From positions 248,001-312,000 of the forward strand of contig CP120457.1 of assembly GCA_034226945.1 (NCBI GenBank): 64,000 nucleotides of DNA, written 5' to 3'. A program made the translations under genes and the position numbers. Every line of letters starts with the position of its first letter. Positions within the stretch are counted from its first letter, which is position 1. Below are positions 1 through 64,000 of the stretch, in pieces. The notes beneath the pieces were generated by a model. The model saw only the letters and a program-made list of their open reading frames with translations, was not told where the DNA came from and searched no databases. The DNA comes from Picochlorum sp. SENEW3. Lineage: Eukaryota.

Positions 1-500
1 GTAGGCTTGGGGCCTCGCCCTATTTCAGGTCCACCCTATCGGTCAAATATGCCCTATGATAGGGTAGGGTAGGGTGGAAAATTTTTTTGGCAAAGGGTCC
101 TATCAAAGAACAAATTTGATGGGACACCTGGATTGAGTGTTGGATGGGGAAATCAAACCAAGAAGACCACTCAAACTTATAGGAAATGCTGACAAACCTC
201 TACAAATGAATATGAGACTTCAATAAGAGCGTCGAAATGTTTCCATGAAAGGGCAAATGATGTCTTAGCCTTGCAGTGTGAAAGATCACATTTTCATCCC
301 GGTAGTTCGGGAAGAAAGACAATACGAGGCCTTTTCCATGGGTCAAGGTCACTCAGATATGATTGAAATGAGCATATATATCATTTAGAATACTTACATC
401 AAACTGAATATGGAAGGCATTGATGGAAATAGCGTATAGGTCCACAATAGGGTCAGACCCTATAGGGTTGATACCTATCAACTTCGTGACCTATTATATA

Positions 501-2120
501 CAGTCGTCCGAAAAATGATGACCCAAATTCATCGGGAACACCTTCATGAAGTGGAGGTATTTCATTTTTGTGATCACCCAACGCGCCATATCTACCTACC
601 CACTAGAAATAGACCCTCTAGTCTCTGCTACAGGCATCTACTGGCTCCAATCTATCCATCCGTCCCCAGAAATCGACATTCCACGAGAGGTCAACAATTG
701 CATCCTGTCTGATTCAGTCAGGCATCACCAGATGTGGTGATGCATCATTAAACCGACACATTCTTGTATTGATCATTCCTTTATTGATTTAAATGGCCTA
801 AAAGTCAAGATACACTATCTAGATCGCTCATACATAGTTCTGGAGGTGATTTTCTCTGTGCTGCATTTTCAAAATTCTGGTGACATTTTCAAATGGCATC
901 TGCGAAGATGAGGCGCAGTGAATCTGATTCACGTCGCCAGAATATACATAAAAAGCAAGATAAATCTGGTATAGAAGATTTGAAGACTTGGCAGGAATTA
1001 TATGATGAGGAAGAGGGAAATGAGATCTGTTTCATGCAAAACAAAGGCACGTGGTCCACCAATGATACTATGGTCCAGTGGTTCAAAGAGCATTTCATTC
1101 CACGCGTTCATGTGGCACAAGCAAAGAGGCGATCACAAGGAGAAATCGTATCCAATAAATATGTCGTTCTCCTTGATGGCGTGAGCACCCACTGTCTCAC
1201 GACTTCTTGGATAACAGAGCTTGAGGGACATGATCCTGATCTGATTTTACTTTGGCTTCCTCCCAATATGACGGGTGATCAACAATCCGTGGATGTCAAT
1301 TTCAATAGACCTTTGAAATCCAAATTCAGGCCTATATAGGCAAGTTAGAAAAGAAGAGGAGGGATGTAGATGAGTCCAACCCACTGGTGGACAATACTTC
1401 AAGGGAAAATTCAGCTGCTTATCAATTGAAGGCTGTTATGATCGAGGGGGTCATGCATACATACAAGATAATTCCAGAAATACAAATTGAATGAAAAAGG
1501 ATGGACAAAGGTTGGCAAGTTTGTATACGAGGGTAATGACAAGCCTCATGATGGTTCTGGCTATTACTTAGCATGGGCACAGACACCCAAATTGATGCTA
1601 AAACTCGATATGCCGCAGGAACATTGTTTCACCAATATATGAGTAGTGGTATATCGGATATTATAGGGAATTTATGATTCATTCCCAAGGCTGGAAGGAA
1701 GAAGAAACAGACCAAAGAGAAAGGTACAGACCTGGATCCTGAAGATATGGAGGAAAGCGTTGAAGAGATTGAGGCACGCACTCAACAGTTTCCAGAATAT
1801 GTTACCTCGGACTGTGTCCAGGTGAATTCTTTGAGGAAGAGGCCGCTTATGATATGGTAGTTGACCCCATTTCTGATTGAAGCACTTGACTGGTGGGGGG
1901 TTGGTGGGCCCATATGGCATCTCATACCCAATGACGGCCCCATATCGACTCGAAATCACTGGAATCGATGTAAGATCCCTTTGAATGCCTTCTACTAGGT
2001 CTACCTCGTTTAGAAACCTACAATTTGATGCAAATAAACGAATTTTGTGATTTGGGTTATTTCATTTTGGACCACCGGCACCACCAATAAAAACCAGAGG
2101 TATCTTTTTTCGGACTACTG
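501..2120 (+). mobile_element. pogo/Tigger-like (Tc1-mariner superfamily) DNA transposon, internally deleted/non-autonomous
   Basis: Imperfect TIRs: CAGTCGTCCGAAAAATGAT at 501 and ATCTTTTTTCGGACTACTG ending at 2120. TA lies immediately outside both ends. A DDE_1 transposase remnant lies inside. Confidence 0.88.
893..1339 (+). pseudogene. DDE_1 (pogo/CENP-B family) transposase fragment
   Basis: Motifs 'KGTWSTNDTMVQWFKEHFIP', 'VVLLDGVSTH' and 'LWLPPNMTGDQQSVDVNFNRPLKSKFR'. No N-terminal HTH, and downstream sequence is broken by stops/frameshifts. Confidence 0.85.
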
Positions 2121-2489
2121 TAGGTATATATTCCCATATGGGAATATGCATATGGGAATGATATTGATGCATCAAAGGATGCCTTTGCATCAATTGATGG
2201 AACAATAGTATGGGCCATAGGACCATCTCAGAATTGGACCTGATTTTGTGAAGTGATAATTTGACCCCAAATCACCCTAAATGGCCTTAAAACAACTCTT
2301 TCGATGCATTCAAACACCCTAAACGCCAGCAAATGCCATTAAGTACCCGGGGAAAGCCTCAATAATAATAATATACGGCAAACAGCCTTGATCTGCATCT
2401 CAGCTTTAAATCTGAATTCAGATCTGTCACAGAGACAACCCGAAATGGGTCCATTTCGAAGGATTTTCCGAGCAAAATACACATTTAAT

Positions 2490-3144
2490 GCCTTGCGATG
2501 TTCTCCTTGCTTTTGCCACATGAACACGTGGAATGAAATGATCTTTGAACCATGGTTCAGTGGCCACTGGACCATAGTATCATTGGTGGACCACGTGCCT
2601 TTGTTTTGCATGAAACAGATCTCATTTCCCTCTTCCTCATCATATAATTCCTGCCAAGTCTTCAAATCTTCTATACCAGATTTATCTTGCTTTTTATGTA
2701 TATTCTGGCGACGTGAATCAGATTCACTGCGCCTCATCTTCGCAGATGCCATTTGAAAATGTCACCAGAATTTTGAAAATGCAGCACAGAGAAAATCACC
2801 TCCAGAACTATGTATGAGCGATCTAGATAGTGTATCTTGACTTTTAGGCCATTTAAATCAATAAAGGAATGATCAATACAAGAATGTGTCGGTTTAATGA
2901 TGCATCACCACATCTGGTGATGCCTGACTGAATCAGACAGGATGCAATTGTTGACCTCTCGTGGAATGTCGATTTCTGGGGACGGATGGATAGATTGGAG
3001 CCAGTAGATGCCTGTAGCAGAGACTAGAGGGTCTATTTCTAGTGGGTAGGTAGATATGGCGCGTTGGGTGATCACAAAAATGAAATACCTCCACTTCATG
3101 AAGGTGTTCCCGATGAATTTGGGTCATCATTTTTCGGACGACTG
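2490..3144 (-). mobile_element. Inverted partial copy of the pogo-like element (left end)
   Basis: ~2566-3144 is the reverse complement of 501-~1080 (identical translated ORFs). It ends in the same TIR followed by TA. A diverged continuation runs to ~2490. Confidence 0.9.
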
Positions 3145-3354
3145 TAATACAACTGTCAAAGGCAGTAGATGGGACAAAATATTCACATCGCGGAATCACT
3201 TTGGATAATGCAAATATATAGTGTCTTCCAAAAGTGTGTTCAAGGGTTAAAGAAGTTAACTTCTGCTTGATTCAAAGTTCTATAGCGGCCTCGGGCCCGT
3301 TGGAGAAAAAGTGGTGACCACAATCCAGAAATCGCTATACGTACACCCCGATAT

Positions 3355-4284
3355 ATGACGCAATTTGTGTCAAAGTACGCTCTTTTCGTCATTCGGCGTT
3401 TTCACGAAGCAGCTGAAAACGTCTATGTAGTTAAGGTGAACTACAAAAAGTTGACGCACATAACGCCAGGATCAGAAAATTCACTCAATGCCGAGGCATT
3501 AAATCAATTGGATGCTGAGATTGAAGATAATATTGAAAAATTACATGAGAATTTGAGAAGGGAAGGAGTTGGAGCCGAGTATCACGTGTTCTACACTCTC
3601 CTGGGCAGTGACGAATTTCCAGCGAAAGTTTGCAGAGATGCACTCAGGGCGTTCTTCATAGAAGGCCCTCGAGTATATCCAACAAAAGGATCAAAAGCAC
3701 AGAATGTTAAAGGCAAAGGTGATGATGAATACCTCTTGCTCAAAACCAAGGAAGGAACGGCCAAGGGGGGTATCACTCCAGAGATGTGTATCATGGGTTT
3801 GAGAGAAGCTGAGTGTATTTTTCGAAGCCTCCACTTTCTCTTGATGCCAAAGGGGCAACATAGTGTGCAGGATCCGAACAAAATTTTCTCATACATTAAC
3901 GAAAACCTTTCAGGAGAGAACTTTGAGTATGCCGAGTTTGGAGACCTTCAGAATTTTGAGAATTTTGAGAATCTTGGGATTGGTGGACATACAAGAGAAG
4001 TTGGTGCGGAGATTGATCTGGGAACATCGCTGGAAATATATCGCTATGCAAAAGAAAAGATAGAGGATAAGAATGCATTGGAAGCCAAAAAAGAGAAATT
4101 AGAGAAACAATTGAACAAGTTGGAGCAGTTGAAGACACAAATTTACAGGAGCCCAGAAATACAAGGTCTGGAGGAAGAAGTACAAAAACTAAAGAAACGT
4201 CGTCGGGAACATCTTCGAGGTTGTCTACTGAAATTAGAGGAAGGAGTAAAGAAATTCCGAGATGCCCTATTACCAGAGGGTTGA
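3355..4284 (+). CDS. Hypothetical intronless protein with C-terminal coiled coil
   Basis: 309-aa ATG ORF with an E/K/L-rich heptad C-terminus. No family recognised. Confidence 0.6.
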   Translation: MTQFVSKYALFVIRRFHEAAENVYVVKVNYKKLTHITPGSENSLNAEALNQLDAEIEDNIEKLHENLRREGVGAEYHVFYTLLGSDEFPAKVCRDALRAFFIEGPRVYPTKGSKAQNVKGKGDDEYLLLKTKEGTAKGGITPEMCIMGLREAECIFRSLHFLLMPKGQHSVQDPNKIFSYINENLSGENFEYAEFGDLQNFENFENLGIGGHTREVGAEIDLGTSLEIYRYAKEKIEDKNALEAKKEKLEKQLNKLEQLKTQIYRSPEIQGLEEEVQKLKKRRREHLRGCLLKLEEGVKKFRDALLPEG

Positions 4285-4600
4285 TTAAAACATAGGAATG
4301 CATCATGTGGGGGGCGCTGAAAGTCTTTGTAGAATTCGGCATACACTTTGCAAATGCTGCATCGCTCGTCTACAGCGGGTTTTATATCATATTGTCGATT
4401 GATTTGTACTGTTGCAATACAATCATGCAAGGAAAAAAACCTCATGTTGCTGAATCAATTGTAAAACAAATGAAATACAGTCAGGCAATAAAACAAACAC
4501 ACAAGCAGGGATCAAATAGAGCAGCACTAGTATAAATCTATGTATCGATACAGATATCTAGAAGCCAACAACCAGACAGACGAAGGTGTCATCGTTTTCA

Positions 4601-5745
4601 TCAATCGTATCGCCCCATGGGAAAGAATTTAATCATCTCATATGCACTCAAGACAATTGCACAGGCTGGCACAGCCTTGGATGATCTCGCACTCCACCCT
4701 TTAAACAACCCAGCAAGCCCTTCAGATACGAAAATATCCTTCATCATGCTAAATGTCTTGACATTATTGGTATTGTACACCTGCATCCTTGTCTTGACGA
4801 CATCAAATGGGGTGGTGATGGCACCTGCTATGGCACCAGACACTCCACCAGCAATCGCATTTGCTTCAAATACTTGCCATTCGGATGTAGGACCATCTTT
4901 AGGTATTAATTGCTCTCGTATAGGTTCTACCAGCGCCCAATACAGGCCTGAGAAGGGCACATCTCTCCACAACGTTGCCCCAACACCCCTCCATAAATGC
5001 TTCATCTGCCCCACTCGAGATGCCAACGGTATCTTGGTATTAGTATTAGTATTGATAGGAAGCATACGCCGATGGTCTGTTGTCATATGCGGCGACGAAT
5101 CCAGCTTCTTGTGAATCACACTCTGCACGCGCACCCTCATCAGCTCAATCGGACTGGTACAATACACCGCCACAGACCTCGCCGCTGTCCCTGCCAACAG
5201 CGGCGCATAGTACCCTGTGTCTTGTTTTTGCAAGTACTCCAACAAGATATCATACAGGGGCAAATAAATGCCCACCATTGGCACCGCCATTGTCAGAGAC
5301 AGCCCAGTACCCCTCCACAACACACCAATACCTTCCTGGCGAGCAATGCGTGTCAGCGCATCAATTGTTCCTCTGAATGGAACCGCTCCTGTGCCACCTG
5401 ATGGCACTATTTTGCTCGATGACGTGCACGCATCTGCATGGCCAGCCAACACGGGTGTCATCTGTCGAGACAATGCTTCTGGGTTCATCACATGGGATTG
5501 GATTCTCGTCTACATGATGATGCATTATTGTTGTTATCATGAGAATACGTACAATCCAAAAAAATATACTCTCACAGACATACCTTGGCAACATCCAATG
5601 GATTCACAACAACTGCAGATACAACAGAAGCCCCTGCTGCTGCAATACCTTGGTGAACCAAACTAATATGATGATGATGGTGATGCTGCTGTGCTGAACC
5701 TCCTCCTCGTCCTTGTTCTTCTATATCTGACCCATGTTCTACCAT
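4601..5745 (-). CDS. Mitochondrial carrier protein, MTM1/SLC25A39-40-like (2 exons, intron ~5510-5583)
   Basis: Three Px[DE]xx[KR]x[KR] signatures: PLDVAK|TRIQ across the GT-AG intron, PIELMRVR and PFDVVKTR. Also 'WRDVPFSGLYW'. Confidence 0.9.
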
Positions 5746-6125
5746 ACTGTAGACACAAAGGCGTCAAAGAAGACTGTCAAACCTCCTACCACCACCACCA
5801 CAGAAAGAAAGAGACCACTCGTCCTCGTCTGTAATACGTTTTCTATTAGCTCTGTACTCCTATGCACACAGACAAGGTGATATATGTAATAAAATATTTG
5901 ATTACTGTTGATAGCATGAGTGTCGGTGCTCAAATGGGAGGTGCACGCGTGACGTTCAGACATGCGGTGTATGTCTAAAAATGTCTAATCAAGGAATTCC
6001 TTGATTAGAAAACAGAATTCGAACGTCGACATGTGTGGTTGTTTTCTGCATGGTTGATCAAGGTCAATAGGGTACCTCACTATCCTATTGTAAAGTATTA
6101 ATACAAATTAAATGGTACTGTACCG

Positions 6126-7796
6126 ATGAGGCTGGAGGAGAGCGATGAGGATACACTGATGAGGATGGATAGGTTGTTGGTTGACGTGTTGTTGCCAACG
6201 AATTGTGGAACAGAAGGGACTCGACGGGGTCCGGTGGAATTGGATCCAGAACTCTTGTATGGGGATTTTTCATATAATCAAGGCGATATAGGGCGAGATG
6301 AGCCAGTTGACGATGTGTCTGTGCAGCAAAAGGTGTCTCGTGTGCAGAGCAGAAACCACACGGAGAGTCGTGGTGATGGTTGCCCCGAAGGAAGAATTGG
6401 TACTCGCGTGTATCACGATGGTATAGTAGATGCAAAACATTCGAGTCGATTGAAAGAGAGATTGGAAGAGTTGAGGACAGAACGGGATGGGAAGGAAATG
6501 AAAGAGTGTACGTTTAGGCCAAAGGTTGGGAGGGGACCGAGGGAGGGTGTGTGTTGCAATGGTGCGGAGAGGTATATGATTCGATCGGGTAAGAGGGAGA
6601 AGGATGTTCAGAGATGGAAAAAGGAGGAGGAGGCTCGGTTGAAGGAGGAGTGTACGTTTGTTCCATTGTTGAGAGAGGACTCGGTGAAGAAGGAGCTGGG
6701 TGCGAGGGGTGTTTTCAAGGTACCTATCCAGAATCGTTTGGCAACGGAGAGGAGGAGAAAGGAAGAGCGATTGCAGAAGGCCAAGGAAAAGGTGGATGTC
6801 GATGTGACGTTTCAGCCAAAGATTGATCTCATGTCGAGAAGGATTGCAGAGAGGCGAAAGGAAAGGGGTGTGCGGGTGTGTCGGAAGGATTGTCACGTTC
6901 CGGAGGAATCCTCCGGAGAGCCGCGGTTTCGATGTGCGAAGAGTGACAAAATTCTGGAGAATAGTGAAACCATTCCGTTAGATTTCGAAGAGAGGCAGGA
7001 GTATTTTTCGAACAAGTATAGGGAGAAGCAGGAAGAAGGCAAGAGGAGAGAGGAGTCTACAAAAAGCACGGGAAGACCTGCGAAGATTCCGGCAGAGTTG
7101 TTGATAGGATCAGAGAGATTGGTACGTCAAATGTTGGAGAGTGAGGAGGAGCGAATAGAGAGAATGTGCTTTGGCGAGCATCGTCGGATTGAAGAACAGA
7201 GGAGACAGAGGAAAAAGGCATTGGAGTCTCAGTTTCGATTCAAGCCAGAGTTAAATAAACGATCGCTTGAGATGAGCAAGGATGCTCAGAATGTAGTACC
7301 AAGGTTTCAAAAGGATTTGGAAACGTACAAGAGCGAAAAATATCGCGACTGTACGTTTCAACCAGATGTATCAAAACCAAGAGTGTATGGGTATCATGAT
7401 GTGTATCAAGTTCCTCAGGGGCAGGCGCCGCTGGCCGTATCTCGAGCGCTGCAGCATGGTTCCATGGATACTTTCATGGAAACTATAGCAGAGTATGAAG
7501 CCAAAAAGAAGGAGAAGGCAGCATTGATCAAAAAAGAGCAAGAGGCAAAGGAGATTGAAGGATGCACATTTGCTCCAAAAATTAATAAACCTGGTAGCGC
7601 CCACTCCGATTTGGAGATTCTCGAGACATTGCCAGGAATGGAAAAGTATTTTGAAAAGATGTTGAGGATTGAACGAAAGGTTGAGGAGAAAAAAGAGCGG
7701 GAAAAGCAGGTTTTCGCCGATGGGTCCTCTTGGGTCAATCAAGTGACTGTCCCAGAACCCTTCTCTCTGGCATCTTCCAGAAGGATCCACGTATGA
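6126..7796 (+). CDS. Charged coiled-coil protein with repeated '(E/D)CTF.P' motifs (possibly microtubule-associated)
   Basis: 556-aa ORF with ECTFRP, ECTFVP, VTFQP, FRFKP, DCTFQP and GCTFAP repeats and a C-terminal 'VTVPEPFSL'. Confidence 0.75.
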   Translation: MRLEESDEDTLMRMDRLLVDVLLPTNCGTEGTRRGPVELDPELLYGDFSYNQGDIGRDEPVDDVSVQQKVSRVQSRNHTESRGDGCPEGRIGTRVYHDGIVDAKHSSRLKERLEELRTERDGKEMKECTFRPKVGRGPREGVCCNGAERYMIRSGKREKDVQRWKKEEEARLKEECTFVPLLREDSVKKELGARGVFKVPIQNRLATERRRKEERLQKAKEKVDVDVTFQPKIDLMSRRIAERRKERGVRVCRKDCHVPEESSGEPRFRCAKSDKILENSETIPLDFEERQEYFSNKYREKQEEGKRREESTKSTGRPAKIPAELLIGSERLVRQMLESEEERIERMCFGEHRRIEEQRRQRKKALESQFRFKPELNKRSLEMSKDAQNVVPRFQKDLETYKSEKYRDCTFQPDVSKPRVYGYHDVYQVPQGQAPLAVSRALQHGSMDTFMETIAEYEAKKKEKAALIKKEQEAKEIEGCTFAPKINKPGSAHSDLEILETLPGMEKYFEKMLRIERKVEEKKEREKQVFADGSSWVNQVTVPEPFSLASSRRIHV

Positions 7797-7853
7797 CGAG
7801 TTTCGATGTGGTGTAGAATTTTATGTTTGTTTCCTAGGCGATTCGAAGGATCT

Positions 7854-7948
7854 AGAACATTCTCGAATGGACCAGGATGGTGCACGTGGCCGAATTTTCT
7901 AGAACCTTCTCTGGCCACAAAACTGCCACATCAGCATTTTGTATAAAG
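7854..7948 (+). promoter_or_regulatory. Heat-shock promoter: two HSEs, G-box, TATA box
   Basis: aGAAcaTTCtcGAAt (7854-7868), cGAAttTTCtaGAAccTTCt (7891-7910), CACGTG (7883-7888) and TATAAA (~7942), all upstream of HSP20. Confidence 0.88.
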
Positions 7949-8073
7949 GTGTGACAACCTCCGAGACGACGCCATATGAAAATAAAAGTTTCGTAGTGGT
8001 ATACCATATATTGATATTACTCCTCTCGTTGTAAAACGTGAAGACATTAACAGTTCTGATACACAGACAAAAA

Positions 8074-8781
8074 ATGCAGACAAACACAGTGTTGCGAAGA
8101 AGTTTTCCAGTGCTCTGCAAGGCTGCTATGCAGGGCCCTCGTCGCATGCGCCGCGTTGCGCACGTGACACCAAGGATTCAGAACCAACCATCTCGAGCTG
8201 TGCAGTCCGATGCCGCGGTTCCAGAAGAGCCCAGCAAAGCCGTGTCCAAGGGACGGGGAACAGGCATGGGCAAGGGCAAGGGCCTCGGCAGAGGCAGGAA
8301 CATGATGAGTCCTTTCAGGATGATGCAGGAATTCGAGCGCGACATGGATGACATGATGAATGCATTTGGATTCATGAATCTTCCAAAAAGACAGGAGATA
8401 TTCCGTCCTGGATCCAAGGCATTGGCCATTGACATTGTTGAGGAAAAGGATGGGTTCCTTATCAAGGCTGACATCCCAGGTCTTAGTGCTGAAGACGTCA
8501 ACGTGCAGGTATCTCCTGATCATATCCTCACAATTAGTGGAGAGAGAACAAATGAGTATTCCTCCAAACCAGAAGAAGAGGGACCACATGTGATGGAGAG
8601 ATTTTATGGCTCTTTCTCAAGATCGTTCAAGCTCCCAGACCATGTCGATGTCCACGCAATCAAAGCTGAAGCATCTCATGGCGTGTTGCAATTGAACGTG
8701 CCAAAAGTAGTCCATGAGGAAGCAGAAAAGCGCGTTATTTCAATCCCAGTTTCATCATCAAGCTCTCCAACCCAAGAATGA
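8074..8781 (+). CDS. Small heat shock protein (HSP20/alpha-crystallin), probably plastid-targeted
   Basis: Alpha-crystallin motifs 'IKADIPG', 'LTISGER', 'ERFYGSFSRSFKLP' and 'GVLQLNVPK'. Met-rich region 'MMSPFRMMQEFERDMDDMM' and a transit-peptide-like N-terminus. First ATG is at 8074. Confidence 0.93.
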   Translation: MQTNTVLRRSFPVLCKAAMQGPRRMRRVAHVTPRIQNQPSRAVQSDAAVPEEPSKAVSKGRGTGMGKGKGLGRGRNMMSPFRMMQEFERDMDDMMNAFGFMNLPKRQEIFRPGSKALAIDIVEEKDGFLIKADIPGLSAEDVNVQVSPDHILTISGERTNEYSSKPEEEGPHVMERFYGSFSRSFKLPDHVDVHAIKAEASHGVLQLNVPKVVHEEAEKRVISIPVSSSSSPTQE

Positions 8782-8832
8782 TTATGTAAATGTTGTACAG
8801 TACCAATATCTTTGTAACATCATAGTCTATCA

Positions 8833-9675
8833 CTACAGTTTTGATGATATCTTTCGCAATTTGGCTTTTGCCATCTTGATAACATCGGGCCTACTGAGGA
8901 GGTATACCTGATGGGAATTCTCTGCTGTAATGACACTCTTCAAATCTCCATGTCCCAGCGATGCTTGAATTTGCCTTTTCGTAATATACAACCCCCAAGG
9001 AGACGTCGACAAAAGCGATTTCACAATAGAATCTGACTTTTGCTTGATTTCATCGACCGAATCAACTATATGATTTAGCAGCCCCCAGGAAAATGCTGTT
9101 GCACCATCAATGGTGCGGCCAGTCAGCATCAATTCTGTTGACCTACCACTCCCAATTATCCGAGGCAGTAAATACGACGTGCCCATGTCTGTACCAGAAA
9201 TACCTAGAGATATAAAAGCAGCTGAAAAACTAGAGGAAGTAGTTCCTATTCTAATATCACATGCTAATGCCAAACTAAGACCAATCCCAACTGCTGGACC
9301 AGCAATGCAGCACACAACTGCCTGAGGCAACGCATACAGCTTCTCCACAAGACTAGACAAAAGATGCTGAGAGTGCCACGATCGATAGTCCCACGTGCTT
9401 TCTTTGGAATCCGCGTCTACAATATCAACACCAGCACAAAAGGCAGGGCCTGCTGCCTGCAGCAACACCACCCTGGGAAAGGATTCCGCATCAGATGTGA
9501 GAGGATCGTCCGTTCCACGGGGTATCTCTGATATAAAGTCAAGCACCTCGTGCAGTTCCGTCAACATGCGAAAGTTTATCGCATTAAATCGCTCTGGAGA
9601 GTGGAGAGTGACTGTCGCCACCCTGCCCTCCAAAGAGACTCTCAAATGCTGAAAATGTCGATTGATTACAGACAT
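8833..9675 (-). CDS. Enoyl-CoA hydratase/isomerase (crotonase family), peroxisomal
   Basis: 'AFCAGVD', 'GPAVGIGLSLALACDIRIG' and 'ELMLTGRTIDG'. Ends in the canonical PTS1 -SKL. Confidence 0.92.
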   Translation of the reverse strand: MSVINRHFQHLRVSLEGRVATVTLHSPERFNAINFRMLTELHEVLDFISEIPRGTDDPLTSDAESFPRVVLLQAAGPAFCAGVDIVDADSKESTWDYRSWHSQHLLSSLVEKLYALPQAVVCCIAGPAVGIGLSLALACDIRIGTTSSSFSAAFISLGISGTDMGTSYLLPRIIGSGRSTELMLTGRTIDGATAFSWGLLNHIVDSVDEIKQKSDSIVKSLLSTSPWGLYITKRQIQASLGHGDLKSVITAENSHQVYLLSRPDVIKMAKAKLRKISSKL

Positions 9676-9896
9676 TGATGCCTCATTTATTTTTTAACAA
9701 AGATTACTTTGACATTTGTCGTCACTCGATCCTGTTGGTTTCTAATCGGCCGACTCGGCACCACCGTAGCCTACGGGTACGAGCTCGAGTCGACTCACTT
9801 TTGAATTTGAAAATTGAACATTTTGAAAATCGCATCTGGAGCCAGTCACAGACTATACGCCATCTACTCATCCATATATGGTACAATATATCCAGT

Positions 9897-10486
9897 ATGT
9901 CGATTCATATTCTCATAAGAGCCGTTATTACGGATACGGGTACAGGTTGGAAGGAGGAATGGAAATCTTTAGTCCAAGGCTTCGACCTGGAAGACACGCT
10001 GCTGGACGTTTTCTATCGCCATGACGCCGAAAGATCCGATCCCAAGCATAGGATTATGCCGTTTTGGAAATCTAGACGAGAGGATAGTCCATTAAACAAG
10101 GTGAGAGTTTTGCAAGTTTTCAACTTGGAAACTGAATTTCTTCTAACACAGACTACAATGTCATACAGATCGTTCTGAAAACCACACATGGAGATGTAGA
10201 GCTATCAAATACTTTAGATACAGATTTAGATATACTGCATGACGTGAATGGTGGGATAAGGATTCTAAAGCTTGGTATAAGGCTTGAACTTGGTTGCACC
10301 ACGAGTGCTGTGCAGGCTCCCAGTGCATGCGACTTGTCCATCTCTCAGGCCAGCTCGGATGGTGTGATGAAGAATCAAAGACGGAAGCATCAGAGGAAAC
10401 GGAGGTATGAAAGTTTGGAGCTTTCAGAGAAGGGAGAAGAGCAGGAAGGCAAATATACAGTGGAGGACATGTTTGAGTACTGTTGA
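9897..10486 (+). CDS. Hypothetical protein (probably 2 exons, intron ~10101-10168)
   Basis: ATG ORF 'MSIHILIRAV...'. A GTGAGA donor and ATACAG acceptor join it in frame to the 10244-10486 ORF. Confidence 0.4.
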
Positions 10487-10562
10487 CCAAAGTTCTGACC
10501 GATATACGGTACTATCAGAATCGGTCTTACAATACAATAATGTAATGCACAATAGTATTCTT

Positions 10563-13500
10563 TTATGCTGTGTGCTGTTGTCGAATGTATTCATTCACTC
10601 GCCCTCCATCCTTTGGCTGCTGAGTGTTTGATGAAGCGGCGCCTTTATTCTTTTGACGCAGACTATACATACTGTCTACACACTCGAGGATACTCTTGAA
10701 TTCTTCAGAAATAGAGAATGCATCTTTTGAGGCGGGAGGACCATACCCGGCGCCTCCTGGAGTTGCAAGCTTTAGCCTGTCACCTGCCTGCATGTGCACT
10801 GATGCCTTTCCACCAAGGTTCACCTCGACCCCATCCTTTTTCCTGATCCATACATTGTAACCTCTGGCACCATCAAGTCCACCAAGAAGTCCAGGAGGTG
10901 CGGTTGCTCGTCTTTCCGAGAGAATCGATACTGTCATTGGCCTTAAAAATTCCAGCTCTCGGACAATGCCATCGCCTCCTTTCCAACGACCGTCGCCTCC
11001 TGAACCTTGGCGCAGAGTGAATGATTTCACTACAACAGGGTACCGGCGTTCTAAAATTTCAGTGTCCGTAATTCTCGTATTCGTCATATGCGTATGGACA
11101 CCAGATTGGCCATGCCATCCTGGACCTGCACCTGCTCCTCCAGCAATGGTTTCATAATAGCCCATATTGCTGTCACCAAATGTCAAATTATTCATACATC
11201 CCTGAGAAGGTGCAGCTGCATTGAATGCACTCAATGCAACATCAGTCACCCGTTGACTGGTGAGCACATTGCCACCGACAACTGCAGCGTCAGCAGATGG
11301 GTTTAAAATAGATTTGGGAGGGATGATAACCTTGACTGGGGCCAAGCAGCCATGATTCAGTGGTATATCTTTCTGTATCATAGCCCTCAAAATGTAGATG
11401 ATTGCTGATTGAACGACAGCAGGGGGCGCATTGGTGTTTCCAAATACTTGGGGGCCAGTGCCCGTGAAATCAAAAATGGCAGTGCCCTCCTTGCGGTTGA
11501 TAGTCACTGCCAGGCAGATGCGAGTCCCGTCATCCATTTGATCCTCAGCGTGGACCTGACCAATTTCAGGGAGATTCATTTTTTCCGAAAACATGGACAG
11601 CATGTTCCTCACAGCCTCCTCTGCATTACTTTGAATGAACTCCATGTACGACTGAACAACAGAGAGACTGTATTCTTCAATCAAATCTTTCACCAACTTG
11701 ATACCACAGTTGTTTGCCGCAACCTGTGCTCGCAAATCTGAAATGTTGTCCTCAAGGTTTCGAGTACCAACAACCCCTGGAATGCCACTCTTGCCTGGCA
11801 GTTTGAGCAGCTCCTCTAAACCTTGTTCATCAAACTGGCCTCCTCGTACAAGTTTGAATGATACAATCGCTGCTCCTTCTTCTGCTAGACTGTGGGAATT
11901 TGGTGGCATGCTCCCTGGAGATATCCCTCCAATATCAGCATGGTGTCCCCGTGAGGCAACAAAGAAAACCACCTTGCCTTGCTCAAATACTGGGGTCATC
12001 ACTGTAATGTCTGGAAGATGGGATCCTCCCGCAAGTTGGGGGTGATTCGATATCAAGACGTCCCCTGGAGCAAGCGGATGGGATTCCCCAGCACCTCCAG
12101 CTGAATAATGCTTGATCTGATACTTGACAGCCTCCGACATGGCTCCCAGATGCACTGGTAAATGTGGCGCATTCGATACCAAATTACCTTGACTGTCAAA
12201 TAGAGCACACGAAAAATCTAGACGTTCCTTGATATTGACAGAGATTGACGTGCGTTGCAAAACTCGCCCCATTTGCTCTGCAATGCTCATGAACCGATGG
12301 GAAAAGACGGCAAGCTGAATGGGGTCACATGTCACCTCCGCATCTGCCGCCGCCTTCGACGTGTCGACCTCTTCCACATGTATCATCATACTTCCGTCTT
12401 TCATGATGATTGCACGGCACGATGGCTCCACCACAATTGTGCTGATGTCATCAATCACAATTGCAGGTCCATCAATGGTATCCCCAGCAGTGAGGTCATT
12501 CAACACAAACACAGCTGTATCCTGTACTCCTAGTGGCTCGAAGAATGCTTTAGTATATTTAACAGGCTTTGGATTGGACGTATTCAGATCGGACGGCATC
12601 TCCTGCTGGCTCAAAGCACCATGTTGACCAACAGCTCGAACTCTCACATCATCAACAACAATTTTTCTCCCACTAATAAGGAAACCGAATTCTCTCTCAT
12701 AACACCTTTTAAATTCTTCCTCACAACTATCATGTGACTCGCATGCCGTCATGATGGGAACGTCCGTGCCATCATATCGAAGATTCATAAATCTCTGAAC
12801 CTTGATATCCCCATCTCCAAAACCTTTTCCTCTCAGCTCTCCTCTGCAATTGGCTTCCAATACATCCAAGCGACTATTCAAGGAATTAAGTGTCTCAGGA
12901 CACAAATATTGGGCAGACGGCTCCTGAGACTCGCTCACCACATCAGCCAATCCAATGCCAACAGCTGACAACACACCAGAATACTTGTGGACAAAAATCT
13001 TCTTCATTCCCAAATTCCTCGCAATGGCACATGCATGCTGCCCCCCAGCACCACCAAAACACGCTAATGTATGTTTGGTAATATCATACCCTCTCATTTG
13101 CGTCAACGCGCGAATTGGGCGGCACATGGCCTCATTTGCAACCCTAATGAACCCCATGGCCACGTCCTCAACACTCTTCTCTGCAGCATGTTCATTAACC
13201 TGCTCCTGAATCTCAGACATCTTCTGTAATGCTCCTTGTACATCAAGAGGTTCATTTTCATGAGGCCCAAATATATGGGGGAAATACTCTGGAAGCACCC
13301 TCCCAAGGACAACATTGGCATCAGTGATTGCCAAATGACCATTCTTCCTGTAACATACCGGACCAGGATGGGCGCCAGCAGACTCTGGTCCTACTCGAAA
13401 AATCCCAGATTCATAAAACAGTCGACTCCCACCTCCTGCAGCTACCGTATTGATATCCAGTTGAGGTGCTTGAATGGTCACCCCTGCCGTTGTGCTCTCA

Positions 13501-14685
13501 AACACATGTTCATACTCTCCTGCATACCTGGACACATCCGTTGACGTCCCACCCATGTCAAAACCGATAATTTGCAAAGAACTCGGATCATAGGACTCTG
13601 TCGTGATGGCATATCCCACATACCCACCAGCAGGTCCAGACAAGATTGCTTTGTGACCAGAAAAGGACCCAACATCTGTCAACCCTCCGTCAGATTGCAT
13701 GAAATACACGGGCACATGTTTCAACCCACTATCAAATCCAGAGCTAAACGTTGCCACATATCGCAAAATATGTGGCGTCAAGTATGCATCAGCAGCTGCT
13801 GTGAAACCTCTGGGCACCATCTTGACCATCTGCATCACCTCTGACGACAGAGAGATTTGCTCAAAGCCCATATCAGACGCCAGTGCGCCAACCATTTTTT
13901 CGTGCTCAGGAAACAGAGCAGAATGCTTTAGCACCACCGCAATACTCTTGATCCCAGACTCCAAAACCTTTTGCAGCTCCAACCTCAATGCATCCAAATC
14001 AGGAGATTTTCGCACTGCTACATCCTCCCCAGTCACGGCCTTGACCACCTTTTCCCACCCCTCCTCATCATCTTGGGGATTGTCACCCGCACGCCTGCAT
14101 GGAATACTATGTACCGTCGTCACTATGCATACCACACCATCCTTGAATGTTGCATACACACATACACACCTAGAAGGCGTCCTTCCTAGAGGCAGAATAA
14201 CCTCCTCATCCACCTCAACAACCTCTTCATACAACAGATCAGGCTTCCGAATCTCCAGATCGAAAATATCTGGCCGAGATTGGTTGGCAATCTGAAGCAA
14301 GTCACGGAAACCCTTGGTCACCACCAAGGCAGCCCGCTCACCTTGCCTCTCCAGCAGCGCATTCGTCGCCACCTGCATACATTGCATCACATTATATAAA
14401 ATGTGATGGAATTATACCCATACCAGGACGTACCGTCGTTCCCATTCGAATGGATTCAATTCTACTCGTGTCAAGGGGCACGTCTCTCGGGTGTGGAATC
14501 CCAGTTTCCTGTTCCAAAATCCTCCGAATACCCTCTCTTGGAGCATCAGGGTAGTTGGAAGGATCAACAGATAACAATTTCAGAACCCTCTTTTTGGGAG
14601 ACCCATCTGGGTCTGCTGCTTGGGTCACTTCAGCACAGACATCCGTAAAGGTGCCACCTCGATCGATACTAAAACGAAATTTCAT
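10563..14685 (-). CDS. OXP1: 5-oxoprolinase (ATP-hydrolysing), hydantoinase A+B fusion; introns ~14373-14433 and ~14097-14168
   Basis: '[10 protein letters not shown]', '[14 protein letters not shown]', '[12 protein letters not shown]', '[13 protein letters not shown]', 'GGSHLPDIT' and '[14 protein letters not shown]'. Confidence 0.97.
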
Positions 14686-14726
14686 CAGTACTACTTTAAA
14701 TATGTAATATAAATACTGCCATGTCT

Positions 14727-15955
14727 TTAACCAAGCCTGAGAAGACTATTCAAATCGTCCAGCCATCCCAACTGATCACAGAGTTTTTCAATCATCGCAT
14801 CACAGTCACCAAGAAGAGCCACATCCCTAGAACGTGCATCATCTGAGAAATCAAATCCTTTCCTATACCCCATTTTCCGTAATTCAGGGTGCGCGTCTCC
14901 CACCTTTTCCCTGTTGATGAGCAGTCTGGGGCATGCCTGGTCCACCCTGTCAATCAATGACGCAAACGGATGTACAACAAGCGATGATCCCATGACAATG
15001 AGCAAATCCGCTTGAGCGAAATCAGACGGTATGCTGTTCCAAAACCTCTCTGGAAGGCTTTCTCCAAAAAACACAATGCCTGGTTTGACAAGACCTTGGC
15101 ATCCATCCTGCTTCACACACCTGCACGGCGTCTGCTGCATAATAGCTTCTCTGACATAGTTGGTATCATGTTCTGAGCGACAATCGATGCAATATGCAGT
15201 GTCAAAATTTCCATGTGCTGCAATAACAGCCTCTGTAGGCAGCCCTGCAAGGTGCTCCAGCGAGTCTATATTCTGCGTATAGCATCGCTGCAAGAGCCCT
15301 TTATCATGCAGCAATTTCAAAAAATAATGCGTCTTGGTCGGCTTGTATGTGCCTGGGAACAACTCTTTGGACAGCATGTAAAATGGGTCTGGATTGGACC
15401 TAAAAAAGTCAATTTCAAACACTGCCTGTGGGTGTGGAAGATTGTACTTTTCCAATCGACTATACAATCCAGTCCCTGGAGATCTAAAGTCTGGTATTCC
15501 AGCACTCACACTGATACCAGCCCCACACATGCATACAATCTTTTGTATACTTCCTTGCTGAATCCCATGCACAATATCATCCAATTCCACCCCAGTGGCC
15601 GATGTTTCGCCCCCATGCTCATCATCATCATCATTAGATGCTGCTGTCGATTCTTTGCCGAGTTGTATGAGCTCGGCAAATCGTTCCAGCACAGTCCTGT
15701 AATCCTCATCCTGCATGCAGGGTCAAACGAGTACATACCTTTAAGGTCTTTAATAAAAAAAAGGCACTGGGTCGTTCCATATGGCTCCTCCTCAGGGGAA
15801 CGTAGACGCACCGATTCAGACTCAAAACGAATCTCCTGAACAGTATCGCTGTATGATTCTTCTCCACTCTCTGTAGATGCTTCCCCAGTCGTACCACCCA
15901 CATGCGCTGCAAGCTCATCAGCAGATAGCTCGCTATCACTCGTCTCCGCACTCAT
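14727..15955 (-). CDS. NAD-dependent deacetylase, class I sirtuin (SIRT2/Hst2-like); intron ~15711-15811
   Basis: '[21 protein letters not shown]', 'YTQNIDSLE', 'AHG', 'KPGIVFFGE' and 'LINRE'. An upstream acidic exon joins in frame via GTGCGT...GCAG. Confidence 0.94.
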
Positions 15956-16452
15956 TATTGCTATTTAGTTAGTACTACTATAAAGATGATAATATGGAAT
16001 TGCAGAAATTGTAAGGAAATGTTATACACTGAACCTATTTTATTTTTTAATGTATCTAATTAATAATACAGACGGATCCCATGCGCATGCCACATTGAAT
16101 TTCTTACCCAGACAATGAATCAGGTTCCCATGACATCCTCCTGCCCTGTATTTTATTGCAAAAATAACAAGAGTTATTTCTACGTAGTAGTAGTACATCC
16201 AAGTGGTCCACAGAGGGGATTGTTGTGCTCTCTCTCCCATACGGCAATTCTGGGCCATTTGAAATTGTTTCAGGGACTGACTCCCAAGGACAGCCTTGGA
16301 TCATCCTACCAAATAGATTGATTGAAGTATATAGTAATAGTGGTGCAATATGGCGCCTGCAAAGAGAGCAAAGGTGCGTGTGTGGTTTTTGCTGTGCCTC
16401 GAGGTCGTCGTTCAACGTCCATGGGTGGGTGCAGAGGAATGCGGCAACGCCC

Positions 16453-18633
16453 ATGAATGGCACGGGTGCCAAGCGATCTCAGACGCCAAAGACGCTCTGC
16501 TTGGATGACCGCGTGACAGCAGTGTCAGCCGAGACGAGTCCATCCAGTGTCCAGGAGCAGGCTGTGGATGGGGGATTTGTGTCGAATGCCTCGCTGGAGG
16601 AGAATGAGTTGGAAGCCTTTTGTGCTCCAGAGTATGCGTTGGAGGAGGAGAAGAAGTTGAGAGAGGCGAGGGAGAAGATGGAAGAGGAGGAAAAGGATTG
16701 TGACCCAGCACAAGAGGAGACTGTGTTGGAGAAGAACAAGTATGCTCAGTTGGATCGCTTGTTGGATCAGAGTAAACTGTACACGCAGTTTTTGTCGGAG
16801 CAGATGAATACGGCGCAAGAGTCGACCATGCAGTCTGCAGAGAAGGAGGCTATGGAGAAGAAGAAGAAGAAGAACAAGGGTGGGAAGAAGAGAGAGCGGG
16901 CTTCCTCTTCTTCGCTGTCAGTGGAGGAAGCGGCATCAGAGTTGTGCCCAGGTTTCAATGGATCGTTGAGAGATTACCAGTTGAAAGGAGTGCAGTGGTT
17001 GATATCATTGTATCAGAATGGGCTGAATGGAATACTTGCAGATCAGATGGGACTAGGCAAGACTGTCCAGACGATTGCATTCTTGTGCCATATTAGAAGC
17101 AAGGGTATTGTTGGGCCATTCATGGTGATTGGACCGCTGTCCACGTTGCCGAATTGGGTGGCAGAGTTTGAGAGGTGGGCACCAGAGTTTCCAGCAGTGC
17201 TGTACCATGGCTCCAAGGAAGAGCGAGCAGAGCTGCGACGCACGTCTTTGTTCAAGCCTGTCGATGACAAATTCCCAGTTATTGTGACATCGTATGAAAT
17301 CGCTATAGCTGATATCAAGTTTTTGCAGAAATTGCATTGGAAATATGTGGTGGTTGATGAAGGTCATCGACTGAAGAATATGAATTGCAAATTGATTCGC
17401 CAGCTCAAGATGCTGAGCACAGATAACAAATTATTGTTGACAGGAACCCCATTGCAGAATAATTTGGGCGAGCTATGGTCCCTCCTCAACTTTTTGCTGC
17501 CAGATGTGTTTCATTCATTGGAGAATTTCGAGTCTTGGTTTGACTTTGCCAGCTCTGTTGGGCAGGAAGGCGCGGATGCGGAAATTATTGCAAAAGAACA
17601 GCGTAATAATGTTATTTCAAAGTTGCATGGAATTCTCAAGCCATTTTTGCTACGCCGAGTCAAGTCTGATGTGGAGACATCGCTCCCAGGAAAGATGGAG
17701 GTTGTCTTGTATGCAGACATGACTGACAAGCAAAAGGAAATAAATCAGCAGCTCCGCGACAAGACGCTCGCATCGTCAATGAAGGGTAAAGGTGGCAACC
17801 CATCCACAGCATCCTTGAACAATATGCTGATGCAAATGAGGAAAAATTGCAACCACCCAGATCTCATCACAGCCCCGTATGAAGGGGGTTTCATGTATCC
17901 ACCTGCTGCGCAACTCGTTGCTGAATGCGGTAAAATGAATCTGCTGGATCGTTTACTGAATAAATTGATCCCGAATGGACACAAAATTCTGATCTTTAGT
18001 CAAATGACATCCATGCTTGATTTGCTGGATGCCTACTTTGATGAGAAGAAGATTGGCTGCTGCCGAATTGATGGATCGATATCTTGGCAAGAGAGGCAAG
18101 CGAGTATGAAGAAATTCAACACCGATCCCAACTACAAGGTGTTTTTGCTGTCGACAAGAGCCGGAGGCCTGGGTATTAATCTCACAGCAGCAGACACGTG
18201 CATCATCTATGACTCTGATTGGAACCCACACCAAGACTTACAAGCCATGGACAGATGCCATAGGATTGGACAACAAAAACCAGTTCTTGTTTTGCGACTG
18301 GCCACCGCCCACAGTGTGGAAGGAAAGATGCTCCGGAAGGCAAACTCAAAACTGATGCTGGAAAGACTGGTGATCAAAAAGGGTGCCTTTATTGATCTGG
18401 AAGAGAAGAAGAATACCAGCATGAACTCTGAAGATTTGATGGAGATTCTCAAAGCTGACGTTAGTCTGGACGATGTCCCTCAGAGCAGAGAGATTGACGA
18501 CACCATGCTGGCCAAGATTTTGGACAGAAACCATCTAGGCACAGGACAGCCTCTTCCATACGATGAAATTGGTCCAGGCTACGAAGTCGTCCAACAGCTC
18601 GATGGCTCTGGATTATTAAAAGGAATTGAATAG
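16453..18633 (+). CDS. DDM1: SNF2-family chromatin remodeller DDM1/HELLS(LSH)
   Basis: 'LDRLLDQSKLYTQFLSEQM' N-terminal helix, 'NGILADQMGLGKT', 'DEGHRLKN', 'RKNCNHPDL' and 'QAMDRCHRIGQQKPV'. ADQMG and QAMDRCHRIGQ are typical of plant DDM1. First ATG is at 16453. Confidence 0.93.
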   Translation: MNGTGAKRSQTPKTLCLDDRVTAVSAETSPSSVQEQAVDGGFVSNASLEENELEAFCAPEYALEEEKKLREAREKMEEEEKDCDPAQEETVLEKNKYAQLDRLLDQSKLYTQFLSEQMNTAQESTMQSAEKEAMEKKKKKNKGGKKRERASSSSLSVEEAASELCPGFNGSLRDYQLKGVQWLISLYQNGLNGILADQMGLGKTVQTIAFLCHIRSKGIVGPFMVIGPLSTLPNWVAEFERWAPEFPAVLYHGSKEERAELRRTSLFKPVDDKFPVIVTSYEIAIADIKFLQKLHWKYVVVDEGHRLKNMNCKLIRQLKMLSTDNKLLLTGTPLQNNLGELWSLLNFLLPDVFHSLENFESWFDFASSVGQEGADAEIIAKEQRNNVISKLHGILKPFLLRRVKSDVETSLPGKMEVVLYADMTDKQKEINQQLRDKTLASSMKGKGGNPSTASLNNMLMQMRKNCNHPDLITAPYEGGFMYPPAAQLVAECGKMNLLDRLLNKLIPNGHKILIFSQMTSMLDLLDAYFDEKKIGCCRIDGSISWQERQASMKKFNTDPNYKVFLLSTRAGGLGINLTAADTCIIYDSDWNPHQDLQAMDRCHRIGQQKPVLVLRLATAHSVEGKMLRKANSKLMLERLVIKKGAFIDLEEKKNTSMNSEDLMEILKADVSLDDVPQSREIDDTMLAKILDRNHLGTGQPLPYDEIGPGYEVVQQLDGSGLLKGIE

Positions 18634-18772
18634 TAGTAGCAGATATATCATTCATCAAACGTGCTGTAAAACGAAAAAGGATTTCTAATGAATACGAGTG
18701 TCAATTGCACTGGGCATGCTAGGTGCGATGGCTTTTTTTGAATGCTTGTCTATAATTGATATTTTTAGCAAT

Positions 18773-19981
18773 ATGGTTTTGATACTCTGTAGGCCATCGA
18801 TCAGCCTTTCGAGGCATCAGCAACACCGTTTGAGATTTTGGCCACAAAACTCTCCTCATTCTTCTTCTTCTTCTTACCCTCATCAGGTAAGAAGAAGAAG
18901 AAGAACAATCACTAGAGAAGACAAGAAGAGTCTTTTGATTGCTCGATCAGAGTCTGCGGATAGTCCACTGGTGGTACGGTATTGTTGTTGTTGGAGACTT
19001 GGTATTAGTATTGATTTGGTAAGAACATGTGGTGTCACAAATCATATTGTGCAGGAGGAGGCATCATCGTCAGAAAAGGTGGTTGGGTTTGTGAGTGCAT
19101 TTTGGAAGTTTCTGAGACCCCATACTATCCGAGGGACTATTCTGGGGTCTCTTGCAGTGACGTCAAAAGCATTAATGGAGAATCCAAATGCCATTGATTG
19201 GGGACTCGTTCCAAGAGCCATGCTGGGTGTCTTGGCATTGCTCTGCGGTAATGGATATATTGTAGGTATCAATCAAATATACGATGTGGATATTGACGCT
19301 GTGAACAAGCCTTTTCTGCCAGTTGCAGCTGGGGAATTATCGGCTGTCAAGGCATGGGTGATTTGTGTTGTGTTGGCGGCGACTGGACTGGGAATTACCA
19401 CGTATAATTTTGGATCATTGATTGCCAAATTGTATGCATTTGGCCTGTTTCTAGGAACCATATATTCTGTACCACCTTTCCGCCTGAAGAGGAGTGCGAT
19501 TGCGGCCTTTGCTATTATTGCCACAGTGAGGGGTTTCCTGCTGAATTTCGGAGTCTACCATGCTACAAGAGCAGCTCTCGGCCTTCCGTTTGTGTGGAGT
19601 CCCCCTATTGCATTCATCACAGTTTTTGTGACAATCTTTGCCACGGTGATTGCCATTACAAAGGATCTGCCGGATGTGGAAGGAGACAGAAAGTTTGGTA
19701 TTGACACCTTTGCGACACGAATGGGGGTCAGGAATATTGCCTTCCTTGGTTCAGGGTTGCTCATTGCAAACTATACCGGGGCTATTGCGTTGGCAATGCG
19801 AATGCCAGCTGCATTCAATGCATCAATCATGATTCCATTCCATGCTGTGCTTGCATTGCTCCTGACATACAAGACGTTGAAATTAGATGCAGCAAAGTAT
19901 ACAAAATCGGCTATTCAAGCATATTATAGGTTTATTTGGTACTTGTTTTATTCAGAATATGCAATTTTACCCTTCTTGTAA
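18773..19981 (+). CDS. HST: Homogentisate solanesyltransferase (plastoquinone synthesis, UbiA family); in-frame intron near 18975-19053
   Basis: '[13 protein letters not shown]', '[19 protein letters not shown]', 'KDLPDVEGD' and '[12 protein letters not shown]'. Transit-peptide-like N-terminus. Confidence 0.92.
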
Positions 19982-22153
19982 GAGGAGAACAGACTCGAGT
20001 TGTTGTAATAAATAATGACACGTGTCCTTGGTGGTGAATGGCGTCACCATGATGTATATGACGTCTCCCAGAGGTCGAGCATATATGTTTTGTTCGAGCA
20101 ATTTCTGAGCCAGGGCTGCAGCGGCGCCCGATTGATACCCAGAGTCGTCTGATTCAAGCTGTACAGAGACTACTGTGCCAAGTGAAAAAATCCCCTTGAC
20201 ACGAGAGAGATGCGATATCTTCTCCACTCGATCCTGATCCCACAACTCGATCAATCTATTGCATGAAGTCTCGCACTGCTTGGTACACGTGCCGTTCACT
20301 GGGGAGCACACGTTTGGGTTGGACAAGGGGTTGCCCATGGCTTGTAGAGAATACCGGCCTGCGGCGCACCCGACAGGGTGCGCCGTGTACGAGTGTCCAT
20401 GGAGGAGCGCTAGTGCTTTTGTGTCCCCCTGAAATGCGTTGAATACCTCTTCTGACGACAATGTGATGGACATTGGGACGACACCTCCGGTCAAGAGTTT
20501 GGCGTAGCAGCCAATGTCTGGTGTGATGCCAAGCAGCGATGTTGCCGCAGATGGAGCACCCAACCTCCAAATCCCGGTGAACACTTCATCGACAATCAAA
20601 GGGATGTTTCTTTCTCTACAAACGCGTGCCATGGCGCGGTGAAATTCCGGATCAATCATGCGCATGCCACCTGCTCCTTGAACAACAGGCTCAATAATGC
20701 ATGCTCCCACACAGTGGTCTGGATAGGCTTTAGCATGTGCATCCAGTGACTCTCGAATATGGACGTCATAGTCTTTAATATCGGTTTGAACGACCCATGC
20801 GCCATTCTTCATGGCCACAGTGGGTGGGTCCAGGAAGAGCCCTCGTCCCTCAAACCACGGAGTTTGCAGTCGTCCATTAAACACACTGGGAGGTACTGCA
20901 TCCATTGTTCCCAACGTATCGCCATGATATGCACCTTGGACTCCTAAGACGTGGAGTTTGACCTCATCGTCATGCAATATGTTGTGATCCACCATGTATT
21001 TGCGAAATGCCATTTTAAGCGCCACCTCGACAGCAGTAGACCCATTATCGCTGAAGAATGCTCTGGATGCCCAACCCTCTCCAACCTCACGAATCAACTG
21101 CTGAGCTACATCAAGGGCAGGTTTGTGTATGTTTCTCGGGAAGATGACGTGGCCATACCGTCCAATGGCGCCAGCAACCTCTAGAGCCATGCCGGGCATG
21201 TGCTCAGCATCCATCCCTTGCGTCCACCAGCTCGCACAGCCATCATACACGGAGCGCAGTGTATGATTGTTGTTTTTAGCATTCATTATAACCATATCTT
21301 CTCCAGCTCTAGAATCAATCACAGTGACATTTTCATACCCGCTTGAAATCTCTTGATGCTGGGTAAAAGGCCACCAGATGGAATGCAGCGCGCGCTCTCC
21401 AGCCTGTTCCAACCATTCCCTATCCTGTTTGGCACAACGATGCAAATACGATTCCATATCCCGGAATGTATCCATAGTATCCATCAACCATTGCTTCAAG
21501 TGTCTATCGATAATACCATCATCATTATAATTATTCTGGTCTGGTGGTGGCAAGCATGGCGACAATGGAAACACAGCGGCATCTACATGCTTTTCAATAC
21601 TCTTGTAATTGTCCAAACCAGAATTCTCCACGATGGCAATAACAGGAATCGAATATCCTCGTACTTTAAGCATCTCGTATGACGACAGTGTCGTCGAAAT
21701 ACCACCCAATTGACCATCCCCTACCAGCAACGCTGGGTACCTCAGTGGCCTCAGCAAGTCACACTGCAGCCTTCCACTCGGACCTGGACTTCCTGGTCCC
21801 CCTGCAGTCTCGAGCACCACTAGATCAGCAGCATCCGAGTTTTCTTCCGCCACGCTCTGTCGAATAGCTGACACGACAGAGGCATCATCTGGTGGTGATG
21901 TTCCTGCAGCCAGATGTGGACTCACAGCATCCTTCCAGGCAAACAATGTCTTGGACACGAAAGAATCACCAAGCCTCCACGCATCAACGACGCGAGATAC
22001 GAGGCGAGCATCGCTATCCTCTGGATATCCCGTTTGGACCGGTTTCAAATATTGGACAGCCCGGTGCTCTCGCAACGCCGACAGGACCAGTCCAGATGAC
22101 ACCAACGTTTTGCCAACGTTGGTGTTTGCTCCCCAAGTTGTAACAATCCTCAT
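19967..22153 (-). CDS. BIO3-BIO1: Bifunctional dethiobiotin synthetase / DAPA aminotransferase (BioD-BioA fusion)
   Basis: BioD motifs 'GANTNVGKT', 'KPVQTG' and 'LETAGG'. BioA motifs 'WWPFTQH', 'ASWWTQG', '[14 protein letters not shown]', 'YHGDT', 'DEVFTG', 'AKLLTGG' and 'HGHSYTAHP'. Confidence 0.97.
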
Positions 22154-22327
22154 CTAGTAGATGTTTTTTTTTCGATTGATAAAAAAAAAACATCGGTGAA
22201 ATTGTCGCAAAAAGAAAAATAATGTGGGTGGTGGCGCCCTTTGCATTTTTTTTGATTTTAGAGATGATCTGCTTGTCATCAAACAATTTTTTTTAAAACA
22301 AACATACATCTATCTACAATATGTAAT

Positions 22328-23515
22328 ATGGCCCATAATCACTCGTATGATGATTATCATTCATGGGTCACGGCACGTCTGGAGGAATTGAATGCTCGGC
22401 ATTTGCGACGACATCTAAACAACATAGTTCAACCCTATTGTCAGGCAGACAACAGATCGTTTAATAGTAATGATTATTTGGGATTGTCATCGCATCCTGC
22501 CGTGCGACAAGCTATGGCCAAAGTCGCCATGCAGTATGGCAATGGCCCAAGGTCCTCGGCTCTTGTGGCAGGATACACGCAGTATCATCGTGACTTGGAG
22601 ACTCAGATATCTCAATTGAAAGAGACGGAGGAGGCGGTATTATTTTCTTCGGGTTTCGCAGCGAACGTGGGGCTGCTCTCTTCATTGCTCAGTGAAGGAA
22701 ACATTGATGTGTTTTCAGACGAGTTGAACCACGCATCCATTATTGATGGTATCCGTCTGGGAAAAGCGTACAACAAGAGTTGTTCAGTACATGTGTATCG
22801 GCATAATGATATGGCGCATTTGGACGAATTATTATTATCACGTTGTAGGAGAAATAGGAGGAGACTCGTCGTCACAGATTCTCTCTTTAGCATGGATGGT
22901 GATTTCGCTCGTCTCCCCGATATTGTGCGATTAAAAAAAAAGCATGGGTTTCTTTTGATTATTGATGAGGCTCATGCCACCCTGGTATGTGGAGAGCATG
23001 GAGGTGGTGCAGCAGAAATGTTTGGTGTGCAGAAGCACGTTGATCTCCATGTGGGGACACTCAGCAAAGCTGTCGGCAGCCAGGGAGGCTTTGTGGCGTG
23101 CAGTGCCTCGATGAAGAACTTTTTAGTGAATAAAGGCCGAACACTTGTGTTTTCAACGTCGCTACCAATACCCTGTGTTGCGAGTGCTCAGATGGGCATT
23201 GTGATTGGGCAAAGAGAGCCTTGGAGACGACGGCACCTAGAACAATTGACACGTCGAATTCAACAACAAATAGGAAGCGGTGCAGCATCTCCAATTATTC
23301 CCATTGTGATTGGACCAGAGCAGCAAACATTGGAGATTGCAGATACCATGCAGAAAGATTATGGTTTTATAATACCTGCCATCCGGCCTCCAACAGTGCC
23401 ATCTGGCACCTCGAGGCTTCGGATATCATTGTCAGCGACACACAAGACATCTACAGTTGATGAATTAATTGAGGCGTTGATTGAGGCGACAAGGCCGCGA
23501 CGTGGCAAATTGTAA
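22328..23515 (+). CDS. bioF: 8-amino-7-oxononanoate (KAPA) synthase
   Basis: 'SNDYLGLS', 'SGFAAN', 'DELNHASIIDG', 'DSLFSMDGD', 'DEAHA', 'GTLSKA' and 'AIRPPTVP...SRLRISL'. C-terminus is RRGKL (PTS1-like). Confidence 0.95.
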   Translation: MAHNHSYDDYHSWVTARLEELNARHLRRHLNNIVQPYCQADNRSFNSNDYLGLSSHPAVRQAMAKVAMQYGNGPRSSALVAGYTQYHRDLETQISQLKETEEAVLFSSGFAANVGLLSSLLSEGNIDVFSDELNHASIIDGIRLGKAYNKSCSVHVYRHNDMAHLDELLLSRCRRNRRRLVVTDSLFSMDGDFARLPDIVRLKKKHGFLLIIDEAHATLVCGEHGGGAAEMFGVQKHVDLHVGTLSKAVGSQGGFVACSASMKNFLVNKGRTLVFSTSLPIPCVASAQMGIVIGQREPWRRRHLEQLTRRIQQQIGSGAASPIIPIVIGPEQQTLEIADTMQKDYGFIIPAIRPPTVPSGTSRLRISLSATHKTSTVDELIEALIEATRPRRGKL

Positions 23516-23601
23516 AAGGCAAAAGGAATAGTATTGATTGGGTATCAATACTACTTTCGGGTATCAATCAATCATTCAAAGGGGAGTATAACAATTCAAT
23601 T

Positions 23602-23632
23602 AACAATTCAGTTACGAATGGGTTTCTAAAAA
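23602..23632 (+). repeat. Copy of dispersed terminus-like motif (AACAATTCAGTTACGAATGGGTTTCTAAAAA)
   Basis: Near-perfect inverted match to ~42923-42953. The core also occurs at 32351. Confidence 0.8.
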
Positions 23633-23649
23633 CATTCCCGCGATGCTGT

Positions 23650-26290
23650 CTTTGATTACCTGCCTTTCATCGGGATCAGTGTCTTGATTTCAAATTTCGT
23701 AAATAGATTCGAGGATTCGTTCGGGGGCGTCTCTGGACCGACCAGCCTCATGCGAGATGGGATGGTGCAGCCCATGTGTTTGAACGTATGGTTTGATGCG
23801 AATACTTCAAATATTTGGACATACACAGATGGTTCCAAACATACGGGGTGTTTGCTTGTGGACTTGAACATGAAACAGGGCAGTTTGAGGACATATGTTG
23901 GTCGTTGCCGACAGAAGAGGCTCTAAATGCGTGGCAGATGTGTTGACCAACAGAGAACTGTAGCCAGGTCTGTAGAAGTTCGAGCATGCACCGATATTGT
24001 AGGCAATGCCATGTCCCTTTAATTCCTTTCATCATACTATATATGATTCCTCAGTCATTTGATAGGTGTTGTCTTCTTCGTATATCAGGGTTTGGTCGCA
24101 GTATCCGTGATACATCTGAGATCCTTTGGGGTACCTGAGTTGCTCACTTGCAGTCATACCTTTCCTTGCAATGATTGGTGTGCATCAATCCGGTATCCTT
24201 CGCTTCTAGATAATGCTCTATTGTTTCTTAGAGGCGAATCTCTTGGCGCTTTGGTCGCTGTTTTATTTTCTTGAATCTTCTTGTCTTCTATTTCCCACTG
24301 TATGGATGTATGTCATTCCAACCTATACCTTCCCTTTTTTTCGGCAGATATTCGTGATTGTCTCGATTCTTTTGTTTTATCTCATCTGATCGGTAAATAT
24401 AATGCTGGGTTTTGTGTGCTGAGAGGTCAATTGAAGGTATGGACTCAACATCACAGGACGGAGGCTTCTCTCACCTGGAGGTGCTGAAAGTGAGATGTGG
24501 TTGGTATAGAATGGTGCAATAATTCCTGATATTTGTCGAGTGCTTCCTGAATTGATAATCTGCCTCAAAGTGATTTCTTGTGGTTGATGCCAGCTTGGAA
24601 TCAACAGCCTTCTGGATTCCTTGGACACAAGGACTTTGTGAGGCCGGATCAATACGATGGTGTGGCATTCCTATTGTCCCCCTCATATGCATATGATTTG
24701 AGAATTCTCAATTGGGACTGATTTTGTAAAGCGATCCCGTCAGTCAAATCCACCATATATTGTATTCAAATCAATTCCATTTGAGATGCTAGTGCTACCC
24801 TACTATCCGATGTATCCTACTCTGTCTCAGTGTACACATAGCGAACCTGGAAATTGGATTAGACAACAGACAGGCCGTCTCTCAACGAAGCTTCAGGTCC
24901 AGCACAGACGAGACACGAGTCTTCAATCAATGGGATAGAAGCAAGGATGCTATGAATAGGGTCACAATGACTATCTCACCTGGAAAACTCGCTTGGCTGT
25001 CAACCCTTGGTGGGTAAAAAAAATTAGACCCAGATCCACATTTGTTAGCAGGTCCCAGGTTCCTTCTCCCCATCAGATTCCACACTTAATAAACTCAGCC
25101 ATGGAAATGAGTCCCAACGGAAGCAATATTGATGGTATCAATATGCTAGAAAGTTGCATCCCGTGAGAAAGGGCACAGGTAGATTCTTGATGCTCTACCG
25201 TTGAGACTAAAACCTTCATCTGATGGTCCTTGCTGAATAATTCAGATCCGGCCACTCTTTTGGACGGTGTTGATTCATTCTCTGCATGCTAAATGTACTC
25301 ATGAACCGAGTTTGTTATCAAAACATGCAAAACCATGAGAATATTTCTTTTTGCAACAGTTGGACCAGTCAAAAAAGCCATCTGTTCTGGAGGAATACAT
25401 GTATAACTTTGTGGTCCAATGCAATTCCCCCGAATTTGATCATACGTGCCGGGCTCAAAGGATCCGGGCTGCCTGACTTTGGTCTTGGAGGTGGATGAGT
25501 AAAATATCGGGACATATATTGGTCGGGGCGGACGGAGGACATGCTCTGAATGCAGGGCAGTTGTGTTGACTGACAAAGTGTTGACAGAACAGCACCCTCT
25601 CATGCACCTCATGAGAATCAGTGCCATGTCAGTAACCATTTGCTGAGGAGTATACTGATCACTCTTAACATGAGCAATTACATCGAAGCTTCTCTCATCT
25701 CTTTAGATGTTCATGAAATGCTCTTAGGTGCTCTCTGATGTTCTTAGAGCTTTGTCAGGTTCTCTGATGATCTTAGATACTTGTTGAATGTTCATGAAAT
25801 CTTCTTTCATCTTCTTTGGCACTGCTGTTTCCGTAATAAGTTGGGGGCACTCTTGGGAGTGGGTCGATCGAGAGTATCGGCCGGCCCACCTAGATCGGCG
25901 ACAGATGAAGAAGATCGGTTTCGAAGGTGTCGGCAGCTCGCCTTTGCGGCGCTGGGCCGCCCAGCAGGAACGCCCGTTGCCGCCCGGACCGTAGCCCAGC
26001 CCAGTTTTTTTGGAATATCTTTTCGTCGGGGGCCGAGCGAGGAAATTTCGGGGCCTGGTGAGGGAGCGATTTTCGGCCCATTTCCGGAAATCGCGCACAT
26101 CGGCGGACACCGCCCCCCGCCCCCGGCACCTCCGCCAGCGAGAAATGCAAAATCCCACAGTTATAGAGCGTGTTATTCGATTGGGAGGCTCGTTTCCGCG
26201 CGATCGGTCGCGCAGTGGACGCGCCGATTTAAAGAAAATCCCGATTTTTTTATGGTTACAGCTGTAATCCTTAATCTACGCATCGCAAAA
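23650..26290 (-). pseudogene. Degenerate coding-like segment with a GC-rich right end (probable decayed TE/cargo)
   Basis: Four minus-strand ORFs (25724-26158, 25289-25639, 25073-25255, 24377-24652) share one frame and are separated by stops. There is a GC-rich island at ~25860-26240. No family recognised. Confidence 0.35.
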
Positions 26291-26523
26291 AAAAAAATTT
26301 TTTGGGAACTTTTTTAATGTTCTAAATATATATTATACAGGCTGGTGCTGTAACCCACACTAATTATTTTGGGCAACGCTCCTGGGTGGAGAGCCTAGGA
26401 GATGTGACAGTTTCTTGGTCAAAAATCGACTTGTAGTGCCACTACATACAGATGAATATAAAGATATAGAACAGGAAAGTCGTGCAGAAAAATAAAGCAA
26501 ACCATATCTCGGATCTTATAAAA

Positions 26524-28885
26524 TCAAAATGGGCACTCTTTAATACGTTCCCATGCTCCAGTTTCTCTGTTGGCCTGGTAATACTGCTCAACAGAATCGC
26601 CATCAAAGCAAATCTTGACCATATAGCCTGGAGCATGTTTGTTCTCAGAATACGTCGAGGAACGGTCGAATCTTGCGAAAAATTTCTCCAGATTCTTTTT
26701 TACCATGGTCATGCGTTTGTTCATCTCAGATTCATTACGCTGCACAGAGGCCTTCTTGAAAAAAGCTCCTTCCTGGTGTGTACCCTTCAATACATAATGA
26801 TCTGTATTCATTCGAATCAGCAGGAATGGAATGTCCTTGGCAAGCCAGTCATGAGTGATCACACGAGTGCGTCGAGCCTCCTGCAGCATGCAATAATGCA
26901 TATGCTGCCATTCGTCCACTTCCAAGGCTGCTGCAATCCTATGAGCAGAATTTTCTTTTCTTGCAAAGCAAAAGTCGATTCTATAGGCACGCCCCGTGGT
27001 ATTGTTTTTGAAAGGGTACCACCTGCCAAGGGACTCGCGCCTGATGTTGAATACGTCTGACACATTATTATTGAGCCATGCACTTGCCATGTCTTCCTTG
27101 ACTTTGCGGCCTGTATTGTCTCCAGAATACCCACTGGATATATAACGCTGGATACATTGGATAGTTTCTAGAGGAAGATTGGATTCATTCTCATCGAGGT
27201 AATGCCGAGCACAGAGATGCCCTTCGAATCTCCTGTACACAGGCCCATCGGCTAGGTTCTGCTGGCATTCTTTCAGGCATCGTTGACATGCTCTAGTGAT
27301 TTCCACATGCTTGGTTTGATCATAATGTGATGAGCAAAGGATTCGCTTGCCATCTCTTGGCAGGCCATACCAGGCAATGGCAGTACACCCCTCGTGCGTG
27401 CAGGTTGACGTGAGGAGATACACCATATCTGGCTCTTTGCATGCATTGCATCGTTCCAAGCGATTTGTTGTGGCTCCCTCGCCATCATATCCATACGATG
27501 CGGTCATCGTGTTGCATTTATTGCATACTGGGTTAGTCTTTGTGTAGCTCCCAATAAGTTTGCTATACCGCTGTCGTAGAGATGCTGCAGTCCTTCCTTT
27601 GAATGTCCCACTGGCCGCAAGTGCATCCCAACACTTTCCCACTTCCTCAACAGATTTCAAAAGACGTAAATCTTCATCCTCAGTGTAATGAGCCGATTTG
27701 ACCGAATATGCGCGGCTGTGCTCCTTAAGATGCTGTTTGTAATTTCTGAGGACAATAGGAAGTTTTGTGCATGGTCTGTCAATCTCTGGGAAATAGTCCT
27801 TACCTACCTTTGCCCAGTCTATATGTCCCAATTTATTGATATGATACTTTTCATTTTGTGACAGCGATAATAGCAGGGTTTTCTGTTCGGATGTCCATTC
27901 TCTCCGCTTTGAAGGCGACTCTGTTGACTGTTGTTCTCTGACATATTTGATCTTCTTCTTGATGGATTCCCTATTCCTCCAAGGCATCAGATACTTACTG
28001 CAATATGCTCGCAGACTCCCCCATTTTGTATCTATATACTCTCTTTCTGGACCATCTTTCAGAAAGGCTGCCACAGCTGCCCTGATCAAGTTCTCCTCAT
28101 CCTCATCATACTTGCCCTTCTTGGACTTGTATTCTTCACCGTAAACGGCATGCAAGATGTTTCTCTTTTCTTCGACTGCTTCTTCCAGATCCTTCTTACC
28201 TTGCGCATACCTTGAAGGAGCATCTGTGATGCTATTGCCTTGGGCATCTCCATGCACCCTTCATGCAGAATATATACATGGTCAATCAATGTAGCATAAT
28301 TAGGCCTCTCCTCTCATGAATCACACATGGATGTGTTATGTGTATGATATTGACGTACCTGTCACCTGACTTCTCCAGAGGGGCGAATGGCACTCCCAGA
28401 TTGACAGAAACCTCTGTGAGACGTCCTTGCATTGGAGTGCTCTTGACCGCGTCTGGACAGATCTTTTGGGGAGATGGATCACAGCAACGCTCACCAGAAA
28501 ACAAGCAAGTGCTATCATTGTTTAGTAACTTGAGACGCTTTGCTTCACGAGGGCCATATGCAACCTGTGGAGCAGTGTTTTCTTGATTCTCCTTGCATGT
28601 TTTTGTTCTTGGAGAATAATTCGCAAGATCATCCTCTAAACATGGAACATGAGACTCCGACTGGCTTCCTGTAAGGTCCACCACCTCTACTGTTGCACCA
28701 CTGCTATGCTCAAGGGTCTCATCATACAAGGAATCAGTCTCTCGATAGGTCAGAGTGACATCATCATCATCATTGTTGTTGTTGTTGATAGGCTGCTGTG
28801 GAAGACTATGGGATGATGCGACAGGCTGAAAGTAGAATGTAATCAGTCTGTTGTTTAAGGATGCCTCTTCTTCTCTTGGACCCAT
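26524..28885 (-). CDS. Myb/SANT repeats + EsV-1-7-like Cys-rich repeats + PD-(D/E)XK-type endonuclease fusion (intron 28259-28358)
   Basis: Myb repeats 'REWTSEQKTLLL...DWAKV' and 'YTEDEDLRLLKSVEEVGKCWDAL...GRTAASLRQRY'. Cys repeats 'CNKCNTMTASYGYDG...RCNACKEPDMV...CTHEGCTAIAWYG...LCSSH'. Nuclease 'YRIDF...LEVDEWQH...IRMNTDHY'. The upstream exon splices in frame (AG|G GTG). Confidence 0.8.
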
Positions 28886-29207
28886 TGAGAAAACCTGCAA
28901 GTGACATATACAATGATCAACTAATAACTATCATTAAAACAGAGAAGGGTAATTTCGCATCGCATAAATCACGTCTTGGCGTACCTTTTTCTATTTTCAC
29001 TGTCGTATACAAAGCGATTTGGAAATACCACGCCACTCGTGTTGTGATTCAAGCAGTCTTTGATGTCCTGCTGTTGTGTATATATAATTATTATTGAAGA
29101 CTATTACCATCTGAAAACTCTTCTTTCCATCGTATGATAGCAGTGTACGAGAGACATTTGATCTCATCGCATTCAAAATTGGAAGCATCATTCGATCACT
29201 GGCTGGT

Positions 29208-29240
29208 CTACCCACCTACCCACCTACCCACCTACCCACC
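29208..29240 (+). repeat. (CCTACCCA)n 8-bp tandem repeat, ~4 copies
   Basis: Read directly from the sequence. Confidence 0.85.
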
Positions 29241-29612
29241 TGCAGGCAGCCCATCCCGAAACATCAACACCGCCGTCCTGTCCTGATATTTCATGCCTCC
29301 AACTGAAGAGATGCTCAAAATTTTCTTGACAACAATAAAACTCTTCCATTCCTTTCCAACACCACAGACACATAGCATCCTTTTCATGACGTAAACTTGA
29401 AAGTATCTCAATTCTTCCAACACCCTACCGAACAACCAGACCTGACGAGTCGGATGCACCCAGGCAGGTGATATAAGATCTGTTATATAAATAATTCACC
29501 ATGGTGCCCATATGGTACCACGATGTGTGGGTCATCTCCACTGTCGGGATAATTTTCCTCGGCAGATGCAATGCATTACCACAACTACACTCTGATATCA
29601 CGAAAAGAAGAA

Positions 29613-32089
29613 GAAGAAACAATATACAATATCATGTCCATGGGGCTTCCTTTGGTCTCTGCGCCCTTCGTCTTCTGAGGCAATGTGGCCTGCACGAGCC
29701 AGGGAGAGACGGAAACCTAAAGGAGCCCCAATATGCATAAGCATATGCACTGCTCTACTTCGAGAATTACAGAGAAAGATAAATAAAAGCACAGAAAGAG
29801 CGAAAAATTGAATCAAGTTCGAACAGTGCATGAAATAATTCATTGTGTTGATGAATTCATACCTACTAGATGGCCATGTTGATGGCCAGAACCCTGCTGC
29901 TAGATATATATATATACCTCCATATATTATTAGCATACCATCGATCTAAAGATTCTAAAGATTCGAACAGGCTCTCACACGTATGCCATCCCTTCATGAT
30001 ACTCGTCACCCCTCACTACTCATCACCATGACCGCACATGTACTCTTTCCACTCACTCACTGTACTTCTAGTATATTGATCTTCTCAGAAATCATGCACA
30101 TGCGATCATTAAGATTATAGGGAACGATTTTCATCGTCATTGAAGATGAAGGGATTTGCCTCGGCAACTGGATCATAACTCTCCATGAAAAAGCCATCCT
30201 GGTTGTCGTTGACAAACAAAGGGGTTCCTGGAGTGGAATTCTGCAAGATGTCATCGTCCACGAGGCCATGTACTCCTAGAAGAGACTCTGCGACTGGAGT
30301 TTCTTGACATGTTGGCTGCGGCAAGACAGAGTCAGGGAGCCCATCGAAGATGGCATTGTTGTAGCCATGTCCTGATGACAGGTCAATCCCAGATCCTTTT
30401 CCTTCTGGTTGCACCAGACGCAAAGCATCATCATGCTGTCCGCCATTATCAGGACGTCTTGGTAGGATACCATTGAATCCTGGAAGAAGCTCTGCGGCAG
30501 GGATTCCTGGACATGTTGGCTGCGGCAAGATGGAGTCAGGGGACGTATCAAAAGCACCCTCATCAGAGGCATTCTGCTCTGATGTGTCGCCACTGCCATC
30601 TCCTGGTACCATTTTTGGTCGCACCAGAGAACGTGGAGAAACATCATCCTGCTGCACGCCATCGCCCTCAAGATCTAGTGGTCTCTTTGCACTTTTGCTG
30701 CTGGATGGGGATGCATGCTCTAATGGATTAGTTTCTGTTCCACGGCGCTTATTCGATCTAGAAATCTTTGAAGCTGTGGAGAGCAGGGTTTTCAGCGCAG
30801 CCCTACGTGCTTCGTCTTTAACAGATGTACAAAAGCTTTTCCTTACACCTTGGTCCAGCTGCTTCCAGCTCTCGTTTGCTTCCAGATCCAGATCACTAGC
30901 CTTGCACTGGATGTAAGCATCCACCTGGACACGTATGCATAAACGTGCTGGACGTGTCACTTCTTCCGTATATTTAGTCTTCTCCATTGATGCTGTATAG
31001 ATCATATCAAGTGCTTCTTTGGCTTTCTGTTCAGCCGAGACGATCTCATTCAGAAAGAAGTTGAGGCACCTGAGTGACACAATAAAAAAAGAGTGCGTTG
31101 TTGTGCCCCTTCCCATGATTTGATCTGGGCAGAAAATGTGTTCAATCTCGCCCAAGTGCTCCTTTACTATTTCTTTAAGCCTTTTATTGGTTGTAGCCGG
31201 TGTCATTGCACTGGGGGTGACGACTGTGTAATGGAAAAAGGGCAGTCGTCTAATGTTCTTAGGAAGACTAAATTCTTCGATTGTCTCATCAAAACCCCCT
31301 CGGACCTCAGCCCCCTCGCATATCGTCAATAACTTCCGAATAAGTTCGATTTGGCGGCCATCCTCGGATTTTCTTTCGCAAGTTTCTTGGAAACTGTCGT
31401 CGCTGGCCATGGTTCGTTCGTTTTGAGAGAAAAAGAAAGCAAGAAAAAACCGAAAAGCACTCTATGCTATATCACCGTTGCCTCTGCATATCGACAATAG
31501 TCAAATGTCTATGAATCGTTGTGAATCAGATAGAACAAGCCGCGGCAAAATGTTTGCGACAGAATTGTTGACTCGAGCTGTTCGGCTTCATCTAGTAGTA
31601 GATGTCGCTCGCAGCGCTGCGGTTGAAACCGTTTTGTAGTGATAAAAACGGGTTCTAGACACATATAAACACCAACATGTCGTATATATGTGATACTAAT
31701 GACATACGATTGCACGTACAAGAGTTTCGGTTTGAAGTTGACTTTGCGTTCGACTACTCTGCTCTACTCTCAACACTTGAGAAGAAGAAAAGACAGTCGG
31801 TACCTAAACAGAGAATAGTTACTACTGTTGTTGGATATATGGTATGAATTGGAGGACTATTACATGCTGGAGTGCCTCATGATGGCGGAGTTTTGCTGAT
31901 TGATTCTCGAATAGTCTGTCCTTCAAGGCGGGTAAATTCAAATTCGCGAATTCGATTGACACCCCCTGTCAAAGGCTCTTTTTGAAGGGATCGTGGGAAG
32001 CTTTCCCTGAGATGGCTGTGTGTATGCCATCAAAAGGAACGTTTGATCGGAGATGGAAGATACGTTAGGAGATGTGAGACTGTCTTGGT
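29613..32089 (-). repeat. Left arm of ~2.5-kb inverted duplication (partner 43955-46648)
   Basis: 29613-~30715 and ~31400-32089 are near-identical reverse complements of ~45340-46648 and 43955-44643. Confidence 0.93.
30115..31410 (-). CDS. Hypothetical protein, paralog A of the inverted-arm gene family
   Basis: 431-aa intronless ORF. Its C-terminal half is nearly identical to 44635-46134, and its N-terminal domain is distantly homologous. Confidence 0.8.
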   Translation of the reverse strand: MASDDSFQETCERKSEDGRQIELIRKLLTICEGAEVRGGFDETIEEFSLPKNIRRLPFFHYTVVTPSAMTPATTNKRLKEIVKEHLGEIEHIFCPDQIMGRGTTTHSFFIVSLRCLNFFLNEIVSAEQKAKEALDMIYTASMEKTKYTEEVTRPARLCIRVQVDAYIQCKASDLDLEANESWKQLDQGVRKSFCTSVKDEARRAALKTLLSTASKISRSNKRRGTETNPLEHASPSSSKSAKRPLDLEGDGVQQDDVSPRSLVRPKMVPGDGSGDTSEQNASDEGAFDTSPDSILPQPTCPGIPAAELLPGFNGILPRRPDNGGQHDDALRLVQPEGKGSGIDLSSGHGYNNAIFDGLPDSVLPQPTCQETPVAESLLGVHGLVDDDILQNSTPGTPLFVNDNQDGFFMESYDPVAEANPFIFNDDENRSL

Positions 32090-32260
32090 CCTTCTTTCAC
32101 CTCCTACTAAGCCCATCTTTCGACCGGAGGATCTTCTGAGATAGCATATTAGGCCAAAAAACGGCATATATGCCGTTGCTATATATATAGCATAGACTAC
32201 GGCAAACCGGCTCGCTATGCCAGGCCCCCGCTATGCTGATGACCCAAGGTGAATCACCTA

Positions 32261-32292
32261 GACGGGAACCACGGAATCAATTAAGAGCGGCC
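32261..32292 (+). mobile_element. Solo, diverged right TIR of the Harbinger-like MITE family
   Basis: GACGGGAACCACGGAATCAATTAAGAGCGGCC followed by TAA, resembling the 42818-42849 TIR. Palindrome-rich sequence lies upstream at 32140-32240. Confidence 0.7.
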
Positions 32293-32714
32293 TAATAGAA
32301 ATCCCACAATCGAGTTGATCCGCCCTTATAACTCTTAATTAATTAATTAAGAATGGGTTTCTAAAAAGGAAGTTTTCGAACCTTTTTAATGTTCTAAAAT
32401 TCTCATTAGCCCCGGGTCCTAAAAACCCCCGATCGAGGGGCAATCTTGACTCATCTCATTCGCACTGGATACACAAGTACTGTGCACAATTCTTCGCATG
32501 TACAATCAATCTACACTTTAAAGTTATTTTGGCAATCTTCATGCTGCAACGCTCACCTCGGTGACCTACACCTTGAACGAGAGTTTGAGCATGTCCTATA
32601 CATGTGCGTTTTGCTCTCTCACACATTGTTGCAATCTCTACCCATGATGCTATATCGGTATAATCATATATTTTCATCTATCTTATCCGCATCTGAGCAA
32701 TTTCTGTGCAGGAA

Positions 32715-33623
32715 ATGGCCCTCCCTTTACACGAGCTGTACAAAGACAGGGACGTCTGGGAGTTTTGGAGAGAGACTGAGGCGTTTTCGGACGCTATTCC
32801 CCGCATCTGTAACCACGTAGAGACTCTAATTCAACGCTATGGGGCATTGTACGGCGTGGTGGTGTGGCTGGGGACCGATGGCAAGATGTATATGGTTTCC
32901 AGCAGGAACTTGGGGCTTGCCTTTAGGCTCATACCCTTGAGGCTTTTGAAGCAAGGTCTGAGGTCCTACGTCGCTGAAATCCTGGGATATAGACCCCTCT
33001 GGGTTGATTGTATTAAGGTGAAGAATATATATGGACGAGGGAGCCAGGACGAGAGGGGAAATAGCAAAGGATATCACAACAAGAAGGCTGCTTTCTCCCT
33101 GCTGCAGAAGAGGCTTGCAGAGTCGCACGCCTTGCCTGTGGTCGCTCTAGTTCACGCTAACAATAAGTATTTAACGCTGTGTCATCCACAGAAAGATACG
33201 AAGATGCAAAATATGCTGGAGAAGGTGATAAAGTACTACCAATCCTTGTCCAATGATGGGTGCATGCCAAAAATCAAGCCTAACTTCTCGTTTCTGCCGC
33301 CCTCTTTGCATGTTGACAGCAGTTGCAGACTTAAGCGACCATCAAATTTGTCGTCTCGTCCGAACAGGAGAAAGAAGACGCCCAAGACAAGGGATTGCCA
33401 GTCTCCAGGGGATGAATGGGAGGCCATGGAGTTTGTGCATGAACCTGGCTCGGTGCCGTGGTATTGTCACGCGATCAAGGATCCTAACGGCACCGGAGTA
33501 GCTGCTTTGATCAAGTCAGACATGTATTATAAATGGGCGTTCGCGGATGCTCGATGCCATGGGCCTGGGGGCAGTATGAGGGTCCACCACAACTTGCTGG
33601 TTGAGGTGGAATCTGAAGCTTGA
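32715..33623 (+). CDS. ORF immediately upstream of the KDZ transposase ORF; likely its N-terminal part (frame change near 33600)
   Basis: ~300-aa ORF overlapping the next ORF by 23 nt in a different frame, with the same GC-richer composition. Confidence 0.6.
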   Translation: MALPLHELYKDRDVWEFWRETEAFSDAIPRICNHVETLIQRYGALYGVVVWLGTDGKMYMVSSRNLGLAFRLIPLRLLKQGLRSYVAEILGYRPLWVDCIKVKNIYGRGSQDERGNSKGYHNKKAAFSLLQKRLAESHALPVVALVHANNKYLTLCHPQKDTKMQNMLEKVIKYYQSLSNDGCMPKIKPNFSFLPPSLHVDSSCRLKRPSNLSSRPNRRKKTPKTRDCQSPGDEWEAMEFVHEPGSVPWYCHAIKDPNGTGVAALIKSDMYYKWAFADARCHGPGGSMRVHHNLLVEVESEA

Positions 33624-35976
33624 TCCCATGGGCCATTTGCGGTGCTCTTGTGCCGTATTTCGCAATTGTCTGGAGCCCAAAGAATGTGTTCACACGTTGT
33701 ATACCCGTGTGAACTCGGAACGCCTGCGCAGTATGGCGTTTTCAAAGGAAGGCGAGGTGGTGACCATCATGAAAAATAACTCCTCCACAGCTGGCTACTA
33801 CGTGGACGGCTGCTTCGTCAGGATGCAAGGCGATAGGGGTCTTCGATGCGATTCAGATAAAGCTTATTATTGCCGGCATGTCTCTCGGGTGAGGGAGGCA
33901 TTGCACCTGGATGTGGAGCCTGGAGAGGAAGAGAGTGAGGGTTCACTTGATCCCTGCTCCTCTTCCTCTGATGACGAGGCAGACGTGCTGCCCACGAACG
34001 CATGGATAACGGATACATCAAAATCATTCAAGATAGAGTATCCTTATAGCAGTGTATTGGAGGAGGCGGTGATGGAGCGGCTGCTGTTTGGCTTTTCAAG
34101 AGACAAGGAAGGCACCCCACTTGGGCCTCTTCAGCCACCCATGCCCACCTCGATCACGTGCGAATGCGGCCTTCCTTATACAAGGAGAGGATTTGAAGAG
34201 ACAGATCCTGTGACGGTGTATATGAGACCGCCGCACTGCGCCAGGACGCTTCCCTGCATGGTGTTGAAGTGCCAAAGGGGTGCACCAGAATGCACCCTGC
34301 ACTATACAGGCTTGGAGGACGGCCTGTGGCGTGCCTCCAAGACAGTGGCGGTAGAACTGGATCTTTTAGTACGATGTGCAAGGGATTTTGTCGGATTTAG
34401 AGGACATTCGCTCACTGCACAGCGCGACAGCATCAGTGAAATGTATGACATGGTTTCTCGCACCAATCCCACTGAGAGTTTCCTAGTGGCCAATGCGTTC
34501 CGAAAAGCAGTATATGGAGTTGCTAGCTGTCTTCAATTTGATATAAAGGGCATTGAGAGGAGCTTGCGAGAAGGATGTGGGGCTGCAATGCCACCAAATG
34601 CCATGATGTGTCCCATTTGCCAGGACAGCCCAGATGTGATCATCATGGATGGCACCTCCATGTCCATCAGCGCCTCTCTTTGCAGCGCCGAGTCCTTTAC
34701 GGCGCGCAGAGGTACTATTACTAAGAAAAGACCGCATTTGATGGTCGAGCGGTGCTTTTTCAATGTCAGCAATGGGACGAATGAGGTCCCAGAGAGACGT
34801 GCAGGGCAGAGGCGAGAAGTCATCAAGCTTGTGCAGGACTTTGAGTCTTGGATCGAGTCGAAGGACACTCCACAGGGATTTGTGGGCATCCATAGACTTC
34901 GTAGTCTCGCTGATACGTGGAATTTGGGCGACTTTGTGGCGTGGGTGCACGAATCGTGCAGAGAGGGGCGGCTGTCTGTGGTGGATAGGAAAGCAGTCAA
35001 AGCCATGCTGCGGGAGTTGCGGAGCGATAGTCCAACCACGTCATACCTCTCCTACGAGTCTTCTATAGACCTTGATGGCTGCCTGGAGGCGGGGAGGGTG
35101 GTGGGACAGGCCGTCATGGACAAAGTGGGCCCCATCGTCAAGAATTTGCTAAGGATTGTGCAAGCGCCGGGCCAAGAGGGAGCTGTGATCCCCATTGGGT
35201 GGGTTTCTTTTCTACGTGAGATCATAGAAAGAAGCAGATGGATTTCCGAGATCAACTGTGGCGAGCGCGAGCTGGGAGATGACATTCCTCACCCATGTGA
35301 GGCCTCTGCAGTGAATGGGGTTTTCCTCAGGAATGGCGTCTGTTGCGGCCTCCCTCGGCTGCGTTTCCGTCCCCCATACGCATGCGATGGACAGAAAGAA
35401 GATTCAAAAGTGACTGAGAAGGACAAAGCGTCCTGTAAGCATGCGTTCCACAAGCCAGGGAAGAGGACAGGTGGAGTGTTTACGTGCATGTGCCAGCACG
35501 GCGTTGCATATGCTTCATTCATCATCAAAAATGCCGAGGGCCGCGATGAACCTTTCACATTTCTCACCTGCTATCTCAAGAAAGCTCCGAGGGTCGTGGT
35601 GTACGATTTCGCGTGCGCATTGATGGATTACTGCCTCAACAGGGCACCAGACTTTTTCAAATTTACTCTGTTCGTTGTGGATGCCTTCCATTGGGTGAAT
35701 CACGTCGCCTGTGCCAGGAGTTTTTCCATTAAATTATACAGTGAGATGAAGGACATTGCCAGCATGACGCAGAACACAGAGGCGTGCGAACAAATCAATG
35801 CTGCCATGAAGAGGTTCAAGCCGGTTCTTTCCAGGATGGGCCAGCGGCCATTCATCGCCCTGTTACGCCTGTTTCTGACACAATGGAACATCTCAAAGTA
35901 CCATAAACTCATTCGATACAGCATGGCGCGCCCAAGGCCGGAGCAGGTGCAGGTACATGCGCCAGATCAGCAGTGA
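33601..35976 (+). mobile_element. Kyakuja-Dileera-Zisupton (KDZ) transposase, Kyakuja-like, with SWIM-like and CxC Zn-binding regions
   Basis: 'CPICQDSPDVIIMDGT', 'RTGGVFTCMCQHG...EGRDEPF', 'VVYDFAC.L.DYCLNRAPDFF...FVVDAFHWVNH..C' and 'NTEACEQIN'. N-terminal 'CSC...CVH' and 'C...YCRHV'. Confidence 0.88.
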
Positions 35977-37309
35977 GGGACTGCCGAGTGGCCTGCTGTT
36001 TCAGCAGGGTTTTCCGCCGTCCACAGCGTACCACGGCGCGTTTCGATGCGTCAAACACGTCCCGATTCACTATTTGAGTTGTAATGATGCCAAATCGGTG
36101 CAGAATGCGGGGTTGAAGATCGGCTCGATGCCGCCATGACCCTCTAAAAGCCTGCTTTTTTGACCGCAGGAACGGCACCCAGCCTTGTCGACCTCCGCCC
36201 CGAGCCGCTCTCGCGTCCACATTGGCATCTTCAATACTTCAATATACAGGATTGTGGGCCAGTGGAGCGTTCGATCGAGTGTAGACCGCCCTGGCTCGCC
36301 TTCTTGTGGAGACATGACACGGTTCGGACGGCGACGAACCGCACAGCATCATGTGCTCAAGCATCCGATGGTATCTTTTTACACATTTAATTGATGATTT
36401 TAGGGGATATCCGAGACTGTTGAGATCCCCTGCGCGCGATCGCGCATGGCAAGAAATTCAAATTTCGAGCAGGTCGTTGCGCGGAGCACGGCCGATCCGG
36501 AGCTCGCGACATAATCTGCGTGGCAAATAATGGTCATTGATATATTTGAAAGTATTGAATGCACCCTGCTAGCATGATAGAGGCCTGGGCGGAGACCCGA
36601 CTTTTCGAACTGGCATTTGAATTCCCAGTCTGCAGCAAGCTCGGGTAAACTCCGGTGTAGGGCATATGGCGAGTCCCCAGGATACAGGGTATATGCATGG
36701 TGCGATTTTATGCAGGTCATGTCGATGTTCAGAGCCTAGGCGGATGAAAACCCGCGCCAGAGGAGCCGGTCTGTCATCATATTTGATTGGCATGAGGAAA
36801 TACCCTATCTGGCACAGGAGATTGACGTTTGTCTCCCATCAAACGCGTTTTTCCTGTTCAATGGGAGACGAACGTCAATCTCAGAGCAACCCCGTGGAAG
36901 AGAGGGATGTCTAGGACAGGCAGACTCTCCCTCTCCCATCACAGGACTTCAATGAAGGCTGCCAACTTTCAGGACCAGGATGGCCGCCTTATGGACGCAA
37001 ATACAAAGTGATTACGGTAGTATAATATATATTGATGCATATAAAAGCCAAATGAATGCTGCGGAGAGGGCAGTGCTGCCGTCCCCGCAAGAAAGTGTGT
37101 AATGTGCATGCAAACATCATGCTGCATGTGTGGCACAAGGCCCAATTCATGCTCATACAGCGGTTCCAATTAAAATAAGACTTGCACTCCATTCCAATAT
37201 ATTACCACACACATATGATATATTTTTCCAGCCTTGTGGCGAGAATGGTCATAGCACACGAGCAAAGCCAACAATGTTGCACTGCTGCAACTGATCCAAA
37301 CTATGCAAC

Positions 37310-38506
37310 TTACTGTCCATCCTCACCTTGCACAAGCTGCTCAGGTGGCATGTCGATATTCAACGCTTCTTCCTCTTGATAGGTATTAATAGTTTGTAGA
37401 TGAGACAATAGTGTATCCAGCGCCTGTTCATGAGATGTCACAACAGCTGCATCTCTGCCTTTCTTCCTGAGTTGCCCCTTCAGGGTGCTAATGATGTCAT
37501 CAAGGTTTGATACCGACACGAAAGACACGCCTTTCGATGCATTTTGACATGCATATCTTTTGCGATCGAGCAACCACTCCTCGTCGCCCTGGCTGGCATC
37601 ACTCAGTGCCCAGGTTGCATGCTCCACATCCCTCCTGTGCAGGTTGAAGTCTAGGCTTGGCCTCCTCACCAGCGAATTGGTGTCCCGCTTCTTGTTCCAG
37701 ATCGGGAGAAGGCGATTAAGAATCTCAATCAGTTCCTTCTTCAGGTAGTACATGCCGTTTTGTATGGGATTGCCCTTTTGGTCTTGTGTTCCATCTGGAA
37801 CTGTCACAGAGATCAGGGTGGCACAAGCATCTTCACTACCCCCAATGAACCGCTTCGTAGCGCCCAGTTCTATTGAGTTATTGATTTCCTCCATTTCTAG
37901 CAAGCACTCCTCACCGGCAGCGGGCGTTGCAGGCGTCACCTGCTGGTGGGGTGCTGGGGTTACCCCATCACTGTCATCCCTCATGAATGGCAGAGCAGCC
38001 AATGTACCAGCAGCCTCGCTGAAATCGACACTGAACTTGCCAAATATTGTAGAAACCATCTGTATATCTTCCATGATCACCTCCAAATTATCCAAGTAGT
38101 TCTGCACCACCCCTTTGCCCTCCTCAACCTGCTGCATCTTGTATGCAGCCTCCTCTTGGGCCTGCTCCAAAGAGGCCACTCTGGCATCTGCTCGCGCCAG
38201 CTTGTCAAACGTTGACTTGTAGTCGAACAGCAGCTGCCCAAGGAGCTTGTTGCTGAGATCTGGGCACATCTCCTTGGCATCCAGAGCGCCATTGTGGAGC
38301 ATCTCATACTGCTGTTCAGGGTTTTCGGTGCCGGCTTTATAGATGTGGCACCAATCGCGCGTCGTCCACCTTTTCACATCAGAATTTGGTTGATTTATAG
38401 ATGCTGTATCGCGCGCGTTTTGCTCCAAGACAGCATCGAATGCGCTGCAAAGTCGCTTCGAAGCTCGACCAACCTCTGGGTCCATTGGCGCATGTCCACG
38501 CGACAT
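37310..38506 (-). CDS. Hypothetical coiled-coil protein convergent with the KDZ transposase (possible element companion gene)
   Basis: ~400-aa intronless ORF with heptad region 'KLARADARVASLEQAQEEAAYKMQQVEEGK'. No family recognised. Confidence 0.7.
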   Translation of the reverse strand: MSRGHAPMDPEVGRASKRLCSAFDAVLEQNARDTASINQPNSDVKRWTTRDWCHIYKAGTENPEQQYEMLHNGALDAKEMCPDLSNKLLGQLLFDYKSTFDKLARADARVASLEQAQEEAAYKMQQVEEGKGVVQNYLDNLEVIMEDIQMVSTIFGKFSVDFSEAAGTLAALPFMRDDSDGVTPAPHQQVTPATPAAGEECLLEMEEINNSIELGATKRFIGGSEDACATLISVTVPDGTQDQKGNPIQNGMYYLKKELIEILNRLLPIWNKKRDTNSLVRRPSLDFNLHRRDVEHATWALSDASQGDEEWLLDRKRYACQNASKGVSFVSVSNLDDIISTLKGQLRKKGRDAAVVTSHEQALDTLLSHLQTINTYQEEEALNIDMPPEQLVQGEDGQ

Positions 38507-38797
38507 ACCTCTCACAGCGCTAAAATCCAAGAAAAACTCTCCAAATTCCTCAACAAACTTTATTAATACTTATAAACGACAACGCGCGATACAATAGACC
38601 ACGAAATCGCAGCAAGCTCGCGACCCGTTCGAATGGCGTCTCTGAACACCACACACAACTTGATTCAAATTTAATTGCACAGTAGATTAAGCTGCTTTAA
38701 TTCATTGCTATGCTGAAATTTCAATCAATCAAAATGTGTGTCGGCCACACAAGATTGATGACTTGGACACTATATCCCCTTTGTGTTTTTACACTAT

Positions 38798-39800
38798 TTA
38801 GAACATGGGGAATCTCAAAATTCTATGCTCAAAATAACAAGTAGTGGAGGGCCGAAAGTGGCGATTTGTGAGTTGATTAGCAATCGTAAATAGACATTTG
38901 GGTAAACCGTTTTGTAGATTGGGAGAGCTTACTTGGATTGTAAGAGATCTGCATGTGTGGATAGTAATCATGGGGCTAAGAGATGAAGTGCATCCATTTA
39001 CCAGGTAATCTGTTGTGACTTTAGATATCAAGTGCAGAGAGAAACTAATGGAAGAAGTGGGCAGTAGTATTATGCATGGCTCTTTTGCTTGCAAGTTTAT
39101 TGAAGGCCTGAGCCAAGAGAGTGGTTTCTGACCAAGCAGGCCGTAGGTCGGTTGCTTTATTGCATGTGGAGACAATATCAACCAGATACTTTTCCTTGTC
39201 GTTGTCATACTTTGCTGTGCTGAGGATACAGAGAACGAAGACGTTGAACATGCTTGTGCAAGGGTCGAGGTTGGTCTGAGAGATCGTCTTTCTCCTGTGA
39301 CATGACCTTCAAAAGAAATGTTCATGTTAAGTTTGCAGCTATATTCAAACATTGAAACTTTCTTTTTCTACATAGTAGGCCATTCTTTCTGGACACATTC
39401 CAAATGAAACGCTGAAACGTTGACTTTTCATGTCACCTAGGTGGTGTCCAGTCAACCATTGAGGTCAAGGTCGACTATCGCGAATATTAGTCGCAATATC
39501 TTCCTCGTCTTAGAGCCTTTGCGTCCATCTAATAGCACAAAAGTTTTGCTTTTTAATCTTCTTCTCATTGAGTCCACTAGAAAACCCTGAAGTTATAACT
39601 CTTCCCTTGGAGAATTCATCCAAATCACCGCATTTCCCCATTATCTCACATGTCGCTTCTTTATACGACCCAGTGTCCCAGATATCCGAATAATGTCGTT
39701 CATTAAATCTTTTAAAGGTCTCTGTTGGCCGTATCGTCAAAGTTATTGCTCCTCCATTGTCTTCATCGCACTCGCGCAGCGAAACGGAGCACTTTCAGGA
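38798..39800 (-). pseudogene. Fragmented coding-like sequence of unknown family
   Basis: Several protein-like minus-strand ORF pieces (39510-39740, 39045-39251, 38798-39352) in shifting frames. Confidence 0.3.
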
Positions 39801-40251
39801 TATTACACGCTACTGAAAAGTTTTAATTTTTCATTTTATTTCCGAATTTGTGGTCGGGGGACGATATCTTTATGGCCGTGACTCTTCGGATTCGTGTTTT
39901 TCGCGTTGTTTTCGCGCGATTCTGACCATTTTTACGATCCAGCGACTCGAATGACACCTTAATACAATATTACATTGATTTAGGGGGGCGAGGGAATTTA
40001 ATACGCGCCAGGGGAGCCGAGGGAGCGACATCGTGAAAAAGTTTGGAAGCCTATTACCGGCCCTCGAAAAATTTATTATTTTATTATGCTAAGGGAAAAT
40101 CATGCCACTAGACCACAGCCCCTTTGATCGGACGCGAACGTCAATCTATTTTGGAGCTGGGAAGAATCGAACTCCCGACCGTTCCCATTCTATGCATATC
40201 TTGATACCTCTGCGAGATTTTTGGATCAATAAGTACTATCGATGTTCCGCA

Positions 40252-42166
40252 CTTTTTTTTTTTTTTTTGAGCCGTGTTTTCTGCACGCCAAGGCTCTGGA
40301 CAGCGGATCCGACCGCCCCTTGGTGTGCTGAAGAAGCAAGAGAGTGAGAAAATCTGGGCCGACACAAAGTTGCTGCTTGCGTGGGCGGCCTTCTCGTGAG
40401 GGAACCCGGCTGCCTGTGCGACTGAGGAAGCTTGGGGTGTCAATGAGAAGCGCCCACGTTGCAAGTGGTTCCTTTCTGGTGGCCCGTGCCTGTCAGGAGA
40501 CAGAGCAGTGGCCGCCAGCTGGGTGTCCAGATACCATTCCAGGCATGTGAGGATTGCACTCACTAAAAACTCACTCCCACACCTCGGGATGGGATCACCC
40601 AACCCCTTGGCGTCGACTGGTTGTTCTGGGCCTTCCAGACCAGACCCCGCTGTCTCCGAGCTGTTCTGCCGCCTCGGCGACATGGGAGTGAACAGCCCCG
40701 AGCCTGGGGGCGGTGGTCCTTTCAGCAAAGAACTGCCTTACACTAAACGGTGCATTGGCTCTGGGACGGACCGGGGGTGACCCTCTGCGCTGGGTCACCT
40801 TATCACGAATGTTCTGAAAGTGCTTGCCGAGCACTCGATGTAAAAATCTGCCTACACGTTGCCACAACGGGATCTGTGGCTGGCTGCTGCTGGCCTCGCC
40901 AATCGAGGCTGTGTCTTCTCCATCCTCGTCCTCATCCATCAGCCAAGACATGGCTGAGTCCTCTGGTGCCTGCATTGAGGAACCATCACTGTCTGTGTCC
41001 TGCACACTGGGCATCTCATCTTGAGGGCTCGTCCCTCGCACGTGAGTAGATAAATTGTTAGTATGATCAGTGGAAGACGTAGATCGTAAGTCATACCGGT
41101 GGGACTCCCTGGCTGGCTGGGAGGGAGTCCCTTCCACGTGGGGGGCTGTCCCCCTGGCTGGCTGTGGGAACGGCGTGCCCACCCACATTTGCTGAAATTT
41201 CTGAAGAATTTCAGCGTCAGTGGTGGAGAGACCTCCAAGGCACGCTGTCCACACAGTGTCACTTCGACGTTGCAGCTGGTGGTTTTTTTTGAGCCGTGTT
41301 TTCTGCACGCCAAGGCCCTGGAACAGCGGATCCGACCGCCCCTTGGTGTGCTGAAGAAGCAAGAGAGTGAGAAAATCTGGGCCGACACAAAGTTGCTGCT
41401 TGCGTGGGCGGCCTCCTCGTGAGGGAACCCGGCTGCCTGTGCGACTGAGGAAGCTTGGGGTGTCAATGAGAAGCGCCCACGTTGCAAGTGGTTCCTTCCT
41501 GGTGGCCCGTGCCTGTCAGGAGACAGAGCAGTGGCCGCCAGCTGGGTGTCCAGATACCATTCCAGGCATGTGAGGATTGCACTCACTAAAAACTCACTCC
41601 CACACCTCGGGATGGGATCACCCAACCCCTTGGCGTCGACTGGTTGTTCTGGGCCTTCCAGACCAGACCCCGCTGTCTCCGAGCTGTTCTGCCGCCTCGG
41701 CGACATGGGAGTGAACAGCCCCGAGCCTGGGGGCGGTGGTCCTTTCAGCAAAGAACTGCCTTACACTAAACGGTGCATTGGCTCTGGGACGGACCGGGGG
41801 TGACCCTCTGCGCTGGGTCACCTTATCACGAATGTTCTGAAAGTGCTTGCCGAGCACTCGATGTAAAAATCTGCCTACACGTTGCCACAACGGGATCTGT
41901 GGCTGGCTGCTGCTGGCCTCGCCAATCGAGGCTGTGTCTTCTCCATCCTCGTCCTCATCCATCAGCCAAGACATGGCTGAGTCCTCTGGTGCCTGCATTG
42001 AGGAACCATCACTGTCTGTGTCCTGCACACTGGGCATCTCATCTGGAGGGCTCGTCCCTCGCACGTGAGTAGATAAATTGTTAGTATGGTCAGTAGAAGA
42101 CGTGAAGCTTGGGGTGTCAATGATTTTTTTTTTTTTGAGCCATGTTTTCTACACGCCAAGGCTCTT
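40252..42166 (-). repeat. Head-to-tail tandem of a 1023-bp unit (one full, one partial, one stub), each ending in a poly(A) tract on the minus strand
   Basis: Identical ORFs offset by 1023 (e.g. 40344/41367, 40508/41531). T-run + GAGCC(G/A)TGTTTTCT(G/A)CACGCCAAGG at ~40260, ~41285 and ~42130. Confidence 0.93.
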
Positions 42167-42207
42167 GTCAAATGGATTTGATTCGTTGGTTATATATTTT
42201 ATTGTAA

Positions 42208-42849
42208 GGCCACTCTTAATTAATTCTGCTGTTCCCGTCAAATCGCCTACTACTTTTGGCAGGGATGGGGCCGAGATTTATAAATCGTCTGTTGCTCGAA
42301 ATCTGTAACGAATTGGACCAAATAGATGCCACCATGCGACAGAACTCGTCGAGAGGAGTCGATTGACGGGGTTTGAGGCTCAAACTCGATCATGATGCAT
42401 CGTGATTGGTCATGGCCACTCCTGAGGGCAGACGATCCAGTCGGCAAAAATTTGAAATTTTACAAAGATTGGTTCGAGCCAAATTCACTTGAGCGATACA
42501 GAAGGCCTGATAGGAAGAAGAGGAAGAATGTTTTGAATGATAACTAGCTTCAAATATGAAGATATGCTGTACAGTAGACTTAGTCAGCATCTACTGAATA
42601 GGGAGGTTGACCAACCATGCTCTCAAGGACCAGAAATGGAGCCAAGTCGTGATTTTTTGAGCATGATGGCTACTCAAGAGCATTAAATGTCATATTTGAT
42701 GAATAAACGCATTAAAACCCTTCATAGGAGCTTCTAAGACGCACTATCCATCTTTATATTTTTGAGGCGATTTCTGTTTTTCACGCGCCTACCGACTACT
42801 TTTGTCAGAGCACTCCTGACGGGAACAGCAGAATTAATTAAGAGTGGCC
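42208..42849. mobile_element. PIF/Harbinger (Tourist-like) MITE
   Basis: Perfect 33-bp TIRs GGCCACTCTTAATTAATTCTGCTGTTCCCGTCA with TAA on both sides (42205-42207, 42850-42852). No coding capacity. Confidence 0.92.
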
Positions 42850-42890
42850 TAAACACAATATATATCTGTAACGCGTTCCTTAGCACCGTA

Positions 42891-42953
42891 TTTAGGACAT
42901 TAAAAAAGTTCTAAAATTCTCTTTTTTAGAGACCCATTCGTAACTGAATTGTT
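42891..42953 (-). repeat. Inverted copy of the terminus-like motif (candidate right end of the KDZ element)
   Basis: Its reverse complement AACAATTCAGTTACGAATGGGTCTCTAAAAAAGAGAATTTTAGAACTTTTTTAATGTCCTAAA matches 32351-32399 and 23602-23632. Confidence 0.75.
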
Positions 42954-43451
42954 CTACAGAATATCCACCTCAGAGAGAATCTCGCCAACGGATCAGATCC
43001 ATGCGCATCAGCAAATTTTGCTATATCACGCCTTCTCATCCTTCGAAAGGGATGATGAGGAGATTCTGAGCTCCGCTGGGAACTTGCCAGGTAGTTTGTG
43101 CCTACTGTAGGTCTTCTCACCTCTTGTACTAGCTTCTTTTCCACTCTTTCGGTTGCCTCAGACCTCAGATTTTTTTTTCTTATTGGATAGCTACTTCTCG
43201 CTGGAAACTTGTGTTTTTATGGTACTCTGGATCAAGGTCGTTTATGACAGTTTTACCTGCTAGAGTTCCTCTGACACTGGTCTCCTCCCTGTATTAGTGG
43301 GTTGATAACAGGTGGAGTCGTATCTCGAGTTGAATCAATAGCGTAGATTTATTTGCCACTGCATTTGTTTCTCTGGTGTTTTTTCCTCTTCGCCAATGAT
43401 GCCTGGAGTGGGGCCTCCGACGGACGAATTCCTCCGTCGACACGGAACTAC

Positions 43452-43492
43452 CAGCACCTATAGGTAGCTACTGGTGCTGTAACCCACACTAG
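43452..43492 (+). mobile_element. Helitron-like 3' terminus (hairpin + CTAG before T)
   Basis: Stem CAGCACC...GGTGCTG, a 9-nt spacer, then CTAG followed by T. The same 21-mer CTGGTGCTGTAACCCACACTA recurs at ~26342 and ends CTAA|T. Confidence 0.6.
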
Positions 43493-43954
43493 TTAATTAT
43501 CATGAAACACTGCAGCCTGTTACCAATCCACAATACACACATCCTTATCCAACAGCAAAAGTACTAATAGAAATAGAGATCACCAGATCTTGGGGTTGGC
43601 ATAGAACAACACCATGATGTTTCCAACAGTTTGCTTTGATTGTGAATTACTGTTCACGAATGAACTTGCCCTGCAGGAGACAGGTCAAACCAGCCCATGA
43701 AAGCCAGAATAGACACTTCAGGCCTCCCTTCCCTGGTGGAATGGGGCTCAGAAACATGTAAAAACCCTGGAAATACCACAGGATCACTTGACGTGGCCAA
43801 CACAGGGCTCTAAGACCCAAAACTGCTCAGACTGACCGGCAAGACACTTCAAAATCGAATCATAATTTGGGTCACTGCGGCATTTTCTGCTTCCATACAT
43901 TTCTGCTTTCATCTGTATGTAGTGGCACTCCAAGTCGATTTTTGATCTCTTCTT

Positions 43955-46648
43955 ACCAAGAGACTCTCACATCTCCTAACGTATCTTCTATCTCCGATCA
44001 AACGTTCCTTTTGATGGCATACACTCTCAGGGAAGGGTTTCCCACGATCCCTTCAAAAAGAGCCTTTGACAGGGCATGTCAATCGAATTCGCGAATTCGA
44101 ATTTACCCGCGCTTTGAAGGACACACGATTCGAGAATCAATCAGCAAAACTCCGCCATCATGAGGCACTGCAGCATGGAATAGCCCTCCAATTCATATTA
44201 TATATCCAACAACAGTAGTAATTATCCTCTGTTTAGGCACTGACTGTCTTTTCTTCTTCTCAAGTGTTGAGAGTAGAGCAGAGTAGTCGAACGCAAAGTC
44301 AACTTCAAACCGAAACACTTGTACGTGCTGTCATATGTGATTCGTATCACATAGATATGAAATATTGATGTATATATGTGTCTGGAACCCGTTTTTATCG
44401 CTACAAACGGTTTCAACCGCAGCGCTGCGAGCGACATCTACTACTAGATGAAGCCGAACAGCTCGGATCAACAATTCTGTCACAAACACTTTGTCGCGGC
44501 TTGTTCTATCCAATTCACAACGATTCATAGACATGTTACTATTGTCGATATGCAGAGGCAACGGTGATATAGCATAGAGTGCTTTTCGGTTTTTCTTGCT
44601 TTCTTTTTCTCTTTCTTTGCCAAACGAACGAACCATGGCCAGCACCGGAAGACTTGCTGCCCTCAATGGCATCTGCAGCGAGAAATTCCACAAGATACTA
44701 TCTGAAAATGGGATCAAAGCAAGGGGCACCATCAGTGGTGGATCTGAATCGTATAGCAGAGACGTATTTTGTCTTCCAAATGATGTACCACTGCCACTTT
44801 CTCATTACAGAATCGTCTTTCCCGTGGCAGTTGACGTGAAAACTGTCAATTCAGCTTTCAGGATAGCCCTTGGCAAGGATATGGCGAATCATACCGTCTG
44901 TCCCGAGGCAGCCAATGGTAGCACAAAGGAGCACTCGTTTTTTGTGTATGTGTCTAGCAATCTCAAAGATTCGCTGGGCGAATCATGCATCAGAGATGAA
45001 CAGACCAAAGAAAACCTTCTTGTGGTATATAATGCATCTCAGCCGGAAAACACTACCTGTAGTGACATGACACTTTACCAGCGACTGTGTGCACTTGTCT
45101 TGCTGTATTCTTTCATCCTGTTCAAAGCGGATGCTCGGGCACTGAGGATTCAGCAAGGTACCTTCTTCTCTATGCGGTTAAAAGATATAAACAAAACTCT
45201 TAAGAAGAACTGCAAGCGCACTGCAAGTCAGATTGTGAGGAAAGCGCAGAGATCTCTTCTGGGAAAAGCCTATGCAACATACCAGTTAAACTTGGAGCAA
45301 CCAAAAGATTCGATAGATGTTGCCATACCAAGAGAGGATGCATCCCCATCCAGCAGCAAAGGTACAAAGAGACCAATAGATCTTGAGGATAATGGACTAC
45401 AGCATGATGATGTTTCTCCGCGTTCTCTGGTGCGACAAAAAATGGTACCAGGAGGAGATGGTAGTGGCGACACACCAGAACAGAATGCCTCTGATGATGG
45501 TGCTTTTGATACGTCCCCTGACTCTGTCTTGCCGCAGCCAACATGTCAAGGAACTCCTGCCGCAGAGTCTCTTCCAGGATTCAATGGTATCTTACCAAGA
45601 CGTCCTGATAACGGCGGACAGCATGATGCTTTGCGTCTGGTGCAACCAGAAGGAAAAGGATCTGGGATTGACCTGTCATCAGTACAGGGGTACAACAATG
45701 CCATCTTCGCTGGGCTCCCTGACTCTGTCTTGCCGCAGCCAACGTGTCAAGGAACTCCTGCCGCAGAGTTTCTCTCAGGATTCAATGGTATCTTACCAAG
45801 ACGTCCTGATAACGGCGGACAGCATGATGCTTTGCGTCTGGTGCAACCAGAAGGAAAAGGATCTGGGATTGACCTGTCATCAGTACAGGGCTACAACAAT
45901 GCCATCTTCAATGGGCTCCCTGACTCTGTCTTGCCGCAGCCAACGTGTCAAGAAACTCCAGTCGCAGAGTTTCTCTCAGGATTCAATGGCCCCTCGGACG
46001 ATGACATCTTGCAGAATTCCACTCCAGGAACCCCTTTGTTTGTCAACGACAACCAGGATGGCTTTTTCATGGAGAGTTATGATCCATTTGCCGAGGCAAA
46101 TCCCTTCAATGACGATGAAAATCGTTCCCTATAATCTCCATGATCGCATGTGCATGATTTCTGAGAAGATCAATATACTAGAAGTACAGTGCGTGTGTGT
46201 GAGAGTGGAAAGAGTACATGTGCGGTCATGGTGATGAGTAGTGAGGGGTGACGAGTATCATGAAGGGATGGCATGCGTGTGAGGGCCTGTTCGAATCTTT
46301 AGAATCTTTAGATCGATGGGATGCTAATAATATATGGAAATATATATATATATATATCTAGCAGCAGGGTTCTGGCCATCAACATGGCCATCTAGTAGGT
46401 ATGAATTCATCAACACAATGAATTATTTCATGCACTGTTCGTACTTGATTCATTTTTTCGCTCTTTCTGTGCTTTTATTTATCTTTCTCTGTAATTCTCG
46501 AAGTAGAGCAATGCATATGCATATGCATATTGGGGCTCCTTTAGGTTTCCCTCTCTCCCTGGCTCGTGCAGGCCACGTTGCCTCAGAGGACGAGGGCCAC
46601 AGGGACAAAAGGAAGCCCCATGGGCATGATATTGTATATTGTTTCTTC
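43955..46648 (+). repeat. Right arm of inverted duplication (partner 29613-32089)
   Basis: Near-identical upstream and downstream flanks and 3' coding half. Confidence 0.93.
44635..46134 (+). CDS. Hypothetical protein, paralog B of the inverted-arm family, with a 201-bp (67-aa) internal tandem repeat
   Basis: ATG context AACCATGGCCAGC is the same as in paralog A. 'PDSVLPQPTCQ' units start at ~45517, 45718 and 45919. Confidence 0.82.
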   Translation: MASTGRLAALNGICSEKFHKILSENGIKARGTISGGSESYSRDVFCLPNDVPLPLSHYRIVFPVAVDVKTVNSAFRIALGKDMANHTVCPEAANGSTKEHSFFVYVSSNLKDSLGESCIRDEQTKENLLVVYNASQPENTTCSDMTLYQRLCALVLLYSFILFKADARALRIQQGTFFSMRLKDINKTLKKNCKRTASQIVRKAQRSLLGKAYATYQLNLEQPKDSIDVAIPREDASPSSSKGTKRPIDLEDNGLQHDDVSPRSLVRQKMVPGGDGSGDTPEQNASDDGAFDTSPDSVLPQPTCQGTPAAESLPGFNGILPRRPDNGGQHDALRLVQPEGKGSGIDLSSVQGYNNAIFAGLPDSVLPQPTCQGTPAAEFLSGFNGILPRRPDNGGQHDALRLVQPEGKGSGIDLSSVQGYNNAIFNGLPDSVLPQPTCQETPVAEFLSGFNGPSDDDILQNSTPGTPLFVNDNQDGFFMESYDPFAEANPFNDDENRSL

Positions 46649-46901
46649 AAAATATATCTTTATAACGATATATTTCAATGAAACACAGAATACCGCTGCG
46701 CGATGTTTTGAACGGTTCCGACATGGGCACCAAGAAGAACATTCGGTCCAGGCACCTCTCCAGCCGTACGGCGACGCGTCGCGACGGTGACACAATGAGA
46801 ACATTGGACCTTCATGCAACAACAGCGTTTGGGCGATAGAAATGGCTCAGCCCCATGTGGGCGAGATGAAAGAAATTTACATCAATATATAATTTGAAAT
46901 C

Positions 46902-47312
46902 ATGGATTCTGAACTGATTCAATGCCCAAACTGTGGTAAGTGGCTCAAGGTGCTTGGCACACAACACTACAAAGGTTGTGCTGGCATAACGAATGAGGAA
47001 CTGCGAGATCGAATAGTCCAAGCCAGCAAACAAGCAACAATTATGAGGAAAAGAATGTACAATAGGGATCGGGATGCAAGAAGACTGTACGGGGGAAAAA
47101 AGCTCCGTGTGGGTCCACATGAGGACAATGATGATTCTCTGGTCTGCAAGACCCGCCTGAACAAGTTTGAGAGAGCACTGATTGAGGCTGTACCTCGTCT
47201 GCCGAGAAAAAAAGAGGTGGGTGACGGTTTCATGAAAGCTTCCTGGGACTCTATGCATTGCCAAAGAGCACGATCCACAAAATATCACTCCCAAAATACA
47301 CACACTTGGTGA
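46902..47312 (+). CDS. Small basic hypothetical protein with N-terminal Zn-finger-like motif
   Basis: 'CPNCGKWLKVLGTQHYKGC' followed by an R/K-rich helix. Confidence 0.4.
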   Translation: MDSELIQCPNCGKWLKVLGTQHYKGCAGITNEELRDRIVQASKQATIMRKRMYNRDRDARRLYGGKKLRVGPHEDNDDSLVCKTRLNKFERALIEAVPRLPRKKEVGDGFMKASWDSMHCQRARSTKYHSQNTHTW

Positions 47313-47415
47313 TACGATGGGATCCTTTGCTTTGTGGCAAAAAAGTAATCTGTAATTCATTTACTAATATTATTATTCATCATGAACACCATATATATAA
47401 CATAGCAACAAAAAA

Positions 47416-49596
47416 ATGGGGGGTTCCGACAACGACCACTGCACATGCATCCATCTCATCTTTGGCCCTGGTCCTATTCAATCAACAATCTTGAGCCATC
47501 TTAGCAACGTATTTTGTTTAAAAGAAGTCCAGGCCTGTATCAGTCTGCACGCGCTCGGGTTTTTGAGTACCGAGGACTTGAGGGACCATTTGACGAAACA
47601 TTCAAAGAAGCCTCCTTTGATACTGCCTCCTTCTAACGGCGATGATTTTCCACTTTTTAAGACTGCTGGGCGCATGCTAGGTGCGGAAGAGCGAACAGAT
47701 ACAGAAGTATCGCCGCTGTTGAAGGGGGCGGGCCGTTCGATGACGCATGAGGGTTTCAGGCAGCATTATAGATACATGGAATACGTTCCTTTGGAGGTAT
47801 ACCGCGTGGTTCGGGCCGGATTGAGTGCCACGCGACAAATGAGGATGCTCTTTGAGAATGAGAGTAATGGTGATGATATCAGCGACATGTACTGGAGATT
47901 GAGAAGAAATCATGTGGTCAATCTTTTTGATGGAGCTTGCGAAGCGGGGTTTGATGTGGAGGACATTGAAAGGATCATTGCCCTTTTATTTCGCAGGGGT
48001 GGGACTTCTCTTAGAGAGTTGCCTTCGGGGCTATGTGGCGCATCAAGATATGGGCACATGCATGTCGTCAGATATTTGTGCAAGACAGTGAGCAGTGTGG
48101 CTGCATTCAGGGTTGCATGTGAGAATGGGCATATTGACATTGCCAAGTACCTCTATGAGACAATAAACAATACTCTTGTGGATGTGAATGAAAGGGATGA
48201 CGAGGGCAGGACAGCATTCATGCTTGCTTGCAGTCATGGTCATCTAGACATTGTCAAATATTTATATGAGACAATTGGCAATGTGGATGTGCATGAGCGG
48301 GCTTCTGACGGTGGCCAGACAGCATTCATGCTTGCGTGCAAACATGGTCACATGGACATTGTCAAATATTTATATGAGACAATAAGCCACGTTGATGCCA
48401 ATGCCAGGGATTATAACAATAACACAGCATTCATGCTTGCATGCAAACATGGTCACATGGACATTGTCAAGTATCTCCATGAAGCACTAGGCAGCGTGGA
48501 TGTATTACGCGTCATGGATTATAACAATTGCACAGGATTTACGATGGCATGTCAATTTGGCAGGATGGATGTTGTCAAGTATCTGTATGAAACGATAGGT
48601 GACATGGATGTCGACGTGGATGCCAGAGAGACCTTCTACGGGCATACTGCATTCATGAGTGCTTGCAAAAGTGGCGATATTGACACTGTCAAGTACCTAT
48701 ATGAGACAGTAGACAATACTCTTGTAGATATCAATGCCAGGGATTACCGAGGCCTAACAGCATTCATGCTTGCATGTGAAAACGGCCACAAAGACATTGT
48801 CAAATATCTGTACGAGACAATTGGCAACGTTGATGCCAATGCCAGGGATAACGAGGGCAAGACAGCATTCATGCTTGCATGTGGGTGTATAATCACCAAG
48901 CATGATGCCGTCAGTGCCCATATTAGTACTGTTAGGTATCTCTATGACACAATAGGCAATGTGGACGTCAATGACAGGGATCACAAAGGTCGTACAGCAT
49001 TCACGCTCGCGTGCAAAAATAATCAGGAAGACATGGTCCAGTACTTGTATGAGACAATCGGCAATCTGGATGTACATGTAAGGGATGACGAGGGCAAGAC
49101 AGCATTCATGCTTGCATGTGGGTGTGAACTTCTCGGGTTTATTGGCACAGGTGCTGTGAGATACCTGTATGAAACACTAGGCGACATGGATAAGAATGAT
49201 AGGGATCACAAAGAGCGGACTGCATTTATGCTTGCTTGTCAAAGTGGTAACATGTACGTTGTCGAGTACTTGTATAGCAGAATGGGCAACAACATTGATA
49301 TGAATGACAGGGATTGTGACGGGCGAACCGCCTTCATGCTTGCTTGTCAAACGTTTCAGGTGTTCATTGTCAAGTATTTGTATGAGACAATCGGCAATGT
49401 GGATGTGAATGCAAAGGATAACGAGGGCAGGACAACTTTGATGCTGGCATCTTGGAATGGCCACCTCCACGTCGTCAAGTACTTGGTACAGACTGTACAG
49501 GTGGATGTGCAGGACGAGGACGCTGATGGATGGACAGCGATAGACTATGCAGAGGACCGGGAACATGACGAGATTGTCGCTTTTTTCATGTCCTAA
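47416..49596 (+). CDS. Ankyrin-repeat array protein (true start uncertain)
   Basis: About 13-15 repeats of 'TAFMLAC..GH.DIVKYLYETIGNVDVN.RD.EG', intronless. Confidence 0.92.
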   Translation: MGGSDNDHCTCIHLIFGPGPIQSTILSHLSNVFCLKEVQACISLHALGFLSTEDLRDHLTKHSKKPPLILPPSNGDDFPLFKTAGRMLGAEERTDTEVSPLLKGAGRSMTHEGFRQHYRYMEYVPLEVYRVVRAGLSATRQMRMLFENESNGDDISDMYWRLRRNHVVNLFDGACEAGFDVEDIERIIALLFRRGGTSLRELPSGLCGASRYGHMHVVRYLCKTVSSVAAFRVACENGHIDIAKYLYETINNTLVDVNERDDEGRTAFMLACSHGHLDIVKYLYETIGNVDVHERASDGGQTAFMLACKHGHMDIVKYLYETISHVDANARDYNNNTAFMLACKHGHMDIVKYLHEALGSVDVLRVMDYNNCTGFTMACQFGRMDVVKYLYETIGDMDVDVDARETFYGHTAFMSACKSGDIDTVKYLYETVDNTLVDINARDYRGLTAFMLACENGHKDIVKYLYETIGNVDANARDNEGKTAFMLACGCIITKHDAVSAHISTVRYLYDTIGNVDVNDRDHKGRTAFTLACKNNQEDMVQYLYETIGNLDVHVRDDEGKTAFMLACGCELLGFIGTGAVRYLYETLGDMDKNDRDHKERTAFMLACQSGNMYVVEYLYSRMGNNIDMNDRDCDGRTAFMLACQTFQVFIVKYLYETIGNVDVNAKDNEGRTTLMLASWNGHLHVVKYLVQTVQVDVQDEDADGWTAIDYAEDREHDEIVAFFMS

Positions 49597-49647
49597 TATT
49601 ATGCTCTATGAAAAAACAATGACACAATCCAAAAAAGTATCCATGTA

Positions 49648-50413
49648 TTAACAAAAAGGACGAGGAGGAGTATTCTTACGAGCCTGTACCAGGCACTCGA
49701 TCCGAGGCTCAAAATGGTGCAGCACCCTCCTGTACACATCCCGCTTGAAATCCACCACCTTTTCCGGCAGCTCATGCAATGGCATCCACCGCCACTCACT
49801 AAACTCTGGAGACCCATGACACGTCAAATCAATCTCATCATCATCTCCTTCAAATTCCATCAACAACCACTTTTGCGTCTGCCCTCGATATCGAAGATAT
49901 CCATCACCAACATGGCTCTTCACCTTTGTTGGATATTCATAGTCCAACCAACCATCAATAGACCCAACCACTCGCACTCGAGTCATCCCAGTCTCTTCCT
50001 TCAACTCTCTCTTTGCAGCCACCAGAGGATTCTCCATCGGATCAATACCTCCCTGCGGCATTTGCCACGTCTGAGCAGAATCATCCATCCGACGAGCAGC
50101 AAACACCAACCCTTGCTGATTCACCACGCACAAACCCACCCCCCGACGAAACTCATTCATATTATGAACAATGATGTTATTAGTATTGCTTGCTACCGTG
50201 CTGCTACTTTGTTGTCGCTGCGTCGATGATGAAGAAGAAGAACATGAGATTATTGTATTCTTATGAGTATCATGTTTTTGAATCGTCCCAACAGTGCAAT
50301 TGCTTCTTCTTATCATTGTGTTCGTATGGGTAACCCTAAGTTCATATATAGAATGATAAGTATTAGTATTTACTATACGTGGTCTTTGCCACGTCGATGC
50401 CATATTCATCATC
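49648..50413 (-). CDS. Nudix hydrolase, RppH/Ap4A-hydrolase type (NUDX26-like), probably plastid-targeted
   Basis: 'FRRGVG', Nudix box 'WQMPQGGIDPMENPLVAAKRELKEETG', 'GQTQKW' and 'EFSEWRW...VVDFKRDVY'. Confidence 0.9.
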
Positions 50414-50736
50414 AGGCCGAAGCTGACGAATTTTGTTGTTTTGATCCGATCAACCCTTGTTGTTGTTGTTGTTGTTGAAAAAGAACAACAAGACAAAACT
50501 ATTCGCAACAACAATACTGTTAATAAATAAGGGTATTAATAATAATAAAATAAAAATAACAAGGCGTGAATGCCCGAATCAACGTTGGGTCGTAGATGAC
50601 AGATAGATGGATATCAGATCTCGGAGGCCCGGATTTGAACCCTTTTCTTCATTAATTAATGAGTCACCGTCAACAACAACAATCCCTCAACGCTACTTGG
50701 CCAACAAAACCTACTACTACTGTCCTTGACGTAGCA

Positions 50737-51597
50737 TCAATTGTAACAAACAATATCATGCCTATACTCGGGATGCTCTGTGCCCATGAGCCAATCCCAA
50801 TGTGTCATGTACAAACTAAAATGAACATGAGGAAACCTATGATGCATATCATGATGCCTCACTGTATTCAACAACGGCGACGATTGCTTAGGATTATTCT
50901 TCTTCTTAGCATGACTACTCTTCTTACTAGTAGTATTCCTCACCATATTAATGGTGTGAGAGAGAATCAGATGGAGCACCCCTTCCGCACTGGGAATATA
51001 GGGCGCAATCTCATACCCAGCATGCCCACCATTATGTATCACCGTCATATACATATGATACACTCTATGAACCCCTATATGCATAGGAAACAAGAAACAG
51101 ACAAAGATTTCGTTGGCAAAGACAATCATCGCCTCTATACTATGAAAACTATATCCTGTAAATGCTGTGGGTACTGTTGACTGGTGATGTATGTAATGCA
51201 CTCGCCTGTACAACAGTTTCGTATGCAATAAACGATGCGTCCAATAAAACCATGCGTCGTGAAGGTAGTCTAAAGCGATGGCTGTGCACAGGGCAGAGCC
51301 CAGATGGACTGGTCTATTGCTGTAGAGAAGACTGTATCCACTCGTGTGAAGCTTTTCCACAAACGTCCATATCAATGCTTTCACCACCAATGGGCCTATA
51401 CTATTCAATGCTTCTCGTGTTACTTGACCTATTGCATGTTTTCTTTTTCTTGTACCGCCACTATGTGTGTAGTGGATGGGTGATACTGAGCAGAATCGAG
51501 GAACAATGACATGCAGGAAGAGAGCTGCCAGGTAGTAGACAAGCGATGCCTGTGCAAATGCCTGTGTAAATCCACCTCCATATATGTACGAATTCAT
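50737..51597 (-). CDS. Fatty acid hydroxylase / sterol desaturase family diiron membrane enzyme
   Basis: His boxes 'YWTHRLLH', 'VHYIHH', 'HAGYE' and 'HHDMHH', plus 'WDWLMGT'. Confidence 0.92.
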   Translation of the reverse strand: MNSYIYGGGFTQAFAQASLVYYLAALFLHVIVPRFCSVSPIHYTHSGGTRKRKHAIGQVTREALNSIGPLVVKALIWTFVEKLHTSGYSLLYSNRPVHLGSALCTAIALDYLHDAWFYWTHRLLHTKLLYRRVHYIHHQSTVPTAFTGYSFHSIEAMIVFANEIFVCFLFPMHIGVHRVYHMYMTVIHNGGHAGYEIAPYIPSAEGVLHLILSHTINMVRNTTSKKSSHAKKKNNPKQSSPLLNTVRHHDMHHRFPHVHFSLYMTHWDWLMGTEHPEYRHDIVCYN

Positions 51598-51867
51598 GAT
51601 AATAATACTTGTGAAATTTTTTGAAATGCCATGGATGCGATTGGTTTGACCATCCTCTCACCAGGATGCTGGGGCACGTGGCACAGTATGATGGATGGAT
51701 GTATCGATATATCGGTCAACGGTGTGGTTTGACCGATGGATACTCATTGGTTGGTCAGGGTATGTATGTATCGATCTGCATACAACTCGATGATCATATG
51801 ATACATTTTCAATTATTTCTTTCTGTTTTGAAAAACAATCAATTAAAAAACACTACTACTAATAATA

Positions 51868-53173
51868 ATGCAAGCATTGGTGAGGAAGACGGTTGGGCAG
51901 AGGGTGCTCGCAGCGACATGGGTACATGCAGGCATGGACTGTCGACTGCTGTCTTCAGGCAATGCTGTGATGAAGGCGGCAGAGGTATCCATGGTGGAAG
52001 ATGCTGGGTATCAGTCAGAGGAGCCGCGATGGTTGCGGGAATTGGGCACTGTTCGCAATGATTGGACGTGAGTCTATTTTTTTAAGAGTGCTACATTTTT
52101 TTCTTTCGATTGCTTTTCTTTTTCTTCAATACCACGAATACACACATCTATTTACAAATATATATAAATGTAGTCGAGAGGAAGTGAAGGAGGTGTATGA
52201 GAGCGGGTTTTTGGACCTGGTGCACCACGCGTCGTCAGTCCACCGTCAACACAATGACCCATCCATGGTACAGCGTTGTACATTGTTGAGTATCAAGACG
52301 GGAGGGTGTCCAGAGAATTGTAATTATTGTAGTCAGTCGAGTCATTGGAGTAAAGAGACTGGGACCAAGGCGGAAAAGTTGATGGATTTGGAAGATGTGT
52401 ATCAGGCTGCGGTGCGGGCCAAGGAGGCTGGGAGTACACGGTTCTGCATGGGGGCGGCGTGGAGGGGTCCGTCTCAGGTGGGGAAGAGGCAGTGGGAGCG
52501 GGTGTTGGATGCTGTGAAGCGTATTCGTGCGTTGGATATGGAAGTGTGTACGACTCTTGGCATGTTGACACCAGAGCAGGCAAAAGAGTTGAGGGAGGCT
52601 GGTTTGACTGCGTATAATCACAATTTGGATACGTCTCCAGAGTATTATGAAAAGGTGACGACGACGAGAAAATATCAGGATAGATTGGATACGATTGAGA
52701 GTGTTAGACAGGCTGGTATTTCCGTGTGTGCTGGAGGCATTATTGGGTTGGGGGAGAGCCACATGGACAGAGTGGGGTTGTTCCATCAGCTGGCCACGTT
52801 GCCTGCGCATCCCGAGTCTGTTCCCATTAATGCCTTGGTTGCGGTCAAGGGTACGCCGTTCCAAGATCATGAGGCGCCGTCTGGATTGGATATTGCGAGG
52901 TGTGTGGCGACAGCAAGGATTTTAATGCCAAGGACAGTGGTGCGATTGTCTGCCGGAAGAATGAATTTTTCATATTCGGATCAAGCCTTGTGCTTCTTGG
53001 CGGGAGCGAATTCTATTTTTGATGGAGATAAATTGCTGACGACGCCGAATAATGATAGGAATGAGGATTTGGAAATGTTTTCTCTTCTGGGATTGAAGAG
53101 CAGGCCTGCCTTTGTGCCATATGCATCTGGACAAGAGAGCAGCAATGGCGCAGAGTCTTCTTCTTGTTGTTGA
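51868..53173 (+). CDS. BIO2: Biotin synthase (radical SAM), mitochondrial; intron 52068-52173
   Basis: 'NDWT|REEV', CxxxCxxC 'CPENCNYCSQS', 'RFCMGAAWRG', 'AYNHNLDTS', 'PESVPIN' and 'GANSIF.G.KLLTT'. Presequence-like first exon. Confidence 0.97.
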
Positions 53174-53266
53174 TATTGTCTTTTTTTCTCGTTGTTGTTG
53201 TTGGAATAATACGTAGATATATTATATTTTTACCACCATCACACCATATAATGCAATGCATCATCA

Positions 53267-54095
53267 TCATGCCAAGACTTGTCTGGTGAATCGATATGCA
53301 TCAGACCAGCAGGATTGGCAGAGATCAATTGGCAGTTTCTCTTGCTTGTTGCGAAGTGTCTTATCAGCCCCCTGTTCAGTCAAGAACTTGACAATCTCCA
53401 CATGCCCTCTCATAGCTGCCCAGTGCAATGCAGAATTATCTCCCATATCCAGGGCATTCACATTGGCACCCTGCTCCACCAAGAATTTCACCGTCTGCAT
53501 ATGCCCATTGTGGGCAGCTCGAATAAGCGGAGATTCCCCCATCTGCACACATGTGAGTATTTTTGTTTTGGTGCATCATACGCAGCAAAGAATACTATAC
53601 ATGGTTACATACCACATTTCTCTGCTCAATATCTGCACCTTCATCCAACAACAACTTGCAACATGCCGTGTGACCTGCATCATCATCATCATTGCACAGA
53701 TATGATACGAAAAAAAGAACAGAAGATAGCAACGCACCGTTTCCTGCTGCCAACAACAATGGAGGATCTCCACAATGATCAGCCTCGTTCAAAGGAGCAC
53801 CCTGTATGTATACATCTTATTCTATTATGATAGAACAAAGCAATGTATCAAAATGCATATACTAGTAGTAGTCAACGCACCTCCATAATATGCTCCTTTA
53901 CCCAGTCATAGTATCCATCCACACAGTCTCTCCAGATGTTGGACTTTTCTGGGACAAACTTTCCATTCTACAGGAAAAAAGAGAAGAGAAGAAAACTCAG
54001 TCGCCAAGAACAACCCCACACACAGCAACGTTGGCCACTCAATGAAGAACTATTTTTATTGAGCAAAAATAACTTACAATGAGATCGAATGGCAT
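53267..54095 (-). CDS. Small multi-exon ankyrin-repeat protein
   Basis: Exons 'GDPPLLLAAGN|GHTACCKLLLDEGADIEQRNV|MGESPLIRAAHNGH...NSALHWAAMRGH' joined by GT-AG introns. Confidence 0.85.
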
Positions 54096-54508
54096 GGTAT
54101 TCGGCGATTATACTACTATGAAGAAGAAGAAGAAGGAAACGACAAACAAAAATTCGACGTCTCGGTCAACCACGACAGAACGCGTCTGAAATACACACGG
54201 AATACTCTAGCGTATCAAGTATTACAAACGATGTAATTAATCAAGTGCTGTCGTCGTGAAGACTCCTCGTATGATATATCACGAGCGCTCGTGGTCATTG
54301 TTGTTGGTCAACGACGTCTGATGATGGTCAAAGGGCTTCTTCGACCGATTGTCTCCCATCCAACCCTGCATTGGATGGGTGCACCAGTCCATCACAAGAA
54401 GAAGAGCAACAATGAGAACGTTGCTACCACCGTCTTCCTAGGACGAACAAATTTCTTCCCGGCTATAGAAAAACACCTACAACAATAAGAAGAAGAATTT
54501 TTCTCACG

Positions 54509-54997
54509 ATGATGAAAGGATCGGTTATTATGCATATGCAGCAGCAGTCGTTACTATTGCTTCTTCTTGTGGCATCTTGTTTGTTCTTGTCAACGAGGGC
54601 AGACGAGTGCCCCGTTGGATCTGAGGTGTTCGAGGCAGCAAACCTTAAAGGTCTGGTTGGTGCCTGCGGGGATGTTAGCAGTGACCAGGGGTGCGACGCA
54701 TGTGCGTATGCCTTGTCCTCCCCACTTCAAGTACTCTTGGATTATGTGACTGTGGATGAGGGGACAACGCCGACCGAGTTGCTGGCAGAGATTGAGGAGA
54801 TTCGTGAGGACTGCTATGATCTCTTGTCACCAATCATCATTAGGGATGTGGGCATCTTCAACGTGGGCACCTTGCTGAATCTTCGTCGTTTTGAGACATC
54901 TTGTTCTGTCGATCCAAAGACGTACACAAAAACGTATGGATCTACTCTGGACTATCTGGAGTCAAAGGGTGTTGATGTGACCAACCTTAGGGTGTAG
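54509..54997 (+). CDS. Small Cys-containing putative secreted protein
   Basis: Hydrophobic signal-like 'SLLLLLLVASCLFLSTRA|DEC' and several Cys residues. Confidence 0.7.
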   Translation: MMKGSVIMHMQQQSLLLLLLVASCLFLSTRADECPVGSEVFEAANLKGLVGACGDVSSDQGCDACAYALSSPLQVLLDYVTVDEGTTPTELLAEIEEIREDCYDLLSPIIIRDVGIFNVGTLLNLRRFETSCSVDPKTYTKTYGSTLDYLESKGVDVTNLRV

Positions 54998-55094
54998 TAA
55001 CATCACGACTTGAAGTACGTAAAGCACAGCATTATTATTATTGCTGGTATATAATATAATATATAGTGTGTGTGTAAGTTGTCAGTCATGTATG

Positions 55095-58000
55095 TCATGT
55101 ATCCTTGTCTTTTTTATCCAATGATGGGTGTGTCTCAGATGATGCCTGCATCATCATCAGTGCTTTGAATTCCATTTGTGCTGTCGGATTTGTCATCACC
55201 TCTTCCATTTTATCCAAAACGCCTTGCGGTAACGTGGACAGAACCTCCTTTGGAAGGCTGAGAAGAGAGATGTCTGCTCCGTTTGTTGCCGACACGTCAT
55301 GTTTGGGCTTTTTGCTGCTGTTTCCATTGTCACATGGGGGTGATGACGATGGTTCGCTGGATTTTCTCTTCACTGCCTGCGATGTGTCGTCATCTCGGGT
55401 GAAATATTTCGCTCTGTAGTTTTGGTAAAAATTCTTTATTTGAGTCAGTGTTTTCGATGGAACTGCTTCCTGAAGCTTTTCCCAATCTCTACCATATGTT
55501 TTGTATGCCTTGGTGAGAGATTCCTTGTCCTCATCAGTCCAGACGGGTCTACCTCTGCCCTTTTTCTTTCCAGCAGGCCCATTGGCTGGCTTGTCTGGTA
55601 CAGCATGCTGGTACATCTCAAAGTATGATTCTACGCCACGAACTAGTTCGATGACATCCTCTGGTGCACCTCGTCCATGTTGAATGTCGGACATACTTGA
55701 GAGAAGTTTTCTTGACTGGGCATGACTGGTGAGCAAACTGCCAACTTCGCCGCCTGGAAGAAGCATAGAGTCCAACTTCATCCACTCACTTGAGGGAACA
55801 TCTGCCAGGTGTGGGCGCATTGTGGCCACAGTATCGCTCAAATCTTCTCCAGTGTCCTCCACAAGGTTGAGGATGGACAGTACTGGATTCCACAAGTTGT
55901 ATTCCAGCGTCTTATCTTCAGCGTAGCTCACCTCGGACTTTTCTTGCGCTAATGGCTTTGCAGGATCATCAAGCAAGCGATCAAGATTGAGTCTCTGACT
56001 GTGCCTCTCCCAGTATTTTTTGGCGGCATCCACAGTCCTGTTCATATATGACGCAATGGAGGCAAAGTCTTTTCCATAAATTTGGACAGCTTCAATGTAT
56101 TTCTTGTCTGTATTGACATTAGGGAGCCGACCTCTACCAACAGATTTTGAATCGCTTGATTTTGACTTTTTCGAGACGACGTCTTTACCAGAGGTTTCAG
56201 TGAGCTGATCGAGCTTGGAGGATGACAGTCTGTAATCTCCGGTGGGCAAACCATCACTCTTGGATTCCTTGAGGCTCTCTTGCACTTCGGATGGAGCAGT
56301 TTCTATTGCCTCTTTTCTGGGAGAATCCAAGTGAGACAGTAAATCAAATGACCGTGCAGAAGGCCTCTTCAACCTGGGACCAAATGAGTTTGGCTTTGGG
56401 TGCTCATCAAAGTAGGTATCAACAAGATATTGCTCAGAGTTGTTGCTCTCTGCAAGCTTTGTTTTTACCTTGTTTTTATTCTTCTTTGATCCTTTACGGC
56501 TTTTCTGCTTTGCTGAAGTGCTACTATCGTGGGTAGAATCAGTGGTCTTCACACTGTCCATTCGCTGTGCTGGTTCAGGGTAATGCTGAGGGGCTACAGC
56601 CATGCCAATGTGACCTGCACCGCCCATTCGTTGCATTGCCGTCTCTTCAGCTTTTTCTCGCCGTTTCCTCAACTGCCACTTCCTTCTTGTCACCTCAAAC
56701 TCTTTGGTACGCTGTATTGCATAATAATGCTTGATAATCTCTGGAATAGTTCGACGTGGCAGGTGGGTTGATATCCTTGCAAAGTCCTTGTGGTAGATTA
56801 AAAACTTTTCAGCAAAGATGTTCTTCTCTTCCTGACTCCAGACTCTGGTATAGTCGCATTCCTCCCACTCTTTCCCAGGGATTTTCACGAGTCTGTTCCA
56901 GTCCTGATAATGCTTGACCCATCGTGCAGACCTCTCTGTGAAGATCAGCTGTGTTGGCAACTGCAATGTTCCCATCAATACGTGGTCATATTCGTTCAAG
57001 AAGAGACATGCATACAAACAAGAAACATACCGCTGTAGATGATTTCACAGATTCCACTGCTTGAAGCGTTGCAATGGCAATGCGTTCCTCCAAGTCGCTT
57101 CGAACAATACCTCTATTCCTTCCTCCTCTGGAGGAGGAGCGGCCCAATGATGGGCTGGTCGGTTCGTTTGACTGATCAAACGCACTAGGCTTTCCGGTAA
57201 ATGACCCATGCGTAGAAATACCACGAAGAGGACTTCCAATCACCTGAGATGCAAGCCTTTGCTTCTCTTGCTGCAGCCATTTTTCAAAGGCAAACCTGTA
57301 TCTGATTCCTGCAAGCACATGCTGCTTCAGCACAATAACCAGCTCTTTTCGAAGGGCATTATAGACACCCGAAGATACTGGACTAGGATTTTGACCAAAT
57401 GCTTCTTCAAGGCGCTGGGCGGTAATCTTTTGAGCCTCGGGGATACCTCTCTGCATTTCGCTAGGATACAGCTTGCTAAATTTGTTCCCTGTATTGGACG
57501 AGATACTTTCATTCTCCTTGAGGATGATTTTGTTCACATCTTGCTCTCTCTTTTCCTTCAATATTTGTCCAAATTTACTGATGAGTTTCCTCTGTTCTGG
57601 TGCCAGCAACTCCATGCGCCTCTGCAAATTTCGAGACCGCCCTGTACTCTGCTTTGAGGATGACTTCCCACGCTTCTTCTTATGAGATTCTGTCGACCCG
57701 TCATCACTCTCATCTTCAGAATCCGTAGAGAGCTCTTCTTCTGACACGTCAAGGGATACTGGGCTTGGAGGCACTGGCGCCCTGTCTGATGCCATGCCAA
57801 CCTCATTCGTCAGGATGGGCAGGGTCTCTTTCAAAGTCTCAATATCATCGTCCAGCGATGCAATACTTCTCTTTGTTTCATCCTTCTTCTCATCTAACCG
57901 TTTTATTTTCTCTAAAATATCTGCGGGGTTGAGGTTCGTGTGATTGCCCAGAGACACTTCATTCTTTGAATCCTTGTCATCTTGCTGGCGAACTTTTGGC

Positions 58001-58715
58001 GAGTGGACAGAGCTCCCATCCCTTCGCTTATGCAATCCACCGGCTTTTGGGGACTTTGGGGACGCAAAGTCTGGATCTCTCTTGCTCAATAGTCGCATTT
58101 TCTCCTGATATTCTTCGATTGAAAATGGCGAGCGATCGTTAGATTCTCTATTCAAAGGAGGAGGCCTTGAAGCACGGGGTCCTTCCCTCATACTAGGCCG
58201 TTCATACCCCCCGCCTCGACGACCCATGGAAAATTTTGGTCGATTCCCATACGAGGAATATCGAGCGGAAGCAGATACAGAGTATCTTGGAGGAGCATCA
58301 CTTGGGTCATTGTCTCTGTTGTGTCCTCGAGAAGGAGGCCTCGCTTCGTAGGGAGGGGGCATAGCTCGGTGCGGTGGACCCCGTGCAATCTCAAACGGCT
58401 TTCGAAATGGCCTATATCCACCCCTTGGCGCAGCATTGTAGTCAGAGTAATGTCTCGAACGAGGTCTGTCATCATACGGCCTCCCACTGTATGATGAGTA
58501 GTGTGGGCCCCTGCGACGAAACTCATCAGCATCTCCCTTGACGTCCATGGATCTATCTCTTGAATGATCCTGAATACAATAAACACCATAAATCATTCAC
58601 AACTACTCAATCCTTTGGCAGAGATGTGAGGGAAAGAGAAAAAGGGTCAAGCACCATACCTTGCTTGGCTGTTCCTCGGGAAGTCTCCATTCCCCATCTT
58701 CCAATCCATCATCAT
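55095..58715 (-). CDS. Multi-SANT corepressor, NCoR/SMRT-SNT1-POWERDRESS-like (at least 3 exons)
   Basis: 'RGIVRSDLEE', 'VWSQEEKNIFAEKFLIYHKDFARISTHLPRRTIPEIIKHYY', 'YIEAVQIYGKDFASIASYMNRT...KKYW' and 'WTDEDKESLTKAYKTYGRDWEKL...KTLTQIKNFYQN'. Introns near 57000 and 58570-58660. Confidence 0.82.
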
Positions 58716-59332
58716 TCGCCTGTACACATATGTGATATTTTGTATAAGATAGAGGCCTTTGTCTTTGCGTCTATCCAACACCCCAGAACACAATAAAAAA
58801 CACAGGGGTCGTCTGCTTAACAACACACGCTCGTACCATTTTTTACACGCCCGGGAGTATCCAAAAATGTTTAATAAAAATATATATCCTACTGATACAT
58901 CTTTCGAGACATATTCAGGTCGAAATAGTCAACAAAGTTCTCGCCCTGCCTCCGTCACAAAACAGCAACAAACATGGATATTTAGCACCGTTGTGCAGGG
59001 TAATATCTTTTTCAGATTATCTATGAATGAAATAGCCCATAAAATGCGGAATATGGGAAATTTATTTTAGAAATAGTGTGCGTGCGGCTGGTCTTCATCT
59101 CTCATGCCCCTTCCAATCGACATGGTCCTCCGTTTGGCCGCGTTTCAACAGACGCAATAATTCTAAAAAATATATATCTGTGAAATACAGCCACTATGGT
59201 GGCGCAGACGTGGAACTAGACAGGTTCTTATTGGTGAACAGGTTTTTTGTTCTCAGAAAAGGAGTCCCTACACTCACTGTGAATACTCTCTGCACAGCGT
59301 ATATACGCTCGAGTTGATTCCTGAAAATAACT

Positions 59333-60767
59333 ATGAGTGATAGAAAAAGGCGAATAGCCTACTTTTATGACAGTACGTGACTCTTGCGTGTGTCAACAAC
59401 GTGGACCATAGTCCTGACGTGTGTTTGGCTGCAGATGAGTATGCTGGCATGTATTATGGAGCGGATCACCCAATGAAACCCCCAAGAATAGCAATGACGC
59501 ACAGCTTGGTCGTTGGGTACGGGCTACATGAGGGCATGGATGTATATAAACCCAGGAGAGCCCAAAAGGATGAACTGACTGCATTTCACTCTGAAGATTA
59601 TGTTGACACACTGCGATCCACTGATCCAGAGACGTTTCAGAACTCTATTCAATCATATTCAAAGTATGCTCTCGACGAAGACTGTCCAATCTTTCCTGGA
59701 TTGTTTGACTTCTGTCGGCAGTACTCTGGTGCGAGCATTGAAGGAGCCTCAAAATTGAATTCTGGCCAATATGATATTGCCATTAACTGGGCTGGGGGAT
59801 TGCATCATGCCAAAAAATCTTCTGCTTCTGGTTTTTGTTATATAAATGATTGTGTTCTTGGTATTTTAGAGCTGCTCAAGGTTCATCCTCGTGTGTTGTA
59901 CATTGATATCGATATTCATCATGGGGATGGAGTTGAAGAGGCGTTCTATTGCACTGATAGAGTCATGACCCTTTCTACCCATCTGTATAGGCCAGAATGG
60001 TTCTTTCCTGGCACTGGGGCTTTGGAAGAGATTGGAGAAGGTCAAGGGAGGGGGTATAGTGTGAACATTCCTCTTGTGGAAGGGTGTACTGATGATGACT
60101 TCATGTTCATGTTCAAGCCTATTTTAGAACGCGTGATTCAGGTTTTCAATCCAGGTATGTGTAGATATATATATTTCATTTGTTACTCTTTAAGAGACGC
60201 GTGTATGTATATTTGTTTTTGATGCGCGCAGGCGCCATTGTGTTGCAATGTGGGGCTGATGGTCTGGTTGGAGACCGACTGGGAACTTTCAATATGACAG
60301 TCGAGGGACACGCGAGCGCTGTCGAATTAGTCAAATCGTATAATATTCCTACACTTGTTCTTGGAGGTGGAGGATATGTTAAAACCAATGTAGCTCGAGC
60401 GTGGACACTGGGCACTGCAGCATTGGTCGGCACGGTCTTGGATGATACCCTACCAGACTGCAAATTCGCACAGTATTTTGGTCCCGAGGGTTGCTTACGG
60501 TATAATCCCGCCCCACGATTCCAAGATTTAAACACCAAAGAAGACCTTCATGCGATCCGAGGAATCATCCTGGATACAATCAAGCGACTCGATTCTGCCC
60601 CAGGAGCCCATTTGGATGTCCATCCACCAGCGTCATTCATCCCTCACGAGAATGTAGAAGACGAAGAAGTTGTCCATAATAGGCTCACGGCATATGCTCA
60701 AAGCCACTTTATTCAGTATCTTAGATGTGTCGAAGCTGGGTCTGCTGACCCTTTTGACTCCTTATGA
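59333..60767 (+). CDS. Class I histone deacetylase, HDAC3/HDA9/Hos2-like; introns 59373-59434 and 60155-60231
   Basis: 'IAYFYD', 'HPMKP', 'NWAGGLHHAKK', 'YIDIDIHHGDGVEEAF', 'FFPGTG', 'QCGAD' and 'GGGGY'. Confidence 0.95.
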
Positions 60768-60818
60768 CATCTGCCTTCTCTGTAAAACACACAAATCATC
60801 ATGATGATGATGATGAGA

Positions 60819-61787
60819 TCATCGGCAGAACACCATCCAGAGTGATGTACCACGCATATCATCCGCCTGCTCAGCAACCACATTGTCGAAATTCTCCCTC
60901 GCCAACTGCACAAAATCTTTCAAGTTTTTCTCATGAACTTCCGCCACCATAGCCTTGATGCATGTGTCCCAATGCACTGGTTCAATACCCTGAACAATCA
61001 ACAACTCACTCCCTTCGGCATCAATCTTCAACAGATCAACTCGTTCAATATCATGGCAGCGGAGAATCTCAGACAGCGTTGTCACCTGACACGACACTTT
61101 TCTTGCACCCAGCAAAAGATACCACGTCGCCAGGCGAATCACAAGCCCATACAACAATGGAACATGGACCTTGAGGACATGTCCAATCCACACCAGCCAC
61201 CCTGGCAAGCTTGTGCTTCCATTCTGTATAGAATTATCAATAAAGATCTTTAAATCCTTCTTCATTCCATCCATATCCGCGACCCTTTCCATAGCATTCC
61301 ACCCCTGAGCGCGAGGAAAGTAGTTGAATACCCCCTGCTCTTCATGCACCTCATCATTATTACCAACAGCAAGACACAATGGCACGAATGTCGCCACATT
61401 CTCCCCATGCGTCTCACACCACGCTGCATACATTGATAGATTATTCTTCAAGCATCGAAATGTATGCGGCACAGGCTCTATACACAGCACCCTGCCCTTT
61501 TTAGACCCACAACTACCGGCAACAGCATGGGAGGCAAACAGTGTAAACAGACCCACATTGGCACCCACATCAACCACACAATCACCAGCTTTCAGCTGGA
61601 TACCATGTTTGAGGTAAGTTTTCTGTACAAAAATCTCATCATACAGGAAATTCTTCTCCAAAGAAGAGGCACACTGTATGTGGCCCAACCATGATGGGAA
61701 GACTCCACCAACCATTGCCTTCTTCAGCACATGCTGCATTTCAATATACCAGCCATGATTTGGTTGTTTTTGTTTTTTTAATTTCAT
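60819..61787 (-). CDS. FkbM-family SAM-dependent methyltransferase
   Basis: 'FLYDEIF', 'VDVGANVGLF', 'IEPVP', 'VDLLKIDAEGSE' and 'EVH'. Confidence 0.9.
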   Translation of the reverse strand: MKLKKQKQPNHGWYIEMQHVLKKAMVGGVFPSWLGHIQCASSLEKNFLYDEIFVQKTYLKHGIQLKAGDCVVDVGANVGLFTLFASHAVAGSCGSKKGRVLCIEPVPHTFRCLKNNLSMYAAWCETHGENVATFVPLCLAVGNNDEVHEEQGVFNYFPRAQGWNAMERVADMDGMKKDLKIFIDNSIQNGSTSLPGWLVWIGHVLKVHVPLLYGLVIRLATWYLLLGARKVSCQVTTLSEILRCHDIERVDLLKIDAEGSELLIVQGIEPVHWDTCIKAMVAEVHEKNLKDFVQLARENFDNVVAEQADDMRGTSLWMVFCR

Positions 61788-61986
61788 TCACTTCACGTGA
61801 TTGTGCACAATCATCGGCTTTCTTTTTTATTAGCAGGAACCTCCGTATTTGAGGAGATTAAAATGCCTCTGCATCTCACCCGTGTCTCTTGTGTGTGGTG
61901 ATCAGCAGTATACTTCTTCCAATAAATCTACCTATATCATCCATACCTCTCCTGAATCTTCGCATCCAGTATTTCTGTGAAATTCA

Positions 61987-62343
61987 ATGCTCATCGTGGG
62001 AAGCAGACTTCAAGTGTCTGACAACAGCGGAGCCAAAGAAGTCCAGTGCATCAATACCAAGGGCAAAATAGCATCAATTGGTGATATAATCACCTGTTCA
62101 GTTAAAAAGGCAGCAGCAAAGGGGAAAGTAGAGCAAGGGCAGGTTGTCAAAGCTGTCATTGTAGAGACCAAGAAGGAAATTCAGAGGGCTGACGGATCTG
62201 TGATCAAATTCGATAAGAACTCGTGTGTGTTAGTAAATAACAAAGGATTACCCATCGGGACTCGTGTATTAGGATTTGTGACGCACGAATTGCGTTCTCG
62301 TAATATGATGAAGGTCTTGTCCTTGGCATCCAGAGTATTTTGA
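61987..62343 (+). CDS. rpl14: Bacterial-type ribosomal protein uL14, probably nucleus-encoded mitochondrial L14
   Basis: 'LQVSDNSGAKEVQCI', 'GDIITCSVK', 'RADGSVIKFDKNSCVL' and 'PIGTRVLG.V..ELR'. Confidence 0.93.
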   Translation: MLIVGSRLQVSDNSGAKEVQCINTKGKIASIGDIITCSVKKAAAKGKVEQGQVVKAVIVETKKEIQRADGSVIKFDKNSCVLVNNKGLPIGTRVLGFVTHELRSRNMMKVLSLASRVF

Positions 62344-62404
62344 AGAAGAAGAAGAAGAATACGGATTATTATTCTTTACAGATTGATTGAATTGAAGTAC
62401 ACAG

Positions 62405-62596
62405 ATGCCTCGCGTGGGTGATAGAGCTGCATTAGGCATTTTTATACTGTTATCTGGTTCGACATTCGTCGGATTAGCCATGACAAGCGCTGCGCGGTCC
62501 AACAGTAGAATGAAGCAGCAGCAGCAGCAGGAAGAGACCCAATCTGGGCGTGCATCGCCAGATTTTGATGCCAGGCTCAAAGCCCTAGATAAATGA
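62405..62596 (+). CDS. Small protein with one N-terminal transmembrane segment
   Basis: 63-aa ATG ORF filling the intergenic space, with hydrophobic 'ALGIFILLSGSTFVGLAM'. Confidence 0.5.
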   Translation: MPRVGDRAALGIFILLSGSTFVGLAMTSAARSNSRMKQQQQQEETQSGRASPDFDARLKALDK

Positions 62597-62598
62597 TG

Positions 62599-63546
62599 CT
62601 AAAATGAATCCACCCAATCGGGCCTTGTGCTGTGAGGCATTGCATGCACCATGTCATATCGAGACATTTTACCCAAGAGTGCTCTGCTCTTGACAAAATC
62701 TTTGTAATGACGCTTTCTATCGACATCCATCGATGGAGATATATGTAACAGTCTTTGATGTATACACATGTTCTCCTTGGCAATGTGGAGCTCGTGCATG
62801 AAGCGCCTCGTCACACCTGTGGCAATCTGCCGTCCTCTTTGGTGCCGACGTGCCCTATTCTTCATCTCAATGACATGCTTCATCGACGCAAGATACGATT
62901 GACCTTCAGAAAGTGACTGATTGTCTATCCTTCGACATGGTACTTGGTGTGTGGTGTTGTCAATCACGGATGATGATATCCTCCAAGAATCAGAATCTGA
63001 TTCATGCGTGAAACGATCCACCATGAATTTCTTATACGCATCGAACAGCGCATCGTCATGCTTGTCTGTCTCTTCCGTATCATGTGTATGATGCTCTTTC
63101 GTTGCCTCGACATCACCAGTCACAAGAACAGCAGCCAGTGGAGTATTCTGTGGAACGGGTGCTACATCATCATCATCATCATCATCCTTTTTCTTCTTGG
63201 AGGAGGAGGGGGAGGAGACCTCCTCAATTGCTGTCTTGGTCTCCTGTGCCTCGTACACAGACAACCGTCGAGCTCTCGTCTTCACTTCATCTATATCTTG
63301 ATAGCTATTCCGATCCAAGACGTTCTCGCCCATGGATGAATGGACATTGCCTCGCTTGGTCCCACCTGGTACACTACTACTCTTGTCCATATTGCCATGG
63401 CCATGGCCATCCATGAGAGAGGTTTTTTTCCCGTGTACCATTTTATTTGTAGTAGTAGTATTCACTCTTAATGATGGACTATGATCCACCACCGTGGCTG
63501 TCTGGTGATTGTATTTTTTCACCCCCCTTGAATGCCTCTGACCCAT
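62599..63546 (-). CDS. Hypothetical protein with C-terminal CFAP97/KIAA1430-like motif
   Basis: 315-aa ORF with 'HIAKENMCIHQRLLHISPS...RKRHYKDF..SRALLGKMSRY'. N-terminal MG (possible myristoylation). Confidence 0.65.
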   Translation of the reverse strand: MGQRHSRGVKKYNHQTATVVDHSPSLRVNTTTTNKMVHGKKTSLMDGHGHGNMDKSSSVPGGTKRGNVHSSMGENVLDRNSYQDIDEVKTRARRLSVYEAQETKTAIEEVSSPSSSKKKKDDDDDDDVAPVPQNTPLAAVLVTGDVEATKEHHTHDTEETDKHDDALFDAYKKFMVDRFTHESDSDSWRISSSVIDNTTHQVPCRRIDNQSLSEGQSYLASMKHVIEMKNRARRHQRGRQIATGVTRRFMHELHIAKENMCIHQRLLHISPSMDVDRKRHYKDFVKSRALLGKMSRYDMVHAMPHSTRPDWVDSF

Positions 63547-64000
63547 TCTAGACTGTCGTGTGTATACTCTCTTCTCCCCCTATATATAGGACTATCTCTC
63601 TGTTGTCAATTCTTGAATCAAATCACCAATCGTCCTGACCCAAGCTGTCTTCGTCTTCTTCTTCTTTGTTGGTTGGCTTCACCCATCATGCCTCTCTCTC
63701 TTCCCCAGACAATGAAGGTACCAGGGCGTGGGACCAGAGGCAGGCAGGCAGGCTGTTCAATCCATGTGGACGAATGTCGCTGATTTCATCCAATCTGCTG
63801 CCCCCATAAGTACATTAAAAACAAAATTATTAATTGCAATATATTGTATATATACATTGTAGACCCAGCAATAACAAACAACCATGGCTGGGAAAAAGCG
63901 TCCGATTATGAAATTATTGCGACAACTCATGTCTCAGCAGTATCCACCAACAAATGTAGCACCATGGGTGAATCCTAATAATAAATTAAAGGCAGTTATT

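Follow-up and report, generated by a model that had tools for sequence, protein, structure and literature searches.

The green alga Picochlorum sp. SENEW3 carries three nuclear genes, bioDA, bioF and bioB, that encode the four ring-assembly activities of biotin synthesis, all within a 64,000-nt stretch of contig CP120457.1 (positions 248,001 to 312,000; the window hereafter). We consider it probable (about 0.82) that they form a genuine inherited physical cluster of vertically descended, plant-type genes, the compact form of which is older and was split later, in the SENEW3 lineage, by an island of about 26 kb. The features of the window and of an independent contig from a relative (L002), recovered from a single metagenome scan and annotated by tblastn and ORF calls, are given in Table 1.

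Table 1. Biotin cluster, flanks and island in the SENEW3 window, and the cluster genes in L002
Sequence	Feature	Position	Strand	Remarks
Window	Homogentisate phytyltransferase-like gene (UbiA; HPT)	18716..19981	+	Pfam UbiA; NCBIfam NF009525, 260 bits vs cut-off 226
Window	bioDA, dethiobiotin synthetase (N-terminal) + DAPA aminotransferase (C-terminal), plant BIO3-BIO1 type	19967..22153	-	728 aa
Window	bioDA/bioF divergent intergenic region	22154..22327	.	174 bp; presumed bidirectional promoter
Window	bioF, 8-amino-7-oxononanoate (KAPA) synthase	22328..23515	+	395 aa
Window	Composite 26.1-kb island, bioF 3' end to Nudix 3' end	23516..49647	.	L002 spacer here 587 bp, island absent
Window	Repeated element, ~2.7 kb, directly after bioF	23633..26305	.	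X1 contig depth 268-278 vs flanks 55-61
Window	Myb + EsV-1-7 cysteine-motif gene	26524..28257	-	Pfam; contigs here of single-copy depth
Window	Large inverted duplication, left arm	29613..32089	.	Contains ORF 30115-31410 (-); 91-96% complementary to 43955-46648
Window	KDZ (Kyakuja-Dileera-Zisupton) transposase element, ~6.7 kb	32091..38830	+	ORFs 32706-33623, 33601-35976; ends approximate
Window	G+C-rich tandem duplication, unit ~1.02 kb	40256..42170	.	40261-41080 vs 41283-42103 at 99%; GC 0.565
Window	Inverted duplication, right arm	43955..46648	.	Contains ORF 44596-46134 (+) with 201-bp tandem repeats
Window	Ankyrin-repeat gene, tail-to-tail with Nudix	47416..49596	+	726 aa; Pfam Ank families
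Window	Nudix hydrolase, RppH-like, long N-terminal extension	49648..50514	-	Pfam NUDIX; NF001938, 179 bits vs cut-off 116
Window	FA_hydroxylase-family membrane di-iron oxidase (FAH)	50737..51597	-	Pfam; divergent pair with bioB
Window	FA_hydroxylase/bioB divergent intergenic region	51598..51867	.	270 bp
Window	bioB, biotin synthase	51868..53173	+	Exons 51868-52068 + 52175-53173; N-terminal exon is a presequence-like extension
L002	bioDA	3347-5725	-	
L002	bioF	5910-7112	+	
L002	Nudix	7700-8374	-	
L002	FA_hydroxylase	8577-9587	-	
L002	bioB	9881-11044	+	

Each of the three bio genes best-matches its specific family, and the translations are open throughout, with no internal stops. The bioDA product combines an AAA_26 domain of the BioD type (residues 8-193), with an intact P-loop GANTNVGKT, and an Aminotran_3 domain (302-723; Pfam); its top NCBIfam match is bioA (TIGR00508, E 6.7e-82; 275 bits, below the curated bacterial-equivalog cut-off of 405), and its top solved structure is an 831-aa chain (4a0g, E 1e-182) that we take to be the Arabidopsis enzyme, compared with about 1e-40 for bacterial BioA. 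For bioF, the top NCBIfam match is TIGR00858 (E 1.1e-114; 383 bits, below the bacterial-equivalog cut-off of 426), and the best PDB matches carry the name 8-amino-7-oxononanoate synthase. BioB exceeds its curated cut-off (TIGR00433, 362 vs 225 bits) and retains the radical-SAM CxxxCxxC motif as CPENCNYC; its gene contains a 106-nt GT..AG intron, and the two-exon model, which places the start at 51868 as had been proposed in the first-pass annotation, reproduces the deposited 399-aa protein exactly, with 100% identity to the NCBI entry 'Biotin synthase [Picochlorum sp. SENEW3]'. The earlier claim that all four late biotin steps are present in the window is thus borne out by Pfam, NCBIfam and PDB matches together with the BioB and BioD motifs. 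The predicted pathway would run from BioF, making KAPA from pimeloyl-CoA or pimeloyl-ACP and alanine, through the BioA domain (KAPA to DAPA) and the BioD domain (DAPA to dethiobiotin), to BioB, which would insert the sulfur in the final ring-assembly step.

The genes are laid out as two divergent pairs, bioDA with bioF and FA_hydroxylase with bioB, with the Nudix gene between them; the two interposed genes, Nudix and FA_hydroxylase, are not known biotin enzymes. Removal of 23516-49647 leaves the five genes within about 7.2 kb, and both the order bioDA-bioF-Nudix-desaturase-bioB in some 7 kb and the head-to-head position of the BioD-BioA fusion and bioF, with the 174-bp gap lying between the start codons, hold as first noted. 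Next to the cluster lies the HPT gene, with a 15-bp overlap between its 3' end and that of bioDA. Each divergent spacer presumably acts as a shared promoter; a motif search found no conserved motif in the bioDA/bioF spacer between SENEW3 and L002 and none common to the bioDA/bioF and FA_hydroxylase/bioB spacers. The description 'operon-like' stands only in the loose sense of a eukaryotic cluster. Three non-homologous genes of one pathway lie together, in L002 within a five-gene stretch of 7.7 kb and in the window likewise, there split by 26 kb, and related species share this layout (L002, the P. tauri scaffold and gene serials, and the Micractinium locus tags described below), as in metabolic gene clusters; location on one strand with co-transcription, as in a bacterial operon, does not apply, given the two divergent pairs on both strands and the two non-biotin genes among them.

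The contig L002 carries SNF2, HPT, bioDA, bioF, Nudix, FA_hydroxylase and bioB, ordered and oriented as in the window, and lacks the island. The first-pass annotation had called for a search of relatives for such an arrangement, with the alternative that bioB would be unlinked from bioDA and bioF in all of them; in L002 they are linked, the five genes being contiguous in 7.7 kb from bioDA to bioB between the same flanking genes. The bioDA/bioF spacer is 184 bp, compared with 174 bp in SENEW3, and blastn yields two collinear blocks (L002 3-6740 with window 16621-23173, and 7788-11669 with 49745-53975). Amino acid identity between L002 and the window is 84% for SNF2, 91% for HPT, 60% for BioDA, 58% for BioF, 68% for Nudix, 54% for FAH and 92% for BioB. 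Because L002 is compact with the same flanks, the 26-kb block of SENEW3 was inserted into the tail-to-tail bioF/Nudix spacer, and the cluster was, as suggested initially, secondarily interrupted.

Beyond L002, bioF, BIO1-BIO3 and BIO2 of P. tauri are all located on tig00000168_1 (1.94 Mb, 944 genes), with gene-model serials 0.272 for BIOF and 0.274 for BIO2 (PMC12458973, Tables S12 and S8). Micractinium tetrahymenae bioF and bioB have the locus tags ABPG75_007530 and ABPG75_007525, and the longest contig listed for Elliptochloris BioF, BioB and FAH alike is 317,441 bp. Further contig sizes common to these proteins are 520,730 (BioF, BioB and FAH), 130,041 (BioF and BioB) and 205,759 (BioF and FAH); in a quick BioB tree, the 520,730 and 130,041 contigs group with Chlorella-, Picochlorum- and Auxenochlorella-like sequences (support 85-94). 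These locus tags and matching contig sizes indicate that bioF and bioB are linked in other Trebouxiophyceae, such as Micractinium and Elliptochloris. Locus tags or scaffolds place bioF apart from bioB or FAH in Chlamydomonas eustigma, Volvox africanus (two assemblies), Edaphochlamys, Chlamydomonas sp. UWO241, Sanguina, Monoraphidium minutum, Bryopsis, Ulva and a pedinophyte, which indicates that Chlorophyceae, Ulva and Bryopsis have no bioF-bioB linkage. Neither bioF nor bioDA was seen in L004 within 4.3 kb beyond FAH, or in L012 within the 3 kb before bioB and the 10 kb after it.

The island is a composite in which a single KDZ transposase element occurs alongside further repeats, an inverted duplication of 2.5 kb and orphan genes present in single copy. 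Earlier, nearly everything between 23.6 and 49.6 kb had been regarded as TE or accessory DNA; the KDZ domain, the high-depth repeats and the duplications demonstrate this for only part of the block. The transposase domain (PF18758, E 8e-8, 32.7 bits vs 26.6) covers profile positions 70-217 only; of 33 island reading frames scanned, 32 have no Pfam match at the family cut-off, and two more ORFs with Pfam matches are the Myb/EsV-1-7 gene and the ankyrin gene, the latter without a counterpart at the same position in L002. Among the Logan contigs aligned to the window (short-read runs X1, X5, X6 and X12), island repeats reach 3-5 times the depth of flanking contigs in the source-like run; the KDZ element has an X1 depth of 187-229 vs 55-61 in the flanks (3-4 times), and X6 contains one empty-site-like joint at this element (32090>38831). 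The X1 contigs over the repeated element after bioF show 21-22 letter differences from the window, and a 31-nt motif at 23602-23632 is repeated at 32335-32367 and, inverted, at 42923-42953. By comparison, the X1 contig over 26424-29780 has a depth of 60.9 and 0 differences, with related contigs in X5, X6 and X12. Under the most plausible course of events, the compact five-gene form (7.7 kb) would predate the split one in the Picochlorum lineage, with a looser bioF-bioB linkage reaching other Trebouxiophyceae, and about 26 kb, the KDZ DNA transposon, further repeats, the inverted duplication and the orphan genes included, would have accumulated in the SENEW3 lineage in the sole tail-to-tail spacer, without disrupting any coding sequence or either divergent promoter region.

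That the island joins regions that are not neighbors in the cell appears highly improbable. A short-read contig stops inside a repeat at 23732 and no single short-read contig spans the island; however, both island flanks adjoin on the independent contig L002, so that a misjoin would have had to rejoin true neighbors, and the published assembly was built from ONT reads and Hi-C (PMC11092101). The weak joints 23632>26306 (X1, X6) and 23479>26514 (X6) also tie the bioF 3' end to the Myb segment, with sides of just 23-46 nt that make them hints only, and a 20.6-kb contig of the source-like run matches 19001-23732 without a single difference. Still less credible is a bacterial bio operon gained by horizontal transfer and then broken up, even though bacterial loci in the same metagenome scan have bioB, bioA and bioF consecutively and PMC11092101 cites an earlier genome paper on SENEW3 for horizontal transfers. 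The nearest BioB and BioF homologs come from green algae, followed by land plants (50-92% identity), with bacteria lower, so that bioB and bioF are of vertical origin; furthermore, BioD and BioA are fused in the plant-type order, bioB carries a spliceosomal-type intron, and the genes occupy both strands. Judged from the nearest homologs, the plant-type BioDA match and the bioB intron, the cluster as a whole appears to be vertical and of plant type rather than a transferred operon.

A more serious contender, although in our estimate still unlikely, is neutral linkage, that is, chance rearrangement in a very compact genome followed by slow synteny decay, with no co-regulation and no selective value. 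It accommodates the unrelated genes interposed in the cluster, the failure to find a conserved promoter motif in the spacers and the unlinked genes of Chlorophyceae and Ulvophyceae. Because synteny with L002 extends equally to the adjoining SNF2 and HPT genes, conservation between two genomes alone is no proof of selection on the cluster; likewise, toleration of the 26-kb insertion implies that tight bioB-bioF proximity is not needed for viability. Against neutrality, with 6,564 predicted genes (PMC11092101), our rough estimate of the chance that two given genes adjoin is ~3e-4, and that a third falls within three genes, ~1e-3; the linkage recurs in Micractinium, Elliptochloris and three further contigs; and the insertion fell within the sole 3'-3' spacer, sparing both 5'-5' spacers. 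We infer that the linkage was kept by selection rather than by slow synteny decay.

Gene clusters of primary metabolism are rare in eukaryotes and, for biotin, are known from fungi, outside which clusters of this type are uncommon. The SENEW3 cluster is of the same kind as the fungal BIO clusters (bioF, bioDA and bioB in filamentous ascomycetes; BIO3-BIO4-BIO5 in Saccharomyces), here in a green alga: both are nuclear, and the same three ring-assembly genes adjoin, the BioD-BioA fusion included. The occurrence of such clusters in ascomycetes, stated in the first-pass annotation, is corroborated by an abstract on a Beauveria BIOB, D, F cluster. Unlike the yeast genes, for which horizontal transfer and clustering are reported in the title of Hall & Dietrich 2007 (cited in PMC7826186), those of SENEW3 are of the vertical plant type, and unlike the fungal clusters, the algal one has two unrelated genes interposed and, in SENEW3, the 26-kb island. 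Arabidopsis has the same enzymes and the same fusion (BIO3-BIO1, BIO4/BIOF, BIO2), with the biotin loci unlinked. Bacterial bio operons likewise bring together genes of the pathway, but on one strand, in one transcript and with separate bioA and bioD, whereas the algal genes lie on both strands with separate promoters. A full-text literature search, outside which two Picochlorum genome papers on 'functional gene clusters' fall, retrieved no previous description of the cluster, as the first-pass annotation had supposed. The algal cluster, a second one for biotin that was assembled independently from vertical plant-type genes, offers a natural comparison for how and why clusters form, with three states to compare, compact (L002), split (SENEW3) and unlinked (Chlorophyceae). 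Vitamin-free medium suffices for P. tauri maintenance (PMC12458973), and Cas9 tools for Picochlorum, known from paper titles, make tests practical.

Together with bioB, the neighboring 'desaturase' makes up a divergent pair that is conserved across core chlorophytes and was previously found only in a supplement listing. In SI file 1 of Foflonker & Blaby-Haas 2020 (rows 231-232), biotin synthase and a PTHR11863 sterol-desaturase-like gene form a neighborhood in C. reinhardtii, Volvox, C. zofingiensis, Coccomyxa and Chlorella variabilis, with a coexpression score of 2.65 (significance cut-off 168, lower being tighter); there is no bioF or bioDA neighborhood among its listed rows. That table gives the SENEW3 FA_hydroxylase as 'Absent' and biotin synthase as present outside the neighborhood, contrary to the window, which does contain the pair. 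The ortholog in Chlamydomonas, Cre06.g261200, nearly the top coexpression partner of bioB, is annotated by homology only as ERG25 / sterol C-4 methyl oxidase, and singlet oxygen induces the gene along with other sterol genes. The SENEW3 protein has the FA_hydroxylase fold and complete histidine boxes (Pfam), invariant in alignment A1 (H113, H121, H125, H134, H137, H138, H192, H249, H252, H253). Proteins assigned as 'SMO2' share a mere 29% identity between two algae; none of the 20 nearest non-orthologous clusters sampled is named methylsterol monooxygenase, and the organism-named ones are bacterial (Pirellulaceae, Roseibium, Alkalinema).

How plants and algae obtain the pimeloyl precursor is, to our knowledge, an unsolved question. 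The P450 BioI of bacteria and the di-iron oxygenase BioE provide it through oxidative acyl-chain chemistry, and by analogy, it is conceivable, albeit improbable, that the FA_hydroxylase might supply or process the precursor by acyl-chain oxidation, in which case the cluster may exceed ring assembly; a sterol enzyme with a promoter common to bioB is the more likely outcome. Being both very tight and very old, the pairing of bioB with FA_hydroxylase nevertheless provides a concrete candidate for the question of the precursor source. Separately, L002 encodes a single-module, fully reducing type I PKS 1.1 kb past bioB, which might conceivably offer another way to a C7 diacid.

The window DNA is of a compact nuclear genome type, with 42–56% G+C and long reading frames mostly devoid of introns; no tRNA genes were found in the 64-kb window. 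The biotin genes, together with two interposed genes that encode a Nudix hydrolase and an FA_hydroxylase-family protein (hereafter FAH), are listed in the table. The BioD-BioA fusion matches the solved chain 4a0g (831 aa) with E 1e-182, compared to only ~1e-40 for bacterial BioA chains, and the best solved relatives of BioF carry the name 8-amino-7-oxononanoate synthase. The bioA and bioF NCBIfam models are the top matches and yet score under the curated bacterial cut-offs, whereas BioB is above its own cut-off. At 100% identity, the BioB reading frame matches the NCBI record 'Biotin synthase [Picochlorum sp. SENEW3]', located on a 1.13-Mb contig, and the joined exons reproduce the deposited 399-aa protein, so that the start at 51868 proposed in the first-pass annotation is correct. 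The gene coordinates and the Pfam and NCBIfam matches also agree with its description of bioDA and bioF as a head-to-head pair, the two start codons being 174 bp apart. The N-terminal exon of BioB encodes 67 aa. The SENEW3 BioDA frame opens right at the BioD P-loop, without a presequence; the ortholog in L002, a metagenome locus from a relative, has ~56 additional N-terminal residues.

Biotin cluster genes in the window, with the profile libraries that support each assignment
Feature	Coordinates	Strand	Description	Support
bioDA	19967-22153	-	728-aa BioD-BioA fusion	Pfam + NCBIfam
BioF	22328-23515	+	395 aa	Pfam + NCBIfam
Nudix hydrolase	49648-50514	-	RppH-like, above NCBIfam cut-off	Pfam + NCBIfam
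FA_hydroxylase-family protein	50737-51597	-		Pfam
BioB	51868-53173	+ (right end of cluster)	two exons, 51868-52068 and 52175-53173; 106-nt intron	Pfam + NCBIfam

A metagenome scan with the BioB query matched 152 stretches, 101 of them relatives, of which 80 were kept. Among these is L002, cut from an 83-kb contig, in which BioB is 92% identical to that of the window and the genes SNF2, HPT, bioDA, bioF, Nudix, FA_hydroxylase and bioB follow one another in the same order and orientation as in the window. bioF and Nudix are separated by 587 bp in L002 and by 26.1 kb in the window. According to entries of a published gene table (PMC12458973), BIOF, BIO1-BIO3, and BIO2 of P. tauri all reside on one 1.94-Mb scaffold, and the gene-model serials of BIOF (0.272) and BIO2 (0.274) in that table probably reflect gene position. 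Given the island-free L002 and the single scaffold of P. tauri, the compact arrangement is the older state, with the SENEW3 block a later arrival. The suggestion that the island secondarily interrupted a compact cluster is thus borne out by the contiguous L002. The island occupies the sole tail-to-tail spacer and leaves the two head-to-head ones intact.

The nearest relatives of BioB and BioF come from green algae, followed by land plants, with bacteria lower. We set aside the reading of a transferred operon in view of these green-alga and plant relatives, the plant-type BioD-BioA fusion, and the intron in bioB, which make a transfer very unlikely. The cluster was put together from resident genes. 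Two BioF relatives, P0474 (638 aa) and P0483 (646 aa), combine PF00155 with PF13500/PF01656, that is, they are BioF-BioD fusions, unlike the BioD-BioA fusion of plants. The closest known counterparts of the cluster, the fungal BIO clusters, involve the same three genes, fusion included; unlike these, the Picochlorum cluster belongs to a green alga and consists of vertically inherited plant-type genes in two divergent pairs with interposed genes. In the literature searched, which excludes two Picochlorum papers said to report 'functional gene clusters', no biotin cluster is described for an alga.

Linkage across the green algae was judged from the locus tags and contig sizes printed with the protein search matches. 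bioF is linked to bioB in Micractinium tetrahymenae (bioF tag ...007530, bioB tag ...007525) and in Elliptochloris bilobata, where the longest contig is 317,441 bp for each of BioF, BioB, and FAH, and to bioB or FAH on further contigs of 520,730, 130,041, and 205,759 bp. A quick BioB tree, weakly resolved with many open forks and used solely for rough placement of contigs, puts two of these three among Chlorella-, Picochlorum-, and Auxenochlorella-like BioB. Picochlorum, Micractinium, and Elliptochloris all belong to Trebouxiophyceae. Linkage of bioF to bioB or FAH by tag or scaffold is lacking in Chlamydomonas eustigma, Volvox africanus (two assemblies), Edaphochlamys, Chlamydomonas sp. UWO241, Sanguina, Bryopsis, Ulva, a pedinophyte, and Monoraphidium minutum, and neither bioF nor bioDA appears near bioB in the stretches covered by the metagenome loci L004 (4.3 kb beyond FAH) and L012 (3 kb upstream and 10 kb downstream of bioB).

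FAH retains all histidine boxes in the alignment and belongs to a tight ortholog group, with only 26 clusters reaching E 1e-30 in a library of 1.84 billion proteins, followed by a drop to ~1e-25. Among the nine eukaryote-like loci whose sequence extends 900 bp or more upstream of the BioB match, seven (L002, L004, L010, L068, L076, L078, and L079, as opposed to L012 and L080) carry the FAH gene directly upstream of bioB on the opposite strand. The tags of the two genes are adjacent in Chlorella vulgaris, Edaphochlamys, Gonium, Astrephomene, and Sanguina; in Haematococcus, FAH is four tags from bioB, and in Ulva, they are on separate scaffolds. This divergent pair is kept across Chlorophyceae and Trebouxiophyceae. 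Foflonker & Blaby-Haas record the two genes as conserved neighbours in five algae and give the pair a coexpression score of 2.65 (the sum of mutual ranks; the pair significance cut-off is 168); in Chlamydomonas, each gene ranks close to the top of the other's coexpression partners. The same source scores FAH as 'Absent' in Picochlorum SENEW3, and its main text leaves the pair undiscussed; the supplementary entries indicate that prasinophytes have BioB and miss FAH. The window carries FAH despite the published 'Absent' score.

What FAH does next to bioB can be read in two ways. The Chlamydomonas ortholog is annotated as ERG25, a C-4 sterol methyl oxidase (SMO), an assignment that is made by homology only and is inconsistent among algae, and is co-induced with other sterol genes by singlet oxygen; the annotation and the co-induction together favour a sterol role. 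Among the nearest non-orthologs (two samples of ten), those that bear organism names are bacterial. The other reading is a role in the supply of a biotin precursor. A scan for relatives of FAH in bacterial contexts yielded at least 600 stretches, of those 583 relatives; neither bioB nor bioF occurs within 8 kb in any of the best 80 of at least 583 loci, and two of these 80 contain weak class-III aminotransferase matches (24–30% identity). The bacterial context therefore lends no support to a precursor role, which we consider improbable. The most probable reading is that FAH is an oxidase of sterols or lipids that would have a promoter in common with bioB. A PDB sequence search with E up to 1 returned no solved-structure match for FAH, and no mention of Cre06.g261150 was found in the literature searched.

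To look for a shared promoter motif, the two divergent spacers of the window were set against the two of L002. No k-mer of length 8 or above recurs in three of the four, and the shared 7-mers are A/T-rich. The TGGTTTGACC-like repeat of the window FAH-bioB spacer is missing from the bioDA-bioF spacer and from L002.

The island (23516-49647) has a mosaic make-up: a KDZ transposase domain is encoded in one reading frame, the arms 29613-32089 and 43955-46648 are 91–96% complementary, and 40261-41080 matches 41283-42103 at 99% identity. In one scan set, 32 of the 33 island frames had no Pfam match at the family cut-off; a separate scan added two ORFs with matches, a Myb/EsV-1-7 gene and a 726-aa ankyrin gene. 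The description of the island as transposon and accessory DNA thus holds in part: 'TE island' is fair for some stretches, and 'accessory DNA of unknown function' suits the remainder.

The contigs of the source-like short-read run X1 sum to 13.3 million letters and show zero differences from the window over single-copy parts. Contig depth in this run is 187–278 over 25.2–26.2 kb and 34.6–38.6 kb, and 55–61 over bioDA/bioF, 26.4–29.8 kb, and 30.4–31.3 kb; the high-depth contigs deviate from the window at 5–22 letters, the pattern expected of collapsed repeats, so the high-depth segments are probably multi-copy. Copy-number reasoning used per-contig depths inside X1 only, never summed depths. A misjoin as the origin of the island was considered and set aside, since the sequences on its two sides adjoin each other on the independent contig L002. 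None of the aligned short-read contigs spans the whole island, and the read-contig joints within it, with sides of 22–48 nt, 90% likeness, and partly metagenomic origin, are hints rather than proof. Of the sampled words of 19967-29966, 35–45% are present in runs from other organisms and metagenomes. In three of these runs (X5, X6, and X12), bioDA/bioF as well as the Myb segment are covered by contigs of 90–99% likeness, so at least part of the island predates this strain group.

The Myb/EsV-1-7 gene (26524-28257, minus strand), also found in the runs of related strains, is a single gene with both a Myb domain and an EsV-1-7 cysteine-rich motif, named for a brown-algal virus, and lies where contig depth is single-copy. 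In X12, contig depths summed over the KDZ-element region (32091-38830) reach ~150–275 versus ~7–10 over bioDA/bioF, which, summed depth not being a copy number, hints at far more copies of the element in that organism. A second mobile element lies at 499-3146, where a 650-bp inverted repeat (499-1140 versus 2491-3146, 96.6%) encloses a DDE_1 endonuclease fragment (893-1339). About 1.1 kb beyond bioB, L002 encodes a 2,638-aa single-module, fully reducing type I PKS/FAS-like protein (KS-AT-DH-ER-KR-ACP; 12132-20048, minus strand), the best solved relatives of which are mycocerosic acid synthase and animal FAS; the matching place in the window is only 1.2 kb long (53975-55146). A histone deacetylase domain (59449-60767, plus strand) is divided between the adjoining frames 59449-60222 and 60222-60767, suggesting a frameshift or a short intron. 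Genes for an enoyl-CoA hydratase (8833-9675) and a mitochondrial carrier (4601-5488), both on the minus strand, are located 10–15 kb from bioDA.

Follow-up and report, generated by a model that had tools for sequence, protein, structure and literature searches.

What does a eukaryotic genome keep when it carries a gene that joins a Myb repeat, cysteine-rich EsV-1-7 units and a C-terminal nuclease domain? Such a gene lies in the window (the whole stretch of 64,000 nt that was analysed) from Picochlorum sp. SENEW3, and the first-pass annotation had asked whether it is a domesticated nuclease of giant-virus type. We therefore ask whether the gene is intact and spliced, which of its domains hold, whether the nuclease is probably active and where it came from.

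The gene lies on the minus strand, runs from an ATG at 28885 to a stop at 26524 and encodes a product of 753 aa. Positions 26524-28260 form an open frame of 578 codons, and an exon is also present upstream of it. After splicing, the coding sequence (28885..28359 joined to 28258..26524) has 2262 nt, its frame is intact and its sole stop is the terminal one. Residues 42-794 of WPT15133.1 at NCBI (P0002, Picochlorum sp. SENEW3) have exactly this protein sequence. A spliceosomal intron had been claimed for the gene, and it is there. The 100-nt intron and a second one of 90 nt in the 5' region both have GT-AG borders and are exactly absent from contigs of X1 and X3, and the SGDR|VHGD junction of the 100-nt intron is uninterrupted in the proteins of three species. 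Both introns are retained in X5 (probably DNA) and in X14 (source-like DNA, a single colinear contig over 26424-29100). The gene is expressed and spliced, as seen in contigs of one study, of which X1 and X3 are two sequencing runs and for which the label "RNA?" is a guess. When the 90-nt intron is removed, an in-frame TAG (28991-28993) precedes the ATG at 28885. The upstream exon of the NCBI model P0002 differs from the 5' exon joined across 28895-28984. A 172-nt joint in one X1 contig (27498-27671) was rejected as an intron. It has no splice-like ends, and X3 and X5 have loose ends at the same place; hence, it likely represents an allelic version of the Myb repeat that has diverged.

Table 1 Features of the Picochlorum gene. 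Residue numbers here and in the text follow exon 2 (the 578-codon frame)
Feature	Position	Strand	Basis
Last coding exon (Myb region, Cys units, nuclease)	26524..28258	-	Open frame and WPT15133.1 match; stop 26524-26526
Spliceosomal intron, 100 nt, GTACGT...AG, phase 2	28259..28358	-	Skipped in X1 and X3 contigs
First coding exon, N-terminal acidic/polar region of ~175 aa	28359..28885	-	ATG 28885
5' intron, 90 nt, GTACGC...CAG	28895..28984	-	Joint in X1 and X3 only
Two helical Myb-like stretches (candidates), residues 48-112 and 118-182	27715..28119	-	Helical
Myb/SANT repeat, residues 192-235	27556..27687	-	PF00249
Three EsV-1-7-type Cys-rich units, residues 246-283, 287-321 and 325-358	27187..27525	-	PF19114 and pairwise alignment
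C-terminal Vsr-like nuclease domain, 198 aa, residues 381-578	26527..27120	-	AF2 model, structure search, family
Predicted active-site segment, Asp429 (RIDF) to Glu447-Val-Asp449-Glu450-x-x-His453	26902..26976	-	Family alignment

The EsV-1-7 repeats, read at first from the letters alone, were recovered by profile and by alignment. Two stretches score with PF19114 (E 3.2e-9 and 1e-10, 36.9-41.7 bits, gathering score 25). The third unit (unit 1) was identified by alignment to a viral EsV-1-7 repeat, in which 17/36 residues are identical (pairwise E 7e-4). The Cys units and the nuclease are colinear with an EsV-1-7 plus nuclease protein (P0033, E 6e-6) and with a viral ORF.

Two Myb/SANT repeats had been proposed, and one of them stands. 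PF00249 (Myb_DNA-binding) gives a single match (E 2.9e-7, 30.9 bits, gathering cut-off 24.4). This repeat also matches MYB21 in the PDB (3osf, E 0.0019) and aligns to another Myb repeat of the window with a z of 4.8 over shuffles. The second repeat was not recovered: for the two helical stretches, there was no Pfam Myb match at E≤10 and no PDB match, and their local alignments to that other Myb repeat (z 1.9 and 1.7) do not exceed the shuffles. The full-length AF2 model is unusable (pLDDT 34.8) and is thus silent on these stretches and on the packing of the domains. Telomeric repeats had been suggested as a substrate; the Myb matches (the general Myb family, MYB21) are not telomeric and do not bear this out. 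The N-terminal region matched no family in a Pfam scan. Of its 175 residues, 28 are D or E, 15 are K or R and 65 are S, T, N, Q or P, and it is 89-93% identical between Picochlorum species.

The nuclease domain was modelled on its own. The AF2 model (pLDDT 67, pTM 0.73, four segments below 50) has an alpha-beta-beta-beta-alpha-beta core. Compared with 48,161 PDB chains, it has Vsr (1cw0) at rank 1 as the sole chain with Z≥8 (Z 8.5, rmsd 3.4, 120 residues aligned), the homing endonuclease I-Bth0305I (3r3p) at rank 2 (VIA Z 7.5, 98 residues) and the DUF559-like 3hrl at rank 4 (Z 6.6); top Z values of 7-8 are often obtained for models that have no true match. In the published PD-(D/E)XK classification, these three make up the PDB entries listed for a single group (VSR, DUF559, DUF2726; PMC3424549). 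A Foldseek search of the PDB returned nothing at E≤1e-3, and several of its weak rows are restriction enzymes. In BFVD, five matches reached E≤1e-3, with giant-virus endonucleases at E 7.8e-5; giant viruses are named in 14 of the best 20 rows, mostly with "Endonuclease" or zinc-finger proteins. The ESM-Atlas neighbours are viral clusters, PvuRts1I_N, DUF559 and EsV_1_7_cys clusters of Nucleocytoviricota. Sequence searches of the domain were negative: a Pfam scan including PF03852 and PF04480 gave no match at E≤10, and sequence and profile searches of the PDB gave rows at chance level only (photolyase E 0.06, thioredoxin E 0.19). An hhalign comparison with E. coli Vsr aligns the helix-1 Glu with Glu25 and the RxDF Asp with Asp51, a register that is not significant (probability 0.9, E 0.061). 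As modelled, the C-terminal domain is a restriction-endonuclease-like fold of Vsr type.

The acidic residues, described as apparently intact from the sequence, are indeed kept. Across 24/24 family sequences, the SENEW3 protein included, D, EVDE, H, R and N do not vary, and EVDE..H is invariant across 69 members without this protein and across 80 viral ORFs. Asp429, Glu447, Asp449, Glu450, His453, the Arg and the Asn are retained in all three Picochlorum species. His453 adjoins a stretch of the model with pLDDT below 50, and these residues, which are invariant in sequence, may cluster in space. The SENEW3 protein keeps 6/7 of the columns that are invariant in the 69 other members. Two family positions with ≥90% conservation differ in it, a Cys replaced by Gln80 and the Pro of NPD replaced by Thr; this Pro is retained in the two other Picochlorum species. 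The domain had been assigned to the PD-(D/E)XK nucleases. Fold and family agree with this assignment; the canonical D...(D/E)xK motif is not found, and the domain would belong instead to a Vsr-like branch that uses a histidine.

The relatives of this domain form a family, named EVDExxH here, which is defined in the present analysis and has no public model. No model of Pfam, NCBIfam or PHROGs matched the Picochlorum nuclease, and those of NCBIfam and PHROGs gave no family for five members. An initial profile search gave P0006 only, and an initial scan of IMG/VR gave 0 relatives from 74 pattern matches. The family surfaced once L001 joined the profile. Pairwise, the Picochlorum nuclease matches P0006 at E 1e-33 and L001 at E 1e-8 (36% identity over 72 aa). 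The resulting 3-sequence profile found 69 proteins from metagenomes, algae and coccolithoviruses, 46 of them at E≤1e-3, and 210 stretches of IMG/VR giant-virus contigs encode relatives. A HMMER search of 1.84 billion representatives with the nuclease only gave four matches; two are a Picochlorum orthologue and P0006, and the other two, of 5253 and 3096 aa with 12 and 2 short stretches, were judged to be spurious matches to repetitive proteins. A tblastn search of 50,697 phage records had a best E of 0.2.

Within this family, the nuclease domain almost always follows an array of small zinc-type modules (EsV-1-7, C2H2 or A20) in giant viruses, coccolithoviruses and algae. C2H2 modules occur in 22/69 proteins, EsV_1_7_cys in 16/69 and A20 in 1/69. 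At the kept IMG/VR loci, the nuclease lies at the C-terminal end of the ORF in 80/80, and EsV_1_7_cys is found in 48/80. Ectocarpus and Emiliania huxleyi virus members belong to the family as well, and the earlier statement that Cys repeats plus this nuclease are common in giant viruses and occur in algae is borne out. The Picochlorum protein agrees with the family profile in its core columns and in its C-terminal nuclease after an array of zinc-type modules. A Myb fusion was found in 0/149 relatives, and the full architecture in three Picochlorum species only; it is not a widespread conserved gene. The module of Cys units and nuclease is the standard form of the family, and the Myb region and acidic N-terminus are Picochlorum additions.

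Among the closest described systems, the giant-virus EsV-1-7 nucleases share the order of parts. The ORF IMG/VR L006:1558-3321 likewise has Cys units followed by a C-terminal EVDExxH nuclease, and it matches the Picochlorum protein pairwise in both parts. Unlike the latter, the viral proteins have neither Myb nor acidic N-terminus, and they have more repeats (8 Pfam stretches in L006). Proteins such as L001, P0010, P0013 and the EhV202 "zinc finger protein" share the nuclease family, but their DNA-reading array is classical C2H2 where Picochlorum has EsV-1-7 and Myb. The brown-algal EsV-1-7 proteins (IMMEDIATE UPRIGHT family) share the PF19114 cysteine motif; the available part of their description presents them as repeat-only and mentions no nuclease domain (bioRxiv 10.1101/2024.02.19.579948).

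The "EDxHD" Vsr-like homing endonucleases, represented by I-Bth0305I (3R3P, PMC3239194), share the fold group. As far as the published account covers them, they also have a modular plan, in which a DNA-binding region at the N-terminus precedes the Vsr-like nuclease at the C-terminus, and the same residue order (helix-1 Glu, strand-2 Asp, His after strand 3, later acidic/Asn-x-Asp). However, no sequence similarity to I-Bth0305I is detectable, the Picochlorum family has an extra invariant acidic pair (EVDE), and I-Bth0305I uses NUMOD/HTH instead of Myb and Cys units. The I-Bth0305I type is an ORF in a group I intron or intein, whereas the Picochlorum gene is a nuclear gene with spliceosomal introns. 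E. coli Vsr (PF03852), the best structural match, ahead of DUF559 (PF04480), differs in that it is a bacterial T:G nickase of one domain that has a zinc site of its own, and the classification, as given in PMC3424549, lists the VSR/DUF559/DUF2726 group as prokaryotic.

This homing relative, among the nearest solved structures, raises the first alternative. The gene could be a selfish, free-standing homing-type endonuclease resident in Picochlorum genomes: it would cleave an empty allele or some defined site, be inserted there during repair and not serve the host. Giant-virus contigs carry the family in abundance and in multiple copies (L002 and L051 are two loci on one contig of 5.6 kb), a coccolithovirus copy is apparently split into two ORFs in EhV156 and is one protein of 419 aa in EhV202, and in Picochlorum, the DNA-reading Myb repeat changes fastest. 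The gene also adjoins a stretch of ~17 kb with a KDZ-transposase-like ORF and an inverted duplication. However, a search for flanking repeats that would define the borders of an insert gave only matches of 25-33 nt in non-colinear order, and the gene is not nested within any other gene. Rfam found no family in 20-40 kb, and there is no tRNA within the window. Two spliceosomal introns and a conserved, host-like N-terminal extension of 175 aa speak against a homing element, as do three species with one intact protein each. We regard selfish homing as unlikely.

A second alternative, which we find somewhat less likely still, is a nuclease-dead regulator, i.e., a transcription or chromatin factor that retains the fold for DNA binding or dimerisation. 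Transcription factors typically have such features as a Myb repeat and an acidic N-terminal region, the part of the preprint available considers IMM, an EsV-1-7 protein of Ectocarpus, as a regulator of development (bioRxiv 10.1101/2024.02.19.579948), and the two substitutions at family-conserved positions, Cys to Gln and Pro to Thr, point the same way. The proteome of each of the three Picochlorum species holds one orthologue with no frameshift. Between species, however, no part of the protein is better conserved than the nuclease (core 92-94%, C-tail 92-98% identity). The Myb repeat is the least conserved domain (57-88%, with 57% to the BPE23 protein). As the nuclease is best conserved and all of its invariant core residues are retained, the pattern is unlike relaxed catalytic constraint. 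A rough count of synonymous and non-synonymous changes in X1 (12 versus 15 changed codons) covers 40/196 listed differences from mixed contigs and was set aside.

Domestication from a giant virus, as first proposed, may have occurred but is not supported by the domain tree, from which no direction of transfer emerges. There, the Picochlorum clade has a long branch and is separated by a split with 99% support from the main IMG/VR clade, and C2H2-type members (L001, P0010, P0013 and others) are on the Picochlorum side. A Pfam scan of 31 long ORFs of the window gave cellular families and a single KDZ transposase but no giant-virus hallmark family, and all identifiable neighbours of the gene are ordinary cellular genes. 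The GC content is 0.455 at 26-28 kb and similar in the flanks, without a compositional island. That the gene was integrated recently from a giant virus, as part of an endogenous viral element, is very improbable: the family is abundant in such viruses, but the neighbours, the base composition, the spliceosomal introns, the conservation in three species and a domain that is not nested in the IMG/VR clade all oppose it.

We consider it probable, on sequence and model evidence, that the gene encodes a host-kept, vertically inherited and likely active endonuclease that is guided by its own protein modules and derives from a mobile family of zinc-finger nucleases. Myb and zinc-type repeats joined to a nuclease with giant-virus and algal relatives suggest such a natural, protein-guided enzyme. 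In the proposed mechanism, the three EsV-1-7 units, which would bind zinc and DNA, and the Myb repeat read the DNA and position the nuclease. The family core (RxD ... EVDExxH ... R ... N) on the Vsr-like fold would then cut the phosphodiester bond: as in Vsr and I-Bth0305I, the conserved Asp and Glu residues likely hold Mg2+ and the histidine may act as general base. For the host, such an enzyme may help to ward off viral or mobile DNA, or may make programmed cuts or cuts during repair.

A bolder proposal, to which we give little credence as a whole, would take EsV-1-7 as a zinc finger that reads DNA in modular fashion and is interchangeable with C2H2 arrays, and the EVDExxH proteins as zinc-finger nucleases of natural origin whose selfish genes have spread through giant viruses and algae. 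The Picochlorum copy would be a tamed one, to which a fast-evolving Myb and an acidic tail were added, and would act as a sequence-directed restriction factor against viral or mobile DNA.

The EsV-1-7 motif has undergone a huge expansion in brown algae; the preprint, in its available part, says no more of it than that it may be a new zinc-finger class and leaves its biochemical role open (bioRxiv 10.1101/2024.02.19.579948). Here, EsV-1-7 is repeatedly fused to a nuclease where sister proteins have C2H2 arrays, which leads to the prediction that the motif binds DNA. The C2H2-fused members look like naturally occurring versions of engineered zinc-finger nucleases. At least 210 stretches of giant-virus contigs encode this nuclease family, yet it is unmatched in Pfam, NCBIfam and PHROGs. 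The Picochlorum copy is cellular, bears introns, is expressed and is conserved in three species. As Picochlorum strains are grown in laboratory culture, it offers a practical entry to the question of host recruitment.

The first-pass annotation had assigned a PD-(D/E)XK fold to the C-terminal nuclease domain of the gene. Searches of this domain returned zero Pfam families at E<=10 and zero families from PHROGs and NCBIfam, and PDB sequence and profile searches gave no match of weight. An AlphaFold2 model from a four-sequence alignment was of moderate quality (pLDDT 67.0, pTM 0.73). It contains helix 3-19, strands 24-28, 50-54 and 63-69, helix 78-94, strand 99-105 and helix 130-152, and in this model the element order is that of the restriction-endonuclease core. 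When the model was compared with 48,161 PDB chains, Vsr (1cw0_A) was the top structural match (Z 8.5, rmsd 3.4, 120 aligned) and the sole chain with Z>=8, although such a score is borderline on its own because best Z values of 7-8 are common in models without a clear match. Next came the homing endonuclease I-Bth0305I with its catalytic domain (3r3p_B, Z 7.5), then the Bax1 nuclease (Z 7.0) and the DUF559-like NGO0050 (3hrl_A, Z 6.6). In the published classification of the PD-(D/E)XK superfamily, the group 'VSR, DUF559, DUF2726' has precisely 1cw0, 3hrl and 3r3p as its PDB entries (PMC3424549). Foldseek gave zero PDB matches at E<=1e-3, the weak top rows being mostly restriction-type nucleases. 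Against predicted viral structures, it found five matches at E<=1e-3 (best 7.8e-5, probability 1.0, TM ~0.5). The best 20 viral rows comprise 14 named giant viruses (cedratvirus, pithoviruses, klosneuvirus-like MAGs, Heterosigma akashiwo virus, marseillevirus), one phage and five without a name, and the annotation of the giant-virus rows reads 'Endonuclease', 'C2H2-type' or 'treble clef zinc finger'. Language-model neighbours, taken as leads only, are viral clusters, PvuRts1I_N and DUF559 for the nuclease domain, and Nucleocytoviricota EsV_1_7_cys clusters at 0.95 for the Cys and nuclease part. The predicted core and Vsr as top PDB match thus argue for the proposed fold.

Relatives of this domain, which we define by our own profile as the EVDExxH family, share an invariant core. 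Strand 2 bears Arg-x-Asp, and Glu-Val-Asp-Glu-x-x-His sits partly on strand 3 and partly behind it; the helix that follows has an Arg, and strand 4 is succeeded by Arg-x-Asn-(Pro)-Asp. The Picochlorum protein retains every core position but the Pro: SENEW3 has Thr there, BPE23 and Picre1 have Pro. A Cys found in >=90% of the members is Gln. The acidic residues are intact, as they had appeared at first reading, and so is the rest of the core. The order Glu (helix 1), Asp, His and late acidic residue equals that of the 'EDxHD' motif characterised for Vsr and I-Bth0305I, as described in the accessible part of PMC3239194. In an hhalign alignment, Vsr Glu25 pairs with the helix-1 Glu and Vsr Asp51 with the RxDF Asp, but at probability 0.9 and E 0.061 this does not count as evidence.

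A single-sequence HMMER search of 1.84 billion representatives returned the orthologue, the 234-aa metagenome protein P0006 (pairwise E 1e-33 at 36% identity) and a pair of giant proteins of repetitive sequence, which were judged spurious. On JGI metagenome contigs, the relative L001 (3-803, plus strand) carries three or more classical C2H2 fingers ahead of the nuclease domain (36% over 72 aa, E 1e-8). A second ORF on that contig (2026-2706) has weak Endonuclease VII/HNH-like traces (E 0.14). A profile from the Picochlorum domain, P0006 and L001 matched 69 proteins (91-410 aa) at E<=0.1, and 46 of these also pass E<=1e-3. Pfam finds C2H2 in 22, EsV_1_7_cys in 16 and A20 in one; the remainder are without a family, and several of them begin inside a finger and may be fragments. 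Myb is absent from the precomputed Pfam annotation of the profile matches and from the 25 of 27 Pfam families listed for the 69 proteins. The C2H2-array fusions (L001, P0010, P0013, P0015 and others; 22/69) resemble zinc-finger nucleases of natural origin. The named members are EhV156_00232 (Emiliania huxleyi virus 156) and one Ectocarpus protein. The 90% cluster of EhV156_00232 includes a 419-aa 'zinc finger protein' of EhV202; two adjacent short ORFs of EhV156, 00231 (80 aa) and 00232 (208 aa), fall into this cluster (P0061, P0082 and P0083 for the three proteins), and the gene appears to be split in that virus.

With the family alignment as query, IMG/VR yielded 210 relative-encoding stretches, from which the best 80 by similarity to P0006 were kept. 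Many of these loci lie on GVMAG contigs or on contigs of 100-400 kb. The domain is C-terminal in all 80 ORFs (116-871 aa), and Pfam finds EsV_1_7_cys in 48, DUF1936 in five, zf-A20 in three and Zf_WRKY19 in one, with neither C2H2 nor Myb in any. The combination of Cys repeats and nuclease is hence common in giant-virus contigs (48/80) and also present in algal records (the Ectocarpus member), as had been stated for this nuclease type.

The maximum-likelihood tree comprises 140 domain rows: three from Picochlorum, 70 from metagenome or named proteins (L001 among them) and 67 from viral ORFs, the other 13 of the 80 being dropped as identical or short. It rests on 150 of 342 columns and a quick IQ-TREE search with SH-aLRT support only. 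A 99% split separates 82 rows (67 viral, 15 metagenome) from 58 (55 metagenome plus Picochlorum), and Picochlorum pairs with P0006 (96%) on a long branch. As the coccolithovirus and Ectocarpus members fall into the Picochlorum half, both halves include viruses. Viral relatives are abundant, as the first-pass annotation implied, but Picochlorum falls outside the main IMG/VR clade. The tree shows that its gene is not a recent copy of that clade, but does not separate donor from recipient; long branches and viral rows biased to the best 80 by similarity to P0006 are further limits.

Upstream of the nuclease, two EsV-1-7 units are found by Pfam (E 3.2e-9 in the whole frame, 1e-10 in the sub-region). 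For a third unit (246-283), the EsV-1-7 repeats in one giant-virus ORF give an alignment (17/36 identical, pairwise E 7e-4), and the Cys repeats are therefore of the suggested pattern. Two clear Myb repeats had been claimed. One stands (192-235, E 2.9e-7, with 30.9 bits where the cut-off is 24.4), but the helical stretches 48-112 and 118-182, Myb/SANT-like by eye, are candidates only, with no Pfam Myb match at E<=10 and no PDB match. In alignments to a genuine Myb repeat from another gene of the window, their z is 1.9 and 1.7, and that of the confirmed repeat 4.8. The comparison protein is a separate host gene with two Pfam Myb repeats (E 3.7e-25). The Picre1 orthologue P0004 lacks 59 residues, from the last part of Myb-like stretch one through the greater part of stretch two (alignment columns 307-364), either by gene-model error or by real deletion. 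The N-terminal 175 aa are acidic and polar (D+E 28, K+R 15, S/T/N/Q/P 65) with zero Pfam matches. The full-length AlphaFold model, at pLDDT 34.8, is too poor to bear on the Myb-like stretches.

Features in the window (residue numbers here and for the Cys and Myb regions refer to the exon-2 frame P0001)
Feature	Position	Strand	Remark
C-terminal nuclease domain	26527-27120	-	residues 381-578
Open frame, 578 codons	28260 to stop 26524-26526	-	upstream exon also present
Intron, 100 nt, GTACGT...AG	28259-28358	-	lies between the two coding exons
5' intron, 90 nt, GT-AG	28895-28984	-	skipped in X1 and X3 contigs
Unknown gene	30115-31461	-	without Pfam family
Inverted copy of unknown gene	44578-46134	+	without Pfam family
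Unknown 308-codon ORF	32697-33623	+	precedes KDZ ORF
KDZ (Kyakuja-Dileera-Zisupton) transposase-like ORF	33580-35976	+	E 8.3e-8
~190-nt repeat, 89% identical	31900-32090; 43955-44140		upstream of each paralogue
Short dispersed repeat	26396-26456; 43908-43978; 32066-32090		first copy just downstream of gene
GC-richest 2 kb (GC 0.565)	40141-41760	-	three overlapping long open frames without Pfam family
Comparison Myb protein	55098-57044	-	separate host gene

The gene is located on a nuclear chromosome of this green microalga, in a contig of 1,133,345 bases. Its spliced CDS of 2262 nt codes for 753 aa and has no stop but the terminal one, and the first-pass coordinates 26524-28885 are exactly this CDS. 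It equals residues 42-794 of WPT15133.1 (P0002, 'hypothetical protein PSENEW3_00003074 [Picochlorum sp. SENEW3]'), which is 100% identical to the exon-2 translation. Logan contigs from four runs were compared with 26400-29100; X1 and X3 are from one study and labelled 'RNA?', and X5 is probably DNA. Exactly the coding intron is missing from one contig each in X1 and X3, and both introns are retained in X5 and X14. X14 gives a single colinear contig across 26424-29100 with zero differences to the window and is therefore probably the source DNA. As the junction SGDR/VHGD is also unbroken in annotated proteins from three Picochlorum species, the spliceosomal intron seen at first pass is confirmed. 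Once the 5' intron is spliced out, ATG 28885 has an in-frame TAG (28991-28993) shortly before it and is thus the likely start. The first 41 residues of P0002 derive from another upstream exon and have no support from the spliced contigs. That model begins at ~29.2-29.4 kb, where the spliced contigs instead remove the 5' intron, and the first exon of the BPE23 and Picre1 models is a short 'MGCLQ' one. Annotation of the 5' end (28895-29424) is inconsistent across gene models.

Among the matches found, the full architecture is confined to three Picochlorum proteins, SENEW3, BPE23 (81% identity) and Picre1 (77%), the single further match being Myb-only; it is not a widespread conserved gene. Against the other two species, the SENEW3 protein shows 92-94% identity in the nuclease core, 92-98% in the C-terminal tail, 89-93% in the N-terminal region and 83-85% in the Cys units; the Myb repeat has 57% (BPE23) and 88% (Picre1). 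In X1 and X3, two gene variants occur side by side across 26400-29100 (0 against 12 differences per contig at 26839-27037), which could be two haplotypes or two strains. Contigs of the second variant cease fitting at 27498-27671, the Myb stretch, and this variant shares residues with the BPE23 protein.

Towards lower coordinates, the neighbours are common cellular genes (aminotransferase, BioDA-like, UbiA, SNF2, oxoprolinase, Sir2 and others). Towards higher coordinates lie two inverted paralogues ~13 kb apart, which are alike at both termini and in their internal tandem repeats (motif PDSVLPQPTCQ); the KDZ and 308-codon ORFs sit between them, and this stretch may be a large DNA transposon. 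Past it lie ankyrin, NUDIX, biotin synthase, second Myb protein and histone deacetylase genes. At the dispersed repeat next to the gene, X14 contig depth is 123-299 against ~61 for the gene, and several contigs end there.

The combination of Cys units and nuclease is the standard form of a mobile-looking zinc-finger-array nuclease family common to giant viruses and algae; what sets the Picochlorum gene apart is its Myb region, acidic N-terminus and spliceosomal introns. The host has probably retained it as an active nuclease, its activity being predicted: the core residues have been kept, conservation is highest in the nuclease, each species has one intact copy, and the gene is spliced and expressed. 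The fingers and Myb would read DNA, and the Vsr-like centre would cut it with metal-binding Asp/Glu and a histidine base. Given a family that looks mobile, the gene could still be a selfish homing-type element, which we consider unlikely beside its single intact copy per species. A regulator with a dead nuclease is slightly less likely still: the Pro and Cys replacements would speak for it, the intact core and the strong conservation of the nuclease against it. A recent viral insertion is very improbable, since no viral hallmark family (31 long ORFs of the window scanned), GC island or flanking repeat pair marks the gene as an insert and the tree places it outside the main IMG/VR clade. The first-pass interpretation is partly supported, and the observation behind it is real and mostly accurate.

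The EsV-1-7 protein IMM of Ectocarpus is named as a developmental regulator, and the accessible part of its description does not mention a nuclease (10.1101/2024.02.19.579948). In mirusviruses, according to the accessible part of PMC12768974, 16 VSR-like endonuclease genes lie within spliceosomal introns. A full-text search for 'EsV-1-7' with 'endonuclease' yielded mere co-occurrence of both words, and zinc finger, homing endonuclease and giant virus papers contained none on the EVDExxH family by title or abstract. Neither the family nor the Myb fusion was found described in the literature searched, subscription papers being outside its scope, in keeping with an architecture not recognised at first pass. 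EVDExxH is a large family without a match in Pfam, NCBIfam or PHROGs or a description in that literature. Among known modular Vsr-like endonucleases, the Picochlorum gene is a new architecture, joining Myb, EsV-1-7 units and a Vsr-like nuclease in a cellular genome.

Follow-up and report, generated by a model that had tools for sequence, protein, structure and literature searches.

In Picochlorum sp. SENEW3 (assembly GCA_034226945.1, contig CP120457.1), two paralogous genes lie in inverted arms on either side of a spacer that is repeated elsewhere in the genome. The window analysed here is the whole stretch of 64,000 nt at positions 248,001-312,000 of the forward strand, and the piece of interest runs from window position 29,613 to 46,648. 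The two genes, called A and B, are divergently transcribed, with 11.9 kb between the arms. The features are listed below in window coordinates, with the evidence on which they rest in brackets.

29613..32089, minus strand: arm A, the whole duplicated block with upstream region, gene A and 3' flank, 2477 bp (blastn, sliding identity, inverted-repeat pairs I1-I13 matching arm B)
29613..30114, minus strand: 3' flank of gene A, common to both arms (mismatch count)
30115..31410, minus strand: gene A, an open frame of 431 aa (P0001), N-domain clade A (ML tree)
30115..30716, minus strand: coding part of gene A common to both copies (mismatches, dS/dN, predicted disorder)
30717..31401, minus strand: diverged core of gene A, codons 4-232, encoding the predicted folded N-terminal domain
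31411..32089, minus strand: upstream non-coding region of gene A, common to both arms; putative promoter and 5' UTR
32090..43954, no strand: spacer of 11.9 kb between the arms, repeated elsewhere in the genome (contig depth, repeats)
32706-33623 and 33601-35976, plus strand: KDZ-transposase open reading frames in the spacer (Pfam KDZ PF18758, E 8.2e-08)
40300-41622: direct repeat of 1023 bp in the spacer (repeat search)
43955..46648, plus strand: arm B, the whole duplicated block, 2694 bp (blastn, sliding identity, repeats)
43955..44634, plus strand: upstream non-coding region of gene B, common to both arms (blastn, base-level alignment)
44635..46134, plus strand: gene B, 499 aa from its ATG (P0003), N-domain clade B
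44644..45337, plus strand: diverged core of gene B, encoding the predicted folded N-terminal domain of type B
45516..45989, plus strand: tandem repeat array of 201 nt (67 aa) in the tail of gene B (repeat families D2, D3)
46135..46648, plus strand: 3' flank of gene B, common to both arms (blastn, sliding identity)

The upstream region would act as the promoter of the gene A block. Two small open reading frames in the common 3' flank (112 and 115 aa) look like frames that arose by chance in non-coding sequence. Positions 28000-48000 gave no match in Rfam and tRNA scans, and neither a repeat search across the whole window (seed 14, at least 80 nt) nor tblastn with 11 family proteins found a third copy in the window.

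Identity and age of the common and diverged segments

A sequence-only reading of this DNA had described near-identical flanks and C-termini around a deeply diverged N-terminal domain. Both blastn and sliding identity bear out this layout, but the common parts are 91-96% identical, for which "near-identical" is too strong a term. In the upstream region, positions 32089-31402 of arm A align with 43955-44643 of arm B at 91.1% identity over 698 columns, up to and including ATGGCCAGC. At base level the 5' breakpoint falls at A 31402 / B 44643, directly 3' of ATG GCC AGC, that is after codon 3, which is where the same reading had placed it. The collapse that it had estimated at about 230 codons is also present: the core measures about 229 codons, with a codon-aligned identity of 303/657 bases (46.1%) and of 39.3% at third positions. 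Identity then returns at ATGCATCCCCATCCAGCAGCAAA (A 30716 / B 45338). Two further blastn segments cover the remainder, namely A 30721-30274 against B 45333-45780 (90.5%) and A 30541-29613 against B 45717-46648 (92.9% over 942 columns, tail and 3' flank).

In 60-nt sliding windows, matches drop from 55-60 to 21-35 across the core before rising again to 51-60, and they are at background (17-24) beyond 29613 and 46648 and inward of 32089 and 43955. The core edges are sharp within a few bases, the 3' edge lying at ATGCATCCCCATCC, so that a gradual transition, which would have spoken against the mosaic, is not what the alignment contains. Within the core, permutation of identical runs found no conversion tract, the longest identical run being 8 nt (p 0.51). 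Both frames are open, as had been noted.

The segments also differ in age. Across the 222 aligned codons of the core, synonymous sites are saturated (pS 0.69, dS 1.90) and dN is 0.78, compared with a dS of 0.099 and a dN of 0.062 over the 197 codons of the common tail; dS of core and tail are thus about 19-fold apart. The upstream regions of A and B differ by 51 mismatches in 671 aligned bases (7.6%) plus 26 gap columns, the common coding parts by 40 in 592 aligned bases (6.8%) and the 3' flanks by 21 in 502 bases (4.2%). Divergence is similar in the three common segments (chi-square p 0.052), which fits one dated event as well as repeated conversion. Signs of tracts of differing age in these three segments are marginal, with mismatch dispersion indices of 2.07, 2.00 and 1.11 and longest-perfect-run p values of 0.093, 0.040 and 0.203. 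One structural difference separates the tails, gene B having one more unit of the 201-nt repeat than gene A. The array in gene B (period 201, 2.4 copies, 96% matches) has units 1 and 2 that are 97% identical and hence younger than the A/B split.

Protein architecture and the Picochlorum family

AlphaFold2 folds residues 1-232 of the gene A product with a pLDDT of 84.2 and a pTM of 0.84. In the full-length model, pLDDT stays high as far as residue 222 or so and lies below 50 in residues 226-431, and the C-terminal half, common to A and B, is accordingly predicted to be disordered. The 3' breakpoint of the DNA coincides with this predicted boundary between fold and disorder. The tail of the gene A product carries a basic KRP patch, then a linker rich in Ser, Pro, Gly and Asp, then two 67-aa repeat units, and ends with an acidic-aromatic motif whose last residues are NRSL. 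Both proteins would have three parts: a folded N-domain of about 210 residues, a disordered acidic linker that contains the 67-aa repeats, and, at the C-terminus, a conserved acidic-aromatic motif. The N-domains of A and B are still homologous, as had been proposed: identity is 57/220 over the aligned residues, and one family HMM matches both cores (379 and 298 bits).

Searches for relatives of known structure or function were negative. Pfam assigned no family at cut-off to the two window proteins or to any of 20 relatives; no PDB sequence among 177,635 matched the N-domain at E≤1; Foldseek against PDB and BFVD (viral structures) returned no match at E≤0.001; a wide fold comparison (VIA) gave a best Z of 5.0 and none at Z≥8 among 48,161 chains; and an Atlas search yielded no usable match. 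Some candidates were discarded. Weak matches to LAGLIDADG and ribosome-recycling-factor folds were treated as noise (E 0.14-0.6, TM≤0.24, rmsd 15-21), as were VIA rows at Z≤5, and a CENP_C_N hit in 1 of 20 relatives was dismissed, scoring 20.1 bits against a cut-off of 27 inside the low-complexity linker. A role in recognition, defence or toxin-antidote systems had been put forward for the pair; nothing points there, in the sense that no Pfam, PDB or fold relative was found. As a doubtful guess, held with low confidence, the proteins might be nuclear regulators in which the N-domain sets specificity and the common tail acts as an effector or interaction motif.

The family has 20 matches among 1.84 billion proteins, and all those with a named organism are from Picochlorum. 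Of 168 pattern matches in metagenome contigs, none encoded a relative. Literature searches on Picochlorum gave no title or abstract on the family, which, as far as these searches go, appears to be previously undescribed. Two members, P0009 and P0038, bear MMETSP identifiers, which denote transcriptome assemblies; this is a slight indication of transcription of relatives in P. oklahomense. The "RNA?" label given to some runs is a guess, and the uneven depth of these runs and the lack of cover over core B in X4 were accordingly not counted as evidence.

An ML tree of the N-domain (27 rows) has four main clades. Clade A contains 11 rows (support 100/99), with window gene A sister to the first module of the BPE23 protein P0044 (100/99); clade B contains eight (100/99), with window gene B sister to P0011, P0006 and the second module of P0044 (99/96). 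The types are well conserved between species: in comparisons of predicted protein models, window A matches the first module of P0044 at 214/232 residues (92%) and window B the second at 188/228 (82%). They are hence not hypervariable.

The mosaic recurs in other pairs. The window proteins share 57/220 residues of the N-domain (26%) and 173/197 of the remainder (88%). The corresponding values are 59/211 (28%) and 69/80 (86%) for P0016 and P0037, predicted models whose adjacency is deduced from consecutive locus tags on one contig and whose tail class differs from that of the window pair, and 62/227 (27%) and 28/30 (93%) for the two modules of P0044, where adjacency is deduced from a single fused and possibly mis-predicted gene model. 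Fused forms longer than 755 aa were not found, which is weak evidence. Members of the same clade taken from different pairs show the reverse, with 48-49% identity in the N-domain and 30-35% in the remainder.

In the linker the comparison leans towards greater likeness within a genome than between the closest cross-species relatives. Linkers are 88% identical between window A and B and 93% between the BPE23 modules, and 77% (23/30, over 30 residues only) between window A and its BPE23 counterpart. The remainder of window B is as close to that of P. renovo B (171/192, 89%) as to that of window A (88%), and the tails of window A and of the P. renovo B-type protein are 98% identical. With a tail alignment of 62 columns, a clade uniting the six proteins that have clade-A N-domains is rejected (p-AU 0.022), and a grouping of window A, window B, P. 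renovo B and BPE23 B is not (p-AU 0.50). N-domain and tail trees are therefore incongruent.

Origin of the mosaic

The explanation that we favour, with a probability of about 0.68, starts from two old neighbouring paralogs of a small family found only in Picochlorum. Their N-domain types separated before the sampled Picochlorum species diverged and have stayed distinct since, and ectopic recombination or gene conversion between the neighbours would have homogenised all the rest. Copying would have taken in the upstream DNA (about 680 bp), codons 1-3, the linker and tail coding sequence and the 3' flank (about 500 bp), which would explain why these common parts differ by only 4-8%. The molecular route, conversion or crossover, was probably ectopic homologous recombination, with gene conversion between the inverted arms and possibly, in addition, unequal exchange while the genes stood in tandem. 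Exchange may stop at the core edges because sequences of 46% identity are too dissimilar for pairing, and chimeric folded domains would probably be selected against. The common upstream DNA would place both genes under the same regulation.

The sequence-only reading had already named gene conversion as a possible mechanism, and recombination or gene conversion between the copies is supported by the 19-fold gap in dS, the incongruent trees and the two further pairs. Its other half, cassette exchange keeping a diverse domain in a constant frame, finds no support: the N-domains fall into four main clades, both types in the window are conserved between species at 92% and 82%, the core holds no conversion tracts, and a search with the tail alone returned eight matches, all of them known members with the same N-domain family and none outside it. 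Nor are there only two copies, since the family is larger and includes other pairs with the same pattern.

An alternative that we consider unlikely is a single recent inverted duplication of a whole A- or B-type unit, some 4-8% of divergence ago, followed by one replacement of the N-domain from a third, diverged member. The near-equal divergence of the common segments and the single, sharp breakpoints would suit it, and further members in Picochlorum genomes are possible donors. However, A and B modules are also neighbours in BPE23 (P0044) and in P0016/P0037 with the same mosaic, so that three independent occurrences would be needed; moreover, a donor would need homologous flanks, which amounts to flank homogenisation anyway.

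It is improbable that the pair is a two-component specificity module, its N-domain types being partners or rivals, for example in a heterodimer or in a self/non-self compatibility pair like the divergently transcribed mating-type pairs of fungi, with promoter and tail kept identical for like expression and action. Such a module would then occur in an alga for which we know of no described sexual cycle.

The spacer raises another question, namely whether a large DNA transposon of the KDZ type carries the gene copies, with the arms as its long terminal inverted repeats. A seemingly intact transposase frame lies between the inverted arms, and the 11.9-kb segment that they enclose recurs in the genome. 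This is very improbable, however. In run X3 the contig depth sums to 187-594 across the arms but to 676-5114 across the spacer, so that the arms do not travel with the repeated element. Contigs of other runs depart from the window sequence at about 32100-32300 and at 42203-43379, inside the inner ends of the arms, and their loose ends have no second occurrence in the window. By eye, the outer ends show no pattern of terminal repeats or target duplication, and family pairs with other tails occur elsewhere. On a bold and likewise improbable reading, the inverted arms might bracket a transposon-rich, centromere-like core.

We see a very slight chance of an assembly artefact arising from the joining of two haplotypes or of a chimeric palindrome. 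Misassemblies often take the form of inverted duplications around repeats. The diploidy reported for Picochlorum genomes in an excerpt of PMC12636532 also speaks for it. Against it, the 4-8% divergence of the arms and their difference of one repeat unit rule out a read-level palindrome; public runs of other studies have contigs that contain both cores and contigs that cross the 3' junctions, X4 record 18 spanning 30601-31394 and X3 record 15 spanning 45075-45517; and A and B modules lie within one predicted BPE23 gene. Among the matches listed, no independent contig bridges the 5' junction. There is no sign of such an artefact, which the earlier reading had listed as a risk.

Finally, recent duplication followed by targeted hypermutation or strong positive selection of the N-domain, which the restriction of divergence to one domain and the high core dN would suit, is scarcely credible, since synonymous sites are saturated too (third-position identity 39%), close relatives of both types exist in other species at 82-92% identity, and neither a reverse transcriptase nor a template repeat came to light. 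The repeat search and tblastn of the window found the two copies only.

Significance and relation to known systems

The process is mosaic evolution of a known kind, here in a new gene family, and involves no new mechanism. The locus is a clean and internally replicated case in which recombination between neighbours probably homogenises putative regulatory DNA and a disordered tail and halts exactly at the edge of a folded domain, and it can be used for studying whether heterology or selection limits gene-conversion tracts. It also defines a Picochlorum-only protein family, with a confidently predicted fold lacking relatives and members often arranged in A/B pairs. Strains of Picochlorum serve in industrial production, and their genomes are very compact; a pair that is retained and, it seems, actively homogenised in such a genome is probably functional.

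Partly gene-converted neighbouring paralogs are the closest in kind, with one part homogenised, another divergent, and gene trees that differ by segment. Here, in contrast, the part that escapes is one whole folded domain, the homogenised part takes in non-coding flanks and a disordered tail, and the family is an uncharacterised one of Picochlorum only, with three neighbour pairs and two tail classes. Arm-to-arm gene conversion also takes place in large palindromes, for example on the human Y chromosome, and these likewise have gene-bearing inverted arms around a spacer, kept alike by intrachromosomal conversion. The arms described here are short (2.5 kb) and 91-96% identical, with a heterologous block of 0.69 kb and a transposon-rich spacer.

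The bE/bW or HD1/HD2 mating-type pairs of basidiomycetes are divergently transcribed and combine variable N-terminal specificity regions with constant C-terminal parts, as A and B do. However, neither a homeodomain nor any other Pfam family reached its cut-off in the two window proteins or the 20 relatives, A and B belong as paralogs to a single family, and their N-domain types are conserved across species rather than multi-allelic. Pilin, VSG and var genes, which are cassette-exchange systems of antigenic variation, also have a dissimilar segment with sharp borders inside a constant frame. In contrast to these, the Picochlorum pair has no repertoire of donor cassettes, with two copies in the window and 20 relatives in the whole protein set, and its segments are stable across species.

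Sequence mosaic of the two arms

Genes A and B each lie in a duplicated block, or arm, made up of an upstream region, the gene and its 3' flank. As delimited by blastn, the two arms are inverted, and the genes are divergently transcribed on either side of an 11.9-kb spacer.

29613-32089, gene on the minus strand: arm A
43955-46648, gene on the plus strand: arm B

In blastn, the upstream parts are 91.1% identical over 698 columns, stopping just past the start codon, and the distal coding part and 3' flank are 90.5-92.9% identical. Between them, the N-terminal core shows 46.1% identity (303/657 aligned bases; 39% at third codon positions), and its longest identical run is 8 nt (p 0.51). The sharp loss and return of DNA identity described in the sequence-only reading are confirmed by a 60-nt sliding profile, step-like at 4/4 homology ends and 2/2 internal breakpoints, and by base-level alignment, where identity disappears right after ATG GCC AGC, at the start of the protein, and is back at ATGCATCCCCATCC. 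Both frames are open, as had been read, with 431 aa for gene A and 499 aa for gene B, which has one 201-nt repeat unit more. Units 1 and 2 of gene B are 97% identical; hence, the array grew after the A/B similarity was established. The shared parts are indeed alike, but "near-identical" was too strong for a measured identity of 91-96%.

Segment ages were estimated by the Nei-Gojobori method. Between A and B, the core has a dS of 1.90 (saturated) and a dN of 0.78 over 222 codons, and the tail, the common C-terminal half, a dS of 0.099 and a dN of 0.062 over 197 codons. Saturation of its silent sites shows that the core is old, beyond what rapid protein change alone would give. Divergence is 7.6% in the upstream non-coding flank, 6.8% in the tail and 4.2% in the downstream flank, a borderline heterogeneity (chi-square p 0.052).

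The window as a whole has long open frames with few interruptions, and these encode eukaryotic domains, namely SNF2, ankyrin, Myb with an EsV-1-7 motif, oxoprolinase and KDZ transposase. Arm A is adjoined by a 577-aa ORF (26524-28257, minus strand) with a Myb DNA-binding domain and the cysteine-rich EsV-1-7 motif, and arm B by a 726-aa ankyrin-repeat protein (47416-49596, plus strand) whose repeats are visible as DNA direct-repeat families. Elsewhere in the window, a perfect 583-nt inverted repeat (499-1081 / 2564-3146, 1482 nt between its arms) carries ORFs at 893-1339 (plus) and 2339-2752 (minus) with a common start, MASAKMRR..., of ~63 residues, then divergent. This repeat is another inverted partial gene duplication, its arms without divergence.

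Protein architecture and the family in Picochlorum

No Pfam family reached cut-off in the two window proteins, winA and winB, or in 20 relatives, and a profile of ten N-domains found only 20 matches (E<=0.001) among 1.84 billion representative proteins. AlphaFold2 confidently models the N-terminal 232 residues (pLDDT 84.2, pTM 0.84) as a small alpha/beta sheet subdomain and, after it, a helical bundle. Residues 226-431 of the full-length model fall below pLDDT 50 and are predicted to be disordered. The internal 3' breakpoint therefore falls at the border between the sole folded domain and the predicted disordered tail. Nothing convincingly related to the modelled fold emerged: Foldseek gave zero matches at E<=0.001 in PDB and BFVD, an exhaustive structural aligner none at Z>=8 (top Z 5.0, a designed binder), PDB sequences no match at E<=1 and a language-model atlas no usable match. 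Catalytic-looking residues of A and B (His-x2-Cys-Pro, His-Ser-Phe-Phe) are not conserved in more distant members, which makes an enzymatic role look unlikely. With a pI of 4.1-4.5, the shared half is acidic, and Ser, Pro and Gly abound in it. Besides a short KRP/KRQRP patch of basic residues, it has at its end an acidic-aromatic motif that is strongly conserved, ...DGFFMESYDPFAEANPF..DDENRSL.

Searching with 11 family proteins (tblastn) revealed no copies within the window beyond A and B. A and B are nevertheless not the only two copies, since there are several members per Picochlorum genome (predicted proteins) and the mosaic is found in other pairs. All organism-named relatives are from Picochlorum, which assigns the window to a Picochlorum-like trebouxiophyte green alga. 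The N-domain tree (27 rows) has four main clades. winA belongs to clade A (support 100/99), its sister being the first module of BPE23 protein P0044 (100/99; 92% identity); winB belongs to clade B (100/99), its sisters being P. renovo P0006, BPE23 P0011 and the second P0044 module (99/96; 82% identity). Such cross-species sisters imply that both types predate the divergence of the species concerned and are conserved, not hypervariable.

Identities in pairs of family members (relatives are protein predictions; outside the window, genes count as neighbours by locus-tag order or by one fused gene model)
Pair; N-domain; remainder
winA vs winB; 26%; 88%
P0016 vs P0037; 28%; 86%
Two P0044 modules; 27%; 93% (30-residue linker)
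Same clade, different pairs; 48-49%; 30-35%

P0016 (clade A) and P0037 (clade B) have consecutive locus tags on one contig; their common tail is quite unlike the A/B tail and ends in ...ILSEIRTKHL. P0044 is one gene model, with an A module then a B module. By the tail alignment, the six owners of clade-A N-domains are rejected as a clade (p-AU 0.022), and a grouping of winA, winB and the B-type proteins of P. renovo and BPE23 is compatible with the data (p-AU 0.50); winA and the P. renovo B-type protein have tails that are 98% identical. P0018 and P0031 have N-domains 95% identical and different C-terminal parts. Thus, N-domains track type and tails track neighbourhood, although the stretch on which likeness within a genome can be set against likeness between species is short.

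Outside the window, in P0031, P0043, P0010 and P0012, a helical C-terminal module (...LCRLVR.CSS.L..AH.LG...MRGRR...) replaces the NRSL tail. As the N-domain profile matches P0010 twice, this module may derive from the helical half of the N-domain, as a partial copy. Such alternative modules point again to a shuffling of modules among family members or else to merged gene models.

Origin of the mosaic and the spacer

The mosaic pattern is best explained by recombination between neighbouring genes, whose signature it bears. One or more duplications of an old A/B pair, as a unit, appear to have taken place; ectopic recombination inside each pair would have made promoter region, tail and 3' flank alike and spared the N-domain. 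Cores only 46% identical would be unable to pair, so that heterology alone would yield sharp borders, and selection against chimeric folds would push the same way at domain edges. The copies are inverted in the window and, judging from the fused model P0044, tandem in BPE23, which suggests an inversion, perhaps linked to transposon insertions in the spacer.

A less likely history, for the A/B locus taken alone, is a single recent duplication after which one of the cores was replaced; the three shared segments have diverged to a similar extent, in keeping with such a history, but it would need recurrence in two other pairs. The earlier interpretation is supported for gene conversion, in view of segment ages, trees and recurrence, and is not supported for a cassette or recognition system. 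As to a cassette repertoire, a tail-only search returned 8 proteins, 8/8 with the same N-domain family, and only four main N-domain clades exist. Hypermutation finds no support, given the saturated silent sites and the close cross-species relatives of both types. An assembly artefact, one of the refutations named beforehand, is contradicted by arms that differ by 4-8% and one repeat unit, by both cores being present in other studies' sequencing runs and by contigs bridging the 3' junctions (run X4, 30601-31394; run X3, 45075-45517).

The spacer contains the following features.

32090-43954: spacer between the arms, repeated elsewhere in the genome by contig depth
32706-33623 and 33601-35976, plus strand: apparently intact KDZ-transposase frame
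40300-41622: 1023-bp direct repeat

Its GC reaches 0.565, and its summed contig depth in X3 is 676-5114, vs 187-594 for the arms. Contigs of other runs depart from the window sequence at ~32100-32300 and 42203-43379, inside the arms' inner ends; this and the lower arm depth oppose the arms being inverted ends of a transposon. A 406-aa spacer ORF (37310-38530, minus strand) has no Pfam match; it is covered by one X4 contig with 45 differing letters, at a depth of 302 that nothing else in the compared stretch exceeds. A Picochlorum genome study reports a low repeat content (PMC11092101): transposable elements make up ~5% of the nuclear genome, repeats are enriched in a few localised regions, and Hi-C maps one putative centromeric region to each chromosome. 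The spacer, a transposon island flanked by inverted arms, would be a speculative candidate for a centromere-like region.

Comparison with known systems

The process at work would be domain-limited concerted evolution, in which an island of divergence persists despite gene conversion. Arm-to-arm conversion is a known phenomenon in palindromes, which provide an analogue of the A/B arms. Among the papers listed for Picochlorum on gene conversion and concerted evolution, or on paralogs and transposable elements, no title or abstract deals with the A/B family. New here are the family, a fold that has no match and a mosaic replicated three times, with tails of two classes; the A/B locus is a fresh case of an already-known phenomenon. 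Domain-limited concerted evolution is well described in other families, such as GOT1 of Tigriopus (PMC3728101) and CEACAM receptors (PMC7042247, PMC8860441).
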